Part shown: positions 1 to 64,000 of the stretch, in pieces | Position numbering within the stretch: the first letter of the stretch is position 1 | Layout of the letters: each line of letters starts with the position of its first letter | Sequence record: NZ_CP104589.1 | Direction: 5' to 3' (one strand) | Length of the DNA: 64,000 nucleotides | DNA from: a plasmid | The notes under the pieces: generated by a model | Databases searched by the model: none | Told to the model about the DNA's origin: nothing | What the model saw: the letters and a program-made list of their open reading frames with translations, nothing else | Made by a program: the position numbers and the translations under genes

Positions 1-417
1 GCCAACTGCCTGCAGGTGTTTGCCCGATCAAGCCACTTCGGTACCGGCCAGCCCTACAGCGGCAGTCGCATTGTGGCGCTGCCATACCCCACCGACGACA
101 CCCGCGACCTACTCGCCGCCGCCATGCATGGCCTGGCCGATCTCTACCGCGATGGTGTGGCCTACGCCAAGGCCGGGATCGTACTCACCCAGTTCGTCGA
201 GCGCGGGGCCACCACAGGCGATCTTTTCGCCCCAAAGCCGAGGACGGGAAGTGAGGCGGTGATGGGCGTCATGGATGCGATAAACGCCAAGCAGGGAAGG
301 GGTGCGATTCGCCTGGCCCGTGACGCCAGCGCCCGGCCCTGGGCCATGCGCCAGGAAATGCTGAGCCCGCCCTATACCACCTCATGGCAAGGGCTGCCGG
401 CAGCTAAGTGCATCTGA
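1..417 (+). CDS. 3' portion of a UmuC/RulB-family Y-family polymerase gene (partial; continues left of window)
   Basis: Open frame from base 1; C-terminus AMRQEMLSPPYTTSWQGL resembles the conserved UmuC/MucB/RulB C-terminal motif (MKREMLSPRYTT..W). From memory, not searched. Confidence 0.55.
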   Translation, partial: ANCLQVFARSSHFGTGQPYSGSRIVALPYPTDDTRDLLAAAMHGLADLYRDGVAYAKAGIVLTQFVERGATTGDLFAPKPRTGSEAVMGVMDAINAKQGRGAIRLARDASARPWAMRQEMLSPPYTTSWQGLPAAKCI

Positions 418-485
418 GGTGCTTGGCATTGCAAACTGTTCTGGCATGCTCCAGGGCATTTCAGCGGCAGGTTTAGGAGTGGAAC

Positions 486-1124
486 ATGGCTATAGAAATC
501 GACGCAGACATATTCGATGAAGAAGATATCGAGTTTATTACGACAACTCCGCGCTATTTACGGATCGGCCTTGCCTGCAAAGAGCGAAACGACTTGTCGA
601 GCGAAACGACTCCAGTGACCATCAGCTACGGCATGGCTACAGAGGAGCAAATAGCTGCCCTATTCACGCCATTCGGAAGGCCAAAAGGTGAACCGGTGGG
701 GAGTGAAAATTTCAACGGGCGTTATTGCTATGAGGCCTGGATCGGTAAAAAGCTTGTTGGTATTTGCTCCCTGCAATTGAGCGGAGCGAAATATAAAGAT
801 AACACTGTAATGTCGCTAAGTCTTGAGGCTATATATGTTAAGCCTAGATATCGGGGAAAAGGCATTGCTCGCGAACTGTGCGAATATTCATCAGGTTTAG
901 AGTTTGAGCGAATATTGACCTTTATACTTTCAGATTCAGAATACAAGTCACGCGAATATCTCGTTTTTGCAGGAGCAGAACTGCTTAGCAGAGGCGGGCA
1001 GTCTGCAATTATCAACATATGCGAAGAAATTGAAGCTGACGCTGAGCGCCTTTCAGAGGTGCATGGCGTTAATATACGAGTAGATTCTGATACAGATAAC
1101 TGGTGTACGAATGAGCGAATTTGA
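486..1124 (+). CDS. GNAT-family N-acetyltransferase-like protein
   Basis: 212-aa ORF; VKPRYRGKGIAREL resembles the acetyl-CoA binding motif (R-x-x-G-x-G/A). Markedly lower GC than flanks. Confidence 0.5.
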   Translation: MAIEIDADIFDEEDIEFITTTPRYLRIGLACKERNDLSSETTPVTISYGMATEEQIAALFTPFGRPKGEPVGSENFNGRYCYEAWIGKKLVGICSLQLSGAKYKDNTVMSLSLEAIYVKPRYRGKGIARELCEYSSGLEFERILTFILSDSEYKSREYLVFAGAELLSRGGQSAIINICEEIEADAERLSEVHGVNIRVDSDTDNWCTNERI

Positions 1125-1932
1125 AGACGAGTTGACCTCAGAGATTGACCGCCTAGACGTAGTAGGCGATGGGACGCCAAGGCGAGTGCAATATCGTTAC
1201 AGAGATAATATCAATCTCGACTCGCCAGGACTCGGCCTTGTCGCTGGACGGTCAGCAGCAATACGACGCCCCGGACTAGCCAATCTGATCCTCGGCGCCC
1301 TAAGCCAGGCGGTAGAAGGTGATGTAAGCAAGGTTTTGGTCTTTGCTAATAGCTCTAAAAATCTGCTTACACGAGAAATCGTTGCGATAGCCAGCCAGCT
1401 AGAGTTTTCAGATATTGATAACGTCCATCTTTCTGAGGAAGGCTACAGACGGCTCGTTAATGGAATAAACAGAATTTCTCAGCTTGGAGTTCTCCATGAG
1501 GATGATGCGGAATCCGAAGCTCCTGGAGAAGAAGAAACCTTGTCTTGGAGTGGCGGGCCTGTCAGCCATGAAAAACTCAAAATTGAGCTTTCTACTGCTA
1601 GTCCGGGCACAGTGGCTATAGTAGAGAACGCTCACCTTCTTGAAATGGGTACAGAAACTAAGTTTAAGCTTGTAGAATTGCGCAATGAGGCTGCAAAATC
1701 TGGAGTTTATCTTTACATGGGTGTTGGTACTTCGCATTGGCCAGAAGTCAGAAAAAACAAAAAGTTAGTGTTAAGCGATTTGGACGAGGACTTTTTTGGC
1801 GCAGTGCATGTGGCAGACAAGATTTCACTATTCGATGCCGAGGGTGGTGGTCTGATCCTTTCGATCTTCGACAACCGCCAAGTCGAGCCATGGCGCGGCC
1901 CGTTTAACCCACAGGTGTTATTCCCGAACTGA
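1111..1932 (+). CDS. hypothetical protein (low-GC islet partner of GNAT gene)
   Basis: 273-aa ORF overlapping the GNAT stop by 14 nt; no recognisable motifs. Confidence 0.4.
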   Translation: MSEFEDELTSEIDRLDVVGDGTPRRVQYRYRDNINLDSPGLGLVAGRSAAIRRPGLANLILGALSQAVEGDVSKVLVFANSSKNLLTREIVAIASQLEFSDIDNVHLSEEGYRRLVNGINRISQLGVLHEDDAESEAPGEEETLSWSGGPVSHEKLKIELSTASPGTVAIVENAHLLEMGTETKFKLVELRNEAAKSGVYLYMGVGTSHWPEVRKNKKLVLSDLDEDFFGAVHVADKISLFDAEGGGLILSIFDNRQVEPWRGPFNPQVLFPN

Positions 1933-1989
1933 GGCTTGGGTTTCTCCAGCTGCATGGTTTTCTGGTGGCACAGAGAACAGGGAGGCAGC

Positions 1990-3474
1990 ATGCAGCTCCG
2001 CGAATACCAGGCAAACCAGGTTCAAGACCTTCGCCAAGGCATCAGCCAGGGGCATCTAATCCAGATGCTCATGAGCCCTACGGGCTCCGGCAAGACCGAG
2101 GTGGCCAAGCACATCATCGCCAGCGCCGCGGCCAAGAACCGCAAGGTGTGGTTCATCGTCGACAGCGTGAAGCTGCTCGATCAGACCTTGGCGCGCTTCC
2201 ACAAGGACGGCATCTACGCCGGTGCCATCCAGGCGGATCACCCCTGCACGGATTACTCGAAGGTCGTTCAGGTGGCCACTGTGCAGTCGCTGGCCGGTAG
2301 GCTGGACTGGCTGCTGCGTACTCAGCCGCCAAAGCTGGTGGTGATCGACGAGGCGCACGTTGTTTTCAAGGCCCACCTTGAGCTGATCGCATGGTGCCGA
2401 AGCAATAAGGTGCCTGTGATCGGGTTGAGCGCCACGCCATTCAAGCGCGGATTGGGCAAGATCTACGACAACCTCATCAACCGGATCAGCACTGCTGAAC
2501 TGACTGAAATGGGCTTCCTGGTACCGGCCGAGTGCTACGCGCCATTCGTGCCGGATCTCAAGGGGGTGGCGGCAAGTAACGATGGTGATTGGGCCGATGA
2601 TGCCCTAGCTCGCGTTATGGGCGGGGCCGACATCCTCGGAGATGTTGTGAGCCACTGGCGGCAGCTTGGGGAGAATCGCCAAACGCTGGTTTTCGCCTGC
2701 AACGTCCATCACGCCAAGCAGCTGGCCGAAGCGTTTTTCAATGCAGGGATCATGGCTGCCCATATCGACGGGTATATGGACAGCGCGGAATCCGACGAGC
2801 TCATTCGGCTGTACAAGGAGGGAAAAATCAAGGTGCTTGTCAGCGTCGGGATGCTGGCCAAGGGCTTTGATGATCCGCGCACCGGCTGCATCGTGATCGC
2901 TCGACCGACTAAGAGCCTAATGCTCCACTACCAAATTCTTGGCCGCGTCCTGCGTATTTTTGAGGGCAAAACCAACGGCATCATCATCGACCACGCGGGC
3001 AATTTGCTTCGCAACGGGTTGCCCACTGACGAGCTGCCTGATCGACTCGACATGGGTGATGGCGATCCGGTTGACCGGGCCAAAAAGGATAACAACCCTG
3101 ACAAAGCCGACAAGACGAAGCCCTGCCCGAAGTGCAATTTCGTTTTGACTGGCCTGCTATGTCCGAAGTGTGGATTTGAGATCAAGATCGATGCCGGCGT
3201 TGAGGTAGCAGCAGGTGTCCTGGTCAAGCTCGGAGACCGGAAGACCAAGATGGCGGCGAGCACGAAACAGCATGCTTACGCTGAGTTGCTGGGTTATGCG
3301 CAGCAGAAGGGCAAAGGGGCCATGTGGGCGCAAAGCGCCTATCAGGCCTTCATGGGCGAGCCAATATCCCGTGACTGGGCACACTCAACATCAGCCGCGC
3401 CACCCGGCGAGCCGATGCAAAACTGGGTCAAGGGCTATAACGTGCGTCGGGCCAAGAGTAAAAAACGTGCCTGA
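1990..3474 (+). CDS. SF2 (DEAD/DEAH-like) helicase with C-terminal CxxC zinc ribbon
   Basis: Walker A SPTGSGKT, DEAH-like VVIDEAH, SAT motif LSATP, helicase C region; C-term CPKCNFVLTGLLCPKCG. ATG at 1990 follows GGAGG. Confidence 0.7.
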   Translation: MQLREYQANQVQDLRQGISQGHLIQMLMSPTGSGKTEVAKHIIASAAAKNRKVWFIVDSVKLLDQTLARFHKDGIYAGAIQADHPCTDYSKVVQVATVQSLAGRLDWLLRTQPPKLVVIDEAHVVFKAHLELIAWCRSNKVPVIGLSATPFKRGLGKIYDNLINRISTAELTEMGFLVPAECYAPFVPDLKGVAASNDGDWADDALARVMGGADILGDVVSHWRQLGENRQTLVFACNVHHAKQLAEAFFNAGIMAAHIDGYMDSAESDELIRLYKEGKIKVLVSVGMLAKGFDDPRTGCIVIARPTKSLMLHYQILGRVLRIFEGKTNGIIIDHAGNLLRNGLPTDELPDRLDMGDGDPVDRAKKDNNPDKADKTKPCPKCNFVLTGLLCPKCGFEIKIDAGVEVAAGVLVKLGDRKTKMAASTKQHAYAELLGYAQQKGKGAMWAQSAYQAFMGEPISRDWAHSTSAAPPGEPMQNWVKGYNVRRAKSKKRA

Positions 3475-3551
3475 TTGGTGGCAAAGGGCTTGGGTTTTCG
3501 GCACCCTCAGGCCAAATACAGGAGAGGCCAGCAAGGCTTGAAGGTGATTCA

Positions 3552-3959
3552 GTGAAACTCAGCCATATTGAAGTGACAGTCCCTATCGGCCGCACGGAGC
3601 GAGGCCAGACCATCACGGTGATGGATCTGCTCAAGGCGTTCTCGGTAGCCACTGGCACAGAGATAGGCAGCCAGGAGTTTGATCGGGCACTGGGTAACCC
3701 TTCGCAGCTGCACGCGAAGGAAACTATCGAGAATGCCGGCCGGTACCGCACGGTTAGAACCCTTGCCCAAGGGGCGCTAGAGGGCGGTCCTGTGAGATTC
3801 GACGCTGAGGGTGATGCGGTACTGCATTCCCTCAGTGCCGAAGCGCGTCAGGTAGCGCCTGGTCAGTGGATCAAGACCATCACCATTGAGCTGCAAACTG
3901 GCCTCGAAAAGAATCTCGGGCTTGATCAGGCGCTCGACGCCTTCAATGCCGGGAAATAG
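3552..3959 (+). CDS. hypothetical protein
   Basis: 135-aa ORF with GTG start; coding-like composition. Confidence 0.4.
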   Translation: MKLSHIEVTVPIGRTERGQTITVMDLLKAFSVATGTEIGSQEFDRALGNPSQLHAKETIENAGRYRTVRTLAQGALEGGPVRFDAEGDAVLHSLSAEARQVAPGQWIKTITIELQTGLEKNLGLDQALDAFNAGK

Positions 3960-3983
3960 CGTACCAACCAGAAGGAACCCTCT

Positions 3984-4259
3984 ATGAATCGCCAGGAACT
4001 CGTCAAAGCAGTTGCGGAAAAGTCGGGCCAGAGCCAGACCGCAGTAAACGACATGCTCAATGCCTTCATCAGCACCGTGCAGGACACTGTGGCCGCAGGC
4101 GATAAAATCGCCCTCGTCGGCTTCGGCACCTTTGAGTCGGTCAAGCGCGCCGAGCGCCAGGGCCGCAATCCGGCCAGCGGCGAGCCGATCACTATCCCGG
4201 CTTCCACGCTGCCGAAGTTCTCCCCCGGCAAGGCGTTCAAGGATCAGGTGAACGCTTAA
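3984..4259 (+). CDS. HU-family DNA-binding protein
   Basis: 91 aa; MNRQELVKAVAEKSG...GFGTFESVKRAERQGRNPASGEPITIPA is a typical HU/IHF fold signature. Confidence 0.8.
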   Translation: MNRQELVKAVAEKSGQSQTAVNDMLNAFISTVQDTVAAGDKIALVGFGTFESVKRAERQGRNPASGEPITIPASTLPKFSPGKAFKDQVNA

Positions 4260-4272
4260 CCTCACCGACTAT

Positions 4273-4297
4273 GGCCGCCTCCGGGCGGCCTTTCTTC
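4273..4297 (+). terminator. intrinsic terminator after HU gene
   Basis: GGCCGCC-TCC-GGGCGGCC hairpin followed by TTTCTT. Confidence 0.5.
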
Positions 4298-4314
4298 AAG
4301 GCAAGGAAACGCGC

Positions 4315-4722
4315 ATGGAATCAAGAACCATTGGTGCAGCTGAGGTCGCGCAGAAGATCGAGGCTGAAAACGCGAAGGTGAAAGAGCGGCTGGCCGCTGG
4401 TATCCCAGCATTGATGCGTCTGGTGAAGGTGGCGCTGAGCGATACAGGGCAGTCTCGCGTATGTGGGCGCTTCCTGCTTGGGCTCTACAATGGTGGGTAT
4501 TACCGATTCGACCTGACTGACTTCCGCTCCCTCGATACAGAGCTGTTCGAGGACTGCTTGTCGGTCTTGAAGATGGATGCCAACCCCATTCGCGAAGTTC
4601 ACCGGCTGATCGAAGACGGTGATGCTGTGTTCCACCGCTTGCGCATGTATTGGGCTAGCGAGGAAGAGGCGGCAGGCTTTACAGAATCGGATCGTGTTGC
4701 ATGGAGCCAGGGTCGTGTCTAA
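4315..4722 (+). CDS. hypothetical protein
   Basis: 135-aa ORF. Confidence 0.45.
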   Translation: MESRTIGAAEVAQKIEAENAKVKERLAAGIPALMRLVKVALSDTGQSRVCGRFLLGLYNGGYYRFDLTDFRSLDTELFEDCLSVLKMDANPIREVHRLIEDGDAVFHRLRMYWASEEEAAGFTESDRVAWSQGRV

Positions 4723-4982
4723 CGCAGAGCAAAGCCAAGTAGAACAAGTGCTGGCCAGCCCGGCCACCAGCACCTGGTTGCGCAACGCCCTCACCGAGGC
4801 CCTGCAGCGTGACCCCATCGACGCGGCAAACGATGCCGAGGCCCTGAGTGAGCTGCTGAGTGCTCGTTGCGAGGATCTGCTGCAGAAGGCAACGCGCTAA
4901 ACTGACCAGAATCTGGCAAGCATAACCCCTTGGGACGGGCGAGAGGTGTGGGAACATCTCAACCAAGATCAAGGGGATTTTT

Positions 4983-5417
4983 ATGCCTGAAAAACACTCC
5001 ATCACCGAGGCTATTGGTGGTCTCATCAGCTGCTTGGCGTCTCATGCCTGGGCGATCCTGCGGTTTCGACACTACGGGCAAGGCTTAACTCTGGCTGAGC
5101 TGCCATTGCTTTGTCTCGGGGTACTTGCTGCGGCCTCGGTCAGCGCAACAGCCTTCCTTGCGCCCTCCGAAAATGCTGCCCATCACCCCCTTATGGTCGG
5201 CGCGCTAACGGCGGGAATCTTTGCCGCTTGCTACACCTTCTGCGGTCGCGCCGGTGTGGCGGGTTTCATCATCCTCACGATCCTCACTGAGCCCGTCTCG
5301 ATTGCCTTGCGTTTGGCCGGGCTGGGTGATGTTGTCGACCCGGTTTTCACCCTCTGGGTGCTTGCTTCCGAGCTGGTGTTTTTCTTCCGCGCCGCCGGTG
5401 CAGAAACCCGCGCCTAG
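4983..5417 (+). CDS. hypothetical membrane protein
   Basis: 144 aa, several hydrophobic segments. Confidence 0.4.
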   Translation: MPEKHSITEAIGGLISCLASHAWAILRFRHYGQGLTLAELPLLCLGVLAAASVSATAFLAPSENAAHHPLMVGALTAGIFAACYTFCGRAGVAGFIILTILTEPVSIALRLAGLGDVVDPVFTLWVLASELVFFFRAAGAETRA

Positions 5418-5442
5418 CCAATTCCAGAGCGAACATATTCCT

Positions 5443-6903
5443 GTGAAACCCACTCACGAACAACAGCCCATCATCGACTACAAGGGCCTGCACCTCGTTG
5501 TGAAGGCCTATGCTGGCTGCGGCAAGACGGCCACGCTGGTTGCGTTTGCTCAGTCAAACCCGAACCTGCGGATTCTCTACCTCGCCTACAACAAGGCGAT
5601 CAAAGACGAGGCCCTGAGCAAGTTCCCCGACAACGTGACCTGCAAGACGGGCCACCAACTGGCCTGGCCCAAATTCGGCAGCAGATATGCCCACAAGCTG
5701 GGCAACACCAAAATGACGGATGTGGCCCGGCTGCTGAATACGAAGGACTGGGGCTTCGTCAGAAACACCATGGCAGTGGTCAGCAGCTACATGAGCAGTG
5801 CTGATGCAGAAATTGGTATCGCCCATTTCTATGCCGGGGTGCCCGCCGAGGATCAAGACGCTTTCAGTGATAGTGATATCGAGAAACTCCTGAATGCTGC
5901 ACAAACCTTGTGGGAGGAAATGACGGACATTGAGTCATCGTTCATCTGTGAACACGACGCCTACCTGAAGCTGTACCAGCTTAGCGGGCCTGAACTGAGT
6001 TACGACTGCATCCTGTTCGATGAGGCTCAGGACGCAAACCCGGTTGTCAGTGCCATCGTTGCAAGCCAGCCCGGGCAGAAGATTTTCGTCGGTGATCCTT
6101 GGCAGCAGATTTATCGCTGGCGAGGGGCAGAAAACGCCCTGGACCAGCAGATCGAGCAGGGCGCTGAGCCCATGTACCTGACCAACTCATTCCGGTTCGG
6201 TCCGATGATCGCCGGAGTGGCCAACGCCATCCTCAGGCTGCAGGGCGAAACCCGCCCCCTGGTAGGGCTGGGCCCCATGGATAAGGTCAAAACATCCATT
6301 GAGGGCATCAGGGGCCAGTACACGATCCTCAACCGGACTGTTTCAGGCGTAATCATGTCGGCCATTGAGGCCGTCTCAAATGGCCATGTCGTCTACTGGA
6401 ACGGCGGCATTGGCGCCTACAACCTGGAAGGGCTTGAGGACACCTACAACCTCAAGAACAACCGCATGGGCGAGATCCGTGACTTCCGGGTGAAGGCATT
6501 CAAGTCCTATGACGCCTATACCGAGGCAGCAGAGGCCAGCGAAGATCCAGAAATGCTCCGCACCATGCGGATTCTGAAAGACCACGGGAATATTCCGCAG
6601 CTGCTGGCGGCGCTGCGCCAATACTCGACCGACGACATCGAGGACGCCGATATCGTCGTCAGCACGACACACCGGGCCAAGGGGCTGGAGTGGGACATCG
6701 TGCTTCTCGATGAGGACTTCCCGGACATATTCGACCCGGAGAGGGTAGATCCCGACCAGGTGGGGGATGAGCTGAACCTGCTCTATGTGGGTGTTACCCG
6801 GGCCCGGAAAATCCTGATCCTCAACACCCTGGTGCAGAGCATCATCGTGCGCGCTCACCGCGCAGCCAAACTCGCGCAAACCAAATCGACGGAGCCAACA
6901 TGA
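5443..6903 (+). CDS. UvrD/PcrA-like SF1 helicase
   Basis: Walker A AYAGCGKTAT near N-term, FDEAQD (Walker B/DExx) and a UvrD-like C-terminal region (VSTTHRAKGLEWDIV, LLYVGVTRAR). GTG start at 5443 chosen; the ORF track opens at 5221. Confidence 0.7.
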   Translation: MKPTHEQQPIIDYKGLHLVVKAYAGCGKTATLVAFAQSNPNLRILYLAYNKAIKDEALSKFPDNVTCKTGHQLAWPKFGSRYAHKLGNTKMTDVARLLNTKDWGFVRNTMAVVSSYMSSADAEIGIAHFYAGVPAEDQDAFSDSDIEKLLNAAQTLWEEMTDIESSFICEHDAYLKLYQLSGPELSYDCILFDEAQDANPVVSAIVASQPGQKIFVGDPWQQIYRWRGAENALDQQIEQGAEPMYLTNSFRFGPMIAGVANAILRLQGETRPLVGLGPMDKVKTSIEGIRGQYTILNRTVSGVIMSAIEAVSNGHVVYWNGGIGAYNLEGLEDTYNLKNNRMGEIRDFRVKAFKSYDAYTEAAEASEDPEMLRTMRILKDHGNIPQLLAALRQYSTDDIEDADIVVSTTHRAKGLEWDIVLLDEDFPDIFDPERVDPDQVGDELNLLYVGVTRARKILILNTLVQSIIVRAHRAAKLAQTKSTEPT

Positions 6904-7700
6904 TCGAGCTGTTCATCGCTGTTCTGCTTATCCCCACTATCACCATCGCGGTATGGGACCGCTTCATGCACCGCATGTCGGTGAATACCCGCCGGGTTTA
7001 CCGCCTATCTGGCCTGATCGGAGTGCCGATCCACGAGCTCGCTCACGCTCTGGTCTGCATCGTCTTTGGGATGCGTATCACCCGGATTTCTTTCTACCAG
7101 GCGAACCAAGCAAGTGGCACGATGGGTTTTGTCGACTTCCGCTATTCGCCCTACTCACTCGGTCATGCCTTAGGCCTGGCCCTGCAAGGTATTGCACCGC
7201 TGCTGGCCGGCGCTGCAATTGTTGCGCTGCTGATTGGTTCGTTCAATGCTGTTGAGCGTCCAGCTGGTGGGGTTTTGCCACTGCTAGGCTGGATAGCGGC
7301 GGTTGTGGAATCGACGCTCGATAGCCTGCTACGCGAAGCCTCAAGCGGCCTGCTTGGTGTGCTGATTGCCCTGTTTGTATTGATCGTGAGCATGCACGCT
7401 ATCCCGAGCCTCGCAGATATCGTCACGGGGCTGCGGGGGTTGATCATGCTCATCGTTTTTATGTCTGCAGTTGTTCTGGCTTTTGAGCTCTTTGGGACCT
7501 ACGAAAGCCAGATCGGTGAGCGATTCGGCAACATGGTTGCCTGGAGCCTTTTGTGGATAGAAAAATCACTCTGGGCGATGCTCTATGGCGCGGTGTCAAT
7601 GGTGACCCTGGCCATTGCCGGCGGTATCCTGCTGATTCTTCTGCCCTCGGCCGTTCTGTACTGTGTGGATTTTGTACGGGGCGCACGCGGCAAGGTTTAA
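6900..7700 (+). CDS. polytopic membrane protein with HExxH motif (putative membrane metalloprotease)
   Basis: 266 aa, about 6 hydrophobic helices; HELAHAL motif in first loop; ATGA overlap with helicase stop implies translational coupling. Confidence 0.5.
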   Translation: MIELFIAVLLIPTITIAVWDRFMHRMSVNTRRVYRLSGLIGVPIHELAHALVCIVFGMRITRISFYQANQASGTMGFVDFRYSPYSLGHALGLALQGIAPLLAGAAIVALLIGSFNAVERPAGGVLPLLGWIAAVVESTLDSLLREASSGLLGVLIALFVLIVSMHAIPSLADIVTGLRGLIMLIVFMSAVVLAFELFGTYESQIGERFGNMVAWSLLWIEKSLWAMLYGAVSMVTLAIAGGILLILLPSAVLYCVDFVRGARGKV

Positions 7701-7730
7701 GCCGCCCAGGACCACTTTCGAGGTAAAAAG

Positions 7731-7931
7731 ATGCCCCAAGCTACCGCCCCCATTATCAGCCGCGGCACCTTGATCGCTGCGCTCATTCTGTTTCTGGCGG
7801 GCGCTGCAACCGGCGCTGCAATAACGATCTGGCGGGCTGAGCCTGCGGCGAGCGAGGCTGATGAGGCCAAGGATGAGCGCTACATTCCGAAGCGCAATCG
7901 GGTCTTCCCTCGTCGGGTCGATGTCGTCTAA
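7731..7931 (+). CDS. small membrane protein
   Basis: 66 aa, one TM segment. Confidence 0.3.
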   Translation: MPQATAPIISRGTLIAALILFLAGAATGAAITIWRAEPAASEADEAKDERYIPKRNRVFPRRVDVV

Positions 7932-8219
7932 ACGCAAATTTGCGGTGCGGCCTCTTGCCCTGCCGCAATAGCCCGGGCATCATAGTCGTGCGCAAGCTGT
8001 GCGCTAAACAGCTCAAGTTCTCTTGCAGGCGTGTCAACGTCGAGCAAATCAAGACGCACCAATCGGTGCAACTCCAGAATCATTCACCCATGCATGTGCA
8101 TAGGTGTTTGTTCCGCGTCTAACGCGGGTCGAAGCTGACGACTCATTCAGTTCAATAAAGCCCTTGCGGGGAAATCTCCGTAAGGGGGATTTCTCCGCTT
8201 CAATATCTGGAGTAGAGAA

Positions 8220-8573
8220 ATGGAAAAGTCTGTCATTAACCTGACTAAGTTCAAAGCAACCGCAGAGCTGGAGCGTTTCGGCGTCCGTGATCTGTCGAGC
8301 TGGAAGGAATTCCAGGAGATTCGCAATCTTCTGTTTTTTCCAACGCCTCCTACCCAAGACATTGTTGCCACCCGCGTTGAGCGGCTCGGTGCAATTGCCT
8401 TGAAGGAAGCACAAAAAACTGGTTCCGATAGCGTCCTTGTGAGCTGTCCGCCATGGATGATGCAGGCCCTGTGCAGCGAGTTGGTTTATCTCAACTTGAA
8501 GCCAGTTGTCAGTTTCACCAAAAAGACCAATGAAGAAGGCTTGTCCGTCATCAGTCTGGTCGCTGCTGCTTAA
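8220..8573 (+). CDS. hypothetical protein
   Basis: 117 aa; preceded by a hairpin plus anti-SD/SD module. Confidence 0.45.
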   Translation: MEKSVINLTKFKATAELERFGVRDLSSWKEFQEIRNLLFFPTPPTQDIVATRVERLGAIALKEAQKTGSDSVLVSCPPWMMQALCSELVYLNLKPVVSFTKKTNEEGLSVISLVAAA

Positions 8574-8671
8574 TTAAATCAGCAACACAACAATCAACCC
8601 ATCGGGGAAAACTTCCCCTATGGGAGTTCTCCTTTCTGGGTTTCAACGCTTTTGAGAAAGGAAAACTAACC

Positions 8672-9661
8672 ATGCAATTCAATACCAAAGTAGCAATGAA
8701 GAACTTCGGCTTTAACACTGAGGCAACTGCACCAGGGTTTGCGCCGAATCATTCGTTCATGCAGCACGTTCCACCGGTTAAGCCGTACTTCTTCCGGAAG
8801 TCTCTGCTGAGTCCGTTTATGAGCTGGCTGTTTGTCCCCGCTGGGGATAGCTGCTTGTTGGTCGGTCCCACCGGCTCGGGTAAGTCTTCCATCGTGGAGC
8901 AAACCTGCGCTCGGCTGGCATGGCCCTGCCTCACCGTCTCGGCTCATAGCCGGATGGAGATGCCGGAGCTGACTGGCTACAACCTGCCTTACACCGACCC
9001 CGTGTCTGGTGACCTGAGCACGAAATTCGTGGACGGGCCGCTGACCAAGGCCATGCGCGAAGGGTTTGTGTTCGTCCTCGACGAATACGACACCCTGGAC
9101 CCGGCTGTCACGGTAGGCCTCCATGCTGTTATGGAAGGTCGACCACTGGTGATCGCAGAAAACAATGGTGAAGTGATTCATCCTCACGCCAATTTCCGTT
9201 TTGTCGCTTGCGGCAACACGGCGGGGCAGAGTGATGAGTCTGGGGTCTATGCGGCAACCATGCAGCAGAACCTCGCATCCCTCGACCGCTTCCGCGTGTT
9301 TGAGGTGCCTTACCTGGATAGCGCCGATGAGGTTTCCACAATCGTGGATGCCATCCCGGGCATTCCAAGCGAGATCGTCGAGAAGATGGTGAAGGTCGCG
9401 AATTCAATTCGCCTCCAGCATCAGGGTCACGGCGGCAACTACCTCAGCGTCACGATGTCCACCCGGACATTGCTACGTTGGGCGCGGATCGCCTTCGGAT
9501 ACACCATGTCCGGCCAGGAGAACCCGCTGAAAGTTGCGTTGCAAGAATCGCTGCTTAACCGCTGCGACCGCGTGCAGAAAGTTGCTATCGACAAGATCGC
9601 TGCCAGCGTTTTCGGCACTGATTGGAAGGTAGACGACCTGAAGCAGCAGAACGCTGCGTAA
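8672..9661 (+). CDS. MoxR/CobS-like AAA+ ATPase
   Basis: Walker A GPTGSGKSS, Walker B VFVLDEYD, sensor region; about 330 aa typical of CobS/MoxR. Confidence 0.75.
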   Translation: MQFNTKVAMKNFGFNTEATAPGFAPNHSFMQHVPPVKPYFFRKSLLSPFMSWLFVPAGDSCLLVGPTGSGKSSIVEQTCARLAWPCLTVSAHSRMEMPELTGYNLPYTDPVSGDLSTKFVDGPLTKAMREGFVFVLDEYDTLDPAVTVGLHAVMEGRPLVIAENNGEVIHPHANFRFVACGNTAGQSDESGVYAATMQQNLASLDRFRVFEVPYLDSADEVSTIVDAIPGIPSEIVEKMVKVANSIRLQHQGHGGNYLSVTMSTRTLLRWARIAFGYTMSGQENPLKVALQESLLNRCDRVQKVAIDKIAASVFGTDWKVDDLKQQNAA

Positions 9662-9741
9662 CAAACCAACCCTCTGGGGGAACTTTTCCCCTCGGGGCGA
9701 AGTTCCCCCTTTTTTGCTTTTGAGAAAAGGAGAACTTCGCA

Positions 9742-10908
9742 ATGACTATTCAACAGAACGAGATCAAGATCCTTGATCAGATCCTGCTGGTAGACCTCTC
9801 GGGCATCCACCTGTGGACCGCCCGGAAGAAACTAAAGCCTGAAATGCTGGAGGGAAAAATTCCTCCTGCAAAGCTGGCTTCACTCGGCTCGATGCGTGTT
9901 ATCGACCCGGAGAAGCTCAAGCCGTTTGAGAAAATCAAGCGTCGGGCAACCAGTGTCCTGGAGAACTACGGCATCAAATTCCTGGGCGGCTATGCCATAC
10001 CACAGGAAAAGATCCGTGATGTGGTCGATGAGCTCGAAGCTCTGAAGAACCAGTTCTATGACCTGAAAAACAACTTCATCCCGAACTACGACCGCTGGGT
10101 AACTGAGTGGATCGAGAAGGATTGGGAGCGCCCTGAGTGGCGCGAGGCGATTGCACGTTCGGTAACCCCGAAAGCGCAAGTAGACCAGGGCATCCAGTTC
10201 GGCTATGCGGCTTGCCGTGTTGCTCCGGACGGGGACAAGCACCTGAGTCAAACCCTCGGGAGCCAAGTTCGCGGCCTGTCCGATCAGCTCTACGCTGAAA
10301 CGGCAGAAACCGCTGAGCGCCTGATGGACACCGGCTTGGCCACTCGTGGTCATGTCACCCAGACGACGCTCAATACTGTGCGCAAGATGAACACCAAGCT
10401 GAAAGGCCTGATGTTCCTCTCCGGCGATGTGAAGGCCTTGGCCGACTACATCGACGAGTTGCTGGCGTCCCTGCCTAAATCGGGGGTCGTCAATGGCTCG
10501 CAGTACAACCAGGTGGTCACGCTGGTGTCGACGCTCTCGGAAGAGGACTCGATTCGCCGTTTGATCAAGAACCTCAGCAAAGCCAATGGTGCAGAAGCAC
10601 CTGAGGCTGAAGTCGAGGAGCAAGCCCAGGAAGAGGTCATTCATGTCCAGCAACCCGCTGAGCCTGAAGCACCTGAGCCTGTAGTCGAAACTGTGGTGGA
10701 AGAAATTCCCCTCGATGCGCAAACGGTGGATGAGGAGGAGCTGGCCAGCATGGCAGTACCTGCAGATCCATTTGCTGTCGTTAATGAGGTACCGACCGCA
10801 CTGGAACAACCAGAGCCAGAGCCTGCAGCTGCAGTTCTCGAAGAGCTGGTGATTCCACAACCAACCCCGGTCAGCAGCGTTGTCGCCCACGGCGTCTTCA
10901 GCTTCTGA
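9742..10908 (+). CDS. hypothetical protein between the AAA+ and vWA genes, acidic C-terminus
   Basis: 388-aa ORF. Confidence 0.5.
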   Translation: MTIQQNEIKILDQILLVDLSGIHLWTARKKLKPEMLEGKIPPAKLASLGSMRVIDPEKLKPFEKIKRRATSVLENYGIKFLGGYAIPQEKIRDVVDELEALKNQFYDLKNNFIPNYDRWVTEWIEKDWERPEWREAIARSVTPKAQVDQGIQFGYAACRVAPDGDKHLSQTLGSQVRGLSDQLYAETAETAERLMDTGLATRGHVTQTTLNTVRKMNTKLKGLMFLSGDVKALADYIDELLASLPKSGVVNGSQYNQVVTLVSTLSEEDSIRRLIKNLSKANGAEAPEAEVEEQAQEEVIHVQQPAEPEAPEPVVETVVEEIPLDAQTVDEEELASMAVPADPFAVVNEVPTALEQPEPEPAAAVLEELVIPQPTPVSSVVAHGVFSF

Positions 10909-10991
10909 TCTGACCCATACACCCCGCCTGGGAGCAAACCTCCCAGCTGGGGGGTTTCTCCGTCTGGCGGTGGCGAGAAAGGAGAAACGAT

Positions 10992-12941
10992 ATGGCTAAA
11001 TCACTGATGGGCACCCTTCCGATCTACTGCCAACACCTGTCCGAGCAAACCGGCGTTCAGGTGGTTGTAGAGGGCAAGGTCGCCAGTACAAACGGCAAAC
11101 GAGTGACTGTCCCCTTCACAGAGGATGATCTTCAACTGTCATTCGGCTACGTCGCCCACGAAACCAGTCATGTTCGCAACACCGACATGGCCGTTTTCAA
11201 AGGCACTGTGCGAAACCCGTTCCGCAAGAATTTGCTGAACATCCTGGAAGACATCCGCATCGAGCGGTTGTCGATGGATCAGTACCCGGGCACCGAGGAA
11301 GATATTCGGTACCTGAACCGCAAGGTTCTGCTCGATCCGTTCAAGCCTGAGCATGTCGCCCAGGCCCAGCCAATCCACATCATCCACAACGCACTGCTCT
11401 ACGGCACCTACTGGAAACTCCAGGAGCCGCAGTTGGAAGTGCCGGCCAAAGCCTATCTCGAAGCACTCGAAGCCCTCCTGGGCCAAGAGCTTGCCGACAA
11501 GATCATGGCCAAGGCGCTGCAGACCCTGAAGTGCGAAAACACTGAGGAGGTGCTGCAGCTGGTTGACGCAATCATTGCGCTGCTTCCTTCCGAGGAAGAT
11601 GAGCCGCAACAGCCCGATGGCGAGCCTGAACAAGGTGAGGAGGAGGGCGAGCAAGGTGAGCAGTCTCAATCTGGTGATGATGGCCAGGGCGATGGCAGCG
11701 ACACCTCCGACACTGGTGAAGATCAGTCGCCGGACAGCAATGAAGGTGAGCAAGACGGAAGCCAAGGCCAGTCTGGTAGCTCGGATGCAGACTCTTCGGA
11801 GGATGCGGACGGTGACCAGGATGGACAAGGCACCGAGGGTAAAGGCGAAGAAAACGGGAAACCGGATTCCAAGCAGAAATCCTCGTCTGGAAGCCAAGGC
11901 GATAGCCAAGGCGACCAATCCGACGATGCCCAGGGCGGTGACGAAAGCACTGACGAGGGTGGCTCCGCTAACGCACAAGGCAAACCATCTCCGCAAGGCG
12001 GTGGCCAACCTGGTGATCAACAAGGGGGCGCTCCACAGAACCTGCGAGAGCAGGCGATGAATGCCACCGAGGATGACCTGAAAGGGCTCATCAGCGAGGT
12101 AGGGGATGCAGCTGCTGAACTCCTGGGCCGCAAGGCTCAGCGGGAACATCACGCCGTCACACCCTTCCCCCTGGCAGGGAGATCCATTCGATGCTCCGGC
12201 GAAGCTTCAATGCGCCGGGTTCAGCTTGGTATGGAGCACTCTGCAGGTCTTCGGCAGATCCTCAATGGTCTGCTGCAGGCTCAAGTGAATTGCCGGGTAC
12301 AGCTCAAGCGTCAAGGTAAGCGGATCGACACATCGCGAATTGCCATGATGAAAAGTGGTGAGACACGGGTGTTCCGTAACAAGGCTCGTGCCGAGCGCCA
12401 GTCTGCCGCCATTCAGTTCCTCTTCGACAAGTCGGGGAGCATGGATAGTGCGATGGATCAAGCAGAGGCGGCCCTGTATGCCGTGCTACGCAGCTTGGAA
12501 GGGCTGCCCCTGGTAACAACAGGGGCGATGTCATTCCCAGGCTCAAATAGCGCACCAGGCGGCTGCTGTGACCTGATCAAACGCTCAACCGAGAGATTGG
12601 GTGCGGCTGTTGAAAAGGGTGGCTTTGGTGCTCTTTCGGCCGGCGGTACACCAATGGCACCGGCGATCTGGCCGGCTGCTATTGAAGTGCTCCGAGCTAA
12701 AGGCGAGCGCAAGGTGCTTTTCGTGATCACTGATGGGGAACCTAATAGTGGTACCGAGGGCTACTGCAAAGAGCTGTTTGAGCGGTGTGAAGCATCAGGG
12801 ATTGAGGTAGTTGGCCTTGGATTCGGTAAGGCCAATGAATACATCCTGAAGCACATCTTCAAGAAATACGTTGCTGTCGGTTCAGTGAGCAATTTGAAAG
12901 CGGCCCTCTTCGGGGTTGTTCGAGAAGCACTCACCGCCTGA
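10992..12941 (+). CDS. CobT-like protein: N-domain, long acidic low-complexity region, C-terminal vWA domain
   Basis: About 150 aa of D/E/G/S/Q-rich repeats; C-terminal MIDAS-like motif FLFDKSGSMD and ITDGEP. Confidence 0.7.
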   Translation: MAKSLMGTLPIYCQHLSEQTGVQVVVEGKVASTNGKRVTVPFTEDDLQLSFGYVAHETSHVRNTDMAVFKGTVRNPFRKNLLNILEDIRIERLSMDQYPGTEEDIRYLNRKVLLDPFKPEHVAQAQPIHIIHNALLYGTYWKLQEPQLEVPAKAYLEALEALLGQELADKIMAKALQTLKCENTEEVLQLVDAIIALLPSEEDEPQQPDGEPEQGEEEGEQGEQSQSGDDGQGDGSDTSDTGEDQSPDSNEGEQDGSQGQSGSSDADSSEDADGDQDGQGTEGKGEENGKPDSKQKSSSGSQGDSQGDQSDDAQGGDESTDEGGSANAQGKPSPQGGGQPGDQQGGAPQNLREQAMNATEDDLKGLISEVGDAAAELLGRKAQREHHAVTPFPLAGRSIRCSGEASMRRVQLGMEHSAGLRQILNGLLQAQVNCRVQLKRQGKRIDTSRIAMMKSGETRVFRNKARAERQSAAIQFLFDKSGSMDSAMDQAEAALYAVLRSLEGLPLVTTGAMSFPGSNSAPGGCCDLIKRSTERLGAAVEKGGFGALSAGGTPMAPAIWPAAIEVLRAKGERKVLFVITDGEPNSGTEGYCKELFERCEASGIEVVGLGFGKANEYILKHIFKKYVAVGSVSNLKAALFGVVREALTA

Positions 12942-13013
12942 TCAAACAAAAACCATTCCCAGTGGGGGCTAACCCCTACTGGGGGAGGCCTCCGTCTGGT
13001 GAAGGAGGCCTAA

Positions 13014-13424
13014 ATGGAAAATCTTGCTTTGGCTACTCCCCTCTTCGACTTGTTTGGAGAAGAGGTAATCATCCAGCGGCGTTCTTTCGAGCGTCGGCCA
13101 CGGCGAAAGCCTGCTCCCATCCAGGGGCAGGTTCAGCTGGGGTTCTTGGACATCCTTGAGATGTCTGAGACTGAACTTGAGCAGATGCGTGCCAACGATG
13201 AAATCACTGACGATTACATCGACTGGCTCCGGGAATACATCCTCAAGATGACGCTTCGCCAGATCCTTCACCCTCAGGTGAGCATGGAAAACTGGTGGGA
13301 TGGCGTTATCTGGATGCTCTCGGATGACAACCATCCGTTCGGTTTCAAAGTCTGCTGCAACGCTGCAGGCGCTGATCACGAGGATGTCCGCGAGGGCGTT
13401 CGCAGGATCATGCGTCGCAACTAA
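13014..13424 (+). CDS. hypothetical protein
   Basis: 136-aa ORF. Confidence 0.45.
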   Translation: MENLALATPLFDLFGEEVIIQRRSFERRPRRKPAPIQGQVQLGFLDILEMSETELEQMRANDEITDDYIDWLREYILKMTLRQILHPQVSMENWWDGVIWMLSDDNHPFGFKVCCNAAGADHEDVREGVRRIMRRN

Positions 13425-13498
13425 ACCAAAAAGCCCGCAGGGGGAAAGCCCCTTGCGGGCTTTCTCCGTTTTCGGGCACTACAAACGGAGAAATAATC

Positions 13499-14382
13499 AT
13501 GGCTTTTCAATCATCTGTTCTGTCCTACCCAGACCGCGGCCATTGGGGTAATTCCCGGTACCGTGGCAACTGCACAGGCCACATCATCAAGGACTTCTTC
13601 GGCACTTACATGAAGCGCCAGGATGGCCTCTGTGTGGACCCAAGCATTGGCGGTGGAACGAGCGTCGATGTGGCGCGAGAGATGGGCCTTCGCTTTATTG
13701 GCACCGACCTGCATCAGGGCTTCAACCTGCTCGTAGACGACCTTGCGTCGTTCTGCGGGGAGGAAGCAGCTGCAGTTTGGTGGCACCCACCGCGACGATG
13801 CAGGCCTACAGCGGCTCGCAGTGGGGTGAGGAGGCGAATAAGTGGGATATGTCGAGGATGAGCATGCAGGACTTCACTGAAGCCCTGGAGCTGGCCTTGA
13901 TGAACATTCACGATGCCACCGAGAAAGGGGGTGTTTACGGAATTTTGATGGGGAATCTGAGACGAGCTGGCGAATATTACAACCTGTCTTCCCTCGTGGA
14001 GCGGGTTGCGCCTGGCAAGTTGATAGATGAGCTGATCAAGGTTCAACACAATTGTGTGTCGGACTCACGGACGTATCGAGGCAACCTGGTCCGTGTGGCA
14101 CACGAAAAATTGCTTGTATTCAGAAAGCTGCAGGCCTCCCTGTTTTTGCTGGGGACTATGCAGCGGCGGGCTGAAGCCATGACAGGTATCACCTGGCGGG
14201 CAGCGGTTCGCAGGGTGCTCCAAGGCAACAAGACCCTTCACCTGAAGGAAATCAATGCTGCGGTTGAGCCCTTCGCGAAGACCAAAAGCAACAACCATTG
14301 GGCGGCAAAGGTGCGCCAGGTTCTGCAGGACGAGCGTTATTTCGTCCGTGTTGAACCAGGTGTGTACCGCCTCGCTGCCTAA
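13499..14382 (+). pseudogene. possible frameshifted gene; N-part carries an N6/N4-MTase-like SAM motif
   Basis: ORF 13499-13861 contains VDPSIGGGTSVDVAREMGLRFIGTDL (FxGxG motif I-like). It then runs into Arg-rich out-of-frame-looking sequence, while an overlapping frame opens at 13777 and runs to 14382. Confidence 0.35.
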
Positions 14383-14461
14383 ACCTCCCAGCCGGGAGAT
14401 ACCACCCAAGAGGGGCCATCCCTCTTGGGCTGGCTCCTTTCTCAGTGAGTAAGGAGAAATC

Positions 14462-15451
14462 ATGAATAACCAAGCTGCTGCACCGCTGATGCCGTTCCGT
14501 GTCTACCTGCTTGAACAGGACACTGAGGGGTTCAGCGAAACGATTTTCATCGCTCACGCCGAGGATATGGCTCATGCCATTGAGCAGGCGCGCAATGCTT
14601 ACCCGGGCTGTAGCGTGAACTGGATTGGCTCCCATGGGGCTAACTGGTTTCTCGCTCAAGGTCAGGCTGAGCATGTAGCGATGGATGAGGACGGGGAGTG
14701 GGGATTCATTATCCGCTTCGACGTTCCAGAAGACGTTGAAGATGAATGTGAGCTCGATGACTACAGCTACAGGGTCGAAGAGTGGCGGGGTGGCGACATC
14801 GTGGATACCTACGATGCTCCAACCTACCAGGCCGCTCGTGAGTGGATCTCGCGGGAACACCGAGGACATTGCTCAAGCCGTTACAGCTTGGCCGCCCTGT
14901 GCGACCTCTGGAACGAACTGAGTGATACCCCGGTAACCGATGGCGGCTACCTGGACCAAGCCTTCCTGTTCTTCCCTCGTGGCGTACATCGCGAAGAAGT
15001 CTGGCACTGGTTCGAGTCTGTGAATCCAGCCTTCAAGGCAGGTGAAGCAGGTGGCTTTATCGGGGGTGATCATCCGTACCGCTCAGCAAATCGGGAGCAG
15101 TCGACGACCGATACCAAACGAGAGGCGTTTATCCGGGAATCGGTTGCCGATATCCCGCCCGTGCCCTGTGAGTTTCAGAAGGGGGACGTGGTGACGGTGC
15201 TCAACGGTATGGGAGTCGAAATCAAGGGGAAAAGAATCCTGGGATTTGTTCGGGAGATTGACCCTGATTGGCGACCGAAAGCGTTCGTCTACCTGGATTG
15301 GGACTGCTACTGGTTCCCGGTTGAAGTAGAGAGGCTGACCCTGGAGAGCCAGGACCTTTGTTCGTCCTGCAACTCACCAGCAGAAAACATCATCGGGTGT
15401 CCCGATGGTGCCGAGCTGTGCTCGCAGTGCTTCGATAGCTCGAACCACTGA
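14462..15451 (+). CDS. hypothetical protein with C-terminal Cys cluster
   Basis: 329 aa; C-term CSSCNSPAENIIGCPDGAELCSQC. Confidence 0.5.
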   Translation: MNNQAAAPLMPFRVYLLEQDTEGFSETIFIAHAEDMAHAIEQARNAYPGCSVNWIGSHGANWFLAQGQAEHVAMDEDGEWGFIIRFDVPEDVEDECELDDYSYRVEEWRGGDIVDTYDAPTYQAAREWISREHRGHCSSRYSLAALCDLWNELSDTPVTDGGYLDQAFLFFPRGVHREEVWHWFESVNPAFKAGEAGGFIGGDHPYRSANREQSTTDTKREAFIRESVADIPPVPCEFQKGDVVTVLNGMGVEIKGKRILGFVREIDPDWRPKAFVYLDWDCYWFPVEVERLTLESQDLCSSCNSPAENIIGCPDGAELCSQCFDSSNH

Positions 15452-15552
15452 AACATAACCGGCCTGGGGCAATGCCTCAGGTCATAACCATACCCAACGG
15501 GGGAGAAATCCCCCGGATGGGGCTTCTCCTCCAGGGACGATAGGAGAAGTCG

Positions 15553-15798
15553 ATGAACGCAATCCTCGAAGCTGCGCGTCTCCAAGGTGACGCCGAAATC
15601 ACGCGAAAGGCACTGGCCTGCAGCGGTAAGAAAAAAGTCCACATCTGGGAGCTCGCCAGTGGCGAAGTGATCATGTTGCGTCATGTCCAAGGCGAAGGTT
15701 TCAAGCAGCCGGTAAAGCTGCAAGAGCCTTTGGAACTTGTGGTCGACAGGTTTCGTGAAAAACGAGGCCACCGGGTCATCTCGGCTCAGGTCATCTGA
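15553..15798 (+). CDS. hypothetical protein
   Basis: 81 aa. Confidence 0.45.
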   Translation: MNAILEAARLQGDAEITRKALACSGKKKVHIWELASGEVIMLRHVQGEGFKQPVKLQEPLELVVDRFREKRGHRVISAQVI

Positions 15799-15802
15799 CA
15801 CC

Positions 15803-15830
15803 AGCGCGCCCTCCGGGGCGCTTTTTTTTG
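15803..15830 (+). terminator. intrinsic terminator
   Basis: AGCGCGCCCTCCGGGGCGCT hairpin followed by T8. Confidence 0.7.
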
Positions 15831-15840
15831 CTCGTAATAC

Positions 15841-15868
15841 TTGAGCGCAACACGCCAATCGGTATAAT
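15841..15868 (+). promoter_or_regulatory. sigma70-like promoter
   Basis: TTGAGC-N16-TATAAT. Confidence 0.4.
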
Positions 15869-16163
15869 CGAGCCATTCAAGGCAAAAGCCTTCTGCAACA
15901 CCTCCCCGCGCCTCAGCGCTAAGAATCTTCGCCAAGTGCATGCTGCACTTAGCAAGAGCCTGAACCACCTATGTGGCCAGGCACCCAAAACCACCTATGT
16001 GGTTTTGATCAAGTCAAGTCGTACTTCAATCGACTCAACCAAAAAGCCACAACGCATTGACCCTATGGGTTCTTTTCGTATGTGCGCAAATCAAACCCGC
16101 AGCGGGGATTAACATCCCTGCCGGGTGTTTCTCCGTCTGCACTTTGCTCAATGGAGAAACACA

Positions 16164-16298
16164 ATGAAAATGCTCGTAATCGCTATGGCCGTTGTAATTG
16201 GTGGCATCCAAGTAGGCTTTAAGGCATTCGACGCTGGCGTTGCTTCGGTTGAAAAAACTGAAGTCGCTCAAACCATCAAAGCCCGTCAGGCGCTCTGA
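16164..16298 (+). CDS. small hydrophobic protein (44 aa)
   Basis: ATG preceded by GGAGAAAC SD inside a hairpin module. Confidence 0.35.
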   Translation: MKMLVIAMAVVIGGIQVGFKAFDAGVASVEKTEVAQTIKARQAL

Positions 16299-16359
16299 TT
16301 GAAACTAACCCAGTGGGGAACAATCCTCACTGGGTTGTTCTCGCATCAGGAGCTTGGCC

Positions 16360-16515
16360 ATGATTTATCACAATGCAATCGACGCTATTCGTAGCGCCGA
16401 ATTCTTTGCGTCAAAATCAAATCTTGCTTATGCACTGTACAGTGCTGGCAGTGGCTTTATCGTTGCATGTCTAGTTCACGCCAATGGGCGCGAGTTAGAA
16501 ATAATTAAACCCTGA
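16360..16515 (+). CDS. small protein (51 aa)
   Basis: Preceded by hairpin and AGGAGC. Confidence 0.35.
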   Translation: MIYHNAIDAIRSAEFFASKSNLAYALYSAGSGFIVACLVHANGRELEIIKP

Positions 16516-16571
16516 CGGGAGGTATCCCGTTAGGGCCACCTCTTTGTCATACAAAAACAATGAGGTGAAAA

Positions 16572-16796
16572 ATGTTCAAAAAAGTGTTTATAGATTGGTT
16601 TGTGGACCTACTCAAAGGAGTTGGTGGGAGCTTGTTGGCAGGTGCGCTCGTGTTGATCGTGACCCCTGCTTACGACCCTCTGACCTTTACCTTCACCGTG
16701 GTGGTAGGTGCTATGATGTACATAGCCGCGCTTGTGCTCGGCTTGGTCATGGCAATTCCTGAGAGTCCAGAAGCCAAAGCATCGAAGGATGATTGA
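16572..16796 (+). CDS. small membrane protein (74 aa)
   Basis: Two hydrophobic helices. Confidence 0.4.
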   Translation: MFKKVFIDWFVDLLKGVGGSLLAGALVLIVTPAYDPLTFTFTVVVGAMMYIAALVLGLVMAIPESPEAKASKDD

Positions 16797-16797
16797 A

Positions 16798-16911
16798 ATG
16801 AACATGATCTACGCGGTATCAGGCATCGTCGTTTTCGTCGCCGCAGCTGGAATCATCGGCTACCTGGTAGCTGACCGGCTCGACAAGAAATACGGCACCG
16901 ATCACCCTTAG
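16798..16911 (+). CDS. very small membrane protein (37 aa)
   Basis: ATG overlaps previous stop (TGAAATG); single TM. Confidence 0.25.
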   Translation: MNMIYAVSGIVVFVAAAGIIGYLVADRLDKKYGTDHP

Positions 16912-17027
16912 ATTCAACACGGTTGAGTAGTTACCTGCTCAACCGATAGCTTTCGGCTGGTCATCCCTCGTGGGTGATCCACCAGAGCCCTCTGCCAAGA
17001 GGCCTCCGGGGATCACCCACCAGGAGA

Positions 17028-17255
17028 ATAATGATGACCACCAAGCAAGAATCCTATGCACTGTACTGCCCTGAACTGAAAGAGCTGATGATCGACTCTG
17101 GCCGCACTTTCCGCGTACCAGATCCGATTGCAGCCACAGTCAACCCTGGCAACCTTGACACTCGATTCGTTAAGGCCTGGGCTATGCTCCACAAGCTGAT
17201 TCCTGCCTCCGGGGAAGTTTCTGTCTTGGAAGCGCAGCTCGCTGAGGTGGCGTAA
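17028..17255 (+). CDS. hypothetical protein
   Basis: About 75 aa; AGGAGA SD upstream. Confidence 0.4.
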   Translation: MMMTTKQESYALYCPELKELMIDSGRTFRVPDPIAATVNPGNLDTRFVKAWAMLHKLIPASGEVSVLEAQLAEVA

Positions 17256-17271
17256 GTGCAACCAGCCCCAA

Positions 17272-17300
17272 CCCCGGCAGAACCCCTGCCGGGGTTTTTC
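17272..17300 (+). terminator. intrinsic terminator
   Basis: CCCCGGCAG-AACC-CCTGCCGGGG followed by TTTTT. Confidence 0.7.
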
Positions 17301-17392
17301 TTTGCCTGCAAAAAAGTGGTCACATAAGCGCCCTCTTCGCAGGGGCGTTTCTCTAGCATCAGCGTATTGATCTATACCTGGTGAATTGATCC

Positions 17393-18418
17393 ATGCGCGC
17401 ACGCACCAAGCTCCACCTCAAACGCCTCGCGGTGTCTGTCATTACGGCCCTTCAGCTCAACACTGTTGCGTTTCATGCATGGGCCGACTCGATTGCTGCC
17501 AGCGCAAATCTAGGCCAGCAGACCGCTCGCATTGTTACCCAAGAGTTCGACCCGACAGCTGCTCAGATGACGCTCCAGGATCTATTTCCAGACTTGGTGG
17601 GCGGTGATGTCACAGAGTTAGAGGATGTGTACGGCGACGAGACGAGCACTATGAGCCTCGGCATCCAAGCCAACTCACGGCTTCAGGGTGAGCAATCAAT
17701 GGAGGGCGAGGCTTACCGCACACTCAACGGATCTCTGCAGAAAGTATCGCCTGATCTTTCAAACGACCCGATGTTCAATACGGCAGATAAAGTCCGCGAT
17801 GCTGATTTTATGGCAGGTTTTAAGGAAAACTTTGCCGACTGTAAAAGAACAGACGTATTTGAAGAGGTTACTGGCAGCGCTCATGTAGCAAACTATAAGA
17901 CTTGCGAAAGGGTTGTTGACCAAGGCGGGAATGTAAAATTTATTCACGACTACAAAGTGGGTGTCGTTGAATATGTTTCAGGCCAGCCAAATTATCAATC
18001 ATGTGGTGTGGGCTGCCTGTATATCTGGGTGGGTACAGTAGGCGATAACTACTGGGGCGGCACGTGCCGGATTTTCCAGGAATATACTCGTTTCAGAGTC
18101 ATCAACAAAGAAGCGATAACGTCAGCTGTAATTGAGCGAGCCACATTTGACGATTACTTTCAGATCTACTTTAACGATGACTTGATTTGGACCCACACCC
18201 CGGGAGTTTTCCCGCCTGAGACTGCAGGTCCATGCGAAAGATCGACCAGCTGGAATGTCAATCCAAACCGAAACGTAACAGAACAATTTAAGAGCGCAGA
18301 TGATGTTATCACTTTCAAAACCAGAACATCCGTAACTGGTGGCGGTGAAGGCTATGCTCGGATTCGCATCAACTATGACCCAGCTAAAGCAGTAGTCGAT
18401 AACGGATGGGGCCCAGAA
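17393..18418 (+). CDS. secreted Cys-rich protein, 3'-truncated by transposon insertion
   Basis: N-terminal signal-like segment; many Cys; the frame continues into the transposon IR (18419 onward) before stopping, so the native C-terminus is lost. Confidence 0.45.
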
Positions 18419-18456
18419 GGGGCGAATAGAGAAAACGGAAAAAATCGTACGCTAAG
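18419..18456. repeat. 38-bp terminal IR of Tn21-subfamily transposon (tnpA end)
   Basis: GGGGCGAATAGAGAAAACGGAAAAAATCGTACGCTAAG; 3' half identical to Tn501/Tn1721-type IR (CGGAAAAAATCGTACGCTAAG) and overlaps tnpA stop. Confidence 0.7.
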
Positions 18457-21418
18457 GTTTTCCGGGCAGCCTTAGCGGCCGAAACTTCCCGTCCTCCAGC
18501 CTGCGGCTCTGCCGCCAGACATAATCGCCGGTCAGATTGATGTGCTCCCACCCCAGCGGCGACAGGTATTGCAGCAGCTCACCATCCACCGACTTCCCCG
18601 CATCGCCCATCGCCTGGGTGGCGCGCTCCAAGTACACCGTGTTCCACAACACGATGGCGGCCGTCACCAGGTTGAGGCCACTGGCCCGGTAGCGCTGCTG
18701 CTCGAAGCTCCGATCCCTGATCTCGCCGAGGCGGTTGAAGAACACCGCCCTGGCCAGGGAGTTGCGGGCTTCGCCCTTGTTCAGTCCAGCATGCACGCGC
18801 CGGCGCAGCTCGACGCTTTGCAACCAATCGAGGATGAAAAGCGTGCGCTCGATCCGGCCCAGCTCGCGCAGGGCCACGGCCAGGCCGTTCTGGCGCGGAT
18901 AGCTGCCGAGCTTGCGCAGCATCAGCGAGGCGGTGACCGTGCCCTGCTTGATCGAGCTGGCCAGGCGCAGGATGTCGTCCCAATGGGCGCGGACGTGCTT
19001 GATGTTCAGGGTGCCGCCAACCATTGGGCGCAATGTCGGGTAGTCCTGGACGCTATTCGGAACATACAGCTTGGTTTCTCCGAGGTCGCGGATGCGCGGT
19101 GCGAAGCGGAAGCCCAGCAGGTGCATCAGGGCGAAGACATGATCGGTGAAGCCAGCCGTGTCAGTGTAGTGCTCCTCGATCCGCAAGTCGGACTCGTGGT
19201 ACAGCAGACCGTCGAGCACATAGGTAGAGTCGCGCACGCCGACATTCACCACGCGGGTGCTGAACGGTGCGTACTGGTCGGAGATGTGGGTGTAGAACAG
19301 CCGCCCCGGCTCGCTGCCGTACTTCGGGTTGACGTGGCCGGTGCTTTCGCCTCGACCACCCGCCCGGAAGCGCTGGCCATCGGAAGAAGAGGTCGTGCCG
19401 TCGCCCCAGTGAGCGGCGAAGGTATGACGGTACTGGTGGTTGACCAGCTCGGCCAGGGCCGCCGAGTAGGTTTCGTCTCGGATGTGCCAGGCTTGCAGCC
19501 AGGACAGCTTGGCGTAGGTCAGGCCGGGGCTCGACTCGGCCATCTTGGTCAGCCCGAGGTTGATTGCATCGCCCAGGATCGCTGACAGCAGCAATGTCCG
19601 GTCTTTGGCCTCGGCACCGTCCTTCAGGTGTGTGAAGTGGCGGCTGAAGCCCGTCCAGTCGTCCACGTCCATCAGCAGTTCGGTGATCTTGATGCGCGGC
19701 AGCAAATGGCTGGTCTGGTCGATCAGCGCCTGCGCGGTATTGGGCACCGCGGAATCCAGCGGGGTGATCTTCAGCCCGGACTCGGTGAGGATGGCATCGG
19801 GCAGCTCGTTGTCCTTGGCCAGGCGGGTGACGGTGGCCAGCTGCTCGTCCAGCAGCTGCAAGCGCTCTTCCAGGTACTGGTTGCTGTTCGGGTTGATCGC
19901 CAGGGGCAGAGCCTGCGCATGCTTGAGCGCGGCGAACCTCTCTGCCGGCAGCAGGTAGTCGTCGAAGTCGCGGAACTGCCGCGAGCCCTTGACCCAGATG
20001 TCACCGGAGCGCAGCGCGTTCTTCAGCTCGGACAGGGCGCAGATTTCGTAGAAGCGCCGGTCGAGGCCTTCCGGGGTTATCACTAGCGGCTTCCAGCGCG
20101 GCTTGATGAAGGCGGTGGGCGCATCGGCCGGCACCTTGCGCAGGTTGTAGGCGTTCATCTCGCTCAGGGTCTGCACGGCTGCCAGCACGCCTTGCGCAGC
20201 CGGGGCAGCGCGCAGTTCCAGCACCTCCAGCAAGGCCGGCGTGTAACGGCGCAGAGTGGCGAAGTTCTCGCCGACCAGGTGCAGATGGTCGAAGCCTTCC
20301 GGCCGGGCCAGCAGCTCGGCCTCGCTGACGCTCTCGGTGAACTCGTCCCAGGGAATCACCGCCTCAATGGCGGCATAGGGATCGCTACCGCTTTCCTTGG
20401 CTTCCAGCAGAGCCTGGCCGATCTTCGAGTACAGGCGCACCTTGTCGTTGATCGCCTTGCCCTGCTTCTGGAACTGCTGCTGATGCTTGTGCTTCGCGCT
20501 GCTGAACAGCTTGACCAGGATACGGTCGTGCAGATCGACCAACTCATCAATCACCGTCGCGGTGCTCTCCAGCACCACGGCGGCCAGGGTCGCGTAGCGT
20601 CGCTGCGGCTCGAACTTGCCGAGGTCTTTGGGCGTCATCTGCCCACCCTCGCGGGCCAGCTTGAGCAGGCGGTTCTGGTGGATGTGTCGGCCCAGGCCTT
20701 CGGGCAAGTCCACCAGCTGAAATGTCTTCAGCCGCTCGATGTGTTCGAGCATGTGGCGGGAGTTCGGTTTCAGCGGTGCCTGTCGCAGCCAGGTCAACCA
20801 GGTGATGCTGCTGCCGGCCTTGAGCTTCAACAGCTCGTCCAGCTTGGCCCGATGCGAGTCCGTGAGTGGTTCGACCAGGGCGCGGTAGACTCGGCGATTG
20901 GCCCGCGCAATGGCCTCCGAACAAGCTCGATCAATTACGCTCAACGCCGGCAGAATGCGCCGCTTCTGTCGCAGGCTCTCCAGGGCCTGACCGGCCAGCA
21001 GTAAGCCCTTGTCGGTCTGCTGGGCCAACTCGGTCAGCTCGCGCACCAGGGCGCGGAAGTCGGACAGGCCGAACGGGGCCAGTTGTAGGTAGGTGCGCAG
21101 TTCCTGGGCGTGCTCGCGGCGAGTCACGTCGCGTTCGCCGTACTTCAACCAACTCGCCGGGTCGGCCTGAACTTGCTTGGCCACCCACTGGATGACCGGC
21201 TCGGGCGGCTCGCTGTCGGTGCCCAACGCATAGCCGGGGTAGCGCAGCAGGCTGAGCTGCACCGCGAAGCCCAGGCGGTTGGCGTCGCCGCGCCGCTGGC
21301 GGATCAGCGACAGGTCGGAGTCGTTGAAGGTGTAGTAGCGGATCAGGTCATCCTGGCTTTCCGGCAACGCAAGCAAGGTGTCGCGCTCCGTAGCCGAGAG
21401 AATCGAGCGACGCGGCAT
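18452..21418 (-). CDS. tnpA: Tn21-subfamily (Tn3 family) transposase TnpA
   Basis: 988 aa; starts [21 protein letters not shown] like Tn21/Tn501 TnpA. Confidence 0.9.
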
Positions 21419-21421
21419 GGT

Positions 21422-21982
21422 TCAGTCGTCCTTGCGAAGGTACTGATAGAGGGTTTCTCGGCTGATGCCGAACTCGCGGGCGAGCTGCGCCTTCGGCTCG
21501 CCCGCAGCGGCCCGCTGCCGCAGCGTGATGGCTTGCTCGTCGGAGAGGGCTTTCTTGCGGCCCCGGTAGGCACCGCGCTGCTTGGCCAGGGCGATGCCCT
21601 CGCGCTGCCGCTCGCGAATCAGGGCGCGCTCAAACTCGGCAAAGGCCCCCATGACCGACAGCATCAGGTTGGCCATCGGCGAGTCCTCGCCGGTGAACAC
21701 CAGGCCTTCCTTCAAGAACTCGATGCGCACACCGCGCTGGGTCAGCTTCTGCACCAGGCGGCGCAAATCATCGAGGTTTCGTGCCAGGCGATCCATGCTG
21801 TGCACCACCACGGTGTCGCCTTCGCGAACGAAACCGAGCATGGCCTCCAGCTGGGGACGCTGGGTGTCCTTGCCCGAGGCTTTGTCGGTGAACAGCTTGC
21901 CGACCTCGACCTGTTCAAGTTGGCGTTCCGGGTTCTGGTCGAAGCTGCTGACCCGGACGTAACCGATGCGTTGTCCCTGCAA
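21422..21982 (-). CDS. tnpR: Tn21-subfamily serine resolvase TnpR
   Basis: Resolvase N-terminus LQGQRIGYVRVSSFDQNPERQLEQ matches Tn501/Tn1721-type TnpR MQG(H/Q)RIGYVRV; start assigned to TTG at 21982. The ORF track extends to an upstream ATG at 22096 through the IR-like repeat. Confidence 0.8.
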   Translation of the reverse strand: MQGQRIGYVRVSSFDQNPERQLEQVEVGKLFTDKASGKDTQRPQLEAMLGFVREGDTVVVHSMDRLARNLDDLRRLVQKLTQRGVRIEFLKEGLVFTGEDSPMANLMLSVMGAFAEFERALIRERQREGIALAKQRGAYRGRKKALSDEQAITLRQRAAAGEPKAQLAREFGISRETLYQYLRKDD

Positions 21983-22013
21983 GATGCCTCCATGGGCTGG
22001 ATGGGCGGCAGGG

Positions 22014-22051
22014 CTTGCGTTGGTTTTTGGTTCCATTGCGCCCGAAGCCTT
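22014..22051. repeat. solo, slightly diverged copy of the Tn5563-type 38-bp IR
   Basis: CTTGCGTTGGTTTTTGGTTCCATTGCGCCCGAAGCC versus IRR at 35784 CTTACGTTGGTTTTTGGTTCCATTGCTCCCCAAACCCC: 22-bp exact core, same orientation as the IRR. Confidence 0.5.
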
Positions 22052-22154
22052 GAATTTGTCAGGCTGAAATCTATGACCTTGGCAAGCATGTGTCAAAGAA
22101 TGTGAAAGCGGACTCTATTCTGACGGCGTGATGCGCCTTGCCTGACATCCAGTT
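22052..22154. promoter_or_regulatory. res-site remnant of the Tn21-subfamily element, interrupted by the integron
   Basis: TGTC...GACA-type resolvase subsite motifs (tgtcaggctga, tgtcaaagaatgtgaaagcgg) directly abutting IRi. Confidence 0.4.
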
Positions 22155-22179
22155 TGTCGTTTTCAGAAGACGGCTGCAC
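22155..22179. repeat. class 1 integron IRi (25 bp)
   Basis: TGTCGTTTTCAGAAGACGGCTGCAC. Confidence 0.75.
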
Positions 22180-22356
22180 TGAACGTCAGAAGCCGACTGC
22201 ACTATAGCAGCGGAGGGGTTGGATCCATCAGGCAACGACGGGCTGCTGCCGGCCATCAGCGGACGCAGGGAGGACTTTCCGCAACCGGCCGTTCGATGCG
22301 GCACCGATGGCCTTCGCGCAGGGGTAGTGAATCCGCCAGGATTGACTTGCGCTGCC

Positions 22357-23370
22357 CTACCTCTCACTAGTGAGGGGCGGCAGCGCATCAAGCGGTGAGC
22401 GCACTCCGGCACCGCCAACTTTCAGCACATGCGTGTAAATCATCGTCGTAGAGACGTCGGAATGGCCGAGCAGATCCTGCACGGTTCGAATGTCGTAACC
22501 GCTGCGGAGCAAGGCCGTCGCGAACGAGTGGCGGAGGGTGTGCGGTGTGGCGGGCTTCGTGATGCCTGCTTGTTCTACGGCACGTTTGAAGGCGCGCTGA
22601 AAGGTCTGGTCATACATGTGATGGCGACGCACGACACCGCTCCGTGGATCGGTCGAATGCGTGTGCTGCGCAAAAACCCAGAACCACGGCCAGGAATGCC
22701 CGGCGCGCGGATACTTCCGCTCAAGGGCGTCGGGAAGCGCAACGCCGCTGCGGCCCTCGGCCTGGTCCTTCAGCCACCATGCCCGTGCACGCGACAGCTG
22801 CTCGCGCAGGCTGGGTGCCAAGCTCTCGGGTAACATCAAGGCCCGATCCTTGGAGCCCTTGCCCTCCCGCACGATGATCGTGCCGTGATCGAAATCCAGA
22901 TCCTTGACCCGCAGTTGCAAACCCTCACTGATCCGCATGCCCGTTCCATACAGAAGCTGGGCGAACAAACGATGCTCGCCTTCCAGAAAACCGAGGATGC
23001 GAACCACTTCATCCGGGGTCAGCACCACCGGCAAGCGCCGCGACGGCCGAGGTCTTCCGATCTCCTGAAGCCAGGGCAGATCCGTGCACAGCACCTTGCC
23101 GTAGAAGAACAGCAAGGCCGCCAATGCCTGACGATGCGTGGAGACCGAAACCTTGCGCTCGTTCGCCAGCCAGGACAGAAATGCCTCGACTTCGCTGCTG
23201 CCCAAGGTTGCCGGGTGACGCACACCGTGGAAACGGATGAAGGCACGAACCCAGTGGACATAAGCCTGTTCGGTTGGTAAGCTGTAATGCAAGTAGCGTA
23301 TGCGCTCACGCAACTGGTCCAGAACCTTGACCGAACGCAGCGGTGGTAACGGCGCAGTGGCGGTTTTCAT
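22357..23370 (-). CDS. intI1: class 1 integron integrase IntI1
   Basis: 337 aa; [30 protein letters not shown]...[12 protein letters not shown]...[12 protein letters not shown] matches IntI1. Confidence 0.95.
23255..23283 (+). promoter_or_regulatory. integron cassette promoter Pc (weak PcW-type hexamers)
   Basis: TGGACA-N17-TAAGCT inside the intI1 coding region, oriented toward cassettes. Confidence 0.6.
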
Positions 23371-23444
23371 GGCTTGTTATGACTGTTTTTTTGTACAGTC
23401 TATGCCTCGGGCATCCAAGCAGCAAGCGCGTTACGCCGTGGGTC

Positions 23445-23510
23445 GATGTTTGATGTTATGGAGCAGCAACGATGTTACGCAGCAGGGCAGTCGCCCTAAA
23501 ACAAAGTTAG
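23445..23510 (+). other. attI1 recombination site
   Basis: ...ATGTTATGGAGCAGCAACGATGTTACGCAGCAGGGCAGTCGCCCTAAAACAAAGTTAG, canonical attI1 3' end immediately before first cassette. Confidence 0.65.
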
Positions 23511-23515
23511 CGCCC

Positions 23516-23920
23516 ATGGAAGGTATCAGCCACATCACGCTTATTGTCCGCGACCTCTCGCGCATGACCACCTTCCTTTGCGATGGTCTCGGTGCGCGAG
23601 AGGTTTATGACAGTGCTGGCCACAATTACTCGCTTTCCCGCGAGAAATTCTTTGTCCTTGGTGGCGTTTGGTTGGCCGCTATGGAGGGAGTGCCGCCATC
23701 TGAGCGCTCCTATCAGCATGTCGCCTTTCGGGTGAGTGAGTCAGATCTTGCCGTATATCAGGCAAGACTTGGGTCGCTGGGCGTGGAGATTCGCCCACCC
23801 AGGCCACGCGTGAATGGAGAGGGGCTGTCCCTGTACTTCTATGATTTTGACAACCATCTGTTTGAGCTGCACACCGGCACATTGGAGCAGCGCCTTGCCA
23901 GGTACGGAGCTGGGCGCTAA
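23516..23920 (+). CDS. fos: Fos-family (FosA/FosC2/FosE-like) fosfomycin thiol transferase cassette
   Basis: 134 aa; HITLIVRDL, YQHVAFRVSESD, LSLYFYDFDNHLFELHTGTL align with FosA metal-binding and K-loop regions; first cassette after attI1. Confidence 0.75.
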   Translation: MEGISHITLIVRDLSRMTTFLCDGLGAREVYDSAGHNYSLSREKFFVLGGVWLAAMEGVPPSERSYQHVAFRVSESDLAVYQARLGSLGVEIRPPRPRVNGEGLSLYFYDFDNHLFELHTGTLEQRLARYGAGR

Positions 23921-24799
<879 letters not shown>

Positions 24800-24897
24800 C
24801 AGGCAGATGCGGCATAACATGAAGTTGCAGCCGACCATCACTCCGCTGCGCTCCGTTCTGGCGGCTGAACTTCGGCGTTAGGCATCACAAAGTACAG
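24800..24897 (+). other. attC of blaVIM cassette
   Basis: Inter-cassette region with inverted repeats ending ...CAACAGCAACG. Confidence 0.45.
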
Positions 24898-24901
24898 CAT
24901 C

Positions 24902-25456
24902 GTGACCAACAGCAACGATTCCGTCACACTGCGCCTCATGACTGAGCATGACCTTGCGATGCTCTATGAGTGGCTAAATCGATCTCATATCGTCGAGTGG
25001 TGGGGCGGAGAAGAAGCACGCCCGACACTTGCTGACGTACAGGAACAGTACTTGCCAAGCGTTTTAGCGCAAGAGTCCGTCACTCCATACATTGCAATGC
25101 TGAATGGAGAGCCGATTGGGTATGCCCAGTCGTACGTTGCTCTTGGAAGCGGGGACGGATGGTGGGAAGAAGAAACCGATCCAGGAGTACGCGGAATAGA
25201 CCAGTCACTGGCGAATGCATCACAACTGGGCAAAGGCTTGGGAACCAAGCTGGTTCGAGCTCTGGTTGAGTTGCTGTTCAATGATCCCGAGGTCACCAAG
25301 ATCCAAACGGACCCGTCGCCGAGCAACTTGCGAGCGATCCGATGCTACGAGAAAGCGGGGTTTGAGAGGCAAGGTACCGTAACCACCCCAGATGGTCCAG
25401 CCGTGTACATGGTTCAAACACGCCAGGCATTCGAGCGAACACGCAGTGATGCCTAA
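24902..25456 (+). CDS. aac(6')-Ib: aminoglycoside 6'-N-acetyltransferase AAC(6')-Ib, Ser variant (Ib'-like)
   Basis: 184 aa; ...[15 protein letters not shown]: Ser where classic AAC(6')-Ib has Leu (QLLAN), the substitution associated with gentamicin rather than amikacin specificity (from memory). Confidence 0.9.
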
Positions 25457-25530
25457 CCCTTCCATCGAGGGGGACGTCCAAGGGCTGGCGCCCTTGGCCG
25501 CCCCTCATGTCAAACGTTAGCCACCAAGAA
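25457..25530 (+). other. attC of aacA4 cassette
   Basis: TAACCCTTCC...GGGCTGGCGCCCTTGGCCGCCCC...GTTAG. Confidence 0.45.
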
Positions 25531-25536
25531 GGTGCC

Positions 25537-26337
25537 ATGAAAACATTTGCCGCATATGTAATTACTGCGTGTCTTTCAAGTACGGCATTAGCTAGTTCAA
25601 TTACAGAAAATACGTTTTGGAACAAAGAGTTCTCTGCCGAAGCCGTCAATGGTGTTTTCGTGCTTTGTAAAAGTAGCAGTAAATCCTGCGCTACCAATAA
25701 CTTAGCTCGTGCATCAAAGGAATATCTTCCAGCATCAACATTTAAGATCCCCAACGCAATTATCGGCCTAGAAACTGGTGTCATAAAGAATGAGCATCAG
25801 GTTTTCAAATGGGACGGAAAGCCAAGAGCCATGAAACAATGGGAAAGAGACTTGAGCTTAAGAGGGGCAATACAAGTTTCAGCGGTTCCCGTATTTCAAC
25901 AAATCGCCAGAGAAGTTGGCGAAGTAAGAATGCAGAAATATCTTAAAAAATTTTCATATGGTAACCAGAATATCAGTGGTGGCATTGACAAATTCTGGTT
26001 GGAGGGTCAGCTTAGAATTTCCGCAGTTAATCAAGTGGAGTTTCTAGAGTCTCTATTTTTAAATAAATTGTCAGCATCAAAAGAAAATCAGCTAATAGTA
26101 AAAGAGGCTTTGGTAACGGAGGCTGCGCCTGAATATCTTGTGCATTCAAAAACTGGTTTTTCTGGTGTGGGAACTGAGTCAAATCCTGGTGTCGCATGGT
26201 GGGTTGGTTGGGTTGAGAAGGGAACAGAGGTTTACTTTTTCGCCTTTAACATGGATATAGACAACGAAAATAAGTTGCCGCTAAGAAAATCCATTCCCAC
26301 CAAAATCATGGCAAGTGAGGGCATCATTGGTGGCTAA
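25537..26337 (+). CDS. blaOXA: OXA-10-family class D beta-lactamase
   Basis: 266 aa; MKTFAAYVI..., STFK active-site motif, YGN, KTG; near-identical to OXA-10 lineage from memory; allele not determinable. Confidence 0.9.
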
Positions 26338-26396
26338 CAATTCGCTGCAGGCGCGACGGCCCTGACGGGCCGCGGCCTGAGCTCAAACGTTAAACA
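26338..26396 (+). other. attC of blaOXA-10-family cassette
   Basis: TAACAATTCGCTGCAGGCGCGACGGCCCTGACGGGCCGCGGCCTGAGCTCAAACGTTAAAC. Confidence 0.5.
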
Positions 26397-26398
26397 TC

Positions 26399-27190
26399 AT
26401 GAGGGAAGCGGTGATCGCCGAAGTATCGACTCAACTATCAGAGGTAGTTGGCGTCATCGAGCGCCATCTCGAACCGACGTTGCTGGCCGTACATTTGTAC
26501 GGCTCCGCAGTGGATGGCGGCCTGAAGCCACACAGTGATATTGATTTGCTGGTTACGGTGACCGTAAGGCTTGATGAAACAACGCGGCGAGCTTTGATCA
26601 ACGACCTTTTGGAAACTTCGGCTTCCCCTGGAGAGAGCGAGATTCTCCGCGCTGTAGAAGTCACCATTGTTGTGCACGACGACATCATTCCGTGGCGTTA
26701 TCCAGCTAAGCGCGAACTGCAATTTGGAGAATGGCAGCGCAATGACATTCTTGCAGGTATCTTCGAGCCAGCCACGATCGACATTGATCTGGCTATCTTG
26801 CTGACAAAAGCAAGAGAACATAGCGTTGCCTTGGTAGGTCCAGCGGCGGAGGAACTCTTTGATCCGGTTCCTGAACAGGATCTATTTGAGGCGCTAAATG
26901 AAACCTTAACGCTATGGAACTCGCCGCCCGACTGGGCTGGCGATGAGCGAAATGTAGTGCTTACGTTGTCCCGCATTTGGTACAGCGCAGTAACCGGCAA
27001 AATCGCGCCGAAGGATGTCGCTGCCGACTGGGCAATGGAGCGCCTGCCGGCCCAGTATCAGCCCGTCATACTTGAAGCTAGACAGGCTTATCTTGGACAA
27101 GAAGAAGATCGCTTGGCCTCCCGCGCAGATCAGTTGGAAGAATTTGTTCACTACGTGAAAGGCGAGATCACCAAGGTAGTCGGCAAATAA
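26399..27190 (+). CDS. aadA1: aminoglycoside 3''-adenylyltransferase AadA1
   Basis: 263 aa; MREAVIAEVSTQLSEVVGVIERHLEPTLLAVHLYGSAVDGGLKPHSDIDLLV..., matches AadA1. Confidence 0.9.
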   Translation: MREAVIAEVSTQLSEVVGVIERHLEPTLLAVHLYGSAVDGGLKPHSDIDLLVTVTVRLDETTRRALINDLLETSASPGESEILRAVEVTIVVHDDIIPWRYPAKRELQFGEWQRNDILAGIFEPATIDIDLAILLTKAREHSVALVGPAAEELFDPVPEQDLFEALNETLTLWNSPPDWAGDERNVVLTLSRIWYSAVTGKIAPKDVAADWAMERLPAQYQPVILEARQAYLGQEEDRLASRADQLEEFVHYVKGEITKVVGK

Positions 27191-27250
27191 TGTCTAAAAC
27201 AAAGTTAGATGCCAGATTTGGCGTTGCGTATGCTCACAGAAAATCGACAG
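27191..27250 (+). other. atypical cassette junction downstream of aadA1 (attI1-like end, not the usual aadA1 attC)
   Basis: GGCAAATAATGTCTAAAACAAAGTTAGATGCC: the CTAAAACAAAGTTAG string is the attI1 3' end rather than the aadA1 59-be. Confidence 0.4.
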
Positions 27251-27318
27251 CCGCAAGACTGTTTTTGGCAACTCATAGCCACCACTATTTCTCCTTCATA
27301 CCGTAGAGGAGATTGCAC

Positions 27319-27651
27319 GTGAAGAACTGGCTCTTTCTGGCTATTGCAATATTTGGTGAGGTCGTCGCAACTTCCGCACTGAAGTCCAGCCATGGATTCA
27401 CCAAGTTAGTTCCTTCTGTTGTAGTTGTGGCTGGCTACGGGCTTGCGTTCTATTTCCTCTCTCTCGCACTCAAGTCCATCCCGGTCGGCATTGCTTATGC
27501 TGTTTGGGCTGGCCTCGGCATCGTACTTGTGGCAGCTATCGCTTGGATCTTCCATGGCCAGAAACTAGACTTGTGGGCGTTCGTTGGCATGGGACTTATC
27601 GTTAGTGGCGTCGCCGTTCTAAATCTGCTATCCAAGGTCAGCGCACATTGA
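27319..27651 (+). CDS. qac: SMR-family quaternary ammonium efflux protein (QacE/QacF/QacH-like, full length)
   Basis: About 110 aa, four TM helices; [21 protein letters not shown] closely parallels QacE N-terminus; a C-terminus intact (not qacEdelta1); GTG start. Confidence 0.8.
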
Positions 27652-27657
27652 TCGGGC

Positions 27658-28477
27658 GGCACTGTTGCAAATAGTCGGTGGTGATAAACTTATCATCCCC
27701 TTTTGCTGATGGAGCTGCACATGAACCCATTCAAAGGCCGGCATTTTCAGCGTGACATCATTCTGTGGGCCGTACGCTGGTACTGCAAATACGGCATCAG
27801 TTACCGTGAGCTGCAGGAGATGCTGGCTGAACGCGGAGTGAATGTCGATCACTCCACGATTTACCGCTGGGTTCAGCGTTATGCGCCTGAAATGGAAAAA
27901 CGGCTGCGCTGGTACTGGCGTAACCCTTCCGATCTTTGCCCGTGGCACATGGATGAAACCTACGTGAAGGTCAATGGCCGCTGGGCGTATCTGTACCGGG
28001 CCGTCGACAGCCGGGGCCGCACTGTCGATTTTTATCTCTCCTCCCGTCGTAACAGCAAAGCTGCATACCGGTTTCTGGGTAAAATCCTCAACAACGTGAA
28101 GAAGTGGCAGATCCCGCGATTCATCAACACGGATAAAGCGCCCGCCTATGGTCGCGCGCTTGCTCTGCTCAAACGCGAAGGCCGGTGCCCGTCTGACGTT
28201 GAACACCGACAGATTAAGTACCGGAACAACGTGATTGAATGCGATCATGGCAAACTGAAACGGATAATCGGCGCCACGCTGGGATTTAAATCCATGAAGA
28301 CGGCTTACGCCACCATCAAAGGTATTGAGGTGATGCGTGCACTACGCAAAGGCCAGGCCTCAGCATTTTATTATGGTGATCCCCTGGGCGAAATGCGCCT
28401 GGTAAGCAGAGTTTTTGAAATGTAAGGCCTTTGAATAAGACAAAAGGCTGCCTCATCGCTAACTTTGCAACAGTGCC
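27658..28477. mobile_element. IS26 (IS6 family), 820 bp
   Basis: 14-bp IRs GGCACTGTTGCAAA at 27658-27671 and inverted at 28464-28477; flanking 8 bp differ (gatcgggc versus gctttgca), so no TSD. Confidence 0.95.
27721..28425 (+). CDS. tnp26: IS26 transposase Tnp26
   Basis: 234 aa MNPFKGRHFQRDIILWAVRWYCKYGISYRELQEM...LVSRVFEM, identical to IS26 Tnp from memory. Confidence 0.95.
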   Translation: MNPFKGRHFQRDIILWAVRWYCKYGISYRELQEMLAERGVNVDHSTIYRWVQRYAPEMEKRLRWYWRNPSDLCPWHMDETYVKVNGRWAYLYRAVDSRGRTVDFYLSSRRNSKAAYRFLGKILNNVKKWQIPRFINTDKAPAYGRALALLKREGRCPSDVEHRQIKYRNNVIECDHGKLKRIIGATLGFKSMKTAYATIKGIEVMRALRKGQASAFYYGDPLGEMRLVSRVFEM

Positions 28478-28664
28478 GCTTTGCAAGGGCAAAGCCCGCG
28501 TGACCATCGACACGGCGTTGATTCTCGGTAAGGCCTTTGGCACAGGCCCCGATTACTGGCTGGAGCTGCAACAAGCGGTTGATATTTGGGACGCGCTGCA
28601 CAGCGAAAAACGAAAGGAACGGCTCGAAAGCATCGTGCCGTTGATGAAAATGGTAGCAGCATAA
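28478..28664 (+). CDS. 3' remnant of XRE/HigA-like HTH antitoxin gene, 5'-truncated by IS26
   Basis: In-frame segment ...TIDTALILGKAFGTGPDYWLELQQAVDIWDAL resembles HigA C-terminal HTH. Confidence 0.4.
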
Positions 28665-28848
28665 AAAGCGAAGCCCCGATGCTTTCCAACTTGGCGGGCG
28701 GAAAAGCGATCAGGGCTACATCACAGTGTGGGCGGTTTCGTTAGCAACTTGGCGGGAGCTAACGAGGTGGCCGATTGCCTAGCGGGGCATGGGGCACACG
28801 TGTCTATTATAGCGCGGGTGCCCCTCTAATCAAGTAGTAGGGGTTACA

Positions 28849-29568
28849 GTGGCACAACAACAAGCGGCACAACTGGCGCTATTCGACCAGACACAAGAGG
28901 CCAACACGTATCACGACGCCGGCCGGCGCGGGTTCTTCTCGCTGCTCACCAGCAAGGACAACGGCGACAAGCGGCAGTCCTCCCACCCTCTCAGCGAAAT
29001 GGCTACCGTCCTGGGCATGGTGGACTCGACCCGTGACACCTGGCTGTCACAAGCCGAGTTCTTCCGCCCTAATCGCCGCGTGGTCAATCTGCTACGTATT
29101 GGGCTGATGTTCGTGGACCTCGATACCTACCGGGTGCCCTGGGCGACAGGGCGAACGCCAGAGGAACAAGCAGCCGGCGTTATCTACTTCTGTCAAGCCG
29201 AAGGCCTGCCCCTGCCTTCGCTGATGATCTATTCCGGCCGAGGCCTGCAACTGAAATGGTTGCTCGATGCGCCAATCCCTCGCCAGGCCCTGCCCCGCTG
29301 GAACGCCTGCCAACGCCACCTGGTAGACAAGCTGGCCGAGCTGGGCGCCGATCCTGCCGCCAAGGATGCCAGCCGCGTGTTGCGCCTGGTCGATACGGTC
29401 AACACCAAGAGCGGGAACATCTGCCGCGTGGTCCACGTCCAGGAGGAAGCCGGCGAACCCGCCCGCTACAACTTCGAGTATCTTTGCGAAATGCTGCTGC
29501 CCGTGGCTCGCTGGGACATTGAAGCGCAACAAAAGCGCCGGCGCGACCGACAACTAACCCTGATACCT
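28849..29568 (+). CDS. replicase/prim-pol-like protein, 3'-truncated by Tn5563-like insertion
   Basis: GTG start; LMFVDLDTY (DxD-like) and SGRGLQLKWLL; frame reads into the IR at 29569; upstream direct repeats AACTTGGCGGG x2 (iteron-like). Confidence 0.35.
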
Positions 29569-29608
29569 GGGGTTTGGGGAGCAATGGAACCAAAAACCAA
29601 CGTAAGCC

Positions 29609-30541
29609 CTACCAACGCTTTTCGGTGTCTTCTTCCCAGGCGCCCATCTCGACAAAACAGTTGCGCATGTCGGCCTCCTGGCTGATCTCGGTCAGCAGGT
29701 CATGCACGCTCTTGTCCAGCTCATCGTCGCTCCGATACGGAATGGTCAACTCATAGTGGCCGGCATCCAGCCGCTTCATGCCATAGGGCTCCAGGCAGTA
29801 GCGCTCAATGTTCTCCGTGGCCCGCTTCCGGCCGCGCACGAACTTGCTGTTATTCACCACCGCGAGGCGCAGGGTGACGGTGGCCACCCGCTCGGCGGCG
29901 GGCGGCTCTGCCGGCGACGCGGCCGAAGGCTGCTGGTCGCGTGACCTGGCGCTCTTCTGGTACGCGCCGATCTCGACACCACGGTGGCGCAGGTAGCTGT
30001 ACAGCGTGCTCTTGGAGATGTGCAGCTTCTCGCCGATCGCGCTGACGCTCAGGCGACCTTCGCGGTAGAGGGTTTCGGCCGCCATGGCGGTGGCCTCAGC
30101 CTTGGCTGGCAGGCCCTTGGGACGGCCACCGATCCGGCCACGCGCCCGTGCGGCCGACAGACCCGCCTGAGTCCGCTCGCGGATCAGCTCGCGCTCGAAC
30201 TCCGCCAGCGAGGCGAACAGGTTGAACACCAGGCGGCCTTGGGCGTGGGTGGTGTCGATGGGGTCATTCAGGCTCTGTAAGCCGACCTTGCGCTCTGCCA
30301 GCTCGCCGACCAACTCGACCAGGTGCTTGAGGGAACGCCCAAGGCGATCCAGCTTCCAGATCACCACGGCATCACCCGGCCGCACGTTGGCCAGCAGTTT
30401 GTCCAACTCCGGCCGGGCGCTTTTCGCGCCGCTGGCGATGTCTTGGTAGATGCGTTCGCACCCGGCCTGTTTCAGGGCATCGACTTGTAGGTCGGCTTTC
30501 TGATCCCGAGTGCTCACTCGCGCATAACCGATCTTCATCAA
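29609..30541 (-). CDS. tnpR: serine resolvase TnpR with about 120-aa C-terminal extension
   Basis: MMKIGYARVSTRDQKADLQVDAL..., resolvase catalytic domain plus HTH, then extra C-terminal domain. Confidence 0.85.
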   Translation of the reverse strand: MMKIGYARVSTRDQKADLQVDALKQAGCERIYQDIASGAKSARPELDKLLANVRPGDAVVIWKLDRLGRSLKHLVELVGELAERKVGLQSLNDPIDTTHAQGRLVFNLFASLAEFERELIRERTQAGLSAARARGRIGGRPKGLPAKAEATAMAAETLYREGRLSVSAIGEKLHISKSTLYSYLRHRGVEIGAYQKSARSRDQQPSAASPAEPPAAERVATVTLRLAVVNNSKFVRGRKRATENIERYCLEPYGMKRLDAGHYELTIPYRSDDELDKSVHDLLTEISQEADMRNCFVEMGAWEEDTEKRW

Positions 30542-30739
30542 AAGTACTGTTTACTCGACTACGTTAGTAATAGTTGAACTTTGATTAAGCGTACCAGTTA
30601 TTTGAACCGTAGCGCGGGGAGCTTAACGAACCGAGCCATTCCTCGATAGAGTTCGGCAAAACCTTCGTTTTGTCGAACCATTGCATCGCCCTTTGTGATT
30701 GGCGTATAAACACACAAACACCTATTAGCGGAGAACGCT
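30542..30739. promoter_or_regulatory. divergent promoter / probable res region of the Tn5563-like element
   Basis: AT-rich interval between divergent tnpR and the RHH gene; position typical of res. Confidence 0.4.
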
Positions 30740-30979
30740 ATGAATACCATTCGCTGGAATGTCGCCGTCTCGGCCGACACCGACCAGTCGCTTCGGATGT
30801 TTCTGGCCAGCCAGGGCGGCGGCCGTAAGGGCGACCTGTCGCGCTTCATCGAAGAAGCGGTACGGGCACACATCCTGGAGCTGAGCGCTGAGCAGGCCAA
30901 GGCCGCTAACGCCCATCTGAGTGAGGCAGAATTGACCAACGCGGTTGACGAAGCGCTCGACTGGGCACGTAAGCGCTGA
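30740..30979 (+). CDS. RHH/CopG-like antitoxin
   Basis: 79 aa, N-terminal ribbon-helix-helix-like segment; overlaps the PIN gene start (ATGA). Confidence 0.55.
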   Translation: MNTIRWNVAVSADTDQSLRMFLASQGGGRKGDLSRFIEEAVRAHILELSAEQAKAANAHLSEAELTNAVDEALDWARKR

Positions 30980-31389
30980 TGCGGGTCGTGTTGGATACCA
31001 ACATCCTGTTCAGCGCCCTGATCTCGCCACATGGCGCGCCCGATGCGATCTACCGTGCCTGGCGGGCGGCGCGTTTCGAGGTGGTGACCTCGCGGATGCA
31101 ACTCGATGAAATTCGTCGAGCCAGCCGCTATCCCAAGCTTCAGGCCATCCTACAGCCCGCCAAGGTGGGCGCCATGATCAATAACCTGCAACGGGCTGTG
31201 GTACTGGAGCGCCTGACCATCGAGGTCGAAGCCGATGATCCGGATGACTCGTTTTTGCTGGCCATGGCCTTGGCGGGCGATGCGGACTACCTGGTAACCG
31301 GTGATCGCCGCGCCGGCCTGCTGCAACGCGGGCACATCGAACGCACGCGGATCGTCACGCCCGCCGTGTTCTGCGTCGAGGTGCTGTGA
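30979..31389 (+). CDS. PIN-domain (VapC-like) toxin
   Basis: 136 aa; MRVVLDTNILFSAL... (conserved D in VLDTN), later acidic residues DDPDD, GDAD; classic PIN layout. Confidence 0.7.
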   Translation: MRVVLDTNILFSALISPHGAPDAIYRAWRAARFEVVTSRMQLDEIRRASRYPKLQAILQPAKVGAMINNLQRAVVLERLTIEVEADDPDDSFLLAMALAGDADYLVTGDRRAGLLQRGHIERTRIVTPAVFCVEVL

Positions 31390-31392
31390 TCA

Positions 31393-34386
31393 ATGCCGGT
31401 CGGTTTTCTGACTCAAGAGCAACGCGACGGTTTTGGCCGCTATGTTGATTCGCCCAGCCGTGAAGAGCTGGAACGTTACTTCCACCTGAGCGATGAAGAC
31501 CGTGAAGCCATCCAGGTGCTGCGGGGTAACCATAACCGTCTGGGTTATGCCGTTCTGCTGACCACCGTCCGCTTCGTTGGCGTTCTGCCGGACAAGCCCG
31601 CCGCCGTGCCGGTGGAAGTCCTGCAGGTGCTTTGCCGACAACTGGCGATTCCAGACCCCGACTGCCTCCAGCGCTATAGCGATCATCGCCGCTGGATACA
31701 TGCCACCGATATTCAGAACCGCTTTGGCTATCGTCATTTCACCGATCCGGGCATCGGCTTTCGCTTGAGCCGCTGGCTGTATGCCCTCTGCTGGACGGGC
31801 ACCGACCGGCCGGGAGTGCTGTTTGAGCGAGCCACCTCGTGGCTGTTCACACAGAAAGTCCTCCTGCCTGGTGTGTCTCAACTAGAGCGCTTTATCGCCC
31901 AGTTGCGCAGTCGGGTCGAAGAACGCCTCTGGTTTACGCTGGGCCGCAGCGTGACTGAGGAACAGCGATTGCAACTGCAAGACTTGCTGACGGTGGCCGA
32001 AGGCAACCGCAGCTCCCGGCTGGATCAATTGCGCTCCGGCCCGGTCATGGTCAGTGGCCCCGCGTTGATTCGGGCACTGCGCCGGCTCGATGACGTGCGC
32101 GGCATCGGCATCACCTTGCCGGCGGCGGCGCACATCCCTCCCAGCCGTATCGCCGCCCTGGCCCGCTTCGCCAACACGGCCAAGGTCACCGCGATTAATC
32201 GGCTGCCGGCGTCGCGGCGGATGGCGACACTGGTGGCCTTCGCACTCTGCCTGGAGGCGACTGCGCACGACGACGCACTGGAAGTCCTGGAGGCCTTGCT
32301 GCGCGACCTGTTCAGCAACGCGGAGAAGGCCGACAAGAAAGCCCGCATGCGCAGCCTGAAAGACCTGGATCGGTCGGCCGCGACGCTCGCCGCCGCGTGC
32401 AAGGTCGTGCTGGACAGCTCGATCAGCGATGACAACGTGCGCGCCCGGCTGTTCAACGACCTGCCGAGGACCACCCTGGAAAAGGCCCTGGAAGAGGTCA
32501 ACGCGCTGATCCGCCCGGTAGATGACGTCTATTTTCTTGCATTGGAAGCGCGCTACCGCAGCGTGCGCCGCTTCCTGCCCGACCTGCTCAAGCACATCCG
32601 CTTCGGCTTCAGCCCGGCCGGCAAGGGCGTGGCGGCTAGTCTGGAGTGGCTGCAACTGAACCTGCCGCGCCGGAAGCCAGAGGATGACGCGCCGCAGGAG
32701 ATCGTGGCCAAGGCTTGGCAGAAGCACATCACCCGCGAAGATGGCTCCCTCGACATGGGTGCCTATGTGTTCTGCACGCTCGATGCGCTGCGCACGGCCC
32801 TGCGCCGCCGCGATGTCTTCGTCTCGCCCAGTTGGCGCTATGCCGACCCGCGCCTTGGCCTGCTCGACGGTGCCGAATGGCTGGCGGCGCGACCGATCAT
32901 CTGCCGGTCACTGGGCCTGACCATCGACGCCAAAACCACCCTGGACGCCTTGTCCGTCGAGCTGGATGCAACCTGGCTGGCAGTAGCCGCGCGCCTGCCC
33001 GACAACCCGGCGATTCAACTGAGCGAGAACACCGAGGGCAAGACCGAACTGTCGCTCGGGGCGCTGGACAAGCTGGACGAGCCCTGCTCGTTGCTGCAAC
33101 TGCGGGCGGCCGTGTCTGACCTGATGCCGCGTGTCGATCTGCCGGAAATCCTCTTGGAAATCGCCGCCCGCACTGGCTTTTCCGAGGCCTTCACCCATGT
33201 CTCCGAACGCAATGCACGCGCCGACAACCTGGTCACCAGCCTCTGCGCGGTGCTGTTGGGCGGGGCCTGCAACACCGGCCTGGAGCCCTTGATCCGCACC
33301 GACAACCCGGCGCTGCGCCGTGACCGGCTGTCCTGGGTCAGCCAGAATTATATCCGCGACGACACCCTGTCAGCGGCTAACGCCATCCTGGTCGGAGCGC
33401 AAAGCCAACTGGAACTGGCCCAAGTCTGGGGTGGCGGCGAGGTCGCCTCCGCCGATGGCATGCGCTTCGTCGTACCGGTGCGCACCGTGCATGCCGGCCC
33501 CAATCCGAAGTATTTCGGCACCGGCCGGGGTGTCACCTGGTACAACCTGATTTCCGACCAATTCTCCGGCCTCAACGCCATCACCGTGCCCGGCACGCTG
33601 CGCGACAGCCTGGTGTTGCTGGCGGTCGTGCTGGAACAGCAGACCGAGTTGCAGCCGACGCAAATCATGACCGACACCGGGGCCTACAGCGATGTGGTGT
33701 TCGGGCTCTTCCGCCTACTTGGCTACCACTTCAGTCCGCGGCTGGCCGATGTCGGCGGTACCCGCTTCTGGCGCACGCGCCCGGACGCGGACTACGGCAA
33801 GCTCAACGGGCTGGCCCGCCAGTCGGTCAAACTCGACCTGATCGCCGAGCACTGGGACGACCTGCTGCGCCTGGCCGGCTCGCTCAAACTCGGCCGGGTG
33901 CCGGCGACTGGCATCATGCGCACGCTGCAAACGGGAGATAGACCCACCCGGCTGGCCCAGGCGCTGGCCGAATTCGGGCGGATCGAAAAGACTCTGCACA
34001 CGTTGACCTATATCGACGACGAGTCCAAGCGCCGCGCCACCCTGACCCAGTTGAACCGAGGCGAAGGCCGGCACAGCCTGGCCCGCGCCGTGTTCCACGG
34101 CAAACGCGGCGAGCTCCGCCAGCGCTACCGCGAAGGCCAGGAAGACCAGCTCGGTGCTCTGGGCCTGGTGGTGAACATCATCGTGCTGTGGAACACCCTC
34201 TACATGACGGCGGCCGTGGAACGGCTCAAGCAGCACGGCTATCCAGTGCTGGAAGAGGATTTGGCCCGGCTATCGCCGCTGATCTACGAGCACATCAACA
34301 TGCTCGGGCGGTATTCCTTTGCGGTACCGGAAGAAGTTGCGCGCGGCGAGCTGCGGCCACTGCGTAATCCAGACGACGACCTGTGA
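31393..34386 (+). CDS. tnpA: Tn3-subfamily transposase TnpA
   Basis: 997 aa; MPVGFLTQEQR...; long collinear similarity to Tn3 TnpA (MPVDFLTTEQ...GGGEVASADGMRFV...) from memory. Confidence 0.9.
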   Translation: MPVGFLTQEQRDGFGRYVDSPSREELERYFHLSDEDREAIQVLRGNHNRLGYAVLLTTVRFVGVLPDKPAAVPVEVLQVLCRQLAIPDPDCLQRYSDHRRWIHATDIQNRFGYRHFTDPGIGFRLSRWLYALCWTGTDRPGVLFERATSWLFTQKVLLPGVSQLERFIAQLRSRVEERLWFTLGRSVTEEQRLQLQDLLTVAEGNRSSRLDQLRSGPVMVSGPALIRALRRLDDVRGIGITLPAAAHIPPSRIAALARFANTAKVTAINRLPASRRMATLVAFALCLEATAHDDALEVLEALLRDLFSNAEKADKKARMRSLKDLDRSAATLAAACKVVLDSSISDDNVRARLFNDLPRTTLEKALEEVNALIRPVDDVYFLALEARYRSVRRFLPDLLKHIRFGFSPAGKGVAASLEWLQLNLPRRKPEDDAPQEIVAKAWQKHITREDGSLDMGAYVFCTLDALRTALRRRDVFVSPSWRYADPRLGLLDGAEWLAARPIICRSLGLTIDAKTTLDALSVELDATWLAVAARLPDNPAIQLSENTEGKTELSLGALDKLDEPCSLLQLRAAVSDLMPRVDLPEILLEIAARTGFSEAFTHVSERNARADNLVTSLCAVLLGGACNTGLEPLIRTDNPALRRDRLSWVSQNYIRDDTLSAANAILVGAQSQLELAQVWGGGEVASADGMRFVVPVRTVHAGPNPKYFGTGRGVTWYNLISDQFSGLNAITVPGTLRDSLVLLAVVLEQQTELQPTQIMTDTGAYSDVVFGLFRLLGYHFSPRLADVGGTRFWRTRPDADYGKLNGLARQSVKLDLIAEHWDDLLRLAGSLKLGRVPATGIMRTLQTGDRPTRLAQALAEFGRIEKTLHTLTYIDDESKRRATLTQLNRGEGRHSLARAVFHGKRGELRQRYREGQEDQLGALGLVVNIIVLWNTLYMTAAVERLKQHGYPVLEEDLARLSPLIYEHINMLGRYSFAVPEEVARGELRPLRNPDDDL

Positions 34387-34398
34387 TCCCCCTAAACG

Positions 34399-34611
34399 CT
34401 ATGAGCAACACCCAAGCTGCTGCTGGATCGGCGGGCACTTCACCGAGCCGAACGAACAGAAAACGCAGCAATCCCCTGGGTTGGGGCGCAGCAGCGCCTT
34501 GCAGTTGCTGCACTCGTAATAGAACTGGCAGGCGTCCGTGGGCATGGTTTCCGGCTTGGCGAAGCCGCAGCGCGGGCAAGTCAGCACGGACTCAAGGACA
34601 ATGGCGCTCAT
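34399..34611 (-). CDS. small Cys-rich (zinc-ribbon-like) protein downstream of merP
   Basis: 70 aa with CPRCG...CSNC...GDCCVFCSFGSVKC; sits where merA or a transporter would follow merP. Confidence 0.35.
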   Translation of the reverse strand: MSAIVLESVLTCPRCGFAKPETMPTDACQFYYECSNCKALLRPNPGDCCVFCSFGSVKCPPIQQQLGCCS

Positions 34612-34618
34612 CGTGACC

Positions 34619-34894
34619 TCACTTCTGCACTGTGGAGGGGTATCCCGCGTTCGCGGTCGCCTCAGTCAGTGCCTCGGGCTGGGCCTTATCGGGATCGTAG
34701 GTGACGGTCGCCGTCTTCTGGTCGAAATTGACCTGGACGTCACTCACGCCGGACACCTTCTCCAGCGACTTCTTGACCGTGATCGGACAGAGTCCGCACG
34801 TCATGTTCTGCACGTCGAGCGTGACGGTTTTCGGGGGAGCCGCCAGCGCCACGAAGGGCAAGGCGAAAAGCACGGCGATCAGCAGTTTGCGCAT
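34619..34894 (-). CDS. merP: periplasmic mercury-binding protein MerP
   Basis: 91 aa, signal peptide, GMTCxxC metal-binding motif (QNMTCGLCP). Confidence 0.85.
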   Translation of the reverse strand: MRKLLIAVLFALPFVALAAPPKTVTLDVQNMTCGLCPITVKKSLEKVSGVSDVQVNFDQKTATVTYDPDKAQPEALTEATANAGYPSTVQK

Positions 34895-34906
34895 GGTTAA
34901 TCTCCT

Positions 34907-35263
34907 TCAGTAGAACAGCGGGGCGAGCCACGGCACGGCCAATAGGCCGAGCAGCAGCACGCTGACGATCCAGAACACGAGTCGCTGTCGCACGAGCGTG
35001 CGCGGATCGGCGCAGGGTGTACCTGGCGTACAAACCTGTGGCACCAGGTAGAGCTTGCGGAATGCCAATCCCAGGAACAGTAGAGTCAACCCGATTAAGA
35101 GGGGGCGTAGTGGCTCCATCATGGTCAGAGCGCCCACCCACGTACCGCCGACACCGAGTGCCAACAGCACCAGTGGCCCGACACAGCACACCGACGCACC
35201 GATGGCGGTCAGCGAACTCGCGACCAGCGAGCCTTTCCCGGTGAGTTGCATCCCCATTCCCAT
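34907..35263 (-). CDS. merT: mercuric ion transporter MerT
   Basis: 118 aa, three TMs, vicinal CC in first TM (ASVCCVGPLV) and cytoplasmic C..C pair. Confidence 0.8.
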   Translation of the reverse strand: MGMGMQLTGKGSLVASSLTAIGASVCCVGPLVLLALGVGGTWVGALTMMEPLRPLLIGLTLLFLGLAFRKLYLVPQVCTPGTPCADPRTLVRQRLVFWIVSVLLLGLLAVPWLAPLFY

Positions 35264-35298
35264 CTCCTGAGCCTGATTGCCTAGGTGCTATTCTAAAC

Positions 35299-35316
35299 TC
35301 CGTACCAAAGTACGGA
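35299..35316. promoter_or_regulatory. mer operator/promoter dyad
   Basis: TCCGTACcaaaGTACGGA between divergent merT and merR, like the canonical merOP dyad. Confidence 0.7.
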
Positions 35317-35331
35317 ATCAAGGAGAAAGTG

Positions 35332-35730
35332 ATGGCCACAGAGCTGACCATTGGCAAGCTGGCAGACGCCGCCGGGGTGAACGTCGAGACGATCCGCTAC
35401 TACCAGCGACGCGGGCTGCTGGATGAACCAGCCAAACCCTTGGGTGGCCATCGGCGCTATCCGGTGGACATGGTGAAGCGACTGCGTTTCATCAAGCGGG
35501 CTCAGGCGCTGGGTTTCACGCTCTCGGAAGTCGGTGGACTGCTGACGCTGGATGAGTCGTGCGCCTGTGCCGAAACGCGAGCACGGGCTGCACGCAAGCT
35601 CGCGTTGATCGAGCAGAAGATGGCCGACTTGGTCGTCATGCAGCAACTGTTAGGCGAACTGGTGCAGCAATGTGATGCGGGAGACGGCGGAACGATCTGC
35701 CCGATCATCGAGGCACTGATCAGAGAGTAA
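35332..35730 (+). CDS. merR: MerR mercury-responsive regulator
   Basis: HTH LTIGKLADAAGVNVETIRYYQRRGLL, Cys residues for Hg binding (C..C and CP near C-term); AGGAGA SD. Confidence 0.85.
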   Translation: MATELTIGKLADAAGVNVETIRYYQRRGLLDEPAKPLGGHRRYPVDMVKRLRFIKRAQALGFTLSEVGGLLTLDESCACAETRARAARKLALIEQKMADLVVMQQLLGELVQQCDAGDGGTICPIIEALIRE

Positions 35731-37457
35731 TGCCTGGCGGGTGAGCTGGAGATCGGAAAGCCCCTTTACGGTGGGATTCAGAGCTTACGTTGGTTTTTGG
35801 TTCCATTGCTCCCCAAACCCCACCACCTGGCCAGCGGCATCTATGATGACCGGCCAATCACGCTGCGGTGGCCAGCACGGCGGACGGTAGTTCGGCGCAT
35901 CAGGAATCGCTAGGGGCGAGTCGATGCCGAGGCCAAGTTCGGAAAGAATATTTTTCGTCATGCTGATCTTTGTCGCAGTTCTGCCAATCGGATGAAGCCA
36001 TCCCAGGCCGGGTGGTAGTCACCTTCACTTATGCGCGCTCTGGCTTCTTCGACCCAAAGCCTGCGGACCTCGCTACTTTCTTCGAAGAAGCGCAGTTTGG
36101 CCGTCAGCCGATCGATCACCAGCAGGGCCGGATGCTCTGTCGTCAGGTGCTTACCCGAACTGGATGGGCGGTAGCGTGCCAGTTCAAGCGATTTGAGGTG
36201 GCGCAAGCTACCGAGAGACCACACATGATCCTCACTTTCGATATCCCGGTGCTGGGTACAGAACAGGCAACCGGCAGCATTGATGCAGTCGGGTCGCGGA
36301 CCATTCTTCGGCATCGTGCCCACTGGTTCAGGTGTGGCCGATACACATCTACCAGGAGCAGGAGGTGAAAGGGACGGATCGGTTTGCTGATGGAAGCGCG
36401 TAATTTCCACCATAGCGATCTGCGGATGGGGGTCGGCATATACGCGTATCAGCGTTTGCACCGTATGCTGGGCCAACTCCGCAACCTGTTGGGGATTCTG
36501 GGACTCCCGAAGCAACCAGTTGATGCGCGTCCCGCGCAGTTTTCGCGGTCTCACTATCGGTATGCCAAGCTCGCGGCAGATGCGCGTAACGTTCGTGAAC
36601 TGCGTCGCCTCTTCTAGGATTCGTCCCCCGCTACGTATAAGCGGAAAGAGCAAACCATCCGGCTCATTGGGAAACCATTCGGAACGCCATTCGAGATAGC
36701 GCTCGAACCACTCTCGATAACTGGCAAAGATCTCGAATAGCACTTCTCCTTCCCGTCGATTTTTGTAGGTACGTACCTGGTAGCCGTCTATGTGGCTGGT
36801 GTAATGAAACTGCTCAACCCGCAGGGTATGTGCTTGCTGGAGGTTCAGACCGGTCTGGGCGATGAACATCAGCAATTCACTCTCGATCCGTAAATTGACG
36901 ATGGGGAAACGGGTCCGCAGTGTCCGATCTGCATCGTGGGCGGCACGCGCCGCCAGGGATGCTTCGATTTGCGCTTGGTTTTGCGGCCTGGTACGGCGGG
37001 CCGCTACTTTCTCGGGGCTCTGCAATCCCGACCATAGTTCCAGCACTTGGCCGGTGCGTAACGAAATACAAACTGGGAGGGGGGCCATTGTCCCCCTCCA
37101 GGTCAATGCCTCGCATACGTCAGCTAGAAGGTGTCCGAATGCGAAGGTGTTTTGCAGATTCTGCTTGTCCGCTTTGCTCGTATGTACCTTGCCTTTGCCG
37201 CGCGGCTTGCGAATACGTGTGCTCTTGCTCAGGCTTGCTTGGCGGTCCAATGCTCGGTCCAGCATCGTCGCCGTGAGCCTGGTGAGATCGTACAGGGACC
37301 CATCGCTGAAATTGCGTTCGACTCGATGACGCTGGAGCAAGTGATCGGTCCAACGAATGAACGTGTCGGCCGCCGTCTCGAGACTGAGATTCACGTTTTC
37401 TGAATCGATCCAGGCAAAGAATCGGCGCAATGCACTGATCTTGTTCTGCACCGAGAG

Positions 37458-38784
37458 AGGGTGTGCAGAATTTTGTGTAACCGGGGTTGGGGTTATTGCT
37501 GCGGCAGCCGGTCTTCGTAGCTGATCGTAAAGCGCGTCAGCGCCGCCTTCCAGTCACGGATCGGCATCGTCCATTTCTTGCTGATGTTGCGTAGCGCCAG
37601 GTAGAAGAGTTTCATCAGCGCCTCGTCGCTGGGGAACGAGCCGCGGTTCTTGGTGATCTTGCGCAAGCTCATGTTCACCGATTCGATGGCGTTGGTGGTG
37701 TAGATCACCTTGCGGATCTCTGGCGGGAAGTCGAAGAACGGCGTGATCCTGGCCCAGTTGCGTCGCCAGGACTGGCCAATCGGCAGGTAGTCGTCATCCC
37801 ACTTGGCCTCGAACTCGCCAAGGCGCAGTTCGGCCTCGTCAGCCGTGCTGGCTTGGTAAATCCGTTTCAGGTCAGCGGCGACTTCAGCCCGCCGCTTCCA
37901 GGACACGTAGTTCAGGCTGTGCCTGACCATGTGCACGATGCACAGCTGCACGCTGGTGTGCGGGAACACCGCCTCGATGGCCTCGGGGAAGCCCTTCAGG
38001 CCATCCACGCAGGCAACGAAGATGTCCTGCACACCGCGGTTGCGCAGCTCGGTCACCACCTGCAACCAGAACTTGGCGCCCTCGTTCTGGGCGATCCATA
38101 GGCCGAGGATTTCCTTCTCGCCAGCCAGATTGATGCCCAGCGCCAGATAGACCGCCTTCACCCGCACGGCGCCCTCGCGCACCTTGGTGTGGATGCAGTC
38201 GAGGTAGACGATGGGATACACCGCATCGAGCGGGCGCGACTGCCAGGACTTGACCTCATCGGCCACGGCATCGGTCACTGAGGAGATCAGGCTGGGCGAC
38301 ACCTCGGCGCCGTACATTTCCTGCAAGTGCGCCTGGATCTCGCGCACCGTCATGCCGCGGGCATACAGCGAAAGGATCTTGTCGTCGAAGCCCGTCCAGC
38401 GGGTCTGGTGCTTCTCGACGATCTGCGGATCGAAGGTGCCATGCCGGTCGCGCGGCACCTCGATGGGCAGTTCGCCGAACTCGCCCTTGAGTTTCTTCCT
38501 GCTGAAACCGTTGCGCGTGTTGCCGGTCGGGTTGCTGACCGGCTGATGCTTGTCGTGGCCCAGGTGGTGGGTCAACTCCGCATCCAGTGCACGCTCGACC
38601 AGCTTCTTGGTCAGCTGCTTGAGGATGCCGTCGGCACCGATCAGGTCTTCAGGTTTCTGGTAGTTGGCCAGGAGCTGATCCAGCAGCTCGTCGGTGATGG
38701 GGTGTTTCGTCTTGCTCATGGTGTCTCCGGTGCGGAGCGACAGTGTCGCTCATGAGCCGGTTACACAAAAATTCGGACACCCTC
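37458..38784. mobile_element. IS256-family insertion sequence (1,327 bp) with 8-bp TSD
   Basis: Imperfect IRs GAGGGTGTGCAGAATTTTGTGTAACCGG / reverse GAGGGTGTCCGAATTTTTGTGTAACCGG; direct repeats CACCGAGA at 37449-37456 and 38785-38792. Confidence 0.8.
37493..38719 (-). CDS. IS256-family (mutator-type) transposase
   Basis: 408 aa; DDE region with typical IS256-family blocks (YLDCIHTKVREG, LCIVHMVRHSLNYV). Confidence 0.9.
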   Translation of the reverse strand: MSKTKHPITDELLDQLLANYQKPEDLIGADGILKQLTKKLVERALDAELTHHLGHDKHQPVSNPTGNTRNGFSRKKLKGEFGELPIEVPRDRHGTFDPQIVEKHQTRWTGFDDKILSLYARGMTVREIQAHLQEMYGAEVSPSLISSVTDAVADEVKSWQSRPLDAVYPIVYLDCIHTKVREGAVRVKAVYLALGINLAGEKEILGLWIAQNEGAKFWLQVVTELRNRGVQDIFVACVDGLKGFPEAIEAVFPHTSVQLCIVHMVRHSLNYVSWKRRAEVAADLKRIYQASTADEAELRLGEFEAKWDDDYLPIGQSWRRNWARITPFFDFPPEIRKVIYTTNAIESVNMSLRKITKNRGSFPSDEALMKLFYLALRNISKKWTMPIRDWKAALTRFTISYEDRLPQQ

Positions 38785-39016
38785 CACCGAGAAGCGACTT
38801 CCGCCACCAGCAAGGTCGTCAGTCATGTGCTCATGCAGCTGCGTCACCAGCTCGAAACGTTCCGGCAAGGGACTGCCGAGTTCGCCCTGCGCGATCTGGC
38901 GGCCCACATGCTTCACCTTTGCTGCTGCACCTCCGCGAAACAGCAGCGGCCGGAGGTCCCAGGGCGTTTCAGTGGCCCCATACTCAAGCATCGGGAAAGT
39001 GAGGTCGAATTCGGAA

Positions 39017-40306
39017 CTATCCATCGTGCCGCGCCCCAGCGCCGATCCCGCTAAATGCCGCCATGAAGCTATTTGAGAGGGCTTGTTTGATCGGCAGTGC
39101 CTGTACGAATCGGATGTATTTGAAGGTGGTGGCTTCAGAGTTAGGCCCATGGAGCAACGCGTCGCTGACCGTCGCAATTACAATAGCGACATCGGCACAA
39201 GCCGATAGCGCCAGACGTGCCAATTCGGTACCGAAGGTGCAGCGCGACTGATGGAAGCGGAATTTACGGAGCACCTGTAGTTCTGCTTTGACGCCCCGTT
39301 TTCGAAACTCGGACATCTCAACATTCACAGCAGATGACTGATCGGTGCCGCGCCTGCCATAGGCGTTACCAAAGCGGGTCAAGAACAGCAAATCACGATT
39401 CTCGGGCGAGGCTTTCGCCTCTCGTTCCATCCTCCGCCAGCCTTTGGCATATTCCAGCAATTCATCACGCAACGCTTCGGGTATCCAGACCTGGCCAGTC
39501 ACACCGAATTTCGTGTGCACTGGCGGAGCTGCGCCTGGACCAACTGCAAGGCGTAGAAGCCCTTCAGCGGAAGGGTCGGGGGCGGCGCGCTCCAGAGACT
39601 GAATCTTGAGATCACAGATGCTGCCGAGCCGCATCCCGGTAAAAAATCCAAGGGCCAACATGAGGTAGAGCTCGGGCGTGGCGTTCTCTGCGGCGAAATC
39701 CAGAATTGCATCGCGATCGGTCTCCGAGACTGGCAACAGCCCATCTTCAAGCGTTTGGCCTGGGCGCTTACGGTTCGGGATGCTGAGGTCGGTGGTGGTT
39801 CCGCTGATCGTTCGCTCGAACCCCACCCGGTCGAAGTATTTAACGACGTAGGGTTTTTCCCGCCACAGCTGGACGTGTGGAGAAAGAAGCTCCCTATGCC
39901 TTACCCACCGATAGAACATGATGCAATTGCGCATGTACTCAGACGCCGTGGATGGGCCGATCTGGCCGGCATCGCGCATCTTGATCAACGCCCCTCGGTA
40001 TAGCACCAGGCAGCGGTCAGCTTTGCGAGCGGGAAACTCGAACCACTGCAAATCACGAGATTCAAGAAATTTAGCGTAATTGAGAAGGCCATTCATGTTA
40101 CTGGCAACGGTCTTAAGAGAAGCGTCACCAGTCGTTGCTCGCTCCACTGCCCACAGGTTTGCCTCCCTCCAAGGTGCATAGTCTGCCCAAAAGATTTGGG
40201 GCAAGCCCTCAATGGATGGCCGGCTGCTACTGGGGGAGTATGCGACGGCGTTCTCTCTGCGCACGAGGTAATGGGGCACGAAATGAATGCGCTCTAGCGT
40301 CGCCAT
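39017..40306 (-). CDS. tyrosine recombinase (XerC/D-like integrase of the rulB-inserted element)
   Basis: 429 aa; box I R (FFTGMRLGSICDLK), HxxR (FHQSRCTFGTELAR), catalytic Y near C-term (TTFKYIRF). Confidence 0.75.
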   Translation of the reverse strand: MATLERIHFVPHYLVRRENAVAYSPSSSRPSIEGLPQIFWADYAPWREANLWAVERATTGDASLKTVASNMNGLLNYAKFLESRDLQWFEFPARKADRCLVLYRGALIKMRDAGQIGPSTASEYMRNCIMFYRWVRHRELLSPHVQLWREKPYVVKYFDRVGFERTISGTTTDLSIPNRKRPGQTLEDGLLPVSETDRDAILDFAAENATPELYLMLALGFFTGMRLGSICDLKIQSLERAAPDPSAEGLLRLAVGPGAAPPVHTKFGVTGQVWIPEALRDELLEYAKGWRRMEREAKASPENRDLLFLTRFGNAYGRRGTDQSSAVNVEMSEFRKRGVKAELQVLRKFRFHQSRCTFGTELARLALSACADVAIVIATVSDALLHGPNSEATTFKYIRFVQALPIKQALSNSFMAAFSGIGAGARHDG

Positions 40307-40318
40307 TCAACGCCCCTG

Positions 40319-40365
40319 GGACGCTTAACAATGTCCATAGATAGAACTCAATAGCTTAGGCGTCC
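40319..40365. repeat. inverted repeat at the junction of the integrase element and rulB'
   Basis: GGACGCTTAA ...27 bp... TTAGGCGTCC; the right arm supplies the stop codon terminating the truncated rulB reading frame. Confidence 0.4.
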
Positions 40366-40691
40366 GCACTATACAACTTACTCTTATCGATTGAGTAGAT
40401 GAAGATGCGCGGGCTCAGCTCCTCCAGAATGGCCATCATTCTGTTGCTGAGAGACTGATACAGCGGATAGTTGGATGAGAAAATTTTTACTCGGCCTTGG
40501 GCGGCCATCTCTCGCAGCTCGAAAACGGGCTGCCCCATCTTGATCCCGAGCGCCTTGGCGGCATCATTGCGGCTTACAACGGCGCCGTCATTGTTGCTGG
40601 CCACCACCACCGGATGATCCCTCAGCCAGGGCTCGAACAGCGTCTGCGCCGAGCAGTAGAAAGCGTTGGCGTCGACAAGGGCGATGGTCAT
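40356..40691 (-). CDS. 5' fragment of rulB/umuC (Y-family polymerase), truncated after about 112 codons
   Basis: MTIALVDANAFYCSAQTLFEPWLRDHPVVVASNNDGAVVSRNDAAKALGIKMGQP is the UmuC/DinB N-terminus; ATGA overlap with rulA stop. Confidence 0.75.
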   Translation of the reverse strand: MTIALVDANAFYCSAQTLFEPWLRDHPVVVASNNDGAVVSRNDAAKALGIKMGQPVFELREMAAQGRVKIFSSNYPLYQSLSNRMMAILEELSPRIFIYSIDKSKLYSADA

Positions 40692-41116
40692 GTCAAACCG
40701 TGCAGCACCCACATGCACACCCCCCAAACCTCCAGCTCCTCGCCATCGCCCAGCACTAACGGCGGGTACTGGTCGTTCTCAGCCACCAACATCGCCCGCC
40801 CCTCGCGGTCGTACTGCAACCGCTTGACCAAGAACTCAGCACCGATAATCGCCAGCACCACATTCCCTGGCTGGGAGCGTTGTGCCTTGTCCACCACCAG
40901 GATATCGCCGTCGAAGATGCCGGCCCCTGTCATAGAATTGCCAGAGGCCTGGAAGAGGAAAATCGAGGAGGATTTTCCCATCCCCACACGTTGATCCAGG
41001 GACAGGTCCGGCTGCTGGTAGTCAGCGGCCGGCGAGGGAAAGCCGCAGCTAGCCTGGCCGCCGAAAGCGGTCGGTGCTGGTGATGGTGAATGGATGCCGA
41101 GATAGTGAGCGCGCAT
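40688..41116 (-). CDS. RulA/UmuD-like LexA-type S24 peptidase
   Basis: 142 aa; ...FLFQASGNSMTGAGIFDGDILVVDK...VVLAIIGAEFLVKRL shows S24 Ser (GNSM) and Lys (VKRL) dyad. Confidence 0.8.
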   Translation of the reverse strand: MRAHYLGIHSPSPAPTAFGGQASCGFPSPAADYQQPDLSLDQRVGMGKSSSIFLFQASGNSMTGAGIFDGDILVVDKAQRSQPGNVVLAIIGAEFLVKRLQYDREGRAMLVAENDQYPPLVLGDGEELEVWGVCMWVLHGLT

Positions 41117-41124
41117 TGCTGATA

Positions 41125-41140
41125 CTGTCTATATATACAG
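41125..41140. promoter_or_regulatory. LexA (SOS) box upstream of rulA
   Basis: CTGTCTATATATACAG fits the CTGT-N8-ACAG consensus, 9 bp upstream of rulA start. Confidence 0.65.
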
Positions 41141-41286
41141 CACCAGTCTACCTTCTGCTGACGCATCCAGGAAGTCAGGGAGAATTTTCTTCCTGGAATT
41201 CCTTTGCCGGCGGCCTTGTTCAGGCTTGGGATTTATGGATGCGATGTGATCCTAGATCCATATCCAGCCACTAAGAAAACCACACC

Positions 41287-41496
41287 ATGTCCATGCGCCG
41301 CTTCCAGGTTAGAGACGTATCGAGTTACTTCAACAACGAGCCGACATTTGACGTTGTTTACCACGATGACGAGCACGGGGTTGTGCGGTGCTCAGACTCC
41401 GTGTGGATCTCGAATTTTGCTGCCGAGCAAGAGGCGAATCGCCTAGAGCGATCCAAGGCTGCCCCGACGCACTGGGAGGTTGTAGCCGATGCGTAA
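41287..41496 (+). CDS. hypothetical protein
   Basis: 69 aa. Confidence 0.3.
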   Translation: MSMRRFQVRDVSSYFNNEPTFDVVYHDDEHGVVRCSDSVWISNFAAEQEANRLERSKAAPTHWEVVADA

Positions 41497-41689
41497 CGCA
41501 AGTCTGAAACTGCCCGTCAAGTTTGGCCTCGGCAAACTGGATAAGCCAATGACCGAAGCCCAGGCCCGCAACTGGGGCAAAGCCAACATGCCGGCTGATC
41601 TTGCCGCCGCCGGTTTCAAGGTAGGGGTTTTTCGTTCAGACCCTGATCTACATGGTTCCGATTTCTATCGCGTCAGCTTTGGCAAATAA
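41489..41689 (+). CDS. hypothetical protein
   Basis: 66 aa, overlaps previous. Confidence 0.3.
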   Translation: MRNASLKLPVKFGLGKLDKPMTEAQARNWGKANMPADLAAAGFKVGVFRSDPDLHGSDFYRVSFGK

Positions 41690-41750
41690 CCGCTTCCGGT
41701 TTGGACTTATGCAGACTGCCCAGCGGCTGCTGGGCAATCTCGCCAGGTGA

Positions 41751-42953
41751 TCAGTTAAAGCGCCGGTGAAGATCCGGAAATACCAGCTGGGCGAACCAAA
41801 CCGGAAAAGCGGGATATAGCATCCTGGACTTAGGCGTTGGTGAGTCGATCACCCCTATCAGGATCAACTTCTTCAGCTGCTCAATCGCCTGCCGCTCGTG
41901 AAGGCCGAAGCAGGCTTTTGCATCGACCCTTGGTACCTCGCCCTGAGTGATCAGTAGGTGCAGTACCCGTGCCGCTGCCTCCGGCTTGATGCCGTTCTCA
42001 ATAAACCTTCTCTCGTAGTGAAGAATGGCGCCGAGGCGATCTCTAAGCTTTGTGATGGCCAGTGCATTCAGCGTGTATTCGATCTGGTCCTGGCACGCGC
42101 TCAGCATGAACCGCACGAACTCAATCAATCCAGCCTGCGTCAGCTGCCCACGGCCATCGAGCGGCCCTCTTCTTGGCTGATCCGCGGCTTTCAGCCACCC
42201 GTAATATTCGTCCTGGCGGCGGGCAAGGCCTCGCGATATTGACCACAAAGGCGAGGCCAGACCGAGCTTGCACAGCTGCAAATTCGTGACCATTCGGATA
42301 ACCCGGCCGTTACCGTCCTCAAAAGGGTGAACGTAGGCAAGCCGATGGTGATACGCCATGGTCGCCAGCAGCTTTGCAGATAATCCGTGCTTGGCGCCAT
42401 AGACCTGCTGCAAACGCTCAAGCATTGGCGTAACGGACTCCCAGGCGGGGGCATCGTGATGGCCAACCGTTACGTTCTGCTGGGAAACGTCGCGCAGCTG
42501 GCCAGGCACCATTAAGCGATCTTCGCTCACCCTAAGGTCATCCTCCCGAGCATCCGCAAATAGCCGCCGATGCACGGTTTTGACGAGCGGTACCGCGAAC
42601 ATATCCGACCAGGAAATATGCCGCTCAAACATGGAAAGCTTGCGCTCAAGGACTTCTTGAACCTGGATGTGGGTCAGCGCGAGCAGACCAAGCTCTTTAG
42701 CCTCCCGCCGCTTCATGCGTTGGCTCATTTCAGCAGGTTCTGTGTACTGCCCTTCAATCAGGTTGCTGTAGTAGCTGTTGGTCAGCCGCATCAGCGTCCC
42801 TAATCGTCTCGCGGTTTCGGGCGCGACAGAGCCTGCAAGCTTCCCAGCCAGGAAGGGCAAAGAGTCGGCCAGATCGCAGACATCACGGGGAAAGTCGGGC
42901 GAAGGCCAGATCGGCTCAAGCCAGTGGTTGCCCTTCACAAACTGAGTCGTCAT
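41751..42953 (-). CDS. fic: Fic/DOC-family protein
   Basis: 400 aa; canonical Fic motif HPFEDGNGRVIR. Confidence 0.85.
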   Translation of the reverse strand: MTTQFVKGNHWLEPIWPSPDFPRDVCDLADSLPFLAGKLAGSVAPETARRLGTLMRLTNSYYSNLIEGQYTEPAEMSQRMKRREAKELGLLALTHIQVQEVLERKLSMFERHISWSDMFAVPLVKTVHRRLFADAREDDLRVSEDRLMVPGQLRDVSQQNVTVGHHDAPAWESVTPMLERLQQVYGAKHGLSAKLLATMAYHHRLAYVHPFEDGNGRVIRMVTNLQLCKLGLASPLWSISRGLARRQDEYYGWLKAADQPRRGPLDGRGQLTQAGLIEFVRFMLSACQDQIEYTLNALAITKLRDRLGAILHYERRFIENGIKPEAAARVLHLLITQGEVPRVDAKACFGLHERQAIEQLKKLILIGVIDSPTPKSRMLYPAFPVWFAQLVFPDLHRRFN

Positions 42954-43138
42954 TTTTTCCCCGGTTTTTCAGATTTATTTTCACATTGCCCATCACTCGG
43001 CATGGCTAGTATAGCCTGGCTTTGCGGCTATCCTAGCCGAGCATGAGACAGCCATTTTTTCAGATTTATTTTCACTTTTTTCGGGTCATATAAACCGCCC
43101 CCACTTTACCCCTTGGGTTTCGCGCCCACTGGTGGAGC

Positions 43139-43447
43139 ATGAGCGCATCTCAATCAGGAGTCGCGCTCATGCCCTGCCCTATCTCGCAAGACATCTACGA
43201 CCGCTTTCTCGATGCCATCCTGCCCGCTGAAGAGCTGGGCGGGCCTGAAAACAAAGCCTATGCCGACTTGATGATGCGCATTGCGGGTGAATGCCTGCGA
43301 CGGGCGAATGCAATGGGCGAGGCAAATGAGTACAGCGACCTGACGGGCTTTACCGGGCCGACTCTATTTCTGGTAGAAAATTTCCGCTCGGAGCTTCAGG
43401 CGGCAGAGGGCTTTGATGTGTATTCCGAGCCTAGAACCACCCACTAA
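43139..43447 (+). CDS. hypothetical protein (operon gene 1)
   Basis: 102 aa. Confidence 0.4.
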   Translation: MSASQSGVALMPCPISQDIYDRFLDAILPAEELGGPENKAYADLMMRIAGECLRRANAMGEANEYSDLTGFTGPTLFLVENFRSELQAAEGFDVYSEPRTTH

Positions 43448-43510
43448 GGGGCTTGGGATTCCCAGCATGCATGGGAATCTGTACCTATCAAAACCAAGGA
43501 GGTTTCCCCC

Positions 43511-43996
43511 ATGACCCCGCTTCACTTCTCCCTGATCTTCACCGGTACCGTCAGCCCGAACGGCGGCGACGAGGAGGCCAACGGCATCGCCATGACTCGC
43601 GGGGAGCTGAATGCTCACCTGGAGCAGGCTGTGGCGAATATCACCGCCAACGGCTTGGTCACTGGCGATACGCCGGCCACCCTCGAAGAACACACCCATT
43701 GCGTGCGTATCACCACCGGCAAGGTGGACATGATGGCCTCTCCCATCATGTCGACGGCGCACCTCGATCAAGAAACATTCGAGCTGCTGGCTCAGTCCGG
43801 CGGCTCGCTTCCATGGGCCACGGTCGCCACCTACCCCGAGGGGTTCTTCCTCCTGCTGATGGATAACCCGGATGCCTCGATCCCGAAATGCATCGCGGAT
43901 ATTCACCAGTGGCAAAAGAGCCAAGGCCTTAACGGCTGGGTCCGCCTGGATCGCGACTGGGAATGTGTCGATGGCCTGCCGGTTTACGAGTGGTGA
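43511..43996 (+). CDS. hypothetical protein (operon gene 2)
   Basis: 161 aa; AAGGAGG SD. Confidence 0.45.
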   Translation: MTPLHFSLIFTGTVSPNGGDEEANGIAMTRGELNAHLEQAVANITANGLVTGDTPATLEEHTHCVRITTGKVDMMASPIMSTAHLDQETFELLAQSGGSLPWATVATYPEGFFLLLMDNPDASIPKCIADIHQWQKSQGLNGWVRLDRDWECVDGLPVYEW

Positions 43997-44490
43997 TGGC
44001 CATGCATTGCACCGACGCACTGAATAAAGCCCGCTCCACCACCGCTGAGCTTGCCTTCTCGGGGTATGACTTCGGCCTGCTGATCACTGACTCTGGCTCC
44101 TGGGCCGAAACCCACACCGATGACTGGGTGAGGTTTTGCTATGGGGAGGACGACCATGCAGCGGAGCGTTACCGCATCGCCCTGAATGTCCGCTTTGAAA
44201 AAGGGTCGGCCAAGCCGGTCGAGGTGTATGCCCTGGACCTCAAGTCTGGCGGGGTCATCGGCACTGCGGGTTCGGTCGATGTCCCGGCGGCAGAAGAATC
44301 TGTGGCCACCTACAACCACGCCTTCACTATCGCGTTTTCCGTGCCTGGCTCCAAGTGCCCAGACGGCGAGGACGTGACAGCAGAGCAGATGGCCGCAGCT
44401 CTGCAACTGCGGATCAAAGACCTCATGTCGAACGGTGAAGAAATGCTTGAGGCCGTTGGTGCGCCCTACGACACCTACGTGGAGCAGTGA
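43996..44490 (+). CDS. hypothetical protein (operon gene 3)
   Basis: ATG overlaps previous TGA (TGATGG). Confidence 0.45.
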   Translation: MAMHCTDALNKARSTTAELAFSGYDFGLLITDSGSWAETHTDDWVRFCYGEDDHAAERYRIALNVRFEKGSAKPVEVYALDLKSGGVIGTAGSVDVPAAEESVATYNHAFTIAFSVPGSKCPDGEDVTAEQMAAALQLRIKDLMSNGEEMLEAVGAPYDTYVEQ

Positions 44491-44750
44491 CCATGGCCAT
44501 AGAGCGCGTTAGCGGTTCACACCCGTATGTCGCCAGCTGGCAGGCTTATGGCGGGCACACGATGTATGTCGGCGTGTTCCCCTCAGAGGCGTGTGGTCAG
44601 GTGCTGCTGGCCACCGAAAGATCATCAGAAGCGGCCGGTTTCGCGACCCCAGAGGCGTGTGCTGCCGCGATAATGGCTGCCGGCTTCAAGCTGGATGGGG
44701 AGACGTGGGTCGATATCGCCCCCCTTTGCGGCCAGCTTGGCCTCTTCTAA
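44487..44750 (+). CDS. hypothetical protein (operon gene 4)
   Basis: 87 aa; start overlaps previous stop. Confidence 0.4.
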   Translation: MTMAIERVSGSHPYVASWQAYGGHTMYVGVFPSEACGQVLLATERSSEAAGFATPEACAAAIMAAGFKLDGETWVDIAPLCGQLGLF

Positions 44751-44769
44751 TCCCAGGAGAAATTTTCCC

Positions 44770-45072
44770 GTGCGATTCCTTGATGCGGTGCTGGTCCTGG
44801 CCCTTGCCGCCCGAATACATCGTACAGACCGGGCCGTCCGAGAGGTGGCCCGGGCAATCGTTAATCGTGTTGACCCACGGTACCGGCACATCGTCGAGGC
44901 CTACGTCCGCGCCAAGACGCCGTGCGCGGCCGTTGAGCAGATGGTCGCCACCCTCCCCGATTGGATTTTGAATATGAACCCAGCCCCTTGCCCGGTGCCG
45001 AGCGCCGCAGCGGCTAACACCCCGGCAGGCGGGTTCCCCAGGAAATTTTCGACAGCAGGAGCAATAACGTGA
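44770..45072 (+). CDS. hypothetical protein (operon gene 5)
   Basis: GTG start inside a copy of the GGAGAAATTTTC palindromic element. Confidence 0.35.
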   Translation: MRFLDAVLVLALAARIHRTDRAVREVARAIVNRVDPRYRHIVEAYVRAKTPCAAVEQMVATLPDWILNMNPAPCPVPSAAAANTPAGGFPRKFSTAGAIT

Positions 45073-47267
45073 ACCAGGAGATTGAAAGCCCCGTTGCCGC
45101 CAGCATCGCGCAGGAGAAATACGGCTTAACCGCCGGCACCCCGCTGCTGGATCTGGACCCCGGCGAACCGCTCAGCATGATGGAGCGATTGCTTGGCGAA
45201 GACATGCGCCGCGAGGGATTCAAGCTGGCCACCAGCGTTGAAATGTTCCTGACCAACGACCTCAACATTCCAGAGGTTTCCCAGCGTGTTTGGAGCAAGT
45301 GGTATGGCTCGCGCAGGGCGGCCGATAAGGTCGAAGCAGTTATTCGGTCATCGCAGGGGGCGCGGCAGGCAAAGTTCCTCAAGAAACTCCGGCACCTCCC
45401 CCCGCTGATGCTGCTGACGGTTGTATTTGGAAGCCGGGGCGCATGGTTGCTGATTAAGCACGGCCTGAGCAGCGAGTCGATCCATGCTATTCGCCCCGAT
45501 GCTCGGCTGCCCTTTATCACGGAGGAACTGTTCGCCAAGTACCCCCGCAAACAGCACCAAGGGCGCTCGTATCAGGCCCAAGAAAGTGGCGAGCTGGCCG
45601 CGGTAGCTCGCACCGTCGAGCTGGCCTGGCCCTTTATGGCAAAACTGCATGACCACGGGTTTTACCGTCACGCCACTGCCGAGCGCCTGGTGAGCGTCGA
45701 TGAGATTTGTAGCGTGATCGAGGCCGGCGGCGTAAGCGCTGTAGACCTTTCTCTGTTTCGCGTTTCGATAGGTCTGCTGCTGTCAAACCTGCTGCCCCGC
45801 ATTGAGGCCATGGCCGCCATCACCAGGCCCGCAGTCGCCCAGAGCTACTGCGCCGGGTTTGAGTTCGGCGGAATCAAACACGCCACATTCGACCCGAATG
45901 TTTGCTTCTGGGATCAGGTAGACGGAGAACACTTCGAGGAAACCTGCAAGCAGATAGCCCTGGAGTCGCGCATGCGCCTTGAGTTCCAGGACGATGAAAG
46001 CCGGTTCTCCGCTCAGTTCGATGATGTTTCGGCCAACATCGTGCGCGCTTCCAGCCTCGGTCGAGTCGTCGAAGCAGTGTTTTCGGAGCTGTGCTTCGAG
46101 CCTATCGGCTACGAGTTTTACTACTTGGTTCGTGACACCCTCGTTGATTGCTATGAGGCCCTCGATGACGCCCCCGAGCTGGACCTGACGCCCTTCCCCG
46201 AAGATCTGCTGGGCCGCCCCCTCAACCTGATGGACATTCAGGCACCGGATCTGGCCTTACTGGAGGTCGGTCGCCTTCGCAAGAACATCCACAGCGAGGT
46301 TATGCGCCTGACCGGCATCATTGCCGGTGACAAGGAGCGTGCCGAGCGCCTGGAGGCCATTCAGACCAAGATCAGAGAGCTGGCTGTCGAAGCCAGTCTG
46401 GCCAACATGAAGAAAATGGGGGAGCTGGCCGGCGAGGCATCCAAACTGATCGAAAGTGGCCGGGGCTGGCTGCTGGAGGTTTTCTCCCCTGCTGCGCATG
46501 AGTATGTGGCGCACTGGCACAACTTCTATGCGGCGATAGATGCTCTCCCGCGCAAGGGCCTGCCGGCGATGCAACACACCCCGCCTGATAGCGAAGACTC
46601 CCGCCCCGGCCCCGGCCATGGTGATGTGGAGATTGCCGAGCTGAAAGAGCTGCTGCACCTGGCGCAGGCCGACAACGAGCATCTTCGTCGTGAGCTGGAT
46701 GAATTGCGCGCCTCGGCCCATCGCATGCGCAGCCAGCTGGCGAACAAACAGGAAACCCAGGAAGAAAATATTCCCCTGGATTGCATGGGTGCCATTGCCC
46801 GCCTAGTAGCCCGGAAGGATTGCGGCCCAGCCGATGTGCTGAACTACTACGCCGGTACCGCACCTGATCGGCTGACAGTTCTTCCAGGCGCGTTGGCAGG
46901 TGCTCAGGCTTACCAGATCCCGTATGAGCCAACCGAGCGAATGATCGAGGTCATGGGCAAGCTCGTAGGGCCATACCTCGACGCTCTGCGCAGCGGTCAA
47001 CCCGACACCCTGGCTCGCAACGTCCTGGGCGGCAAAACCTATGCGGCCAAGGAGTCCGAAACCACCTTGGCAACATCGCGCTTCAGGGCTATGCGTGAGT
47101 TTGAGTACAAGGGCGAGAAACGCCTGTTTGTCCAGCACCTGAGGATCAGCAATGAGGTCGGCGCCAAAGGCATGCGGATCTACTTTGGCGTGGATGGTGA
47201 TGGGCAGGACAAGCGCATTATCGTGGCCTATGTCGGTCCGCATATGGGGGTGCCCAGCAGCAACTGA
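45069..47267 (+). CDS. large hypothetical protein, 732 aa (operon gene 6)
   Basis: ATGA overlap with gene 5; coiled-coil-like central region; no NTPase motifs seen. Confidence 0.5.
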   Translation: MNQEIESPVAASIAQEKYGLTAGTPLLDLDPGEPLSMMERLLGEDMRREGFKLATSVEMFLTNDLNIPEVSQRVWSKWYGSRRAADKVEAVIRSSQGARQAKFLKKLRHLPPLMLLTVVFGSRGAWLLIKHGLSSESIHAIRPDARLPFITEELFAKYPRKQHQGRSYQAQESGELAAVARTVELAWPFMAKLHDHGFYRHATAERLVSVDEICSVIEAGGVSAVDLSLFRVSIGLLLSNLLPRIEAMAAITRPAVAQSYCAGFEFGGIKHATFDPNVCFWDQVDGEHFEETCKQIALESRMRLEFQDDESRFSAQFDDVSANIVRASSLGRVVEAVFSELCFEPIGYEFYYLVRDTLVDCYEALDDAPELDLTPFPEDLLGRPLNLMDIQAPDLALLEVGRLRKNIHSEVMRLTGIIAGDKERAERLEAIQTKIRELAVEASLANMKKMGELAGEASKLIESGRGWLLEVFSPAAHEYVAHWHNFYAAIDALPRKGLPAMQHTPPDSEDSRPGPGHGDVEIAELKELLHLAQADNEHLRRELDELRASAHRMRSQLANKQETQEENIPLDCMGAIARLVARKDCGPADVLNYYAGTAPDRLTVLPGALAGAQAYQIPYEPTERMIEVMGKLVGPYLDALRSGQPDTLARNVLGGKTYAAKESETTLATSRFRAMREFEYKGEKRLFVQHLRISNEVGAKGMRIYFGVDGDGQDKRIIVAYVGPHMGVPSSN

Positions 47268-47321
47268 TCCACTTGGGATTGGCGGGGCGGACGGTAGGGT
47301 GTTACAAAACAGGAGACACCC

Positions 47322-47717
47322 ATGGATAGCCGCACACTGCACCGCCTCGCCACCAATCCCAAGGCCCTGATGGAATTCCGTGCCAGCGGTCGTCTGCCGG
47401 CCGAAAATCAGCCCTCCAGCCCTCTTATCACCCTATTGCAGTCCCTGCAGCCTCGGGAGCGCCTCAGAATCGCCGCTGTGACGATTTCGCTCCCTCTGGG
47501 TTATACCGGTTCAAGAATCTTCAAAAACGCTCAGCAGGCGCTCAATTGGCTCCTTCCTGCCGGCTCGCCCCGCAATGTCCCAAGTCAATCTTGGCAGGAC
47601 AAGCGATTCCGGCGTCCGCTGACCGTTGATGACCTGGGCCAGCACGCCACGGTGCCGGCCGATGTGGCAGAGGCGTGGTGGCGCCGCCACCCTCACCTGC
47701 GCCGGCCTCAGCCGTGA
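47322..47717 (+). CDS. hypothetical protein (operon gene 7)
   Basis: 131 aa. Confidence 0.4.
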   Translation: MDSRTLHRLATNPKALMEFRASGRLPAENQPSSPLITLLQSLQPRERLRIAAVTISLPLGYTGSRIFKNAQQALNWLLPAGSPRNVPSQSWQDKRFRRPLTVDDLGQHATVPADVAEAWWRRHPHLRRPQP

Positions 47718-48106
47718 GTGTTGCGCAGACGCGCCTGCAGGCACTGTTGGACCCACTTGCCAAGTCTCCAGTCGAGTGCGACGGAATGACTCGGCTGGTG
47801 GCCACCGTGCTTGCTGAAAACGGTATTGCCTACCAGGGCTACTGCGGTCGAATTACCGTTGGAAATCGCACGATGTCCCCGCACCTCTGGATCGAGGTCG
47901 GTCCTTGGCGCATCGACTACCGGTCGAAAATGTGGTTTCCAGGCGAAAACGGCATCCAAGAAGGCGTTTTCCTGGCAAACCAGGGCGAAATTACCCGCGG
48001 CAACGGTACCGATACCCGCTATGACGGTATCGCCGTCGATATCGCTCCGCTGCCCCGCTTTCTGTTCGACGTGCTGCAGGTACCAATTGTGCTGCAAAAC
48101 CCCTGA
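47675..48106 (+). CDS. hypothetical protein (operon gene 8); alternative GTG start at 47714
   Basis: 143 aa, overlaps gene 7 end. Confidence 0.4.
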   Translation: MVAPPPSPAPASAVSVAQTRLQALLDPLAKSPVECDGMTRLVATVLAENGIAYQGYCGRITVGNRTMSPHLWIEVGPWRIDYRSKMWFPGENGIQEGVFLANQGEITRGNGTDTRYDGIAVDIAPLPRFLFDVLQVPIVLQNP

Positions 48107-48495
48107 TCGCTTGGGTTTTAGCGAGCCAGGGGCAAGCTAGCTCGGCATTGGTTGCGGTTGCGCTTGCTATCAGTTCGCTGCTGCGCCGCAGATCCATCTG
48201 ACCGACTGCATGCTCAATGAAACCTCTCCCCTGGATGGGGGCTTTTGACTGTTCGTATAGGCGGTGTGATGTTGTGGGTTGCCCCTTGCTCGCGAATTTG
48301 CGCTATGAGCGATTGCCAGCTTTGCTTAGGGGACTTCCCGTTTGCGGCAGCGGTTTTGATCGCTGCCGCTTTCTCATCGAATCGGTTTTCCACAACCAGT
48401 TTTCGCTTTTAAAGCTTTTTAGATATTTTTTTACTTGTTTTTTCTTGTTTTTAGGAGGCTACAAGCCCCGTGGCACTAGGGCTGTAGAGGATCAT

Positions 48496-49160
48496 CGGCT
48501 ACAGATTCAATGTTTACGGCTACAGATTCAATGTTTCATGCCTACAGATTCAATGTCATCGGCTACACATTCAATGCTACCGGCTACGGATTCAATGTGC
48601 CGTCCCCAGCTTGTCCACAGCCCGTCTAATCCGGGCCTATTACAGCCGGCCCCTCTTGTGCGCGTTTATTCTGCAAGATTCTTGTAGGTTTTAGGATTTT
48701 CGCCTCATGATCGCGCCAAGCTGCTGATTTGTAAGGTTTTTTTCCTTCTGGCCGTGAGGTGCTTGAAGTGAGCATAAAAGCTACAGATTCAATGCTGGGT
48801 TCGCCGCTTCCTGCCGACTAAAAGCTACAGATTCAATGCCGGAAGGCCTCGATCAGCCAGTCCAAAGGCTACAGATTCAATGCTCACTCCGGGCCAAAGA
48901 CCGCTTAAAGCTACAGATTCAATGCTGTCAGGGCCCGTTTCTACTCTAAAAGCTACAGATTCAATGTTCTCTGCAGTGACTGGTACCGGCAAAAGCTACA
49001 GATTCAATGCTGTGGAGGCGGCAATATGGGCAAAGGCTACGGATTCAATGTTGCGCCATATCCTCAGGCCGTCTATATCGGCTACACATTCAATGCTCAA
49101 GAATCGTTCGGAGCCTTAAAGCTACAGATTCAATGCTGGCGTTTGGGAATTCGGTTGCGC
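48496..49160. repeat. plasmid oriV iteron array: 5 tandem plus 9 spaced copies of about 20-bp iteron
   Basis: Core (A)AAGCTACAGATTCAATG(CT): tandem at 48496-48600 (21-bp period), then 9 copies at about 44-bp period 48779-49140; upstream AT-rich stretch 48415-48455. Confidence 0.75.
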
Positions 49161-49216
49161 CCCTTAGTATTCGTGGTGTTAGCTTGCCGGTCAGCTCCGG
49201 CGACAAGAAATTAGGG

Positions 49217-50044
49217 ATGGTGATAGTGATGAGTTCTGAAGAAGACGTTTTGCTCGCGGAAGGCAGCAATTCGCCTCTCGTGGTTTCCAAGCACAATGAT
49301 CTTGTCGGGGCATCCTACAAGCTCTCGGTCGCTGAGCAGCGCCTGATCCTTCTCGCGATCTCCAAGCTGGACTCCCGCAAACCCATGCCCACCGATGGCA
49401 TTGTTGTTTCGGCTGAAGACTTCATGGGCCGCTATACCGTCAGCAAGACGGATGCCTATAACCAGCTGCAGCATGCGGCCAAGTCGCTCTTCAATGCCAA
49501 GATCACATCCATAGAAGGCACCGGAAAGCGCCAAAAGGTTCATGACGTTCGCTGGGTGGAGCGTTGCTCGTATATCAAAGGGGAGGCCCGGGTGGAGCTG
49601 CTGTTCTCGACGACCATTCGGCCGTACCTGTCCAAGCTGATTGGCCACTACACCTCGTACGATCTCTGGCGTGTTTCCAGCATCGAATCCGCGTACACCT
49701 TCCGCCTGTTTGAGATGCTGATGCAGTTCAAGAGTCAGGGGTGGCTCTACATCACCATCGACGAGCTTCGGCACCGGCTGCAGCTGGGCGAGGCCTACGA
49801 GAAGTTCTCCAATCTACGCTCACGGGTCATCGACATGGCTGTCCGTGAGCTGAAAGCGAAGTGCAGCATGGAGGTCGAGTACGAGGTGGTGAAGGAGGGG
49901 AAAAAAGTCGTGGCCATCAAGTTCAACTTCAAGCTGCTCAACCAGATGACCCTTCAGTTCAAGCAGGGCGAATTTGTTGAAGATGCTGAGCCTGACCTGA
50001 ACGAGATCATTTATGCAGAAGTCGAACCCGTCTCTGAACAATAG
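49217..50044 (+). CDS. repA: Rep_3-family plasmid replication initiator RepA
   Basis: Immediately downstream of iterons; SYKLSVAEQRLILLAISKLD and overall architecture typical of iteron-binding Rep_3 proteins; start could also be 49229. Confidence 0.8.
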   Translation: MVIVMSSEEDVLLAEGSNSPLVVSKHNDLVGASYKLSVAEQRLILLAISKLDSRKPMPTDGIVVSAEDFMGRYTVSKTDAYNQLQHAAKSLFNAKITSIEGTGKRQKVHDVRWVERCSYIKGEARVELLFSTTIRPYLSKLIGHYTSYDLWRVSSIESAYTFRLFEMLMQFKSQGWLYITIDELRHRLQLGEAYEKFSNLRSRVIDMAVRELKAKCSMEVEYEVVKEGKKVVAIKFNFKLLNQMTLQFKQGEFVEDAEPDLNEIIYAEVEPVSEQ

Positions 50045-50088
50045 GCCTGCCCGCTCCCAGCCAGGGGAGCTTCCCGAGGAGATTTGCT

Positions 50089-50340
50089 ATGTCCCATTAC
50101 GATGTCGGCTGCTACGAATGCGGCGACCCAATGAATATTTTGCTCCCGTATACGAACCTCGACGGTGAGCAGCTATCCCTGATCAACCAAGGCCAGCCCT
50201 TCCCTGTCCGGAAGGAAAATATCTGCTCGGAAACGTCCCTCGACCAGGAGCAAAACCACGAGCTGGTTTTCCAGGGTCAAACAACCGACTACGAAGACTA
50301 CCGGTTGATTTGCGACAAATGCGGTAGCGAGTCCCCATAG
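50089..50340 (+). CDS. small zinc-ribbon protein
   Basis: 83 aa; CYECGD ... CDKCGS. Confidence 0.4.
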   Translation: MSHYDVGCYECGDPMNILLPYTNLDGEQLSLINQGQPFPVRKENICSETSLDQEQNHELVFQGQTTDYEDYRLICDKCGSESP

Positions 50341-50392
50341 CTGTAGCCACCCCTCGCCTCCCCTCCCCTTCCTTGGGTTTCCCTATGGTCGT

Positions 50393-51070
50393 GTGAGTCT
50401 GGTTGCATCCAACACCGGAGCGACCGCGATGATCACGACCAACACCAGCAGCAAAGACCTCGAAGACGTTGGCCTGCTGTTCCACTCGATCCTGCGCTAC
50501 GCCGAGGCTAATGCAGAGCGCCTAGATCGCTCGATCATTGCTATCGGCTACAGCACCCTGCTGAGAAACGCCGACCAAGCCTCCGGTTTCCTCGCACAGC
50601 TCCACGTTGAGTCCGGCGAAGAGTGGGACGGCTGCGTCTGGCTTGAGCGCCTTGAGGACATAAGCGAGGGCAGTCTGGCCCAGAAGCTCTATGCAGATGG
50701 CGTTGATGTCGAAAGCGCCGTGACTGACTGGCTCTCGCGATACCGCCCCAGCGCTCAATTCAAGGTGCCGGTTGAAGGGGAAGATACCGCGAGCCTGTAT
50801 CTGATGAACAAGCACGGCCACTACTTCAAGCTGAATTTGACGGCGCTGGAGGTAGACAAGGATCGCCTGCATGGCTGCACCTTCTACGAAAGCGAGGCGG
50901 CTTTGCTGGAGGCTGTATGCCGTTTGACCGGCTGCGACCTCGACGAGGTATCGGGCAGCACTTCTTATGTCGCCCTGCGCAACGGAGAGCCCACGATATT
51001 CGACGCACGCGGCATCGGTGAGGCGATTGAAGGTCCTGTCGAAGATTGCATCGTTGAGTATGAAGTTTGA
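50393..51070 (+). CDS. hypothetical protein (GTG start; alternative ATG 50429)
   Basis: About 213-225 aa. Confidence 0.45.
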   Translation: MSLVASNTGATAMITTNTSSKDLEDVGLLFHSILRYAEANAERLDRSIIAIGYSTLLRNADQASGFLAQLHVESGEEWDGCVWLERLEDISEGSLAQKLYADGVDVESAVTDWLSRYRPSAQFKVPVEGEDTASLYLMNKHGHYFKLNLTALEVDKDRLHGCTFYESEAALLEAVCRLTGCDLDEVSGSTSYVALRNGEPTIFDARGIGEAIEGPVEDCIVEYEV

Positions 51071-51252
51071 GCCACCCAGCCGTGATGCAGCCGCCCGAGC
51101 GGAGCGGGATCTGGTTGCTGCAGGCGTGATCAAGTGAGGAGGAAATTTTCTCCTGCAATTCCCTTTGCCGGCCAGCTCCCATGGCCGGTCAGCGCTTGGG
51201 ATTCTCCAGAGCAGTGAGAGGCTGAAGGCATCACCAAGGAGGCGATGCCACT

Positions 51253-52983
51253 ATGCAAACCCAGTCCCACCATCACGAGCCTACCCCGATCATCCAAGGC
51301 GAGATTCTCGACCAGTTCTATGCCCCCGTTCAGTTCGACGCCCTGATGCTGCTTGTGAGCGAGTTCGAGCGCTTGCGCAGCCGCATCATCGAAGTGCATG
51401 GCATCGTGAGCCAAGAGCGGGTCAGTGGGGTGATGGACTATTTCTTCAATGGCAATGGCTCAGACCAATATGGCCACAGTGCATTGTTGCGGCACCTCAA
51501 TTCCTTCACCGAGATTTTCAACCTGGATGGTGCCCTCAACGAATTGACGGCCACCTTCTGGGATCGCGCTCTGCGCCAAACAGACCTGATGGAATACATG
51601 CCACAGGCCCGGCGTACCCAGTGGCACGAGACGCTAAATGCCTGGCGTGCTCACGGCTACAAGCGAGGGGAAAATCCTGAGCTCGATATGCCTGAATTTA
51701 CCCTCGACACCCTCCGCGCCACAGTACAAAGCCTCATGGCACGCCGGGCAGAATTCCTCTCGGAGCGGGTGGACGGGATATTCCGCGGCCTGAGCCGCCA
51801 GCACGTCACGAACGTGCCCGAGGGCTTTGGCAAGCGCATGATCATGTCGGGGGTCTACAGCGAGTGGGGCTCAACCTGCAGCAGCCGTGAAGGCGTTGTG
51901 CATGACCTCAGAATGGTGATCGCCAAGTTCATGGGCCGCGATGACCCGTGCCGAGGCTCCACCGGCCAGTTGCTTAGAACCGCCCGTGCCGCCCGGGGTG
52001 AGTGGATCGAGGCCGATGGCGGTGCTATTCGGGTGAGGGCTTACAAGGTCGGTACCGCCCACCTGGAGGTACACCCGGACATGGCCTACCGTCTGAACAT
52101 GGTGCTGGCCTACCTGCACCCTGCAGCCATTCCTGAGTCATTCCGCACACGCCCCAAGCGAGCCAAGGCCTGCGGCTTCAAGAGCAAGGCATTGTTCGAG
52201 CGTCCATTCTCGAATGCCGTGGGCGCGGTGCTGGCCGGCATGGGCCAGTTCAAGAAGATGGTCAAATCGCAGTCCTTCCGGAACCCATACGACTACATCC
52301 CAGTAAAAAATGCGGTCGCGGCCTCCTACCAGAGCAAGGAAACCAGCAAGCACCTGCTTGCCGAGGTGAACACAGTGATGGAGGCCCTGGGAGGCGTCCT
52401 CACCACCTGCAGCGAGAATCCTCGGTTCACCTACTGGCAGTTCGACTATGACGCTCTCGATCTGGTGCATGAGGTTGGGGTTCTCGGGTATATCCCGGAT
52501 CACCGCTCACATCAGTATTACCCCACTCCGGAGCCCGCGGCCCAGCAGCTGGTTGAATGGCTCGATATTTCCCTGCTCGACACGATCTGTGAGCCTTCTG
52601 CGGGTCAGGGTGGAATCGCTGACCTGCTGCCAAAGGATCGAACCCGTTGCGTCGAGATCAGCGCCCTGCACTGCGACATCTTGCGCAAGAAGGGCCACAA
52701 CGTAACCGAGGCGGACTTTTTGTCCTGGAATCCCGGCCCGGATCTGTTCTCTGTGATCGCAATGAACCCGCCGTTCAGCGAAGGCCGCTGGCAGGCGCAC
52801 CTCAAGCACGCCAGCACCCTGCTGGCGGACAAGGGCCGCATCGGCGCTGTGCTGCCAATGAGCGCCAAGCGTGCTGCTGCAGAGCTGCTGCCGGGCTTCG
52901 ATCTGGAGTTCTCCGAGCCAATCGATAATGCATTCGCCGGTACCACGATCAGCGTGGTGCTGCTCAAGGCCATAAAGCGCTAA
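51253..52983 (+). CDS. fusion protein: about 400-aa unknown N-domain plus compact C-terminal gamma-class N6-adenine DNA methyltransferase domain
   Basis: C-terminal YPTPEPAAQQLVEW, motif I ICEPSAGQGGI, motif IV VIAMNPPF; no adjacent restriction gene. Confidence 0.7.
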   Translation: MQTQSHHHEPTPIIQGEILDQFYAPVQFDALMLLVSEFERLRSRIIEVHGIVSQERVSGVMDYFFNGNGSDQYGHSALLRHLNSFTEIFNLDGALNELTATFWDRALRQTDLMEYMPQARRTQWHETLNAWRAHGYKRGENPELDMPEFTLDTLRATVQSLMARRAEFLSERVDGIFRGLSRQHVTNVPEGFGKRMIMSGVYSEWGSTCSSREGVVHDLRMVIAKFMGRDDPCRGSTGQLLRTARAARGEWIEADGGAIRVRAYKVGTAHLEVHPDMAYRLNMVLAYLHPAAIPESFRTRPKRAKACGFKSKALFERPFSNAVGAVLAGMGQFKKMVKSQSFRNPYDYIPVKNAVAASYQSKETSKHLLAEVNTVMEALGGVLTTCSENPRFTYWQFDYDALDLVHEVGVLGYIPDHRSHQYYPTPEPAAQQLVEWLDISLLDTICEPSAGQGGIADLLPKDRTRCVEISALHCDILRKKGHNVTEADFLSWNPGPDLFSVIAMNPPFSEGRWQAHLKHASTLLADKGRIGAVLPMSAKRAAAELLPGFDLEFSEPIDNAFAGTTISVVLLKAIKR

Positions 52984-53095
52984 AGCTTGGGATTCCAGGG
53001 TTTGCATTCAGGCTTGCTTGCAAGGATCTGGTCAGATAACGACGCACAGCGCCGCCTCTGGCCGGTACCCTCCCCTATCAGCAAAGGAGAACCCC

Positions 53096-53500
53096 ATGAC
53101 TCAATCCGATATTCTTGCTATGCCGGCTGACGACTACATGAACGAGGCCCAACTGGCCTTTTTTGAGTGCCTGCTGCGCGAGAAGCTGGCCGAGACAGTG
53201 GCGTCCATAGAGTCGGCACGCAAGACCATCGCAGACCTTGGCGTTGCCCCTGATGAGGTCGACCAGGCATCAATCGAAGAAGAGCGGGTGGCGCTGTCGC
53301 GCTCACTGGAGAGGCTCAACCAGCAGGTGCAGAGCATCAAGCATTCGCTGAAGTCGATAAGCGATGAAAGCTACGGGTATTGCGAAGAAACAGGCGAAGA
53401 GATCGGGCTGCAGCGTCTGCTGGCCCAGCCTACTGCGCGATTCTCGGTAGCGGCGCAAAGCCAAAAAGAGCTTATTGCGCGTCATTATTTAGCGGCATAA
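53096..53500 (+). CDS. DksA/TraR-family C4 zinc-finger protein
   Basis: 134 aa; coiled-coil N-part and C-terminal CxxC...CxxC-like finger (SYGYCEETGEEIGLQRL). Confidence 0.65.
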   Translation: MTQSDILAMPADDYMNEAQLAFFECLLREKLAETVASIESARKTIADLGVAPDEVDQASIEEERVALSRSLERLNQQVQSIKHSLKSISDESYGYCEETGEEIGLQRLLAQPTARFSVAAQSQKELIARHYLAA

Positions 53501-53510
53501 GGAGATTTAA

Positions 53511-54057
53511 GGTGGATGCAGAAAAAGCAAGGGAATTGATGCCATCAAGCGGACGTTACGGTAAAGAAGCCTTACTTAAAGATATCGAAGAGCGCATAAG
53601 GAAAGCAGCGCAAGAAGGTGCATCAAGCATCTGGCTGTCTCGTGTGCATGGATATCACGGGCAAAAGGATGGCACTTTCGGGGAAGTTTTTGCGGCGCTT
53701 ACACAGAAAGGCTTTCACTTGGTTGATGATACCTTTTCAGGCGCACCGGCTATGCGTATCTATTGGGCGTACCAACCACCAATTCAATATAAATCAGAGC
53801 ACATTCCCGCAACACTGAAGCAGCGTTTTGTTACAGCTTGCTTTGTTATGATTGGCGGGCTTGTATTCTCTACCCTCGCATCGTTTCTGGTCGCGTCTGT
53901 ATCTACCGTATTTCCAATATCCAATATGGTCGCTCCGGCCACGATCTTTACTGGCTTTATGCTGGTTTGTTCCGCTATTACTTGCGCTTCAGCAATCGCC
54001 GCGTTCAGAGACGACTCTGGTACAACGAAGTTCACAAGGATTGATCCCTCTTTATGA
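53511..54057 (+). CDS. hypothetical membrane protein (low GC)
   Basis: GTG start after AAGGAG; C-terminal TM helices. Confidence 0.4.
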
Positions 54058-54431
54058 AGAAGCATCTGATTCTTCTGTTGATATGGTTGCTGCTAAGCCT
54101 CGTATTGATCACATCCATAAAATTAAGCGGTGTGCCGCTTGAAGTCCTGGCGTACCTTACTGCAGCGGCGCTGGCATTCCCGCCAAGCGCCCTAATCTAC
54201 TGGCTTGCACGACTTCCAGAAGACCGGTACATAGCATTTCTAGCGTGGGCTTCGATATTCATAACTACGACTTCAGGCTTTGCAATCATTGGGGCTCTTA
54301 TCGGCTGGGGCGTATCAGAGTTTATCCCTGGCATTGAGCTTTCATCGTTCTTTACTTGCGGCGCGATTGTCGGTCTTTCTATATCAGTACATGAGTTTTT
54401 CTCAGGAAAAAACAAAGCCGTGAAGATATAG
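54054..54431 (+). CDS. hypothetical membrane protein (low GC)
   Basis: 125 aa, 4 TM helices; ATGA overlap with previous. Confidence 0.45.
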   Translation: MKKHLILLLIWLLLSLVLITSIKLSGVPLEVLAYLTAAALAFPPSALIYWLARLPEDRYIAFLAWASIFITTTSGFAIIGALIGWGVSEFIPGIELSSFFTCGAIVGLSISVHEFFSGKNKAVKI

Positions 54432-54547
54432 CGATCCTCTATCCATAATGAAATGCCGCCCAGTGCGGCATTCTTTTGCCCAGGCGCAATGCTTGGGTAT
54501 TTCTAACATCATGTAACGATGCCTTTATGAAAGTAGAGGCAGGCATC

Positions 54548-55294
54548 ATGTCAGAAGTTATAAATCATCGCCCTATCAGCAAATCCCACAACCTGCTCTA
54601 TGTCGAGTACGGGGCCAATTCCCTCGGACGAGACTTTCTTGTGGGTGATGTCCACGGCGAGCATGACGTACTTATGGAGCTGCTTGAGTTGGTCGGATTC
54701 CGTTTTGGATACGACCGCTTATTTATGGCTGGCGATCTGGTTGATCGCGGCCCTAAGCCGCTTTCTGTACTTGGCCTGTTGCGCAATGATGGTGTTATAG
54801 CCGTTAAAGGGAATCACGATCAATGGTGTGTAGAGGCCGGGTTTGTTGGGGAGCCTGCCGGCCATCGCCGTTATGGCGGTGAGTGGTTTTATCAACTTGA
54901 GCAATTAGAGCAACAAGCCGTTGCCTTCTTCCTTAATCAACTTCCTGTTGCCCTCTCCTTCATTGGCCCGTGCGGAAATAAGTTTGGTGTGGTTCATGCC
55001 GAAGTTCCATCCAGCTCCTGGGACTGGTTTTGCGAGGGGCTGCGCGGCGACTACGGCCAGGCGTTCTGCGAGCGCTATGTCACCGAAGCGCTCTGGAGAC
55101 GCACCCGGTATGAGGAGAAACAGACTCATCCGGTCAGTGGAGTGGAGAAGGTTTTCGTCGGCCATACCGTGGTCGATGAAGTGACCGAGCTGGGCAATGT
55201 GGTGTACCTGGACACCGGCGGCTGTTTCGACGATGGACGATTGACCCTGGTTGAGCTGCAGTCGGCCGGCGGATACCTCATCCACCAGCTCTAA
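54548..55294 (+). CDS. PPP-family Ser/Thr protein phosphatase (lambda-PPase/PrpA-like)
   Basis: GDVHG, GDLVDRG, GNHD metallophosphoesterase motifs in canonical order. Confidence 0.75.
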   Translation: MSEVINHRPISKSHNLLYVEYGANSLGRDFLVGDVHGEHDVLMELLELVGFRFGYDRLFMAGDLVDRGPKPLSVLGLLRNDGVIAVKGNHDQWCVEAGFVGEPAGHRRYGGEWFYQLEQLEQQAVAFFLNQLPVALSFIGPCGNKFGVVHAEVPSSSWDWFCEGLRGDYGQAFCERYVTEALWRRTRYEEKQTHPVSGVEKVFVGHTVVDEVTELGNVVYLDTGGCFDDGRLTLVELQSAGGYLIHQL

Positions 55295-55457
55295 CTGTGG
55301 GAGAGGCTGTGGGACGGATCATGCTGGCTGTATCAATATCCAGCATCTACAATGCCTACAGCCAATATGTACACAGATAGATTATCTGTGTACATCAGCT
55401 GAAATTTCATGCCTCGTGCGGCCGAATACCCGCACGAACAAAAGTTATGGATCGTCA

Positions 55458-55778
55458 ATGAGCAAAAACCTGATCGACGCCCTCAAGCACGCTTCTGAAG
55501 GCAATCCGCCTCATGCAGATTTGCTGCTGCAGGCGGCTGAGGCTCTTTCACTTCAGGCCACCGAGCGCGAATTGCTCGTGCGCCAAATTTCGCGTCAGCG
55601 TCAGCTGATCATTGATGATCGGTCACTGATCACCGAGATGGAGCCTGTGCTGGCAGATGCCCGCGAGTTCCTCCGTCAGCATGGGCAAAACGTACTGGTC
55701 AACCGAGCCAGCGAATGCTTGCGTCATTACGATGCTTCGCTGGGCATCAAGCCGGAAAAGGCAGGTGAGCGAGCATGA
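55458..55778 (+). CDS. hypothetical protein
   Basis: 106 aa; preceded by 28-bp palindrome TGTACACAGATAGATTATCTGTGTACA. Confidence 0.4.
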   Translation: MSKNLIDALKHASEGNPPHADLLLQAAEALSLQATERELLVRQISRQRQLIIDDRSLITEMEPVLADAREFLRQHGQNVLVNRASECLRHYDASLGIKPEKAGERA

Positions 55779-56164
55779 GTTATTTCGCGTGGAAAACGAT
55801 TGGTGCCGACCGGGCTATTCGAGCAGTCGAGGCAGGCGCTGAAGTATGGGCTCTCCCAGCCGGTGGGTTTTTCTCGGGGGGGCATACCTACACCCACGGA
55901 CTCATGACCAAGCGCGGAACGTGCTACGTAGTCAGCAAAATGGTCATGCGTGCTGTCGAGAGCGCCCAGGCTTTGAAGTCTGATAAAGAGAACGCCCCAG
56001 ATCAGGAGCGCTGGCCCCGGGCCAACCCCAAGCTGCTGGAGTCATTCGACCCAGCCACAAAGGTCTGCACCATGAACTGCGGACCACACGTCGACGACCC
56101 GCGCAGCATCGCAGAGCGAAAACTGCTCTGCACTGACTGTGATCTACGGAGTATTCAAGAATGA
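55775..56164 (+). CDS. hypothetical protein
   Basis: 129 aa; overlapping start. Confidence 0.4.
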   Translation: MSYFAWKTIGADRAIRAVEAGAEVWALPAGGFFSGGHTYTHGLMTKRGTCYVVSKMVMRAVESAQALKSDKENAPDQERWPRANPKLLESFDPATKVCTMNCGPHVDDPRSIAERKLLCTDCDLRSIQE

Positions 56165-56394
56165 GCACTACCTTTACCACCCTACCCGGCCTCCCCTCAG
56201 CATGCACTGACTGCGGTAGCGCTTCGCTGTTCTGGCAAGCCGGTAATATCGTCAAAAACGGTGTCCAGGACGGCCGGCTAAAGCTCAACGAGGTTCAATG
56301 CCAGTTCGTACTCGGGTGCGAGCGATGCTCTGAAACCTTGGCCGTGGTAAGTGCCGACCGTATGGCCGATATGCTGAATGGCGCTAAGGACTGA
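56161..56394 (+). CDS. hypothetical Cys-containing small protein
   Basis: 77 aa; CTDCGS...CERCS. Confidence 0.35.
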   Translation: MSTTFTTLPGLPSACTDCGSASLFWQAGNIVKNGVQDGRLKLNEVQCQFVLGCERCSETLAVVSADRMADMLNGAKD

Positions 56395-56405
56395 AGGAAC
56401 CCCAA

Positions 56406-56912
56406 ATGACCCAGAAGGCCTCCATCTTGATCAGTTCCGAACCACTCAAGCCCTACCTTGATGCTGTCGAGCTGGCAGAGAAGAAGTGGGAAGCTGTAGG
56501 TGCTGCCTATGACGCAGCTCCGGCCGGGGAAAAAGGAAGTTATGCAGAACGGTTTCAGGATGCTGAGAGGGCCTATAACTCGGCATGCGTCCAGCTGGCG
56601 AGGTTCGTGGCGAGCGAGGTAGATGAAGCAAGGTCAGCTGAGCTGAAATCGTCAGCAGCATTGGTTCGCCCTGATCCAAAAATCTACAGCGCCAAGCTGA
56701 CGCAGGGGCAGAACGCTGCACTGGCCCGTTATGAGGCAATCTGTGGCCTTGAACCGGTGGATCTGGAGGCGTTTGATACCGGCCAAATCACCGCTTACGA
56801 GCTGTGGCAGAACAACCTGTTCCTATTGGAAAGCGTGCTGGGTGATGTCCAGAAAACTCACTTTCCAGTACCGCAGGAAGAGTCCATGGCCGCATGGGCC
56901 AAGGACGAATGA
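56406..56912 (+). CDS. hypothetical protein
   Basis: 168 aa. Confidence 0.45.
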   Translation: MTQKASILISSEPLKPYLDAVELAEKKWEAVGAAYDAAPAGEKGSYAERFQDAERAYNSACVQLARFVASEVDEARSAELKSSAALVRPDPKIYSAKLTQGQNAALARYEAICGLEPVDLEAFDTGQITAYELWQNNLFLLESVLGDVQKTHFPVPQEESMAAWAKDE

Positions 56913-57238
56913 GCACCCATATGCAGAAAATTCCGGCTGGAGAAGGCCCGATGAGTGATGAAGCACAATGCGCGAGGTCCACTATGAGTCAGTTGGAACA
57001 GACCATCGTAGATCGCGCCAGAGCCCACCTGGCCGGCGTGAATGTCTTCTACATCCGAGCCAAAGCCGGTACCGCCGAAGAGGTAGATCGCCGGGGCTAT
57101 GAACGCGACCATGCGGCCATGAATGCACTACTGGAGCTGGGCCACTGGCGTGACAGCGGCATGAGTGAAGCAGGCCGCAGTGCCCTGCTCGCAGTCGAGG
57201 TCGAGGCTGCCGTTGCCCTTCGGGACTACTGCTCTTAA
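56909..57238 (+). CDS. hypothetical protein
   Basis: ATGA overlap with previous gene. Confidence 0.4.
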   Translation: MSTHMQKIPAGEGPMSDEAQCARSTMSQLEQTIVDRARAHLAGVNVFYIRAKAGTAEEVDRRGYERDHAAMNALLELGHWRDSGMSEAGRSALLAVEVEAAVALRDYCS

Positions 57239-57294
57239 CGCTCTAGTCAGCTCCCTGTCCCTCCCCTCCAGCACCACCTTCCAGAAGGTATCTG

Positions 57295-58485
57295 ATGTCG
57301 AAACTCACCCCCAAATTCGTCAAGGAAGAATCCCAGCCAGGGGTATACCAGGACGGGCGAGGCCTGATCCTCCGAATCGCGGATACCGGCCGCAAGAGCT
57401 GGATATTCCGCTATTCCTTCCAAGGGAGCAGGCATGACCTGGCCCTGGGCACCTACCCTGCCCTTTCCCTACGCGATGCGCGCCTGGCAGCCGACAAGGA
57501 GCGGGTGACGATTTCCAGGGGAGAAAATCCGCTGGCAATCCGCCAGGCTCAAAGGGGTGAGGCGACATCCAAGCGGCAATCGGCCAAGAGCTTCAAGGCA
57601 GTGGCAGAGCAGTTCATCAAGACCCACGCGCCTACCTGGAGCACAGGCTATGCCCGGGACTGGCGGTCGAGCATGCTGAACCATGTCTACCCTGTGATCG
57701 GTAAGTTGCCTCCGGCCGATATCGACACAGCGATGGTGCTGCGCGTCCTGGAGCCGATCTGGCTGACCATACCAACCACCGCTCAGCGCGTGCGGAATCG
57801 GATAGAGCTGGTACTGGATGCGGCCAAGGCGAAGGGTATGCGTGATGGTGAGAACCCGGCCCGGTGGCGGGGCCACCTGGATAAGCTGCTGCCACGGCAA
57901 CCAAAGAGCAAGGTGCCCTTCCCCGCTATTGAGTGGAATCGGGCCCCCGCGGTCTACAGGGAAATTTCCTCCCTGGATGGGGTGTCAGCCCGGGCACTGG
58001 AGTTCCTGATGCTCACAGCATGTCGCAGCAAAGAGGTTCGCCTGGCCCAGTGGGATGAGATCGACCTGGAGGAGCGGATTTGGACGGTACCGGCGTCACG
58101 GATGAAGAATGGCAAGATCCATCGGGTACCACTGACAGAGGCCATGGTCAGCGTCATTGAGTCAGTTCGAGGGATTCATCCGCGCTGGCTGTTCAAGAAA
58201 ACTTCGGGCGGTGGCCCGATCCCCGCGAATGCGCTGAGTCGTGTGCTTGAGCGCATAGACCTGGAGCAAGCAGTGCCCCATGGATTCAGGTCGACCTTTC
58301 GCACCTGGGCGGCTGAAGCGACTGACTTTCAGCGGGATGTTTGCGAGGTGGCCTTGGCTCATACCCTGCCTGACAAGGTAGAGGCCAGCTACAATCGTGC
58401 GGAATTTCTTGGCAAACGCCGTGCCCTGATGGAGGCCTGGTCAGGTTTCCTGGTACCCGCAGTACAGTGCAGCCAGGCCGCTTAG
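57295..58485 (+). CDS. int: P4-type tyrosine integrase (arm-binding N-domain plus catalytic domain)
   Basis: 396 aa; N-terminal GLILRIADTGRKSWIFRY (DUF4102-like), catalytic HGFRSTFRTWAAE and LAHTL...Y. Confidence 0.85.
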   Translation: MSKLTPKFVKEESQPGVYQDGRGLILRIADTGRKSWIFRYSFQGSRHDLALGTYPALSLRDARLAADKERVTISRGENPLAIRQAQRGEATSKRQSAKSFKAVAEQFIKTHAPTWSTGYARDWRSSMLNHVYPVIGKLPPADIDTAMVLRVLEPIWLTIPTTAQRVRNRIELVLDAAKAKGMRDGENPARWRGHLDKLLPRQPKSKVPFPAIEWNRAPAVYREISSLDGVSARALEFLMLTACRSKEVRLAQWDEIDLEERIWTVPASRMKNGKIHRVPLTEAMVSVIESVRGIHPRWLFKKTSGGGPIPANALSRVLERIDLEQAVPHGFRSTFRTWAAEATDFQRDVCEVALAHTLPDKVEASYNRAEFLGKRRALMEAWSGFLVPAVQCSQAA

Positions 58486-59240
58486 CTGGCCTGCTGCATG
58501 GTGGCGCTAACAAGGGCGATGGTAGAGGTGGCGTCGAGCCATGGGGTGCTACGGCGGATCTGTAGCAGGAAGATGGAGGCGACGTAGAACACATCAGGCG
58601 CCTCAATCGGAACGGCTTTAACCCCCTGGCCTTTCTCGAAGACCTTCACGAACACCTTGCCGCCATCCTGCCGTTCCATTGAGAAGCCTTTGCTGTTGTC
58701 CTGGCCATGCGACTTGAACTCGCAGGACTTCCGCTTGCCAAGCAGGACTGCAGCGACAACCGGCAGCTCTGCCCGGGTCATCTGGATACGAACCTTTTTC
58801 TTCCAGTCGTAGGTCTTGGGACCGACAGATGCAGCCGCATCCAGTGCAATGGTAGGTACACCGCCCCGCGTGGTGTCCTCCTCGAAGCACAGCGCGGCCC
58901 GGCCGCCGTAAACATGGAACTTTGCGCGCTCTTGCCCCTGAGGTTGTTCACCGCGATGACGGGGTGCCTGGTCATCATCATTGACCCGGCCCTCACCTTC
59001 GGATACTTCCGCTTGTTCTTCCGCGACCATCAAATCAGCACCGGCTAACGCTTTGCGCACATAGTCCTGCGCAGCCGGGTTCGTCAGATTGTTTACGGCG
59101 CGAATAAGCGTAGCCCGGTCGGCATGCTGAAAGACCTCTGGCACCTTGGCTGGAGGGATTGGCGGAAAGTTGTGCGCGAGCAACTTGATGTTGATTTGCT
59201 GCAGGGTCACATTCTGCTCAGCAACTGCGTTTTTTGACAT
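58482..59240 (-). CDS. hypothetical protein
   Basis: 252 aa, convergent with int. Confidence 0.45.
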   Translation of the reverse strand: MSKNAVAEQNVTLQQINIKLLAHNFPPIPPAKVPEVFQHADRATLIRAVNNLTNPAAQDYVRKALAGADLMVAEEQAEVSEGEGRVNDDDQAPRHRGEQPQGQERAKFHVYGGRAALCFEEDTTRGGVPTIALDAAASVGPKTYDWKKKVRIQMTRAELPVVAAVLLGKRKSCEFKSHGQDNSKGFSMERQDGGKVFVKVFEKGQGVKAVPIEAPDVFYVASIFLLQIRRSTPWLDATSTIALVSATMQQAS

Positions 59241-59354
59241 GACTGAACCTCAAAGCGTTTATTGCACTCTACTGAACGACTATGAAAACCCAATCGCTTG
59301 GGATTGTAAGAGTGAAGATTAAGTTTGTAGCAGGTCTATAAGAGGAGAACCTGC

Positions 59355-59672
59355 ATGTTCAACACGCTTTCACATATCTGCTCGGTCAAAGAAATGTGCG
59401 GTGATTGCCCGTTCTTGAAGTCTACAACAGATCCAGCTGGGCTCAAGCTTCGCCGCCATCATTTAATTGAGATGCAGGCTGACTTATTGTATCGCCCTCA
59501 TTGCAAATCAAAGGCATCGGAGCACGATTACGGTGATCATCCGCTCTGTCGCGGTTCGGCTGTATACATGGTCAAGACGGGGCGAATCAATGCTGTTTTG
59601 AAGCTCGCTTTCGATCACGGTGTAATGTCGAAGAGCGACCTGGCCAATGAAGCTGACCTGGTTATTGATTGA
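59355..59672 (+). CDS. hypothetical Cys/His-rich protein
   Basis: 105 aa. Confidence 0.4.
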   Translation: MFNTLSHICSVKEMCGDCPFLKSTTDPAGLKLRRHHLIEMQADLLYRPHCKSKASEHDYGDHPLCRGSAVYMVKTGRINAVLKLAFDHGVMSKSDLANEADLVID

Positions 59673-59689
59673 TCTGATTGCTACATAGA

Positions 59690-59720
59690 AAAGGCCAGCA
59701 ATTAGCTGGCCTTTTTTGTT
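59690..59720. terminator. bidirectional intrinsic terminator
   Basis: AAGGCCAGC-AATTA-GCTGGCCTT plus TTTTTG. Confidence 0.7.
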
Positions 59721-59923
59721 GGGCTTGGTGTCGGGATTCTGCAGCTTTTGCGATTTAGAATTTCCGCGTCGCTAGGCCTTGTATGATCAAAGTTGAAAGA
59801 TCCATCATCGAAATGCTCAAGGTATCCCCATTCAACATCACGATCAGATTGACCTGGCTCAGGTCGGGTGGCCCACCAGGGCTCCCGGCTGATCAAATTT
59901 GGCATGACCCATCACCTCGCTCT

Positions 59924-60280
59924 TTAGCTCTGCAGCCAACCCTCGACAACATCAGAACCGAATTCTTGCTTCCATGCCTTCAGTTGCTTGTGGTTGCCGC
60001 CCTTGGTTTCAATGCGTTCACCGTTGTTCGGGTTGATGTAGACCTTCACCTTGCGCCCGGCCCGAGGCGTTTTGGCCGGGGCTGCGGTGCGCATTGCCTG
60101 GGGGTCCAGGATGTTGATGATGTCCTTCAGCGACTTATTATAGTCGGCCATCAGAGCACGCAACTGCTTCTCGAACTCGATCTCTTTCAGCAAGCGATCA
60201 TCCTTGCTCATTTGATCCAGGCGGGCCTGCAGCTCTTTCAGGGCTACTTCGGTTTCACGGTACTCGTTGATAAGCGACAT
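59924..60280 (-). CDS. MvaT/MvaU-family H-NS-like nucleoid protein
   Basis: 118 aa; MSLINEYRETEVALKELQ...IETKGGNHKQLKAWKQEFG collinear with Pseudomonas MvaT. Confidence 0.8.
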   Translation of the reverse strand: MSLINEYRETEVALKELQARLDQMSKDDRLLKEIEFEKQLRALMADYNKSLKDIINILDPQAMRTAAPAKTPRAGRKVKVYINPNNGERIETKGGNHKQLKAWKQEFGSDVVEGWLQS

Positions 60281-60477
60281 GCTGATTCCTTAATTGTTGA
60301 TGACCTTAGACTAGGGACCACCCAAATATAAATTATTGCCCAGAAAGCGCAATGGTTCAGCTGCTGGCAATCAGAAGATTCATAAAGGCATAGCCTGCGA
60401 GCACGCCCCCCGATGCGAAAAATCCATAGAACCCGACCTTTGCCAGTTGTGCTTTTACTTTCATAGTCTTTACGAGA

Positions 60478-61014
60478 TCAGCTCTCGTCCTCCAGTTTTT
60501 GAATATTTTCCTGCAGCAGCTTGAGCGCTACTGCGGTAGCTTTTGAAGCTTCATGAAATTTCTTGAAAAGGCTCTCTTTCCCTTCGAGGAGCGAGTCGAG
60601 CTTGTTGTTCTCTTTGCGGAGAACCTTGGCGATGCTTTCAAAGTCCATGCCTTCCTCTGGCTGCTGACCACTCAGCTTCATGTCCAGGGCTGCACTTTGT
60701 TTGTTGATTAGATCCCGAACACGGTCACGTTGCGCCTGGCTTAGTGTTTCGTGGCCCGTGATGCACTCATAAAGCTTTACGACATCACGGGTTGATTTCT
60801 TCAATGCATCGCAGTGGCTTTTATAATCATCGCCCGTGTTAGCCGAATTGCCACTATTTTCATCGCTTGCCGGCGAGGTGGATTGGCTTGCCACCTCTTC
60901 CAATTGCACCTGGCCAGCCTGGTCGTTCTGCCGGAAGAAATCAGATTCTTTAATGCTGTTGTTTGCTGCAGTGTTCATGTCTGGCTCTCTGTTGGTGGTC
61001 GATAGGTCTATCAA
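60478..61014 (-). CDS. hypothetical coiled-coil protein
   Basis: 178 aa. Confidence 0.4.
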   Translation of the reverse strand: MIDLSTTNREPDMNTAANNSIKESDFFRQNDQAGQVQLEEVASQSTSPASDENSGNSANTGDDYKSHCDALKKSTRDVVKLYECITGHETLSQAQRDRVRDLINKQSAALDMKLSGQQPEEGMDFESIAKVLRKENNKLDSLLEGKESLFKKFHEASKATAVALKLLQENIQKLEDES

Positions 61015-61044
61015 AACACCCTTCAGAAAATACCCAACAGGCCA

Positions 61045-61950
61045 TCAGAAATTTTTTCTCAGCGCTCGTGCCTGGAGCTTTGGGAGTAGCTGCGACATGG
61101 CCTGAGCAGTAAAAAGCAGCAGCTGAATATCCAGCCCGTCTTCAACTTCATCCAGGATCTGGCCGACCAGGGTTTCAGGTTCATACCCCTCTTCCATAGC
61201 CTCGTTGGCCAACTCGAACATCCTGAGTGTTGCCGGCGGCTTCTTGTAGGATTCCTTGTACTGATCGCTGTATGCCGTGATGGTAGATGGAACCGCCGCC
61301 TCTGGGATGTCCACGGCCGGGCTCATCTCGGTGCTATCAATGCATTCCGTCATCTCAACGGCCTTTGGCTTCGTCTTTTTCGCTGGCCTGGATTCTGCGC
61401 GTATATCCCGCACTGCAGCGCATATTGCTTTGGCGCCCTCCTCGCACAGTTCGCGCTGCGTCTCTGCATCCAGTTTGCACAGCAGCTCGGCAGCTGAAAT
61501 GCTCACCTCCCCTTCCTTGACCGCGTGCAGCAGCTCCGGAACAGCCTCTCTAACCACCTTGCACGCTGACGATATTGATCGAGGACTTACCGCCATCACC
61601 TTGGCAGCCTCGTCGAGATTGAGAGGTGTCGAGGTGTCTGTTGCTTTCAGGGAGGAAAATTCCGCTGCGATAAGGGCGCGCTGGGCTACGTTGAGCTGCC
61701 GGCGATACAGGTTGAGGGACATGACGTGCCCAAGCGGGTCCGACCCTGTGTAGTGCTCGACAGTTGGCTCGATGTCGAGCTCAACACAACAACGATATCG
61801 GTTCCGGCCGTCGAGGATTTTACCCTCGTGCAGGATTACCGGCTCCCGCTGGCCCTTGGCCTCGATGTCAGATTTGAGCGATGCGAATTCTTCGCCGGTG
61901 ATAAGCGGGAAAATCTGAGAGAACGGATGGAAGTCGTAATGGGTAACCAT
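61045..61950 (-). CDS. ParB-like nuclease domain protein
   Basis: N-terminal PVILHEGKILDGRNRYRCC resembles the ParB/Srx motif; HTH-like middle region. Confidence 0.6.
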   Translation of the reverse strand: MVTHYDFHPFSQIFPLITGEEFASLKSDIEAKGQREPVILHEGKILDGRNRYRCCVELDIEPTVEHYTGSDPLGHVMSLNLYRRQLNVAQRALIAAEFSSLKATDTSTPLNLDEAAKVMAVSPRSISSACKVVREAVPELLHAVKEGEVSISAAELLCKLDAETQRELCEEGAKAICAAVRDIRAESRPAKKTKPKAVEMTECIDSTEMSPAVDIPEAAVPSTITAYSDQYKESYKKPPATLRMFELANEAMEEGYEPETLVGQILDEVEDGLDIQLLLFTAQAMSQLLPKLQARALRKNF

Positions 61951-62046
61951 GGCTAGATACCGAGAGGTTGGATGCCCCTACGGTACCGAACGGCAGCGCG
62001 CCATGGCGGGCTAGACCTACAACTTTTTTGCATGTTTTGCAGGCAT

Positions 62047-62074
62047 GAAAAAAACCGCCGATTGGCGGTTTTTT
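62047..62074. terminator. bidirectional intrinsic terminator
   Basis: AAAAAAACCGCCGATTGGCGGTTTTTTC. Confidence 0.7.
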
Positions 62075-62325
62075 CAAAGCATCTGATCTTTCAAGGACTC
62101 GATCAACTTTTCGAGCTCTTCCGGGTCTGGGTCGGTTTTCACGAATCGCATGGTTTTGTCCGAAAGCACCTCCATGACACCCCAGGCAATATCGTGCAAA
62201 TCCTGCCCTGGCTCGGGCGGGTTTTCCCAGTATATGAACGAGCGAACAACGAGTGGCTCTGTTTTTTTCTTCATCGCATGCATCTCGGATTCCCTGGTGC
62301 GGGACGCATCAACTAATGGTTTCAT
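62074..62325 (-). CDS. hypothetical protein
   Basis: 83 aa. Confidence 0.4.
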   Translation of the reverse strand: MKPLVDASRTRESEMHAMKKKTEPLVVRSFIYWENPPEPGQDLHDIAWGVMEVLSDKTMRFVKTDPDPEELEKLIESLKDQML

Positions 62326-62673
62326 TGTATGCGAATCACCAATTTTCGGTAATTACATCTGTGTAATTTGGTGAAATAATTCTCCACGATTGTCATGGAT
62401 CAATAAGTATCAGCGATATTGACAGGGCCATCAGAGTCTTGATTCAGCTAAATTGAGGCTGCCATCGCAACCTCAAGAATCCACTTCAGCTGGAAGGCCG
62501 CATGTCCATCACTACCTTCAGGCCTGGATAGTGCTTTTCTGCCTGCTCCGTATCCTGGATCAGTTCGATCAGCTGCGAAGGAGTCGGTATTTCGTGCTGC
62601 ATAACCCGCCCCCCTTCTCAATGACTCGCAAGCGCGAACGCTTGGGTGCTGCGGCTAATCCAGGTGTTCAATT

Positions 62674-63012
62674 CTATGCTGCTGCAACCTTGTCGGCTGC
62701 AGCCATGATCGAGTCAATCATGCGAGCATGGGCGCTGATCAGTTGATTTCGGCTTTGAAGCAGAAATGCCTTGGCGTCTGCAGCGCACTTGCACCAGTGA
62801 TCAGTGATTACAGCGTATTGCTCGACACTTGTGCTGTGGGTCAAGTCAGCAGCCTTGATCATCGGGAGGCTCGCGTAATGGTCAAAGCCGTTGCGAGACG
62901 GGGCGTGCAGTGTTTCGACGTTGGCGCTGGAAATGTTCATGGTTCCCTCCAATGTTCTTGATCGCGGCATCTTGCCATCAATGTCAAGCGAATGGCGTGT
63001 GAATTCTGCCAC
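62674..63012 (-). CDS. hypothetical protein
   Basis: 112 aa. Confidence 0.35.
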   Translation of the reverse strand: MAEFTRHSLDIDGKMPRSRTLEGTMNISSANVETLHAPSRNGFDHYASLPMIKAADLTHSTSVEQYAVITDHWCKCAADAKAFLLQSRNQLISAHARMIDSIMAAADKVAAA

Positions 63013-63116
63013 ATTCTTGTCGATTTAAGATGCTTTGCGGAATGAGAATTATTCGACATGATTCTCGTTAAGCAGCCAGGGGGCAAACTAAGAAGGCCAG
63101 CTTTCGCTGGCCTCTA

Positions 63117-63656
63117 TTACTCGTATGCCTCGGAGGCCGAGGCCATCCGTGCTGCGTTGAACTTCTCAGTCCTGTACCCCAGTGTCATTTCCTTGCTGAA
63201 CAATGGGGCATGCAATGTGATTTGGCCGAACTCGAAAACGAACAAGCTGCTTTTGCTCCCCTTGATCGGGTCGTTTGTGTTCTTGAACTCGAAGCGGCCT
63301 GAAAGTTGATTGAATGCGTTCTCGTACTGATCTGCAGCAAGAGTAAACCAGGCGGCATCAAGAACATTCGCCTTGTCGAAAGCCAGGATCATGCAGGCGA
63401 TATCGCCGTATTCCTCGTACCGCGGAACAACCTGGACAATAGCCCCCCCTGTGAAGCCCTTCCCCTGGTCGCAGGTGATGACGAACTCATCCTCCAACTC
63501 TTCGATGGTGGTGCGGCCAAGCCTGAGGCCGAAGGGTGCATCTAATTGCTCTGGAGCTACGCCCAGCAGCGTGCTGATGCAAGTGTTAGCCAAGACGGCG
63601 ACGGTCATCATGGTTCCTCGGATGTTAGACAGTGTGCAAATTCTCCTGTGCTGCAA
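63117..63656 (-). CDS. hypothetical protein
   Basis: 179 aa. Confidence 0.45.
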   Translation of the reverse strand: MQHRRICTLSNIRGTMMTVAVLANTCISTLLGVAPEQLDAPFGLRLGRTTIEELEDEFVITCDQGKGFTGGAIVQVVPRYEEYGDIACMILAFDKANVLDAAWFTLAADQYENAFNQLSGRFEFKNTNDPIKGSKSSLFVFEFGQITLHAPLFSKEMTLGYRTEKFNAARMASASEAYE

Positions 63657-63908
63657 CCGTGGTGTGTTGGGTTAATAAGCAAGATTCTTGTCGGTTTTAA
63701 TTTTTGTGCTGCATCCACACTAATGTCGAACGCGCTCCGTTTTGGCAGCACTGGCGCATAATCTTGCACGTCAATGCTTGCGCGTCGTCACAAGGCATCC
63801 GTTTTGGCAGCGCGACACAGATTTTGACTTTCAACAGCTCTAGTTATCGCGACCCTGCTGCCGCTACTCGTCCAATTCGGCAACAGCTTTGATCCATGCT
63901 CTCGGCGG

Positions 63909-64000
63909 GCGATTTCACGGTGAAATTTGGCAGAAGGGTGGCCAGGCGATTTCACGGTGAAATTTGGCAGAAGGGTGGCCATGCGATTTCACGGTGAAAT
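63909..64000. repeat. 37-bp tandem direct repeats (2.5 copies, cut by window edge)
   Basis: GCGATTTCACGGTGAAATTTGGCAGAAGGGTGGCCA(G/T) x2.5; each holds near-palindrome ATTTCACGGTGAAAT; related TTTGGCAG motifs at 63741 and 63803. Confidence 0.6.

Follow-up and report, generated by a model that had tools for sequence, protein, structure and literature searches.

The two opposed rulB fragments of a Pseudomonas-type resistance plasmid most likely represent a single gene, split by SE-PaeBT2436 and then probably separated by a Tn5563a-linked inversion

SE-PaeBT2436 is a strand-biased circularizing integrative element (SE; Idola et al, 2023, Mob DNA, PMC10214605), defined by the protein pair WP_034039553.1 (Tfp) and WP_023443007.1 (Srap); in the tigecycline-resistance literature it goes by the name of the int1-int2-hp1-hp2-(recF)-tnfxB-tmexCD-toprJ module in umuC (PMC8547460, PMC10269656, PMC10015498). 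SEs carry, at the end bearing motif C, the operon intA-tfp-intB-srap, in which IntA and the large IntB possess catalytic residues and Tfp does not (PMC10214605). A 6-bp spacer accompanies their ends, which form imperfect inverted repeats named C and C′; attL holds the spacer of the target, and attR a footprint of the donor. When attL recombines with attR, a circular copy arises in a strand-biased manner and no empty site results (PMC10214605). The integron-like elements (ILEs) of Rhodes et al (2014) also enter rulB, at the GAT of LSNSD/G (pWW0 position-6488), 123 bp into the gene at about codon 42, and their insertion comes with a GAT direct repeat (PMC4542609). GInts (ginABCD; Bardaji et al, 2017, PMC5385486) form a further comparison; SE and GInt proteins cluster separately, and SE-PaeBT2436 is placed among the SEs (PMC10214605).

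We analyzed a 64-kb plasmid segment, positions 1 to 64,000 of our numbering of NZ_CP104589.1, referred to as the window. Its rulAB genes and backbone are as follows:

41125-41140, strand not assigned: LexA (SOS) box CTGTCTATATATACAG, from a pattern search
41116..40688, minus strand: rulA (umuD-like), 142 aa (Peptidase_S24, E=8.6e-22; same as the L004 gene)
40387..40691, minus strand: rulB 5′ part, 101 native codons plus 2 nt (Pfam IMS, E=1.2e-22; tblastn of the reconstructed RulB)
1..417, plus strand: rulB 3′ end, residues 285-422 and stop (Pfam IMS_C and DUF4113)
418..18418, plus strand: backbone segment A, collinear with L004/L016 and CP129981.1
486-1124, plus strand: GNAT-like gene, a weak acetyltransferase call, within a low-GC stretch
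1111-1932, plus strand: 273-aa ORF
ending at 3474, plus strand: DEAD helicase
17393-18418, plus strand: traN, first ~342 codons
40393..64000, minus strand: backbone segment B, whose orientation to segment A is the reverse of that in the sister backbone
42953..41751, minus strand: Fic protein (Pfam), in segment B
49007-50044: Rep3 initiator (Pfam), in segment B

The SOS box and rulA that a sequence-only reading had placed upstream of a truncated rulB are both present, 9 bp separating the box from the rulA start. The pattern CTGT-N8-ACAG has only two matches in the window, and 19 of 100 shuffles yield at least two, so that the count by itself is not significant. The same reading took about 112 rulB codons to be intact; the 5′ part is real, but beyond 40387 the frame runs through 9 element-derived codons to a stop at 40358-40356, leaving 101 native codons and 2 nt. 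At the opposite edge, the 3′ end proposed at 1-417 in the reverse orientation is borne out, its product being 100% identical to the reconstructed 422-aa RulB. This piece is truncated by the window edge, with no biological break at position 1, and in both L003 and the island-free sister backbone L004 it is joined to the remaining rulB.

L004 holds a single 422-codon rulB, to which the two pieces correspond, by tblastn with the reconstructed RulB, as residues 1-102 and 285-422. Identity with the L004 gene is 99.9% or more for either piece, and codons 103-284 fall to the left of position 1. Aligned in this way, both pieces are UmuC-like, do not overlap and point to one source gene. Homology of the 5′ side with L004 stops at 40393, and from there window 40393-49358 matches L004 8966-1 on the opposite strand (99.99%); window 1-11130 matches L004 9516-20639 on the same strand (~99.9%). 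The two pieces are thus one gene by origin, whose halves now lie inverted relative to the ancestral order.

Segment A is 99.4-99.98% identical to the island-free contig L004/L016 (window 1-11130, 4462-17275) and to chromosome CP129981.1 (L015, 4466-18419), in which the uninterrupted TraN has 876 aa; it also encodes a UvrD-like helicase, a CbbQ-like ATPase, DUF3150 and a VWA protein. With its Rep3 initiator and F-type transfer, the backbone is Pseudomonas-type. Because 418-18418 is ordinary backbone that island-free relatives also possess, the mosaic as a whole is not bracketed by the two rulB pieces, as had been proposed. The low-GC islet with a GNAT gene behind the rulB 3′ end does exist (418-1935, 47% GC versus 57% for the whole window) but is plain backbone, found also in L003 and L004.

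The alternative that 1-417 belongs to the end of another, complete and independent rulAB situated left of the window appears very improbable to us. It could be entertained inasmuch as the window edge cuts the 3′ piece, so that codons 103-284 and anything before them are unseen, and Rhodes et al report a second, oppositely oriented rulB-like gene in one ILE (PMC4542609). However, both pieces together with their own flanking backbones match the single L004 locus at 99.9-100%, two sister genomes with the same 3′ piece show the right end of the island before it and not rulA, and a second locus would need a duplicated backbone B. The 64-kb window contains one rulA and two rulB pieces, with no second rulA and no further rulB piece.

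Immediately behind the truncated rulB lie the following features:

40387..40392, minus strand: attL spacer AATCGA, 6 bp, target-derived (attL/attR comparison)
40307..40386, minus strand: left terminal region of the element (attL alignments of the window, L001 and L011)
39017..40306, minus strand: intA, 429 aa, intact (Phage_integrase, E=6.8e-6)
35958..39024, minus strand: tfp, 576 aa (WP_034039553.1 in relatives), interrupted by an IS (L001 match)
37457..38784, minus strand: IS256-family IS in tfp (Transposase_mut, E=9e-120; transposase 38719..37493, 408 aa)
35822..35961, minus strand: intB′, first ~46 codons of a 679-aa large recombinase (100% to L001 from 35821/35822)

The tandem tyrosine-recombinase genes previously read behind the rulB stop are therefore confirmed, the second being split by an IS, as is their belonging to an element inserted site-specifically in the orientation of rulAB. 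By its sequence, this element is identified as the left end of SE-PaeBT2436, the carrier of the tigecycline-resistance pump tmexCD-toprJ, with core genes intA-tfp-intB-srap and usual cargo tnfxB-tmexCD-toprJ. Window 35821-37456 and 38782-40391 correspond to L001 6001-7636 and 7626-9235 at 99.9-100% identity, and the same segments are 99.9-100% identical to Klebsiella and Pseudomonas plasmids, in which genes for an AAA ATPase and a TetR/tnfxB regulator come after WP_034039555.1, WP_034039553.1, WP_034039551.1 and WP_023443007.1; the IntA protein is 100% identical in many of them. For the defining pair, the window tfp DNA is 99.9-100% identical to the L001 gene annotated WP_034039553.1; srap is absent from the window and present in the relatives L001 and L002, the order intA-tfp-intB-srap being read from the window plus L001. 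Inspection by eye, not structural alignment, found the Arg, HxxR and H..Y residues in IntA (TGMRLGS, HQSR, H..Y), MRVEE, HQLRR and H..YY in IntB, and in Tfp TGLNLQQ and KLRGTR with neither Arg I nor His. Pfam Phage_integrase gave weak matches for IntA and Tfp and none for IntB.

The insertion point is the Asp codon (codon 102) of the catalytic YSIDE motif, 305 nt into rulB. The junction is identical (after RulB residue ~102/103) in the window, L001 and L011, whose rulB/umuC genes are only 47-54% mutually identical. In the window, attL reads TACTC[AATCGA]TAAGAG, the spacer comprising the last nt of the Ser100 codon, the Ile101 codon and the first two nt of the Asp102 codon; motif C (TAAGAGTAAG...) follows, ending at 40386, with a conserved CTATGGACATT upstream of intA. 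The attR site, taken from the sister genomes L003 and L005 with the same rulB and not from the window molecule, reads CTTTCCTTTA[CATCGA]CGAATG, and its spacer equals the attL spacer of L001. The element ends form an imperfect inverted repeat, TAAGAGTAAG (C) and TAAAGGAAAG (C′) matching at 7 of the first 10 positions. With attL from the window and attR from L003/L005, the locus thus displays the C/C′ repeats and the spacer/footprint pattern of the SE model. In L003 and L005, the right end runs into a rulB 3′ part that equals, or very nearly equals, that of the window; toprJ lies just upstream of this end in L003, and L005 starts inside it. The rulB frame does stop in an inverted repeat (40319-40365) as noticed beforehand, but the repeat is weak (arms 40319-40328 and 40356-40365, 10 nt, 9/10 complementary), and its conservation does not extend to a 73%-identical relative. 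We found no promoter-like or terminator-like site in the stretch that separates the rulB′ stop from intA.

The window copy thus resembles SE-PaeBT2436 in sequence (99.9-100% nucleotide identity over the 3.2 kb retained), in gene order (intA, tfp, start of intB), in its target (the Asp codon of YSIDE in a umuC-like gene), in orientation and in spacer/footprint pattern. It differs in consisting of the left ~4.6 kb, with tfp split by the IS and intB ending after some 46 codons; the window contains neither srap nor the ATPase gene nor the tmexCD-toprJ cargo, and the ends are parted by the inversion. The IS256-family IS is a simple insertion, flanked by an 8-bp target duplication (CACCGAGA; junctions compared with the uninterrupted L001). 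With tfp broken, intB truncated and the ends separated, attR being displaced, the element is predicted to be immobile.

The layout recalls that of ILEs: on the left, three recombinase-type genes with a fourth that is small and TetR-like, variable cargo to the right, the orientation of rulAB, and a first recombinase gene no more than ~100 bp away from the junction and downstream of the rulAB promoter that LexA controls. We nevertheless rejected membership in the ILEs of Rhodes et al, and with it the match to integron-like elements targeting Pseudomonas rulB that had been suggested, since the ILE site is LSNSD/G whereas insertion here lies at YSI-D/E, with the VVASNNDGAVV region intact. Gene sizes differ as well (385/525/535/138 aa in ILEs versus 429/576/679/154 aa in SE-PaeBT2436). 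Site and gene sizes set the ILEs apart, protein comparison being made through the proxy L014 alone, a Xanthomonas element at an LSNNDG site whose IntA is only 42% identical; within the SE-PaeBT2436 lineage of YSIDE users, IntA proteins are 73-100% identical. GInts share the left four-gene module of three tyrosine-recombinase-fold proteins and a small accessory protein, the site-specific insertion and the variable cargo. Membership was rejected here too, the protein lacking catalytic residues being the third (GinC) in GInts and the second (Tfp), as judged by eye, in this element.

Between segment A and intB′ lies the resistance region (18419-35821):

18419..27657, minus strand: left arm of a Tn1403-like (Tn21-subgroup) transposon with a class 1 integron (NCBIfam; 38-bp terminal repeat 18419-18456)
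21418..18452, minus strand: tnpA of the Tn1403-like transposon
22096..21422, minus strand: tnpR of the Tn1403-like transposon
23370..22357, minus strand: intI1
integron cassettes, plus strand: fosX-like, blaVIM, aac(6')-Ib, blaOXA-10-like, aadA1, then a small ORF
27658..28477, plus strand: IS26, with 14-bp terminal repeats at both ends and an IS6-family transposase
28478..29568, strand not assigned: 1.09-kb fragment, also directly left of Tn5563a in the P. aeruginosa plasmid pWTJH17
29569..35821, plus strand: mercury transposon Tn5563a (Tn3 family), terminal inverted repeats 29568-29610 and 35780-35822
30541..29609, minus strand: tnpR of Tn5563a (L007/L008 annotation)
31393-34386, plus strand: tnpA of Tn5563a
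35332-35730, plus strand: merR of Tn5563a

The last small cassette ORF was read by eye as a putative qac-type (SMR) pump. The region begins with the Tn1403-like terminal repeat inside traN, where 100% matches to Pseudomonas plasmids start (18417-18419), and ends with Tn5563a inside intB; it is therefore not nested in a rulB hotspot as first thought. The Tn1403-like terminal repeat has no partner within the window. We named this transposon after Tn7493 of P. asiatica A28 (PMC10015498), a Tn1403-like structure with a class 1 integron, IS26 and Tn5563a, whose blocks occur in the same order as in 18419-35821. The window differs from Tn7493 in its cassette array (which includes blaVIM and the fosX-like gene), in having no right-hand Tn1403 repeat and in stopping at the Tn5563a repeat in intB. 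NZ_CP063457.1, which from host, source and content appears to be the plasmid of PMC10015498, matches 55% of window 22000-35900 at 99.6%.

Tn5563a is recognized by its 39-43-bp terminal inverted repeats, tnpR, tnpA and merRTP genes; it also carries an RHH/PIN toxin-antitoxin pair and, on the minus strand, merE-like, merP and merT genes. Its sequence (29569-35821) is 100% identical to the copies in pWTJH17 and pMEN15, and window 28478-35821 matches L007 6001-13344 at 100%. The left flank is common to pWTJH17; on the right, intB′ ends where the terminal repeat begins (35821). The flanks, TACCT and ACCAC, form no 5-bp target duplication, and the pMEN15 copy lies between GGATC and GGATC. We infer a rearrangement because Tn5563a lacks the duplication here and has it in pMEN15. 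IS26 likewise lacks an 8-bp target duplication (flanks GATCGGGC and GCTTTGCA), and these absences fit an inversion via a putative second Tn5563a copy outside the window.

Together, these data favor, with a probability of about 0.8, insertion of SE-PaeBT2436 into a single rulAB operon, decay of the element by the IS256-family IS in tfp and by Tn5563a in intB at about codon 46, and an inversion linked to Tn5563a; insertion and decay are directly visible, and the inversion would have taken place between two inverted Tn5563a copies. SE-PaeBT2436 entered the Asp codon of YSIDE in the orientation of rulAB, keeping the 6-bp target spacer at the left junction, and would have left a donor-derived 6-bp footprint at the right one. 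The IS landed in tfp and Tn5563a in intB, presumably afterwards; Tn5563a would earlier have been seated in the Tn1403-like, integron- and IS26-bearing resistance region in traN. The window Tn5563a would thus have kept its old left flank and acquired intB as its new right flank, with no duplication. Two routes would lead there: Tn5563a transposed replicatively into intB of its own molecule, which gives the inversion directly, or two copies that had inserted independently underwent homologous recombination. In either case, backbone B together with the rulB 5′ side would be inverted with respect to backbone A and the rulB 3′ side. An inversion mediated by a Tn3-family element or IS26 had been anticipated at about 40 kb; the inversion and the Tn5563a without target duplication at its breakpoint fit, the length cannot be derived from the window. 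The second Tn5563a, the rest of intB and the cargo are placed outside the window by inference. Just left of position 1, we predict codons 103-284 of rulB, then the element's right end and probably toprJ-tmexDC-tnfxB; further left should follow the ATPase gene, srap, what remains of intB and the second, inverted Tn5563a. The reciprocal junction from the intB remainder to the Tn5563a end would read ...GGCTCACCAC joined to GGGGTTTGGGG.

IS26 bears a rearrangement signature too, so that more than one event may be involved, and the order of events given here is tentative. That IS26 itself made the inversion, by intramolecular replicative transposition into an inverted target, or that the structure arose through an unresolved cointegrate of two plasmid copies, Tn5563a being a simple and earlier insertion, seems unlikely. 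IS26 does separate unlike DNA on its two sides with no 8-bp duplication; however, a simple Tn5563a insertion would be bracketed by ACCAC, with the remainder of intB on its left, where the 1.09-kb pWTJH17-type fragment actually lies. An IS26 event accounts for the join 27657/28478, not for 35821/35822.

The opposite orientation could also come from mis-assembly of short reads, or represent one of two isomers interconverting in vivo, which we hold to be rather less likely still. Two inverted 6.25-kb Tn5563a copies (or IS26 copies) would let short-read assemblers join flanks arbitrarily, and homologous recombination could flip the segment within a population. The junction sits exactly at the end of a long and common repeat (its merR end matches 405 PLSDB records), and neither the observed nor the predicted junctions had a match in PLSDB or the other public collections scanned. 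Against an artefact, the Tn5563a-intB junction would still be real, as the terminal repeat abuts intB to the base, and a real Tn1403-traN junction is likewise needed. Given these two junctions, the element is truly disrupted, and only the relative orientation is in doubt.

The structure that we favor, one rulAB locus invaded by SE-PaeBT2436 and then inverted through Tn5563a, is an ordinary, previously described kind of resistance-plasmid rearrangement and changes nothing in current understanding. A wider reading, which we regard as possible though doubtful, is that elements of the SE/ILE type have repeatedly specialized on the gene of the Pol V catalytic subunit at different motifs, the YSIDE lineage on one side and, on the other, the Xanthomonas L014 lineage at the LSNNDG site used by the pWW0 ILEs; it extends to the island-free L004, which has a 4-bp deletion exactly within the 6-bp spacer, perhaps a scar of loss. 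Either placement would set the recombinase operon directly behind a LexA-controlled promoter, and DNA damage could switch on movement. The L004 deletion could be the scar of element loss or of abortive recombination; if so, elements can leave a damaged empty site, which is not observed in published SE work.

A plasmid may therefore bear the hallmarks of a tmexCD-toprJ island that is itself defunct and in pieces. Here, tmexCD-toprJ probably lies just outside the window, beside a carbapenemase integron (blaVIM, blaOXA-10-like). The locus offers a worked example of how the 6-bp spacer and footprint of an SE may be read to infer the origin of the element. For annotation, opposite-facing umuC/rulB fragments on resistance plasmids are better taken for a single gene that an SE has split and a Tn3-family transposon has then inverted than for two loci.

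The rulA-rulB operon and its two pieces lie in the window as follows:

41125-41140, minus-strand feature: LexA box CTGTCTATATATACAG (pattern match)
41116..40688, minus strand: rulA, 142 aa (Peptidase_S24)
from 40691, minus strand: rulB 5' part, its start overlapping rulA (IMS family, E=1.2e-22)
1-417, plus strand: rulB 3' end, encoding the C-terminal 138 residues of a UmuC-type protein (IMS_C and DUF4113)

We rebuilt a 422-aa RulB from the island-free sister contig L004 with a 4-bp gap restored, and found its residues 1-102 and 285-422 in the window, the pieces not overlapping. Judged from this alignment, both are parts of one gene, not two, in line with the split gene proposed by the sequence-only reading. 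The middle of rulB is beyond the left edge of the window, and no other rulA- or rulB-like sequence was found within the 64 kb. The 5' part is real, its earlier estimate of 112 intact codons being slightly too high: native rulB sequence ends at 40387, i.e. after 101 codons plus 2 nt, and is followed by nine foreign codons in the rulB frame and a stop at 40358-40356. An exact-protein look-up returned no record of this rulB'-element fusion ORF.

The DNA joined to rulB' (window 35821-37456 and 38782-40391) is 99.9-100% identical to more than 60 plasmids from Klebsiella, Pseudomonas, Raoultella, Citrobacter and Enterobacter. The genes concerned are:

40306..39017, minus strand: recombinase gene intA, 429 aa (weak Phage_integrase match)
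37457-38784: IS256-family IS in tfp, a simple insertion with the 8-bp duplication CACCGAGA
matching plasmids: intA, WP_034039555.1, 429 aa
matching plasmids: tfp, WP_034039553.1, 576 aa
matching plasmids: intB, WP_034039551.1, 679 aa
matching plasmids: srap, WP_023443007.1, 154 aa

In the matching plasmids, srap is followed by genes for an AAA ATPase and a TetR/tnfxB regulator; L002 (NZ_CP071948.1, a P. aeruginosa plasmid) has TOprJ1 further along, and all adjoin umuD. SE-PaeBT2436, a strand-biased circularizing integrative element (SE) carrying tmexCD-toprJ, is defined by exactly WP_034039553.1 (Tfp) together with WP_023443007.1 (Srap) (Idola et al. 2023, PMC10214605); in the resistance literature this unit appears as int1-int2-hp1-hp2-(recF)-tnfxB-tmexCD-toprJ, reported to be inserted in umuC (PMC8547460, PMC10269656, PMC10015498). 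On visual inspection, the Arg, HxxR and His..Tyr residues are present in IntA and in the large IntB; Tfp has neither the first Arg nor the His. Such a degenerate Tfp between catalytic IntA and IntB is as described for SEs. We rejected a GInt (ginABCD island), in which the degenerate protein is the third, whereas the protein without catalytic residues is the second here, and a classical integron, as no attI/attC system is involved. On sequence grounds, the window element is SE-PaeBT2436, a known element at its known target, umuC/rulB. In L002 (12540-12650 and 17440-17691), a short foreign umuC piece (residues 67-103, 62% identical) sits on the SE left end, and the rulB of the plasmid itself (residues 1-84) is broken at some distance, next to another tyrosine recombinase gene pair, an arrangement suggestive of nesting or of passive movement of copies.

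On the rulB strand, the left junction reads ...ATCTACTC[AATCGA]TAAGAGTAAG..., and the right junction, taken from the chromosome CP129981.1 (L003) and the sister L005, reads ...CTTTCCTTTA[CATCGA]CGAATGTTTT... From both, the intact target is ATC TAC TCA ATC GAC GAA TGT (I-Y-S-I-D-E-C), and the element breaks it within the codon for Asp102, part of the catalytic SIDE motif. Its two termini are imperfect inverted copies of each other. The attL spacer of 6 bp is target-derived, and the attR spacer in L003/L005 (CATCGA) is identical to the one at attL in L001, a Klebsiella variicola plasmid; these spacers match the fingerprint-and-footprint rule of SEs (PMC10214605). The insertion in L001 also follows RulB residue ~102/103, in a umuC 54% identical to the window rulB, and an element with arsenic cargo in Stutzerimonas stutzeri (L011; IntA 73% identical) occupies the same position in a rulB of 47% identity. 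The insertion in rulB is therefore site-specific, bearing out the proposed specificity of the recombinase element for this gene. The inverted repeat at 40319-40365 exists and is weak (10-nt arms, 9/10 complementary); we rejected it as the att site, since crossover took place at 40387-40392 and L011 does not conserve the repeat.

A match with the rulB-targeting integron-like elements (ILEs) of Rhodes et al., suggested earlier, fails in detail. These were mapped to pWW0 position 6488 (PMC4542609), which on the pWW0 sequence corresponds to the GAT of LSNSD|G, 123 bp from the start of rulB. The window element works alike, but its site is the Asp codon of SIDE; it is therefore better filed as SE-PaeBT2436. 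Among other relatives, target choice varies with the IntA lineage (L011, L013, L014, L017): a Xanthomonas hortorum element (L014, IntA 42% identical) lies at that ILE site of rulB (LSNNDG), a Ralstonia relative (IntA 63%) lies downstream of a sugar kinase gene and not in rulB, and a P. syringae relative (IntA 44%) has an ORF, SRAP/YedK-like by eye, within ~250 bp upstream. A promoter and terminator scan from rulB' to intA found nothing. The motif CTATGGACATT, ~30 nt upstream of intA (window 40326-40336), is conserved in the window, L001 and L017, a shorter form, ATGGACATT, is kept in L011, and TATGGACAT and its inverted form ATGTCCATGG occur near the element right end (L003 ~8883-8895 and 8934-8943); such motifs are possible binding sites for the recombinase or an accessory protein.

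We then compared the window with sister contigs recovered by exact-protein look-ups (L003-L006, L015, L016). L004 and L016 are one 50-kb contig of GCA_024520255.1, which carries, in a single orientation and without insertion, Fic, two small ORFs, rulA, rulB, a GNAT-like gene and a helicase. Its positions 9516-20639 correspond to window 1-11130 on the same strand and 8966-1 to window 40393-49358 on the opposite strand, each with 99.9-99.99% identity. In L003 and L005, the rulB 3' part starts at the break point, preceded by the island right end; toprJ is just upstream in L003, and L005 starts within the island right end. Relative to the sister backbone, the two backbone segments of the window (418-18418 and 40393-64000) are in opposite orientation. 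Note that rulB of L004 lacks AATC, a 4-bp deletion exactly within the 6-bp SE spacer AATCGA (8959-8974, ~ window 40387-40400) that shifts the frame at YS|DE. It may be what an element left on its loss, or a trace of abortive recombination; reportedly, SEs leave no empty sites.

Between the rulB pieces, the main landmarks are:

17393-18418: traN, F-type transfer gene, truncated by a Tn1403-like terminal repeat at 18419
27658-28477: IS26, no target duplication, its 8-bp flanks GATCGGGC and GCTTTGCA differing
29569-35821: Tn5563a, with a 1.09-kb fragment on its left

The interval had been taken as a mosaic throughout and its resistance region as nested in a rulB hotspot. Neither holds: 418-18418 is ordinary backbone, collinear with L004/L016 and CP129981.1 (L015) up to 18418/18419, which falls in traN (~codon 342 of 876), and with its left end in traN the resistance region was rejected as an insertion in rulB. 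The low-GC GNAT stretch, occurring in the island-free L004, is likewise backbone and was rejected as cargo of the event. From 18419 onwards come the Tn1403-like terminal repeat, tnpA, tnpR, then intI1 and a cassette array (NCBIfam: fosX-like, blaVIM, aac(6')-Ib, blaOXA-10-like, aadA1), a small ORF that by eye resembles a qac-type pump, and IS26, with no 3'-conserved segment beyond. This absence and the differing flanks indicate an IS26-mediated deletion or inversion besides the Tn5563a event. The window has two CTGT-N8-ACAG matches, the LexA box at 41125-41140 and CTGTTTTTTTGTACAG (23383-23398), the latter just upstream of intI1 (start 23370, minus), the position reported for the LexA site of class 1 integron integrase promoters. 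The building blocks of 18419-35821 match those of Tn7493 of P. asiatica (PMC10015498).

Similarity to the intact element ends at 35821/35822, ~46 codons into intB, precisely at the end of the 43-nt Tn5563a terminal repeat. Tn5563a is joined to intB without target duplication (flanks TACCT and ACCAC), and the pMEN15 copy has GGATC on both sides. Its 1.09-kb left flank is common to pWTJH17 and is therefore the old junction, the intB junction being the new one. Together with the opposed backbones, this agrees with the Tn3-family or IS26-type inversion proposed earlier, and we infer that the DNA between two oppositely oriented Tn5563a copies, the second outside the window, was inverted. To produce this, Tn5563a in the resistance region of traN may have transposed replicatively into intB of the same molecule in one step, or two copies of independent origin may have recombined. 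Both routes predict, just left of the window, rulB codons 103-284, attR CTTTCCTTTA[CATCGA]CGAATG, a probable toprJ-tmexDC-tnfxB, followed by the ATPase gene, srap and intB from codon ~46 on, and a second, inverted Tn5563a joined as GGTTCCATTGCTCCCCAAACCCC|GTGGTGAGCC... On the plus strand this junction would read GGTTCCATTGCTCCCCAAACCCC|GTGGTGAGCCGTTGGGGCG, with the 5-bp ACCAC reused. The reciprocal flanks would be the same for both routes, that on the merR side of the second copy beginning with TACCT, the duplication partner of 29564-29568. IS26, itself without target duplication at 27658-28477, may have taken part in the rearrangement. The relative orientation may also reflect an assembly error, or a flip between isomers, at the 6.25-kb Tn5563a repeat. 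The Tn5563a-intB junction had no match in genome_contigs or metagenome_contigs, the predicted reciprocal junction none in genome_contigs, and no PLSDB record spans either mosaic junction.

For the plasmid, traN is cut and its remainder is absent from the window, so that this backbone probably has a defect in conjugative transfer. The Rep3-bearing backbone carries a P4-type tyrosine integrase (57295-58485; Arm-DNA-bind_3, Phage_int_M, Phage_integrase); since it forms part of a chromosome in CP129981.1 (L003, L015), it may be capable of integration. No tRNA gene was found within the window. Of the intact element, the window lacks srap, the gene for the ATPase and those for efflux. SE-PaeBT2436 has thus decayed here in a well-known manner, through common transposons, and the related elements in rulB insert at either of two conserved motifs of this Pol V gene, in every case downstream of a LexA box.

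Follow-up and report, generated by a model that had tools for sequence, protein, structure and literature searches.

A Shine-Dalgarno-pairing leader module repeated along a plasmid hde-like operon, and its possible role as a gate on translation

Why should almost every cistron of a plasmid operon be preceded by a structured leader in which its own Shine-Dalgarno (SD) sequence is paired? The block in question, positions 8158-17255 of the window (the 64,000-nucleotide stretch of plasmid record NZ_CP104589.1 that was analysed here), is an operon of two transcription units on an IncP-7-like/MOBH plasmid of Pseudomonas type and is related by homology to part of the host-defence-evasion (hde) operon of IncC/SXT. 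Its genes encode an AAA_5/CbbQ_C ATPase (the vcrx089 homologue), a DUF3150 protein, a VWA protein, a DNA methyltransferase and several small proteins that have no match in Pfam, PHROG or NCBIfam. Garriss et al. 2013 reportedly describe the SXT bet and exo genes as highly transcribed, with translation under additional strong regulation. RT-PCR shows the hde operon of IncC plasmids to be polycistronic, and the recipient requires it de novo. An earlier note on this DNA knew of no described family with such a layout; this holds as far as Rfam is concerned, where no family matches the leaders, but a predicted RBS-sequestering structure for one gene, vcrx089 of IncC plasmid pVCR94, had been mentioned as an aside, in a supplementary figure (Roy et al. 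2020, PMC7498323). The reading that we consider probable is that the module acts in cis as an operon-wide mRNA gate on translation initiation, and such a repeated gate would go beyond the passing mention for a single gene.

All 12 intergenic or 5'-UTR regions named in the earlier note hold a GC-rich hairpin and, next to it on the 3' side, a pyrimidine tract able to pair with the SD downstream. In folding with RNAfold, all 12 leaders have strongly negative z scores against dinucleotide shuffles (-3.85 to -7.17, with 0 of 200 shuffles equally stable), and each minimum free energy (MFE) structure contains two adjacent hairpins, H1 and H2, 0-2 nt apart. In the canonical module, a linker that lacks structure and is rich in A and poor in G (A 54%, G 7%) is followed by the GC hairpin H1 (consensus CCCnnnGGGG-loop-CCCCnnnGGG) and then by a TTCTCC-type anti-SD tract, which forms the second hairpin, H2, with the SD of its own gene. 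The energies, which like all those given for the leaders are predicted values, range from -13 to -28 kcal/mol for H1 and from -8.7 to -19.9 kcal/mol for H2, and the predicted unpaired probability of the SD core does not exceed 0.01 over 25-45 C in 8 of the 12 leaders. The notion of one and the same two-part module at 12 genes stands for 10 canonical cases, the other two being a module with a degenerate H2 (at 16307) and a nested variant (at 16964). H1 has an invariant AAACCC...GGG base, an A-rich loop and, frequently, an internal mismatch.

The module is confined to this operon and to the gene strand. A strict pattern scan yields 9 matches on the + strand of the window, 8 of them within 8598-16572, compared with a mean of about 1.1 for 10 dinucleotide shuffles of the whole window, both strands included. 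The covariance model R1, built from 13 orthologues of the 8598 leader only, retrieves from 390 kb (both strands) 9 other, non-orthologous leaders of the window (E = 4e-9 to 0.015), with its matches in the window restricted to 8158-16574 on the gene strand and nothing beyond the leaders on the + strand. Model R2, run with filters off, gives 10 matches with E <= 3e-7, an 11th at 0.019 and no further + strand match below E = 0.5, and 100 kb of additional backbone from two related plasmids produced zero hits.

All leaders lie on the + strand. The first (8161..8222; H1 8161-8186, H2 8189-8221, AUG 8220; z = -5.27, R1 E = 0.003, R2 E = 3e-9) precedes a 117-aa first gene and sits within a 288-nt 5' region with no cistron upstream. 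Next come the leader of the ATPase gene, the domains of which were assigned by Pfam (8598..8674; H1 8598-8624, H2 8625-8667, AUG 8672; z = -4.51; the seed of R1), and those of the DUF3150 gene (9670..9744; H1 9670-9696, H2 9697-9740, AUG 9742; z = -4.19), the VWA (CobT-like) gene (10922..10994; H1 10922-10952, H2 10954-10988, AUG 10992; z = -5.14, R1 E = 1.6e-4), a 136-aa gene (12957..13016; H1 12957-12984, H2 12986-13011 with AGGCCTCC:GGAGGCCT, AUG 13014; z = -6.06, R1 E = 0.015), a frameshifted N6/N4-methyltransferase-like gene (13432..13501; H1 13432-13461, H2 13462-13492 with TTTCTCCGTTT:AAACGGAGAAA, AUG 13499; z = -7.17, R1 E = 4e-9), a 329-aa gene (14402..14464; H1 14402-14433, H2 14434-14456, AUG 14462; z = -4.88, R1 E = 0.005) and an 81-aa gene (15493..15555; H1 15493-15521 with GGGGGAGAAATCCCCC at its top, H2 15522-15550 with CTTCTCCT:AGGAGAAG, AUG 15553; z = -3.85, R1 E = 1.7e-5). 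A canonical intrinsic terminator (15806-15821 plus T8) and a promoter-like site (15841-15868), together at 15806..15868 on the + strand, split the block into two transcription units. The first gene past this point encodes 44 aa (leader 16095..16166; H1 16095-16126, H2 16127-16160, AUG 16164; z = -6.17, R1 E = 0.003). The degenerate module of the 51-aa gene (16307..16362; H1 16307-16336, AUG 16360; z = -4.08, R2 E = 0.019) has a good H1 and an H2 that is nearly gone (-1.9 kcal/mol), and its orthologues retain a 7-bp H2, for example TTCTCAA:TTGAGGA. The leader of a 74-aa membrane-like gene (16510..16574; H1 16510-16535, H2 16537-16567 with CACCTC:GAGGTG, AUG 16572; z = -6.58, R1 E = 5e-4) carries the TGA stop of the upstream gene within the 5' arm of H1. 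In the variant leader of a 73-aa gene (16964..17036; AUG 17034; z = -5.31), UCCCU:AGGAGA pairing (element 16964-17027) closes around a conserved hairpin of considerable length, GTGGGTGATCC...GGATCACCCAC, with the anti-SD UCCCU on its 5' side and AGGAGA on its 3' side. An intrinsic terminator at 17270..17296 (+) closes the block.

Could the H1 hairpins themselves be partial intrinsic terminators or attenuators that grade transcription along the operon? Like Rho-independent terminators and trp-type attenuators, they are intergenic GC-rich stem-loops followed by a T-containing tract; the hairpin at 13430 meets a loose terminator pattern, and the 9670 leader has a true terminator-shaped alternative, in which 9676-9685 pairs with 9700-9709 (GGGGGAACTT...AAGTTCCCCC), using the anti-SD, ahead of T6 at 9710-9715. 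This leader, the sole such case among the 12, is the only one to which the earlier proposal of mutually exclusive terminator and SD-sequestering folds applies. H1 itself forms without the anti-SD tract and is compatible with H2, the two coexisting in every MFE structure, and termination would be decided before the SD is transcribed. The supposed U-tract that doubles as an anti-SD is, in general, poor: most tracts, such as AGTTCTCC, GAGGCCTC and CCACCTCT, are not U-tracts, and only 1-3 of the 12 hairpins pass even the loose pattern. Moreover, with 10 or more terminators in series the distal genes would not be expressed at all, the operon of IncC is polycistronic, and termination does not account for the co-variation with the SD. 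Grading by termination appears very unlikely.

The module is retained, with many compensatory changes, by relatives in Pseudomonas, Stutzerimonas, Azotobacter and one Halothiobacillaceae MAG. All related loci (ATPase 66-90% identical at the amino acid level) contain 2-8 strict-scan modules each, on the gene strand only. Compensatory variants of the anti-SD:SD pair include AGGCCTCC/GGAGGCCT versus TGGCCTTC/GGAGGCCA, CACCTC/GAGGTG versus ACTCCTTGT/ACAAGGAGT, and CGAAGTTC/GAACTTCG versus CGCGATTC/GAATCGTG versus GGTGATTC/GAATCACC. Among 77 leaders aligned by fitting to the model's own structure, a fit on which the large covariation count rests, 92.2% of the cells are paired, compared with 77.7% in shuffles, both sides change in 16 of 19 pairs, double-change cells number 234 against 64 expected, and the covariation score is 0.398 against 0.141 (0/500 shuffles; slid controls 0.06-0.095). 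A plain MAFFT alignment of H2 of the DUF3150 leader, not fitted to any structure, also shows covariation (0.331 versus 0.179, 0/500); within the orthologous set A2 it is weak because the sequences barely differ. The pattern extends to IncC and Vibrio plasmids, which were left out of the training of R2: R2 matches (E = 8e-7 to 0.04) precede exo, ssb, bet and VWA genes, the leaders fold as H1+H2, and the same architecture is found before vcrx089. Because the anti-SD:SD pairing is conserved in this manner, the systematic RBS sequestration put forward in the earlier note was the right general idea.

The same note considered ssDNA hairpins in a transfer leading region. Such elements would act as Frpo-like promoters or as priming sites on the strand transferred during conjugation. 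The establishment and anti-defence functions of the block are typical of regions expressed early after transfer, but the hairpins span just 26-32 nt, have no -35/-10 hexamers, and are bound in position to the SD and start codon in every gene. They contain 82 G.U pairs versus 39 A.C mismatches, and the sense strand folds better, with a mean advantage of 3 kcal/mol over the antisense, which a template T-strand would be. We consider this explanation extremely unlikely.

How, then, could such leaders work? In the proposed gate, four segments would be involved. Segment 1 comprises the loop and 5' arm of H1 (GGGGAGAAAx), which mimic the SD together with the sequence 3' of it, and segment 2 is the 3' arm of the same hairpin. 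Segment 3 consists of the anti-SD tract (xTTTCTCC) and a few bases after it, and segment 4 is the real SD (GGAGAAAx), with the start codon 3-9 nt downstream. At equilibrium, 1:2 (H1) and 3:4 (H2) are both predicted to form, with the SD more than 99% occluded in 8 of the 12 leaders; since the SD is buried in H2, initiation would be held closed, and we infer that occlusion lowers translation. The 5' arm and loop of H1 do resemble the SD and are able to base-pair with the anti-SD, a pairing that shows co-variation. If the SD is constrained to stay unpaired, the preferred fold is in most cases the one with the H1 5' arm on the anti-SD. In statistics that rest on 9 groups (p about 0.02-0.03), the mimic:anti-SD duplex has -11.5 kcal/mol for cognate versus -8.6 kcal/mol for non-cognate combinations (8/9 groups, p = 0.02), and pairing of the full H1 5' arm with the 24 nt that follow the hairpin yields -16.2 versus -11.6 kcal/mol (p = 0.027); in the DUF3150 leader, three-way covariation is seen. 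The 1:3 fold, with segment 2 looped out, would be the sole competitive open state that frees the SD, at a predicted net cost of about 5-11 kcal/mol, against -8.7 to -19.9 kcal/mol for H2 alone; it is more stable than 3:4 in several leaders and is not favoured in three canonical ones (13432, 14402 and 16510).

These observations bear on another explanation, in which the module serves mRNA processing or stability. H1 would then protect, as a stem-loop, the 5' or 3' ends of segments of a processed polycistronic mRNA, H2 would add to their stability, and SD pairing would barely affect translation. There is a stable GC hairpin at every cistron boundary, the A-rich, G-poor linker before each is a possible cleavage site, and transcripts from upstream promoters would begin at H1 or close to it. 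Such a role does not account for the constant use of the SD, at a functional distance from the start codon, as the 3' arm of H2, for the co-variation of the anti-SD with variants of the SD (GGAGGCC and GAGGTG, for example), or for the way in which the H1 loop tracks the SD flank. We find it rather improbable.

Under the gate, the establishment and anti-defence proteins would remain poorly translated despite strong transcription of the operon, until H1 is opened or the SD captured, whereupon the open form would probably persist. Three triggers may be considered: a 30S subunit may capture the SD as it breathes, with 1:3 then acting as a ratchet; a ribosome may come in from the cistron upstream; or the opener may be an RNA-binding factor encoded by the plasmid. 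We infer that the 1:3 fold is used in vivo. Direct-path barriers from a formed H1 to 1:3 are 14-23 kcal/mol (upper bounds, pseudoknots not included), which makes spontaneous switching on the transcription time-scale doubtful. Locked ribosome sites would seem ill suited to genes that must act minutes after plasmid entry unless there is an opener.

A strict version of the second trigger would be a coupling relay, in which a ribosome that finishes or scans from the upstream cistron melts H1, segment 1 pairs with the anti-SD in place of the SD, and no cistron is translated unless its predecessor has been. The greater stability of 1:3 than of 3:4 in several leaders, the high barrier from the open to the closed form and the location of some upstream stop codons near or inside H1 (-6, 7, 8, 8 and 13 nt) speak for it, but the distance from stop to H1 varies from -6 to 41 nt, and full modules precede first genes that have no upstream cistron (8161, 16095 and the promoter-proximal leaders of IncC), making such a relay quite improbable.

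The third trigger touches on the possibility that H1 is an operator for a trans-acting protein or RNA of the plasmid or the host, which would stabilise or open the closed state. Translation would then be de-repressed transiently once the plasmid is in a new recipient, a counterpart of zygotic induction at the level of translation. Unlikely as we deem it, this explanation can be combined with the gate, since it would provide the trigger that the gate lacks. In 76-77 of the 77 leaders the CCC:GGG base pairs of H1 are invariant while the adjacent pairs co-vary freely, which suggests a sequence constraint beyond pairing and could reflect protein recognition instead of the switch; the recipient needs the hde genes de novo; and in p576, establishment genes are transiently de-repressed after transfer, at the transcriptional level (PMC6294495). 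Against this, no candidate factor was found, the small proteins of the block being unmatched in the databases searched, and the invariance can also be put down to a twofold demand for pairing, as CCC has another partner, a downstream GGG, in the 1:3 fold.

Among known systems, the closest include the predicted RBS-sequestering structure of the IncC hde operon and the translation block reported for SXT bet/exo. The IncC operon has homologous genes (ATPase 42% identical), with DUF3150 and VWA in the same operon, and leaders that fold into H1+H2 and are matched by the covariance model. Unlike the case in the literature consulted, one structure for one gene, the module here is repeated before almost every cistron, with covariation-backed conservation from Vibrio and Enterobacteria to Pseudomonas and an SD-mimicking third strand, and the operon lacks ssb, bet and exo. 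The pairing of a pyrimidine tract with the SD is reminiscent of the RNA thermometers ROSE and fourU; this assignment was rejected because the helices are far too stable, as the predicted SD accessibility (<= 0.016 at 25-45 C in 8 leaders) attests. As in ermC/cat-type translational attenuation, there are four segments and the SD is paired in 3:4 in the resting state, but the alternative is 1:3, not 2:3, and no conserved leader peptide was found, an AUG-started ORF ending just ahead of the main start in only 11 of 64 leaders. Two-state SD leaders are known from type I toxin mRNAs (hok tac/ucb/dcb; dinQ, PMC5066626; aapA1, PMC5416894) and, with delayed folding, from the MS2 maturation gene. There, too, the anti-SD strand can pair either with the SD, which closes the leader, or with an SD-like activator farther upstream, which opens it, and the activator strand is itself locked by further pairing. 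Those leaders, however, belong to single genes and are locked through a long-range 5'-3' interaction or by a kinetic trap, with release by RNA processing or during synthesis, whereas here the lock (segment 2) is local and the unit, about 65 nt long, is repeated about 12 times in one operon.

The module that precedes gene after gene in the block at 8158-17255 (+ strand) constitutes a genuine family of structured, conserved cis-regulatory RNAs. In all 12 leaders, designated here by their start positions, the RNAfold MFE structure consists of two adjacent hairpins. The first, H1 (-13 to -28 kcal/mol), is rich in GC and follows the consensus CCCnnnGGGG-loop-CCCCnnnGGG. The second, H2 (-8.7 to -19.9 kcal/mol), begins 0-2 nt past H1, consists of a TTCTCC-type tract (the anti-SD) as the 5' arm and the Shine-Dalgarno sequence (SD) of the next gene as the 3' arm, and ends 1-6 nt upstream of the start codon or, in the 8161 leader, overlaps the AUG. 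The tract is complementary to the SD and paired with it fully in 10 leaders and partly in the other two. The folds are far more stable than expected (z = -3.85 to -7.17 across the 12 leaders; none of 200 shuffles equally stable), which bears out the description, in an earlier note made from the sequence alone, of twelve leaders with a GC hairpin and an anti-SD tract. Ten leaders are canonical; the 16307 leader has lost most of H2 here, with H2 kept in the relatives, and the 16964 leader is a nested variant of the module. The hairpin at 16964-17027 (GTGGGTGATCCACCAGAG...GGGGATCACCCAC), before the last small gene, is long and highly conserved, is found upstream of traN in related plasmids, and has arms that are more conserved in sequence among the relatives than pairing alone would require.

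The 12 nt before each H1 form, between the stop codon upstream and H1, a strongly A-rich, G-poor linker (for example, 8574-8597, 12942-12956 and 13425-13431) composed of 54% A, 25% C, 14% U and 7% G, against 21, 28, 22 and 29%, respectively, for the window. The linker resembles Hfq (ARN)n sites, Crc CA-motifs or a ribosome standby site, and read on the opposite strand, it is a U-rich tail for H1.

The leaders make up a single family that is specific to this operon. A loose MFE scan for a hairpin followed by a paired SD proved too noisy, and a strict pattern scan with a shuffle control was used instead, yielding nine + strand matches compared with ~1.1 expected from whole-window shuffles of both strands. 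A covariance model trained on 13 orthologues of the ATPase leader (8598), and nothing else, recovered nine further, non-orthologous leaders in the window (E = 4e-9 to 0.015) and had no other + strand match. The second-round model (consensus AAACCCacagGGGgAAAaUcCCCcuguGGGGuUUCUCCuUuUgu...aagAAaGGAGAAauaaAAug), run with the filters off, gave ten window matches with E <= 3e-7 and the 16306 leader at 0.019, with no further + strand match below 0.5; these matches are partly so by construction, and therefore the first-round model is the independent test. Minus-strand matches are merely weak echoes of the palindromic H1. There was no covariance-model match in a further 100 kb of backbone of two related plasmids, ~fifty small same-strand genes included, and the scan of IMG/VR produced no model match and only two chance matches to the exact pattern, both within coding sequence. 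Rfam 15 holds no relevant family, as judged from a gathering-threshold search of the window and six related loci and an E-value search of 7900-17400, the sole match being an integron attI/AAC_AAD leader at 23460-23533 (RF02912, 74 bits), and no description of the repeated module was found in the literature. A dispersed repeat of the REP, BIME or MITE kind was considered and rejected because the copies are confined to this operon, in a single orientation and at a fixed distance from the start codon, and because orthologous copies diverge in step with their genes. Outside the block, at 4273-4315, the hairpin GGCCGCCTCCGGGCGGCC has the look of a terminator, and the TTTCTT after it pairs with AGGAAA immediately before a DUF7673 gene; this weak look-alike is matched by neither covariance model.

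The pattern recurs in related replicons, a point that the earlier note had left to a covariance-model check: modules are present at orthologous positions, on the gene strand only, in five plasmids and in all 11 GTDB loci, which come from Pseudomonas, Stutzerimonas, Azotobacter, Aquipseudomonas and a Halothiobacillaceae MAG and encode ATPases with 66-90% identity. Across these, the anti-SD and the SD change together (AGGCCTCC/GGAGGCCT, GGCCTTC/GGAGGCC, TGGCCTTC/GGAGGCCA, CACCTC/GAGGTG, CCTCGT/GCGAGG and ACTCCTTGT/ACAAGGAGT), as they do among the leaders of the DUF3150 gene, the orthologues of the 9670 leader (CGAAGTTC/GAACTTCG, CGCGATTC/GAATCGTG, GGTGATTC/GAATCACC and GCAGT/ACTGC). In 77 model-aligned leaders, 92.2% of the cells are paired, compared with 77.7% in shuffles, changes on both sides occur in 16 of the 19 pairs, and the covariation score is 0.398 against 0.141 in shuffles (0/500) and 0.06-0.095 for slid partners. 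Since this alignment leans towards the structure, the count was redone for the DUF3150 leaders as aligned by MAFFT alone, where H2 has a covariation score of 0.331 versus 0.179 (0/500 shuffles) and 17 double-change cells versus 6.1 expected. Covariation is weak among the ATPase leaders alone, which are closely similar. The substitution pattern thus indicates that the module is conserved through selection on structure. If the modules were mRNA stability or processing elements, this SD-specific co-variation would be left unaccounted for.

H1 could also be read as a terminator, and the earlier note proposed a systematic attenuation scheme in which either the terminator forms or the SD is sequestered. 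The fold does not pose this choice: H1 and H2 have no base in common, and both are present in each of the MFE structures. The bases behind H1 seldom amount to a U-tract, and a decision to terminate would in any case precede the synthesis of the SD. A terminator scan of the 12 leaders flags 13430 alone, plus partial signals at 8610 and 9694, while duly flagging the true terminators at 15806 and 17270. Termination is excluded as a general reading. Mutually exclusive terminator and anti-SD folds fail as a rule but are found in the DUF3150 leader alone, where GGGGGAACTT (9676-9685) pairs with AAGTTCCCCC (9700-9709) ahead of T6, a terminator-shaped hairpin that uses the anti-SD. The suggestion that the hairpins act as single-stranded DNA, for example as Frpo-like promoters, is unsupported: they are 26-32 nt long, the modules lack promoter-like hexamers and the strand asymmetry favors the sense strand. 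Coupling of translation to the ORF upstream is at odds with the distance from the stop codon to H1, which varies from -6 to 41 nt, and with the modules that precede first genes.

Apart from the closed conformation, most of the leaders have a second, predicted one. With pairing of the SD core disallowed, most of them fold best into a long hairpin in which the 5' arm and loop of H1 (segment 1) pair with the anti-SD (segment 3) and the bases that follow, whereas the 3' arm of H1 (segment 2) is looped out; in three canonical leaders, this 1:3 fold is not favored. Segment 1 resembles the SD (segment 4) and its 3' flank, with GGGGAAAGC matching SDs of the GGAGAAAT type, and the mimic follows the SD across leaders, reading GGGGGCT where the SD is GGAGGCC and GGGAGGTA where the SD is GAGGTG. 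Pairs in the 1:3 helix could not be counted in the same way because MAFFT does not keep the G-runs in register, and duplex energies of cognate and swapped segments were therefore used instead. The mimic:anti-SD duplex has -11.5 kcal/mol for cognate and -8.6 kcal/mol for swapped segments (8 of 9 groups, p = 0.02), and the whole 5' arm paired with the 24 nt after H1 has -16.2 and -11.6 kcal/mol, respectively (p = 0.027). Three-strand co-variation can be followed directly in the DUF3150 leader, as ACTT/AAGT/ACTT, ATC/GAT/ATC and CTGC/GCAG/CTGC. Thus, an alternative partner of the anti-SD exists and co-varies with it (p ~0.02-0.03, 9 groups). The CCC/GGG at the base of H1 is invariant, which fits a double pairing constraint, the same CCC pairing with a second GGG in the open fold.

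According to these folds, the leader would consist of four segments with two states, a closed one in which 1:2 and 3:4 are paired and an open one in which 1:3 is. The predicted cost of the open state is 5-11 kcal/mol, compared with -8.7 to -19.9 kcal/mol for H2 alone. The module belongs among SD-sequestering leaders and two-state leaders, sharing with those of hok, dinQ and the MS2 maturation gene a second, co-varying partner for the anti-SD.

We do not claim that H1 spontaneously gives way to the 1:3 fold during transcription. The MFE of the nascent transcript is the 1:3 fold in six of the eight parsed window leaders, a set that does not include the 9670 leader, and the orthologues of the latter lose all H1 pairs; however, the direct-path barriers from a formed H1 to 1:3 are 14-23 kcal/mol in a model without pseudoknots, and purely spontaneous switching during synthesis appears doubtful on this modeling. 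For seven leaders, the barriers computed from open to closed are 14-21 kcal/mol.

At equilibrium, the SD is predicted to be more than 99% paired in eight leaders, with no change between 25 and 45 C, which excludes an RNA thermometer. Initiation, as reported by de Smit and van Duin, depends on the stability of the hairpin at the ribosome-binding site (RBS), and with the SD so completely paired, the starts should be strongly repressed. The module most likely acts as a gate on the initiation of translation throughout the operon, one that has an open state built in. Candidate triggers include a 30S subunit that captures the breathing SD, upon which segment 1 would take segment 3 and the mRNA would remain open, a ribosome arriving from the upstream cistron, or a dedicated RNA-binding factor. 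A factor that binds H1 in trans is a candidate that would complement this gate rather than replace it; among the small proteins of the block, considered as such factors, there were no matches in Pfam, PHROGs or NCBIfam. Attenuation by a leader peptide, as in erm or cat, was excluded because there is no conserved upstream ORF, a semi-conserved AUG being present in the 8598 group only. A CsrA/RsmA site was set aside upon inspection of the second-round consensus, where the mimic has its GGA in the H1 stem and not in a loop.

Homologues of the ATPase with 42% identity over 85% of the protein (tblastn) are encoded in IncC and Vibrio pAQU-like plasmids. In pIMP-PH114, the genes run AAA, hypothetical, ssb, bet, exo, DUF3150, VWA, an order that matches vcrx089-093 and onward; this operon is the host-defence-evasion (hde) operon of Roy et al. 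2020. According to that paper (PMC7498323), vcrx089-090 act against type I restriction, ssb/bet/exo mend the cuts made by Cas, and the hde genes are required de novo in the recipient, the operon enabling the plasmid to survive restriction and CRISPR attack upon entering a new host. Like the RBS-sequestering structure predicted for vcrx089 in the same paper, the ATPase leader lies in a homologous operon, upstream of a vcrx089 homologue, and the RNA architecture was compared through our own folds. With RNAfold, the IncC and Vibrio leaders adopt the same H1+H2 fold, often with the AUG paired too, and opening the SD costs 2-13 kcal/mol; the second-round model, whose training did not include these sequences, matches them at E = 8e-7 to 0.04.

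Three copies of a ~45-nt promoter-like repeat (GATAGCTGGTCGCCAAAAACAAACAGCA...) are present in pIMP-PH114, at locus positions ~9770, 14605 and 18425, each immediately 5' of an H1+H2 leader. The repeat resembles AcaCD-dependent promoters; if the repeats are indeed AcaCD-dependent, H1 would lie at the extreme 5' end of those transcripts. The AT-rich Providencia plasmid pPROV280-1 carries the same operon without the hairpin module. There, at 4636-15990 (+), a different leader, TTTTAAATCTATTAA, is repeated: 15 copies match, against an expectation of 1.2, each of them on the gene strand and 10-25 nt upstream of a start codon. Its function may be analogous, for example, that of a translational enhancer or operator.

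Taken jointly, these observations allow a tentative reading, one to which we give well under even chances, in which a self-contained RNA switch of three strands (SD mimic, anti-SD and SD) with a local lock has been copied upstream of every hde cistron in IncC, pAQU-like and IncP-7-like plasmids and times the translation of each. The anti-restriction and repair proteins would be made only within a defined window, for example from freshly entered plasmids or fresh transcripts, and that window would be set by a ratchet that ribosomes drive or by a dedicated RNA-binding factor. The SXT bet and exo genes are reportedly (abstract of Garriss et al. 2013) highly transcribed, with translation under additional strong regulation. 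If one RNA device gates the RBS of every cistron, a single mechanism would set the level and timing of the establishment programme, the reported strong transcription yet poor translation of these genes would be explained, and there would be one common target for blocking plasmid establishment; a three-strand switch, if real, would add to this process a level of post-transcriptional control that is new and shared by the whole family. IncC plasmids, together with related ones, rank as major carriers of multidrug resistance; the window itself bears a class 1 integron. For RNA biology, the compact two-state leader of ~65 nt, repeatedly used and with natural sequence variants, lends itself to tests of the way in which translation is set by SD mimics and anti-SD strands. 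What stands out is the operon-wide repetition, the SD-mimic third strand and the tie to an operon for establishment and anti-defence in a superfamily of plasmids and ICEs with clinical importance.

The block itself is a run of 13-14 genes, all on the + strand: a 117-aa gene, an ATPase (Pfam AAA_5 and CbbQ_C), a DUF3150 protein and a VWA protein (likewise from Pfam), then a 136-aa gene, a frameshifted N6/N4-methyltransferase-like gene, 329-aa and 81-aa genes, and five small genes at the distal end. A canonical terminator at 15806-15821 plus T8 (+, pattern scan) and a promoter-like site at 15841-15868 (+) divide the run in two, and a second terminator at 17270-17296 (+, pattern scan) closes it. 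A palindrome, CCACCTATGTGG, occurs twice between the promoter-like site and the 16095 leader, at 15965-15976 and 15991-16002, 26 nt apart, and may be an operator. The frameshift near 13786-13792 splits the methyltransferase-like gene (13499-14382), such that the intact orthologue is matched in one frame by its residues 2-97 and in another by 97-292; this could reflect a pseudogene, a sequencing error or a programmed shift.

The window DNA is ~76% identical to MOBH plasmids of Pseudomonas and Stutzerimonas that encode the nucleoid proteins HU, MvaT-like and YejK-like, which is an IncP-7/pCAR1-like backbone. In these relatives, the block has helicase/HU/exonuclease genes on one side and traN on the other. 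Here, a 360-aa ORF (17393-18475) follows the block where the relatives have traN, and its end is overlapped by the 3' end of a 988-aa Tn3-family transposase gene (18455-21418, - strand), so that the tra region appears to be interrupted; the class 1 integron is situated beyond the transposase gene. One related plasmid, NZ_CP027167, carries in its backbone an annotated iscB, an RNA-guided endonuclease gene, at 20270-21610 (- strand) of the locus.

Follow-up and report, generated by a model that had tools for sequence, protein, structure and literature searches.

GCTTGGGWTT as a predicted -35 element of sigma70-class backbone promoters in the pCAR1/IncP-7 plasmid family

In silico, GCTTGGGWTT constitutes the -35 region (-36 to -27) of about 15 predicted sigma70-class promoters for non-transfer backbone genes in the window, a 64,000-nucleotide stretch of a Pseudomonas resistance plasmid (NZ_CP104589.1). 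As judged from sequence comparison, this box is conserved throughout the pCAR1/IncP-7 plasmid family of Pseudomonadaceae and is excluded from the tra operons. No description of it was found in the searchable literature.

Eight exact copies, all on the plus strand, occur in the window, where 0.30 would be expected and no more than 2 appeared in any of 100 shuffles, confirming the recurrence claimed in a sequence-only reading of this DNA and placing the box far above its frequency in shuffled controls. They start at 1934, 3488, 41224, 43451, 48109, 51194, 52985 and 59296; two of these had been placed about 10 nt too early, at 1925 and 41214. The other two of the ten sites then listed, 47271 (ACTTGGGATT) and 50371 (CCTTGGGTTT), carry one mismatch each, and the list lacked 43111, 54491, 59295 (-), 61039 (-) and a rep-promoter variant at 49141. 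A position weight matrix (PWM) trained on relatives only retrieved 14 box sites, compared with 1.3 in simulations, oriented towards downstream ORFs; the box at 48109 has no ORF behind it. As had been proposed, boxes precede start codons and often follow stop codons closely: for 12 of the 13 sites linked to a gene, the start codon lies 51-64 nt after the start of the box (full range 51-111 nt), and the preceding ORF's stop codon lies 1-13 nt before the box at six. The idea of a backbone-gene signal to either side of the resistance mosaic also held, the sites being non-random, orientation-specific and similar to a regulon-wide promoter element. The predicted promoters are as follows.

1934..1970 (+): GCTTGGGTTT, TGG, -10 TTTTCT (1958-1963), predicted +1 A at 1970, PWM 28.1; DEAD-box helicase gene, ATG 1990 (+).
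3488..3524 (+): GCTTGGGTTT, -10 CCAAAT, PWM 12.7; ORF 3552-3959, then a gene HU-like by Pfam, 3984-4259.
41224..41260 (+): GCTTGGGATT, TGT, -10 GATCCT, predicted +1 A, PWM 26.1; gene 41287-41496. A umuD-like gene lies divergent from this promoter.
43111..43147 (+): CCTTGGGTTT, -10 GAGCAT, predicted +1 A, PWM 18.9; gene 43169-43447.
43451..43487 (+): GCTTGGGATT, TGG, -10 GAATCT, predicted +1 A, PWM 28.0; DUF5983 gene 43511-43996.
47271..47307 (+): ACTTGGGATT, -10 TAGGGT, predicted +1 A, PWM 21.2; gene 47322-47717.
48109..48145 (+): GCTTGGGTTT, -10 CAAGCT, PWM 18.6; no ORF behind, faces oriV, with terminator-like hairpins downstream at 48224-48250 and 48344-48378.
49141..49177 (+): variant box at the rep promoter, GTTTGGGAAT, -10 TAGTAT (49165-49170); rep of the Rep_3 family, ATG at about 49229. 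The last iteron (49122-49135) adjoins the box.
50371..50407 (+): CCTTGGGTTT, TGT, -10 GAGTCT, predicted +1 A, PWM 27.3; gene 50429-51070.
51194..51230 (+): GCTTGGGATT, TGA, -10 GAGGCT, predicted +1 A, PWM 30.5; DUF4942 gene 51253-52983.
52985..53021 (+): GCTTGGGATT, -10 CAGGCT, PWM 11.6; DksA-like gene, ATG 53096 to 53500, behind a long leader.
54491..54527 (+): GCTTGGGTAT, TGT, -10 AACGAT, predicted +1 A, PWM 24.2; Ser/Thr phosphatase gene 54548-55294. A terminator-like hairpin lies upstream.
59259..59295 (-): GATTGGGTTT, -10 TAGAGT, predicted +1 A, PWM 13.0; Whirly-domain gene 58482-59240.
59296..59332 (+): GCTTGGGATT, -10 TAAGTT, predicted +1 A, PWM 19.1; gene 59355-59672; back-to-back with the preceding promoter.
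61003..61039 (-): TGTTGGGTAT, TGT, -10 TTTGAT, predicted +1 A, PWM 14.6; gene 60478-60978, upstream of an MvaT-like gene. The pCAR1 ortholog of this promoter is TGTTGGGATT at 76762.

The promoter assignment rests on bases at fixed distances from the box. Among 20 exact boxes from four replicons, T+29 is present in all 20 (p 5e-14), G+22 in 17, and A+25 and A+36 in 15 each. The deduced layout is TTGGGW (-35), a 16-bp spacer, TGn, nAnnCT and +1 A, which puts TTG at -34..-32 and supplies an extended -10 TG, A-11, T-7 and A at +1; column counts were taken from a table of 85 sites, and the consensus reads gCTTGGGWTTyy, N8, g, tG, n, (T/G)AnncT, g, N4, cA(+1). The A+25/T+29 pair accompanies 60 of 113 YTTGGGWT words, while pairs shifted by 1 or 2 positions in either direction stay at chance level (2-6 observed, 5.3 expected). 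Predicted leaders at box promoters are short, at 15-28 nt. The earlier objection to sigma70 on grounds of spacing and hexamers is thus divided: the geometry fits exactly, but hexamer quality is indeed poor, since no box promoter passes a sigma70 consensus scan at 9/12 and the overall match is 5-7/12. Canonical sigma70 sites number 1 in the 41-60 kb region, against 8.5+-2.7 in shuffles. The box variants at rep have good -10 hexamers, TAGTAT in the window and TATATT in pPS-VIM-5.

This architecture bears on two further readings. A known alternative sigma factor of the host (sigma32, sigma54, AlgU/sigmaE or FliA) is very unlikely to use the box as its -35 element: CTTG is common to the box and the sigma32 element CTTGAAA, and TGTGA appears at some sites where AlgU would need TCTGA, but the conserved A and T four apart, with TG three upstream of the hexamer, form a sigma70/RpoS pattern, the column counts mismatch CCCCATNT, GG-N10-GC, GAACTT-N16-17-TCTGA and GCCGATAA, and AAC is missing upstream of CTT. 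Next to no credence is left for an RNA-level signal (processing, translation-coupling or CsrA-type binding) in polycistronic transcripts, a reading suggested by the frequent position of the box directly after a stop codon, as at the six boxes mentioned, and by a CsrA homolog annotated in pCAR1. It is effectively refuted: consensus structure prediction on 12 sequences gave 0 pairs, an Rfam search returned no match, the distance to the start codon varies while that to the -10-like T is invariant, and divergent back-to-back boxes occupy non-transcribed spacers (59286-59305).

The signal had been thought plasmid-specific, yet it is shared. The backbone of the window is syntenic with those of IncP-7 pCAR1, the PheN2 plasmid, pPS-VIM-5 and an Azotobacter plasmid, all of which carry the box ahead of orthologous genes, and MAG contigs carry it as well. 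There are 26 sites in the pCAR1 backbone and 19 in pPS-VIM-5, the latter including rep and the par leader. The genes behind the boxes encode helicases, nucleases, HU-, MvaT- and DksA-like proteins, a phosphatase and DUF proteins, together with rep and par in some members; no box was found in the tra operons examined. In eight orthologous helicase promoters from eight replicons, column identity averages 60%, and only CTTGGG.T, TG, T..CT and +1 A are invariant; the helicase protein shares 63-64% identity with its counterparts in pCAR1 and the Azotobacter plasmid. In pCAR1, tiling-array transcript starts are reported for ORF120 at 123060 and ORF74-73 at 81820 (PMC2642839), and the box-predicted +1 lies about 40 nt upstream of each; array-defined units start near just 2 of the roughly 26 box sites.

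Two box promoters carry an additional upstream element.

41177..41213 (+): module copy A, GGGAGAATTTTCTTCC (an imperfect palindrome) plus GGAATTCCTTTGCCGGCGG, with its end 10 nt short of box 41224.
51138..51175 (+): module copy C, GGAGGAAATTTTCTCC plus TGCAATTCCCTTTGCCGGCC, with a GCCGGCC..GGCCGGT hairpin between it and box 51194.

Copies A and C align locally with a score of 23, against a shuffle maximum of 12-15. A 35-bp element had been reported three times; these two copies stand, and the third (about 44755-44786), inside the DUF7740 ORF 44695-45072, is marginal with a score of 16. The element was not found at orthologous positions in the relatives searched. The two solid copies resemble a promoter-upstream module that was duplicated, and may serve these two promoters as an extra local operator.

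Complete sigma70-class geometry and such duplication of whole promoter regions (41177-41233 and 51138-51203) speak for a reading in which no dedicated factor exists: the box would simply be a weak -35 variant habitual in this lineage, for which host sigma70 (or RpoS) suffices, and promoter duplication would have spread it while selection for low constitutive expression maintained it. Poor matches to the E. coli consensus are common among Pseudomonas promoters. This explanation is nevertheless improbable: the non-consensus GGG (-31..-29) and TT (-28/-27) are kept across paralogous promoters and across orthologs with fully diverged spacers, and in no case among 60 or more promoters has the spacer lengthened to 17 bp or the hexamer moved towards TTGACA, a pattern that neutral descent would not be expected to keep.

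A somewhat stronger, though still unlikely, candidate is global repression by a plasmid-encoded protein whose operator would be the box, overlapping the -35 hexamer; backbone genes would be expressed on arrival in a new host and afterwards turned down, a co-ordinate negative control like that by KorA/KorB, StbA or omega. Host RNA polymerase could act alone, since TTG keeps its proper -35 place and the extended -10 is usable. The box is found at the rep and par-leader promoters of pPS-VIM-5 and at rep in the window, a pattern similar to that of trfA in IncP-1, which is under global repressors. A 114-aa protein of pPS-VIM-5, PheN2 and pCAR1 is itself box-driven, as autoregulation would predict, and most box-linked pCAR1 genes have weak or no separate steady-state transcripts (PMC2642839). 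Low steady-state expression in pCAR1 fits repression and a missing activator equally well. However, a single, asymmetric site of 8-10 bp lacking dyad or tandem copies is atypical for high-affinity repressors, the absolute spacer rigidity and uniformly weak -10 hexamers are left unexplained, and zero HTH or RHH candidates were detected.

The box is short, asymmetric, single-copy and rigidly spaced, with weak hexamers, and a dedicated specificity factor is therefore proposed. In this preferred reading, which is plausible but tentative, the box promoters may form one positively controlled, family-wide backbone regulon, in which the factor would dock over the -35 region and RNA polymerase would read the box jointly with it; candidates for the factor are an activator of class-II type acting as a monomer, a co-factor of sigma region 4 and a sigma-like protein that has escaped recognition. 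No sigma, MotA, FlhDC, AraC or LuxR domains were detected among about 70 ORFs of the window, pCAR1 and pPS-VIM-5 scanned against Pfam, NCBIfam and PHROGs. The DksA-like gene (53096-53500), earlier named as a candidate regulator, is itself box-driven, and the MvaT-like and ParB-like genes, though conserved alongside the box, showed no link to it. Against this reading, host sigma70 region 4 could bind the invariant TTG at its position without help, and box variants stand at the rep promoters of pPS-VIM-5 and the window, promoters that have to work in a naive host, although both have the good -10 hexamers given above.

Box promoters resemble ordinary sigma70 extended -10 promoters in TTG at -35, a 16-bp spacer, TGn, A-11, T-7 and a purine at +1, but differ in having ten conserved bases where six are expected, an invariant non-consensus GGGWTT, no variation in spacer length and a consensus match of 5-7/12. 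The operators of plasmid global repressors, such as KorA/KorB (IncP-1), the StbA TTGCATCAT boxes (R388) and the omega heptads (pSM19035), likewise place one short repeated sequence at many backbone promoters, including those for replication and partition, co-ordinate maintenance genes apart from transfer genes and, for the StbA box, can embed a -35 hexamer. These operators are palindromes or arrays of at least two repeats, whereas the box is single and asymmetric with rigid -10 spacing, and no homologous repressor turned up.

T4 middle promoters combine a MotA box with a sigma70 -10 through sigma appropriation by MotA/AsiA. The MotA box, like GCTTGGGWTT, is about 9-10 bp long, asymmetric, single-copy and centred near -30, replaces the canonical -35, keeps a constant distance to a sigma70-type -10 and recurs before many small co-directional genes. 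Its sequence, (a/t)(a/t)TGCTT(t/c)A, is unlike GCTTGGGWTT, its promoters are those of a phage and have a strong TAnnnT -10 in place of the weak -10 seen on the plasmid, and no MotA/AsiA domains were detected in the ORFs scanned. The AcaCD/SetCD system of IncA/C plasmids and SXT/R391 ICEs (MOBH, MPF-F relatives) also uses many orientation-specific copies per element, sited at -35 in promoters whose own -35 hexamers are poor (class II activation). Its sequence is unrelated (about TGCCCAAA..GGaCA in 28-nt motif matches, against the 10-bp box here), it drives the tra operons from which the IncP-7-type box is absent, and no FlhC/FlhD homolog was found by scans and annotations in box-bearing replicons. 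AcaCD/SetCD-bearing elements and the IncP-7-type family nonetheless share the MOBH relaxase, mobI, traN, ssb-bet and ORF100-103 (PMC4207636).

The box, GCTTGGGWTT, is established in silico as the -35 part of a conserved class of predicted sigma70-type promoters preceding the non-transfer genes of the plasmid backbone. An ungapped alignment of 20 exact boxes from four replicons, anchored on the box, revealed conserved bases downstream of it.

Conserved bases downstream of the box in the 20 exact boxes; positions are counted from the box start (0), and the predicted transcription start, +1 of the promoter, falls at position +36
+22: G in 17/20, p 2.2e-7
+25: A in 15/20, p 5.5e-7
+28: C in 13/20, p 7.0e-4
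+29: T in 20/20, p 5e-14
+36: A in 15/20, p 5.5e-7

The consensus of 85 sites from six replicons (gCTTGGGWTTyy, N8, g, tG, n, (T/G)AnncT, g, N4, cA) agrees with these counts. In the resulting layout, TTG (box positions 2-4) lies at -34 to -32 and is followed by a 16-bp spacer, an extended -10 TG, the key -10 bases A-11 and T-7, and a purine start 7 nt 3' of the -10 element. This is the geometry of sigma70-class promoters, in which TTGnnn and TAnnnT are 16-18 bp apart and the start lies about 7 nt past the -10; the sequence-only reading was mistaken in holding that the spacing does not fit sigma70, since TTG, spacer, TG, A-11, T-7 and purine +1 all match. The hexamers, typically TTGGGW with GAGGCT or GAATCT, stay below the quality expected of sigma70 (at least 9/12), and no box promoter was recovered by a simple consensus scan. 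The spacing between box and -10 is absolutely rigid: among 113 YTTGGGWT words in five replicons, 60 carry A/T at +25/+29, while registers shifted by one or two positions in either direction yielded 2-6 against 5.3 expected, i.e. the chance level. An action of the box at the RNA level is unlikely, as its distance to the start codon varies while its distance to the -10 is constant, RNAalifold predicts 0 pairs and no consensus structure, and Rfam returned no match.

Orthologous helicase promoters from eight replicons share only CTTGGG.T, TG, T..CT and the +1 A as invariant columns, all others having diverged (mean column identity 60%), and the alignment is, at the level of sequence, a clean phylogenetic footprint. 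In the gene-dense 41-60 kb region, canonical sigma70-like hexamer pairs number 1 compared with 8.5+-2.7 in shuffles, a depletion (41000-60000) consistent with box promoters being the main promoters there. A stringent-type promoter with a GC-rich discriminator was also considered and dropped, the GC content of the discriminator being about the genome average.

The recurrence of the box noted in the sequence-only reading is borne out against shuffled controls, with 8 exact copies in the 64-kb window, all on the plus strand, against 0.30 expected and a maximum of 2 in dinucleotide-preserving shuffles. Allowing one mismatch gives 21 matches against 8.7 expected, and a position matrix trained on related plasmids only, with the window left out, gives 14 sites against 1.3 in second-order Markov simulations. 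These 14 comprise the ten sites originally reported, 43111, 54491, and the minus-strand sites 59295 and 61039. The original ten are essentially right, with 1925 corrected to 1934 and 41214 to 41224, and with 47271 (ACTTGGGATT) and 50371 (CCTTGGGTTT) each carrying one mismatch rather than being exact boxes. The sites aim at downstream ORFs, the distance from box start to start codon being 51-64 nt at 12 of the 13 gene-linked sites, and six boxes start 1-13 nt past the stop codon of the preceding ORF. The box at 48109 has no ORF behind it; the start predicted for it, at 48145, precedes two terminator-like hairpins (48224-48250 and 48344-48378), and this promoter could give rise to a short non-coding transcript beside oriV. 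Several box promoters adjoin other features of the window.

Features adjoining box promoters in the window
41127-41142: LexA-type SOS box CTGTctatatatACAG, before the umuD-like gene (40688-41116, minus strand)
48499-49135: oriV region with 14 iterons, core CTACAGATTCAATG, five at 21-22 bp spacing (48499-48597) and nine at about 42-44 bp (48781-49135)
49141-49150: variant box GTTTGGGAAT of the rep promoter, directly 3' of the last iteron
58482-59240, minus strand: gene for a 252-aa protein matching Pfam Whirly (ssDNA-binding transcription factor), E 3.3e-5
59286-59305: back-to-back boxes, AAACCCAATC abutting GCTTGGGATT, the former belonging to the Whirly-domain gene and the latter being the 59296 box

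The SOS box and the box promoter at 41224 occupy one divergent spacer, and the iteron array abuts the rep promoter box. The start codon of Rep (Rep_3 family) is probably the ATG at 49229, not the ORF start at 49007. The back-to-back pair at the Whirly-domain gene recurs in PheN2 and pPS-VIM-5, two of the related plasmids.

The 35-bp element, an imperfect-palindrome module upstream of some boxes, had been reported three times. Two copies, 41177-41213 and 51138-51175, are clearly related, with a local alignment score of 23, where the best match in shuffled windows reached 12-15; the third, at about 44755-44786 inside a DUF7740 ORF, is marginal with a score of 16. In the two good copies the likeness extends into TCAG(C)GCTTGGGATT, which suggests that a promoter-upstream module of about 70 bp has been duplicated. 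Relatives lack the element at the orthologous positions, and it is not conserved.

A PLSDB megablast with the 41-60 kb region returned no close relative, and relatives were reached only via the left arm and the helicase protein, a helicase search of genome contigs yielding 3 loci only. The window backbone is syntenic with the PheN2 plasmid (CP040459, Stutzerimonas degradans), IncP-7 pCAR1 (NC_004444), the 59-kb VIM-5 plasmid pPS-VIM-5 (NZ_LR822052), an Azotobacter plasmid and several MAG contigs. Genes common to these replicons encode the helicase, HU, exonuclease, MoxR/DUF3150/VWA, traN, phosphatase, integrase, MvaT-like and ParB-like proteins, and the window Rep is 49% identical to pCAR1 RepA; synteny and homology with pCAR1, including Rep, identify the backbone as IncP-7-type. 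Among plasmids of this type are pCAR1, a model for catabolic plasmids, and carriers of VIM carbapenemases in Pseudomonas and Stutzerimonas, e.g. pPS-VIM-5. To our knowledge, the function of their backbone genes is mostly unknown and their regulation essentially undescribed.

The box is present in all syntenic replicons, co-oriented with downstream genes, with about 25 sites in the PheN2 plasmid, 26 in the pCAR1 backbone and 19 in pPS-VIM-5, the last including the rep promoter and the par operon leader; in the Azotobacter plasmid it occurs at the helicase promoter and the umuD-divergent promoter. Apart from in-gene chance matches, no boxes were found in the tra operons of pCAR1 (clusters at about 127-162 kb) or PheN2 (63-86 kb), and the box therefore marks the maintenance and accessory backbone, not a tra regulon. 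A search of IMG/VR for the box with its -10 pattern gave single chance-level matches only, and no phage family with multiple copies. In the window itself (region 17393-21418), a TnAs1-type transposon of the Tn3 family, whose transposase lies at 18452-21418 on the minus strand, truncates traN at about 18475, and the resistance mosaic extends to about 40.3 kb, where umuC remnants start (40300-40730). The transfer genes of this plasmid have probably been lost, as in pPS-VIM-5.

Transcript data for pCAR1 come from 2009 tiling arrays, which give unit starts at 9-bp resolution (PMC2642839). The unit starts reported for ORF120 (123060) and ORF74-73 (81820) (PMC2642839) each lie about 40 nt downstream of the box-predicted +1. 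Only these 2 of the approximately 26 predicted pCAR1 box promoters are backed by the array table, because the 2009 data define broad units; the remaining units mostly do not coincide with boxes, and box-linked genes mostly lack a separate unit. The array authors mapped the ORF100 and ORF145 promoters and found no consensus motif between them (PMC2642839). The arrays lend weak support to the promoter activity of the boxes and suggest that, at steady state, many of these promoters have little activity.

The box would be recognised by RNA polymerase acting with a specificity factor. It is 8-10 bp long, asymmetric and single-copy, lies at -36 to -27, shows no spacer variation and accompanies poor hexamers, a pattern seen in sites read in this way and not in those of dimeric repressors. 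Positive control by a putative factor is therefore our preferred reading, held tentatively and at somewhat less than even probability. An alternative sigma could fill this role, as could a monomeric activator of class II (MarA/SoxS-like) or a protein of the T4 MotA-box type. The main rival is a global repressor whose site overlaps the -35 element, and it is rather doubtful. The intact TTG of the box, its presence, in some members, at the promoters of rep and par, and the low steady-state expression would all suit it. It is a little less probable still that no dedicated factor stands behind the box, a view that hardly explains why neither the non-consensus GGGWTT nor the 16-bp spacer ever drifts.

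Among the known host alternative sigmas, neither sigma54, sigma32, AlgU nor FliA matches the conserved columns of the 85-site table. For sigma54 (GG-N10-GC, -24/-12), there is no GC enrichment 10 nt past the box GG (columns 16-18). Sigma32 (CTTGAAA-N13-15-CCCCATNT) shares CTTG, yet columns 21-24 read tGn(T/G), not CCCC, and the A-to-T distance in box promoters is 4, not 3. AlgU/sigmaE (GAACTT-N16-17-TCTGA, with AAC essential) would leave T+29 and A+36 unexplained, and columns -2 to 0 are unconserved, hence there is no AAC.

Family scans of about 70 ORFs with NCBIfam, Pfam and PHROGs identified HU-like, DksA-like, ParB-like, Whirly-domain, weak M50-like, GNAT, phosphatase and integrase proteins, and no sigma, FlhDC, AraC, LuxR, MotA, classical activator or repressor. 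MotA and AsiA had no Pfam or PHROG match among these ORFs, many of which have no detectable family; the window covers part of the plasmid. No FlhC or FlhD was found in the annotations of pCAR1, PheN2 and pPS-VIM-5 or, by Pfam, in the ORFs beside traG and mobI, searches that could miss divergent homologs. Three sequence-specific DNA binders, namely Rep, the P4-type integrase (57295-58485) and the ParB-like protein, are conserved throughout the box-bearing replicons; these, together with a 105-aa Cys-rich protein (59355-59672) and an approximately 114-aa protein, are candidates only for the box factor. The last of these, encoded beside rep or par, is conserved in three relatives and has no detectable family.

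Genes for the approximately 114-aa protein, outside the window
pCAR1: 68730-69071
pPS-VIM-5: 11538-11882
PheN2: 43886-44233

In all three plasmids this gene is preceded by a box promoter, and its product is possibly an autoregulated regulator. The DksA-like gene (53096-53500) is likewise predicted to be box-driven. Its product is a full-length homolog (DksA_N and zf-dskA_traR) whose C4 zinc finger is down to one cysteine, resembling zinc-independent DksA2-type proteins. The ParB-like protein (301 aa; 61045-61950, minus strand) is encoded near the MvaT-like gene in every relative examined, and in the Azotobacter plasmid the two genes lie directly side by side. Proteins distantly homologous to the N-terminal 60% of the ParB-like protein carry fused DNA methyltransferase domains (MT-A70, Dam or N6_N4), an arrangement that does not tie it to the box. 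In the window, the palindromic octamer CGGTACCG is found 14 times against 0.43 expected in shuffles, mostly within backbone ORFs, and is moderately enriched in PheN2 (10 vs 2.7), the pCAR1 backbone (8 vs 2.5) and pPS-VIM-5 (5 vs 1.3). A methylase or a ParB-like protein may recognise it, or it may reflect host oligonucleotide bias.

Positions of octamer CGGTACCG in the window
39, 3741, 13556, 34322, 39226, 42588, 43543, 44878, 46853, 48004, 52050, 57067, 58085, 61981

A bolder and quite improbable extension is that a phage-like 'middle gene' programme operates in IncP-7-type plasmids, directed by a plasmid protein that annotation has missed. Whether by sigma appropriation in the manner of MotA/AsiA or as a cryptic sigma-like factor, this protein would redirect host RNA polymerase to the rigid TTGGGWTT-N14 -10 promoter class. 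Some 20 backbone genes that manipulate the host would thereby be switched on independently of the transfer regulon, among them those for nucleoid proteins, the DksA-like protein, the phosphatase and helicases, and methylase-linked genes. In a variant of this proposal, orphan methyltransferases of the plasmid would act on the box adenines and so turn the -35 into an epigenetic entry switch.

With a single 10-bp box marking nearly every non-transfer promoter, an immediate map of transcription units becomes available, along with a testable regulon that includes the HU-like gene, the operon leading to the MvaT-like gene, the DksA homolog and the phosphatase. The box can also serve as bait in the search for the protein that controls it. 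Should the plasmid itself encode this factor, it would be a candidate master switch governing host range as well as the cost and establishment of the plasmid; a factor supplied by the host could account for the group's narrow host range.

The full-text literature on the word itself and on pCAR1/IncP-7 promoter motifs contained no description of the box, which is best classed as a plasmid-family promoter or regulon box. Closest in kind are the AcaCD/SetCD boxes of related MOBH elements, which differ in sequence, size and regulon: the FlhDC-type motif TGCCCAAA..GGaCA is not that of the box, published AcaCD sites (PMC4207636) have only CCCAA in common with the box reverse complement, no second half-site is conserved upstream, and the box does not share their placement before tra, mob and xis operons. 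If control were negative, the KorA/KorB, StbA and omega operators would be closest in logic. Palindromic operators of the KorA/KorB/ParB type contain a dyad or at least two tandem repeats; the box is asymmetric and single, its flanks are without information, and the sole dyad arises from the two divergent promoters at 59286-59305. Closest in geometry are the T4 MotA boxes, which are asymmetric, centred near -30 and set at a constant distance from a -10 of sigma70 type, just as the box lies at -36 to -27 with invariant spacing.
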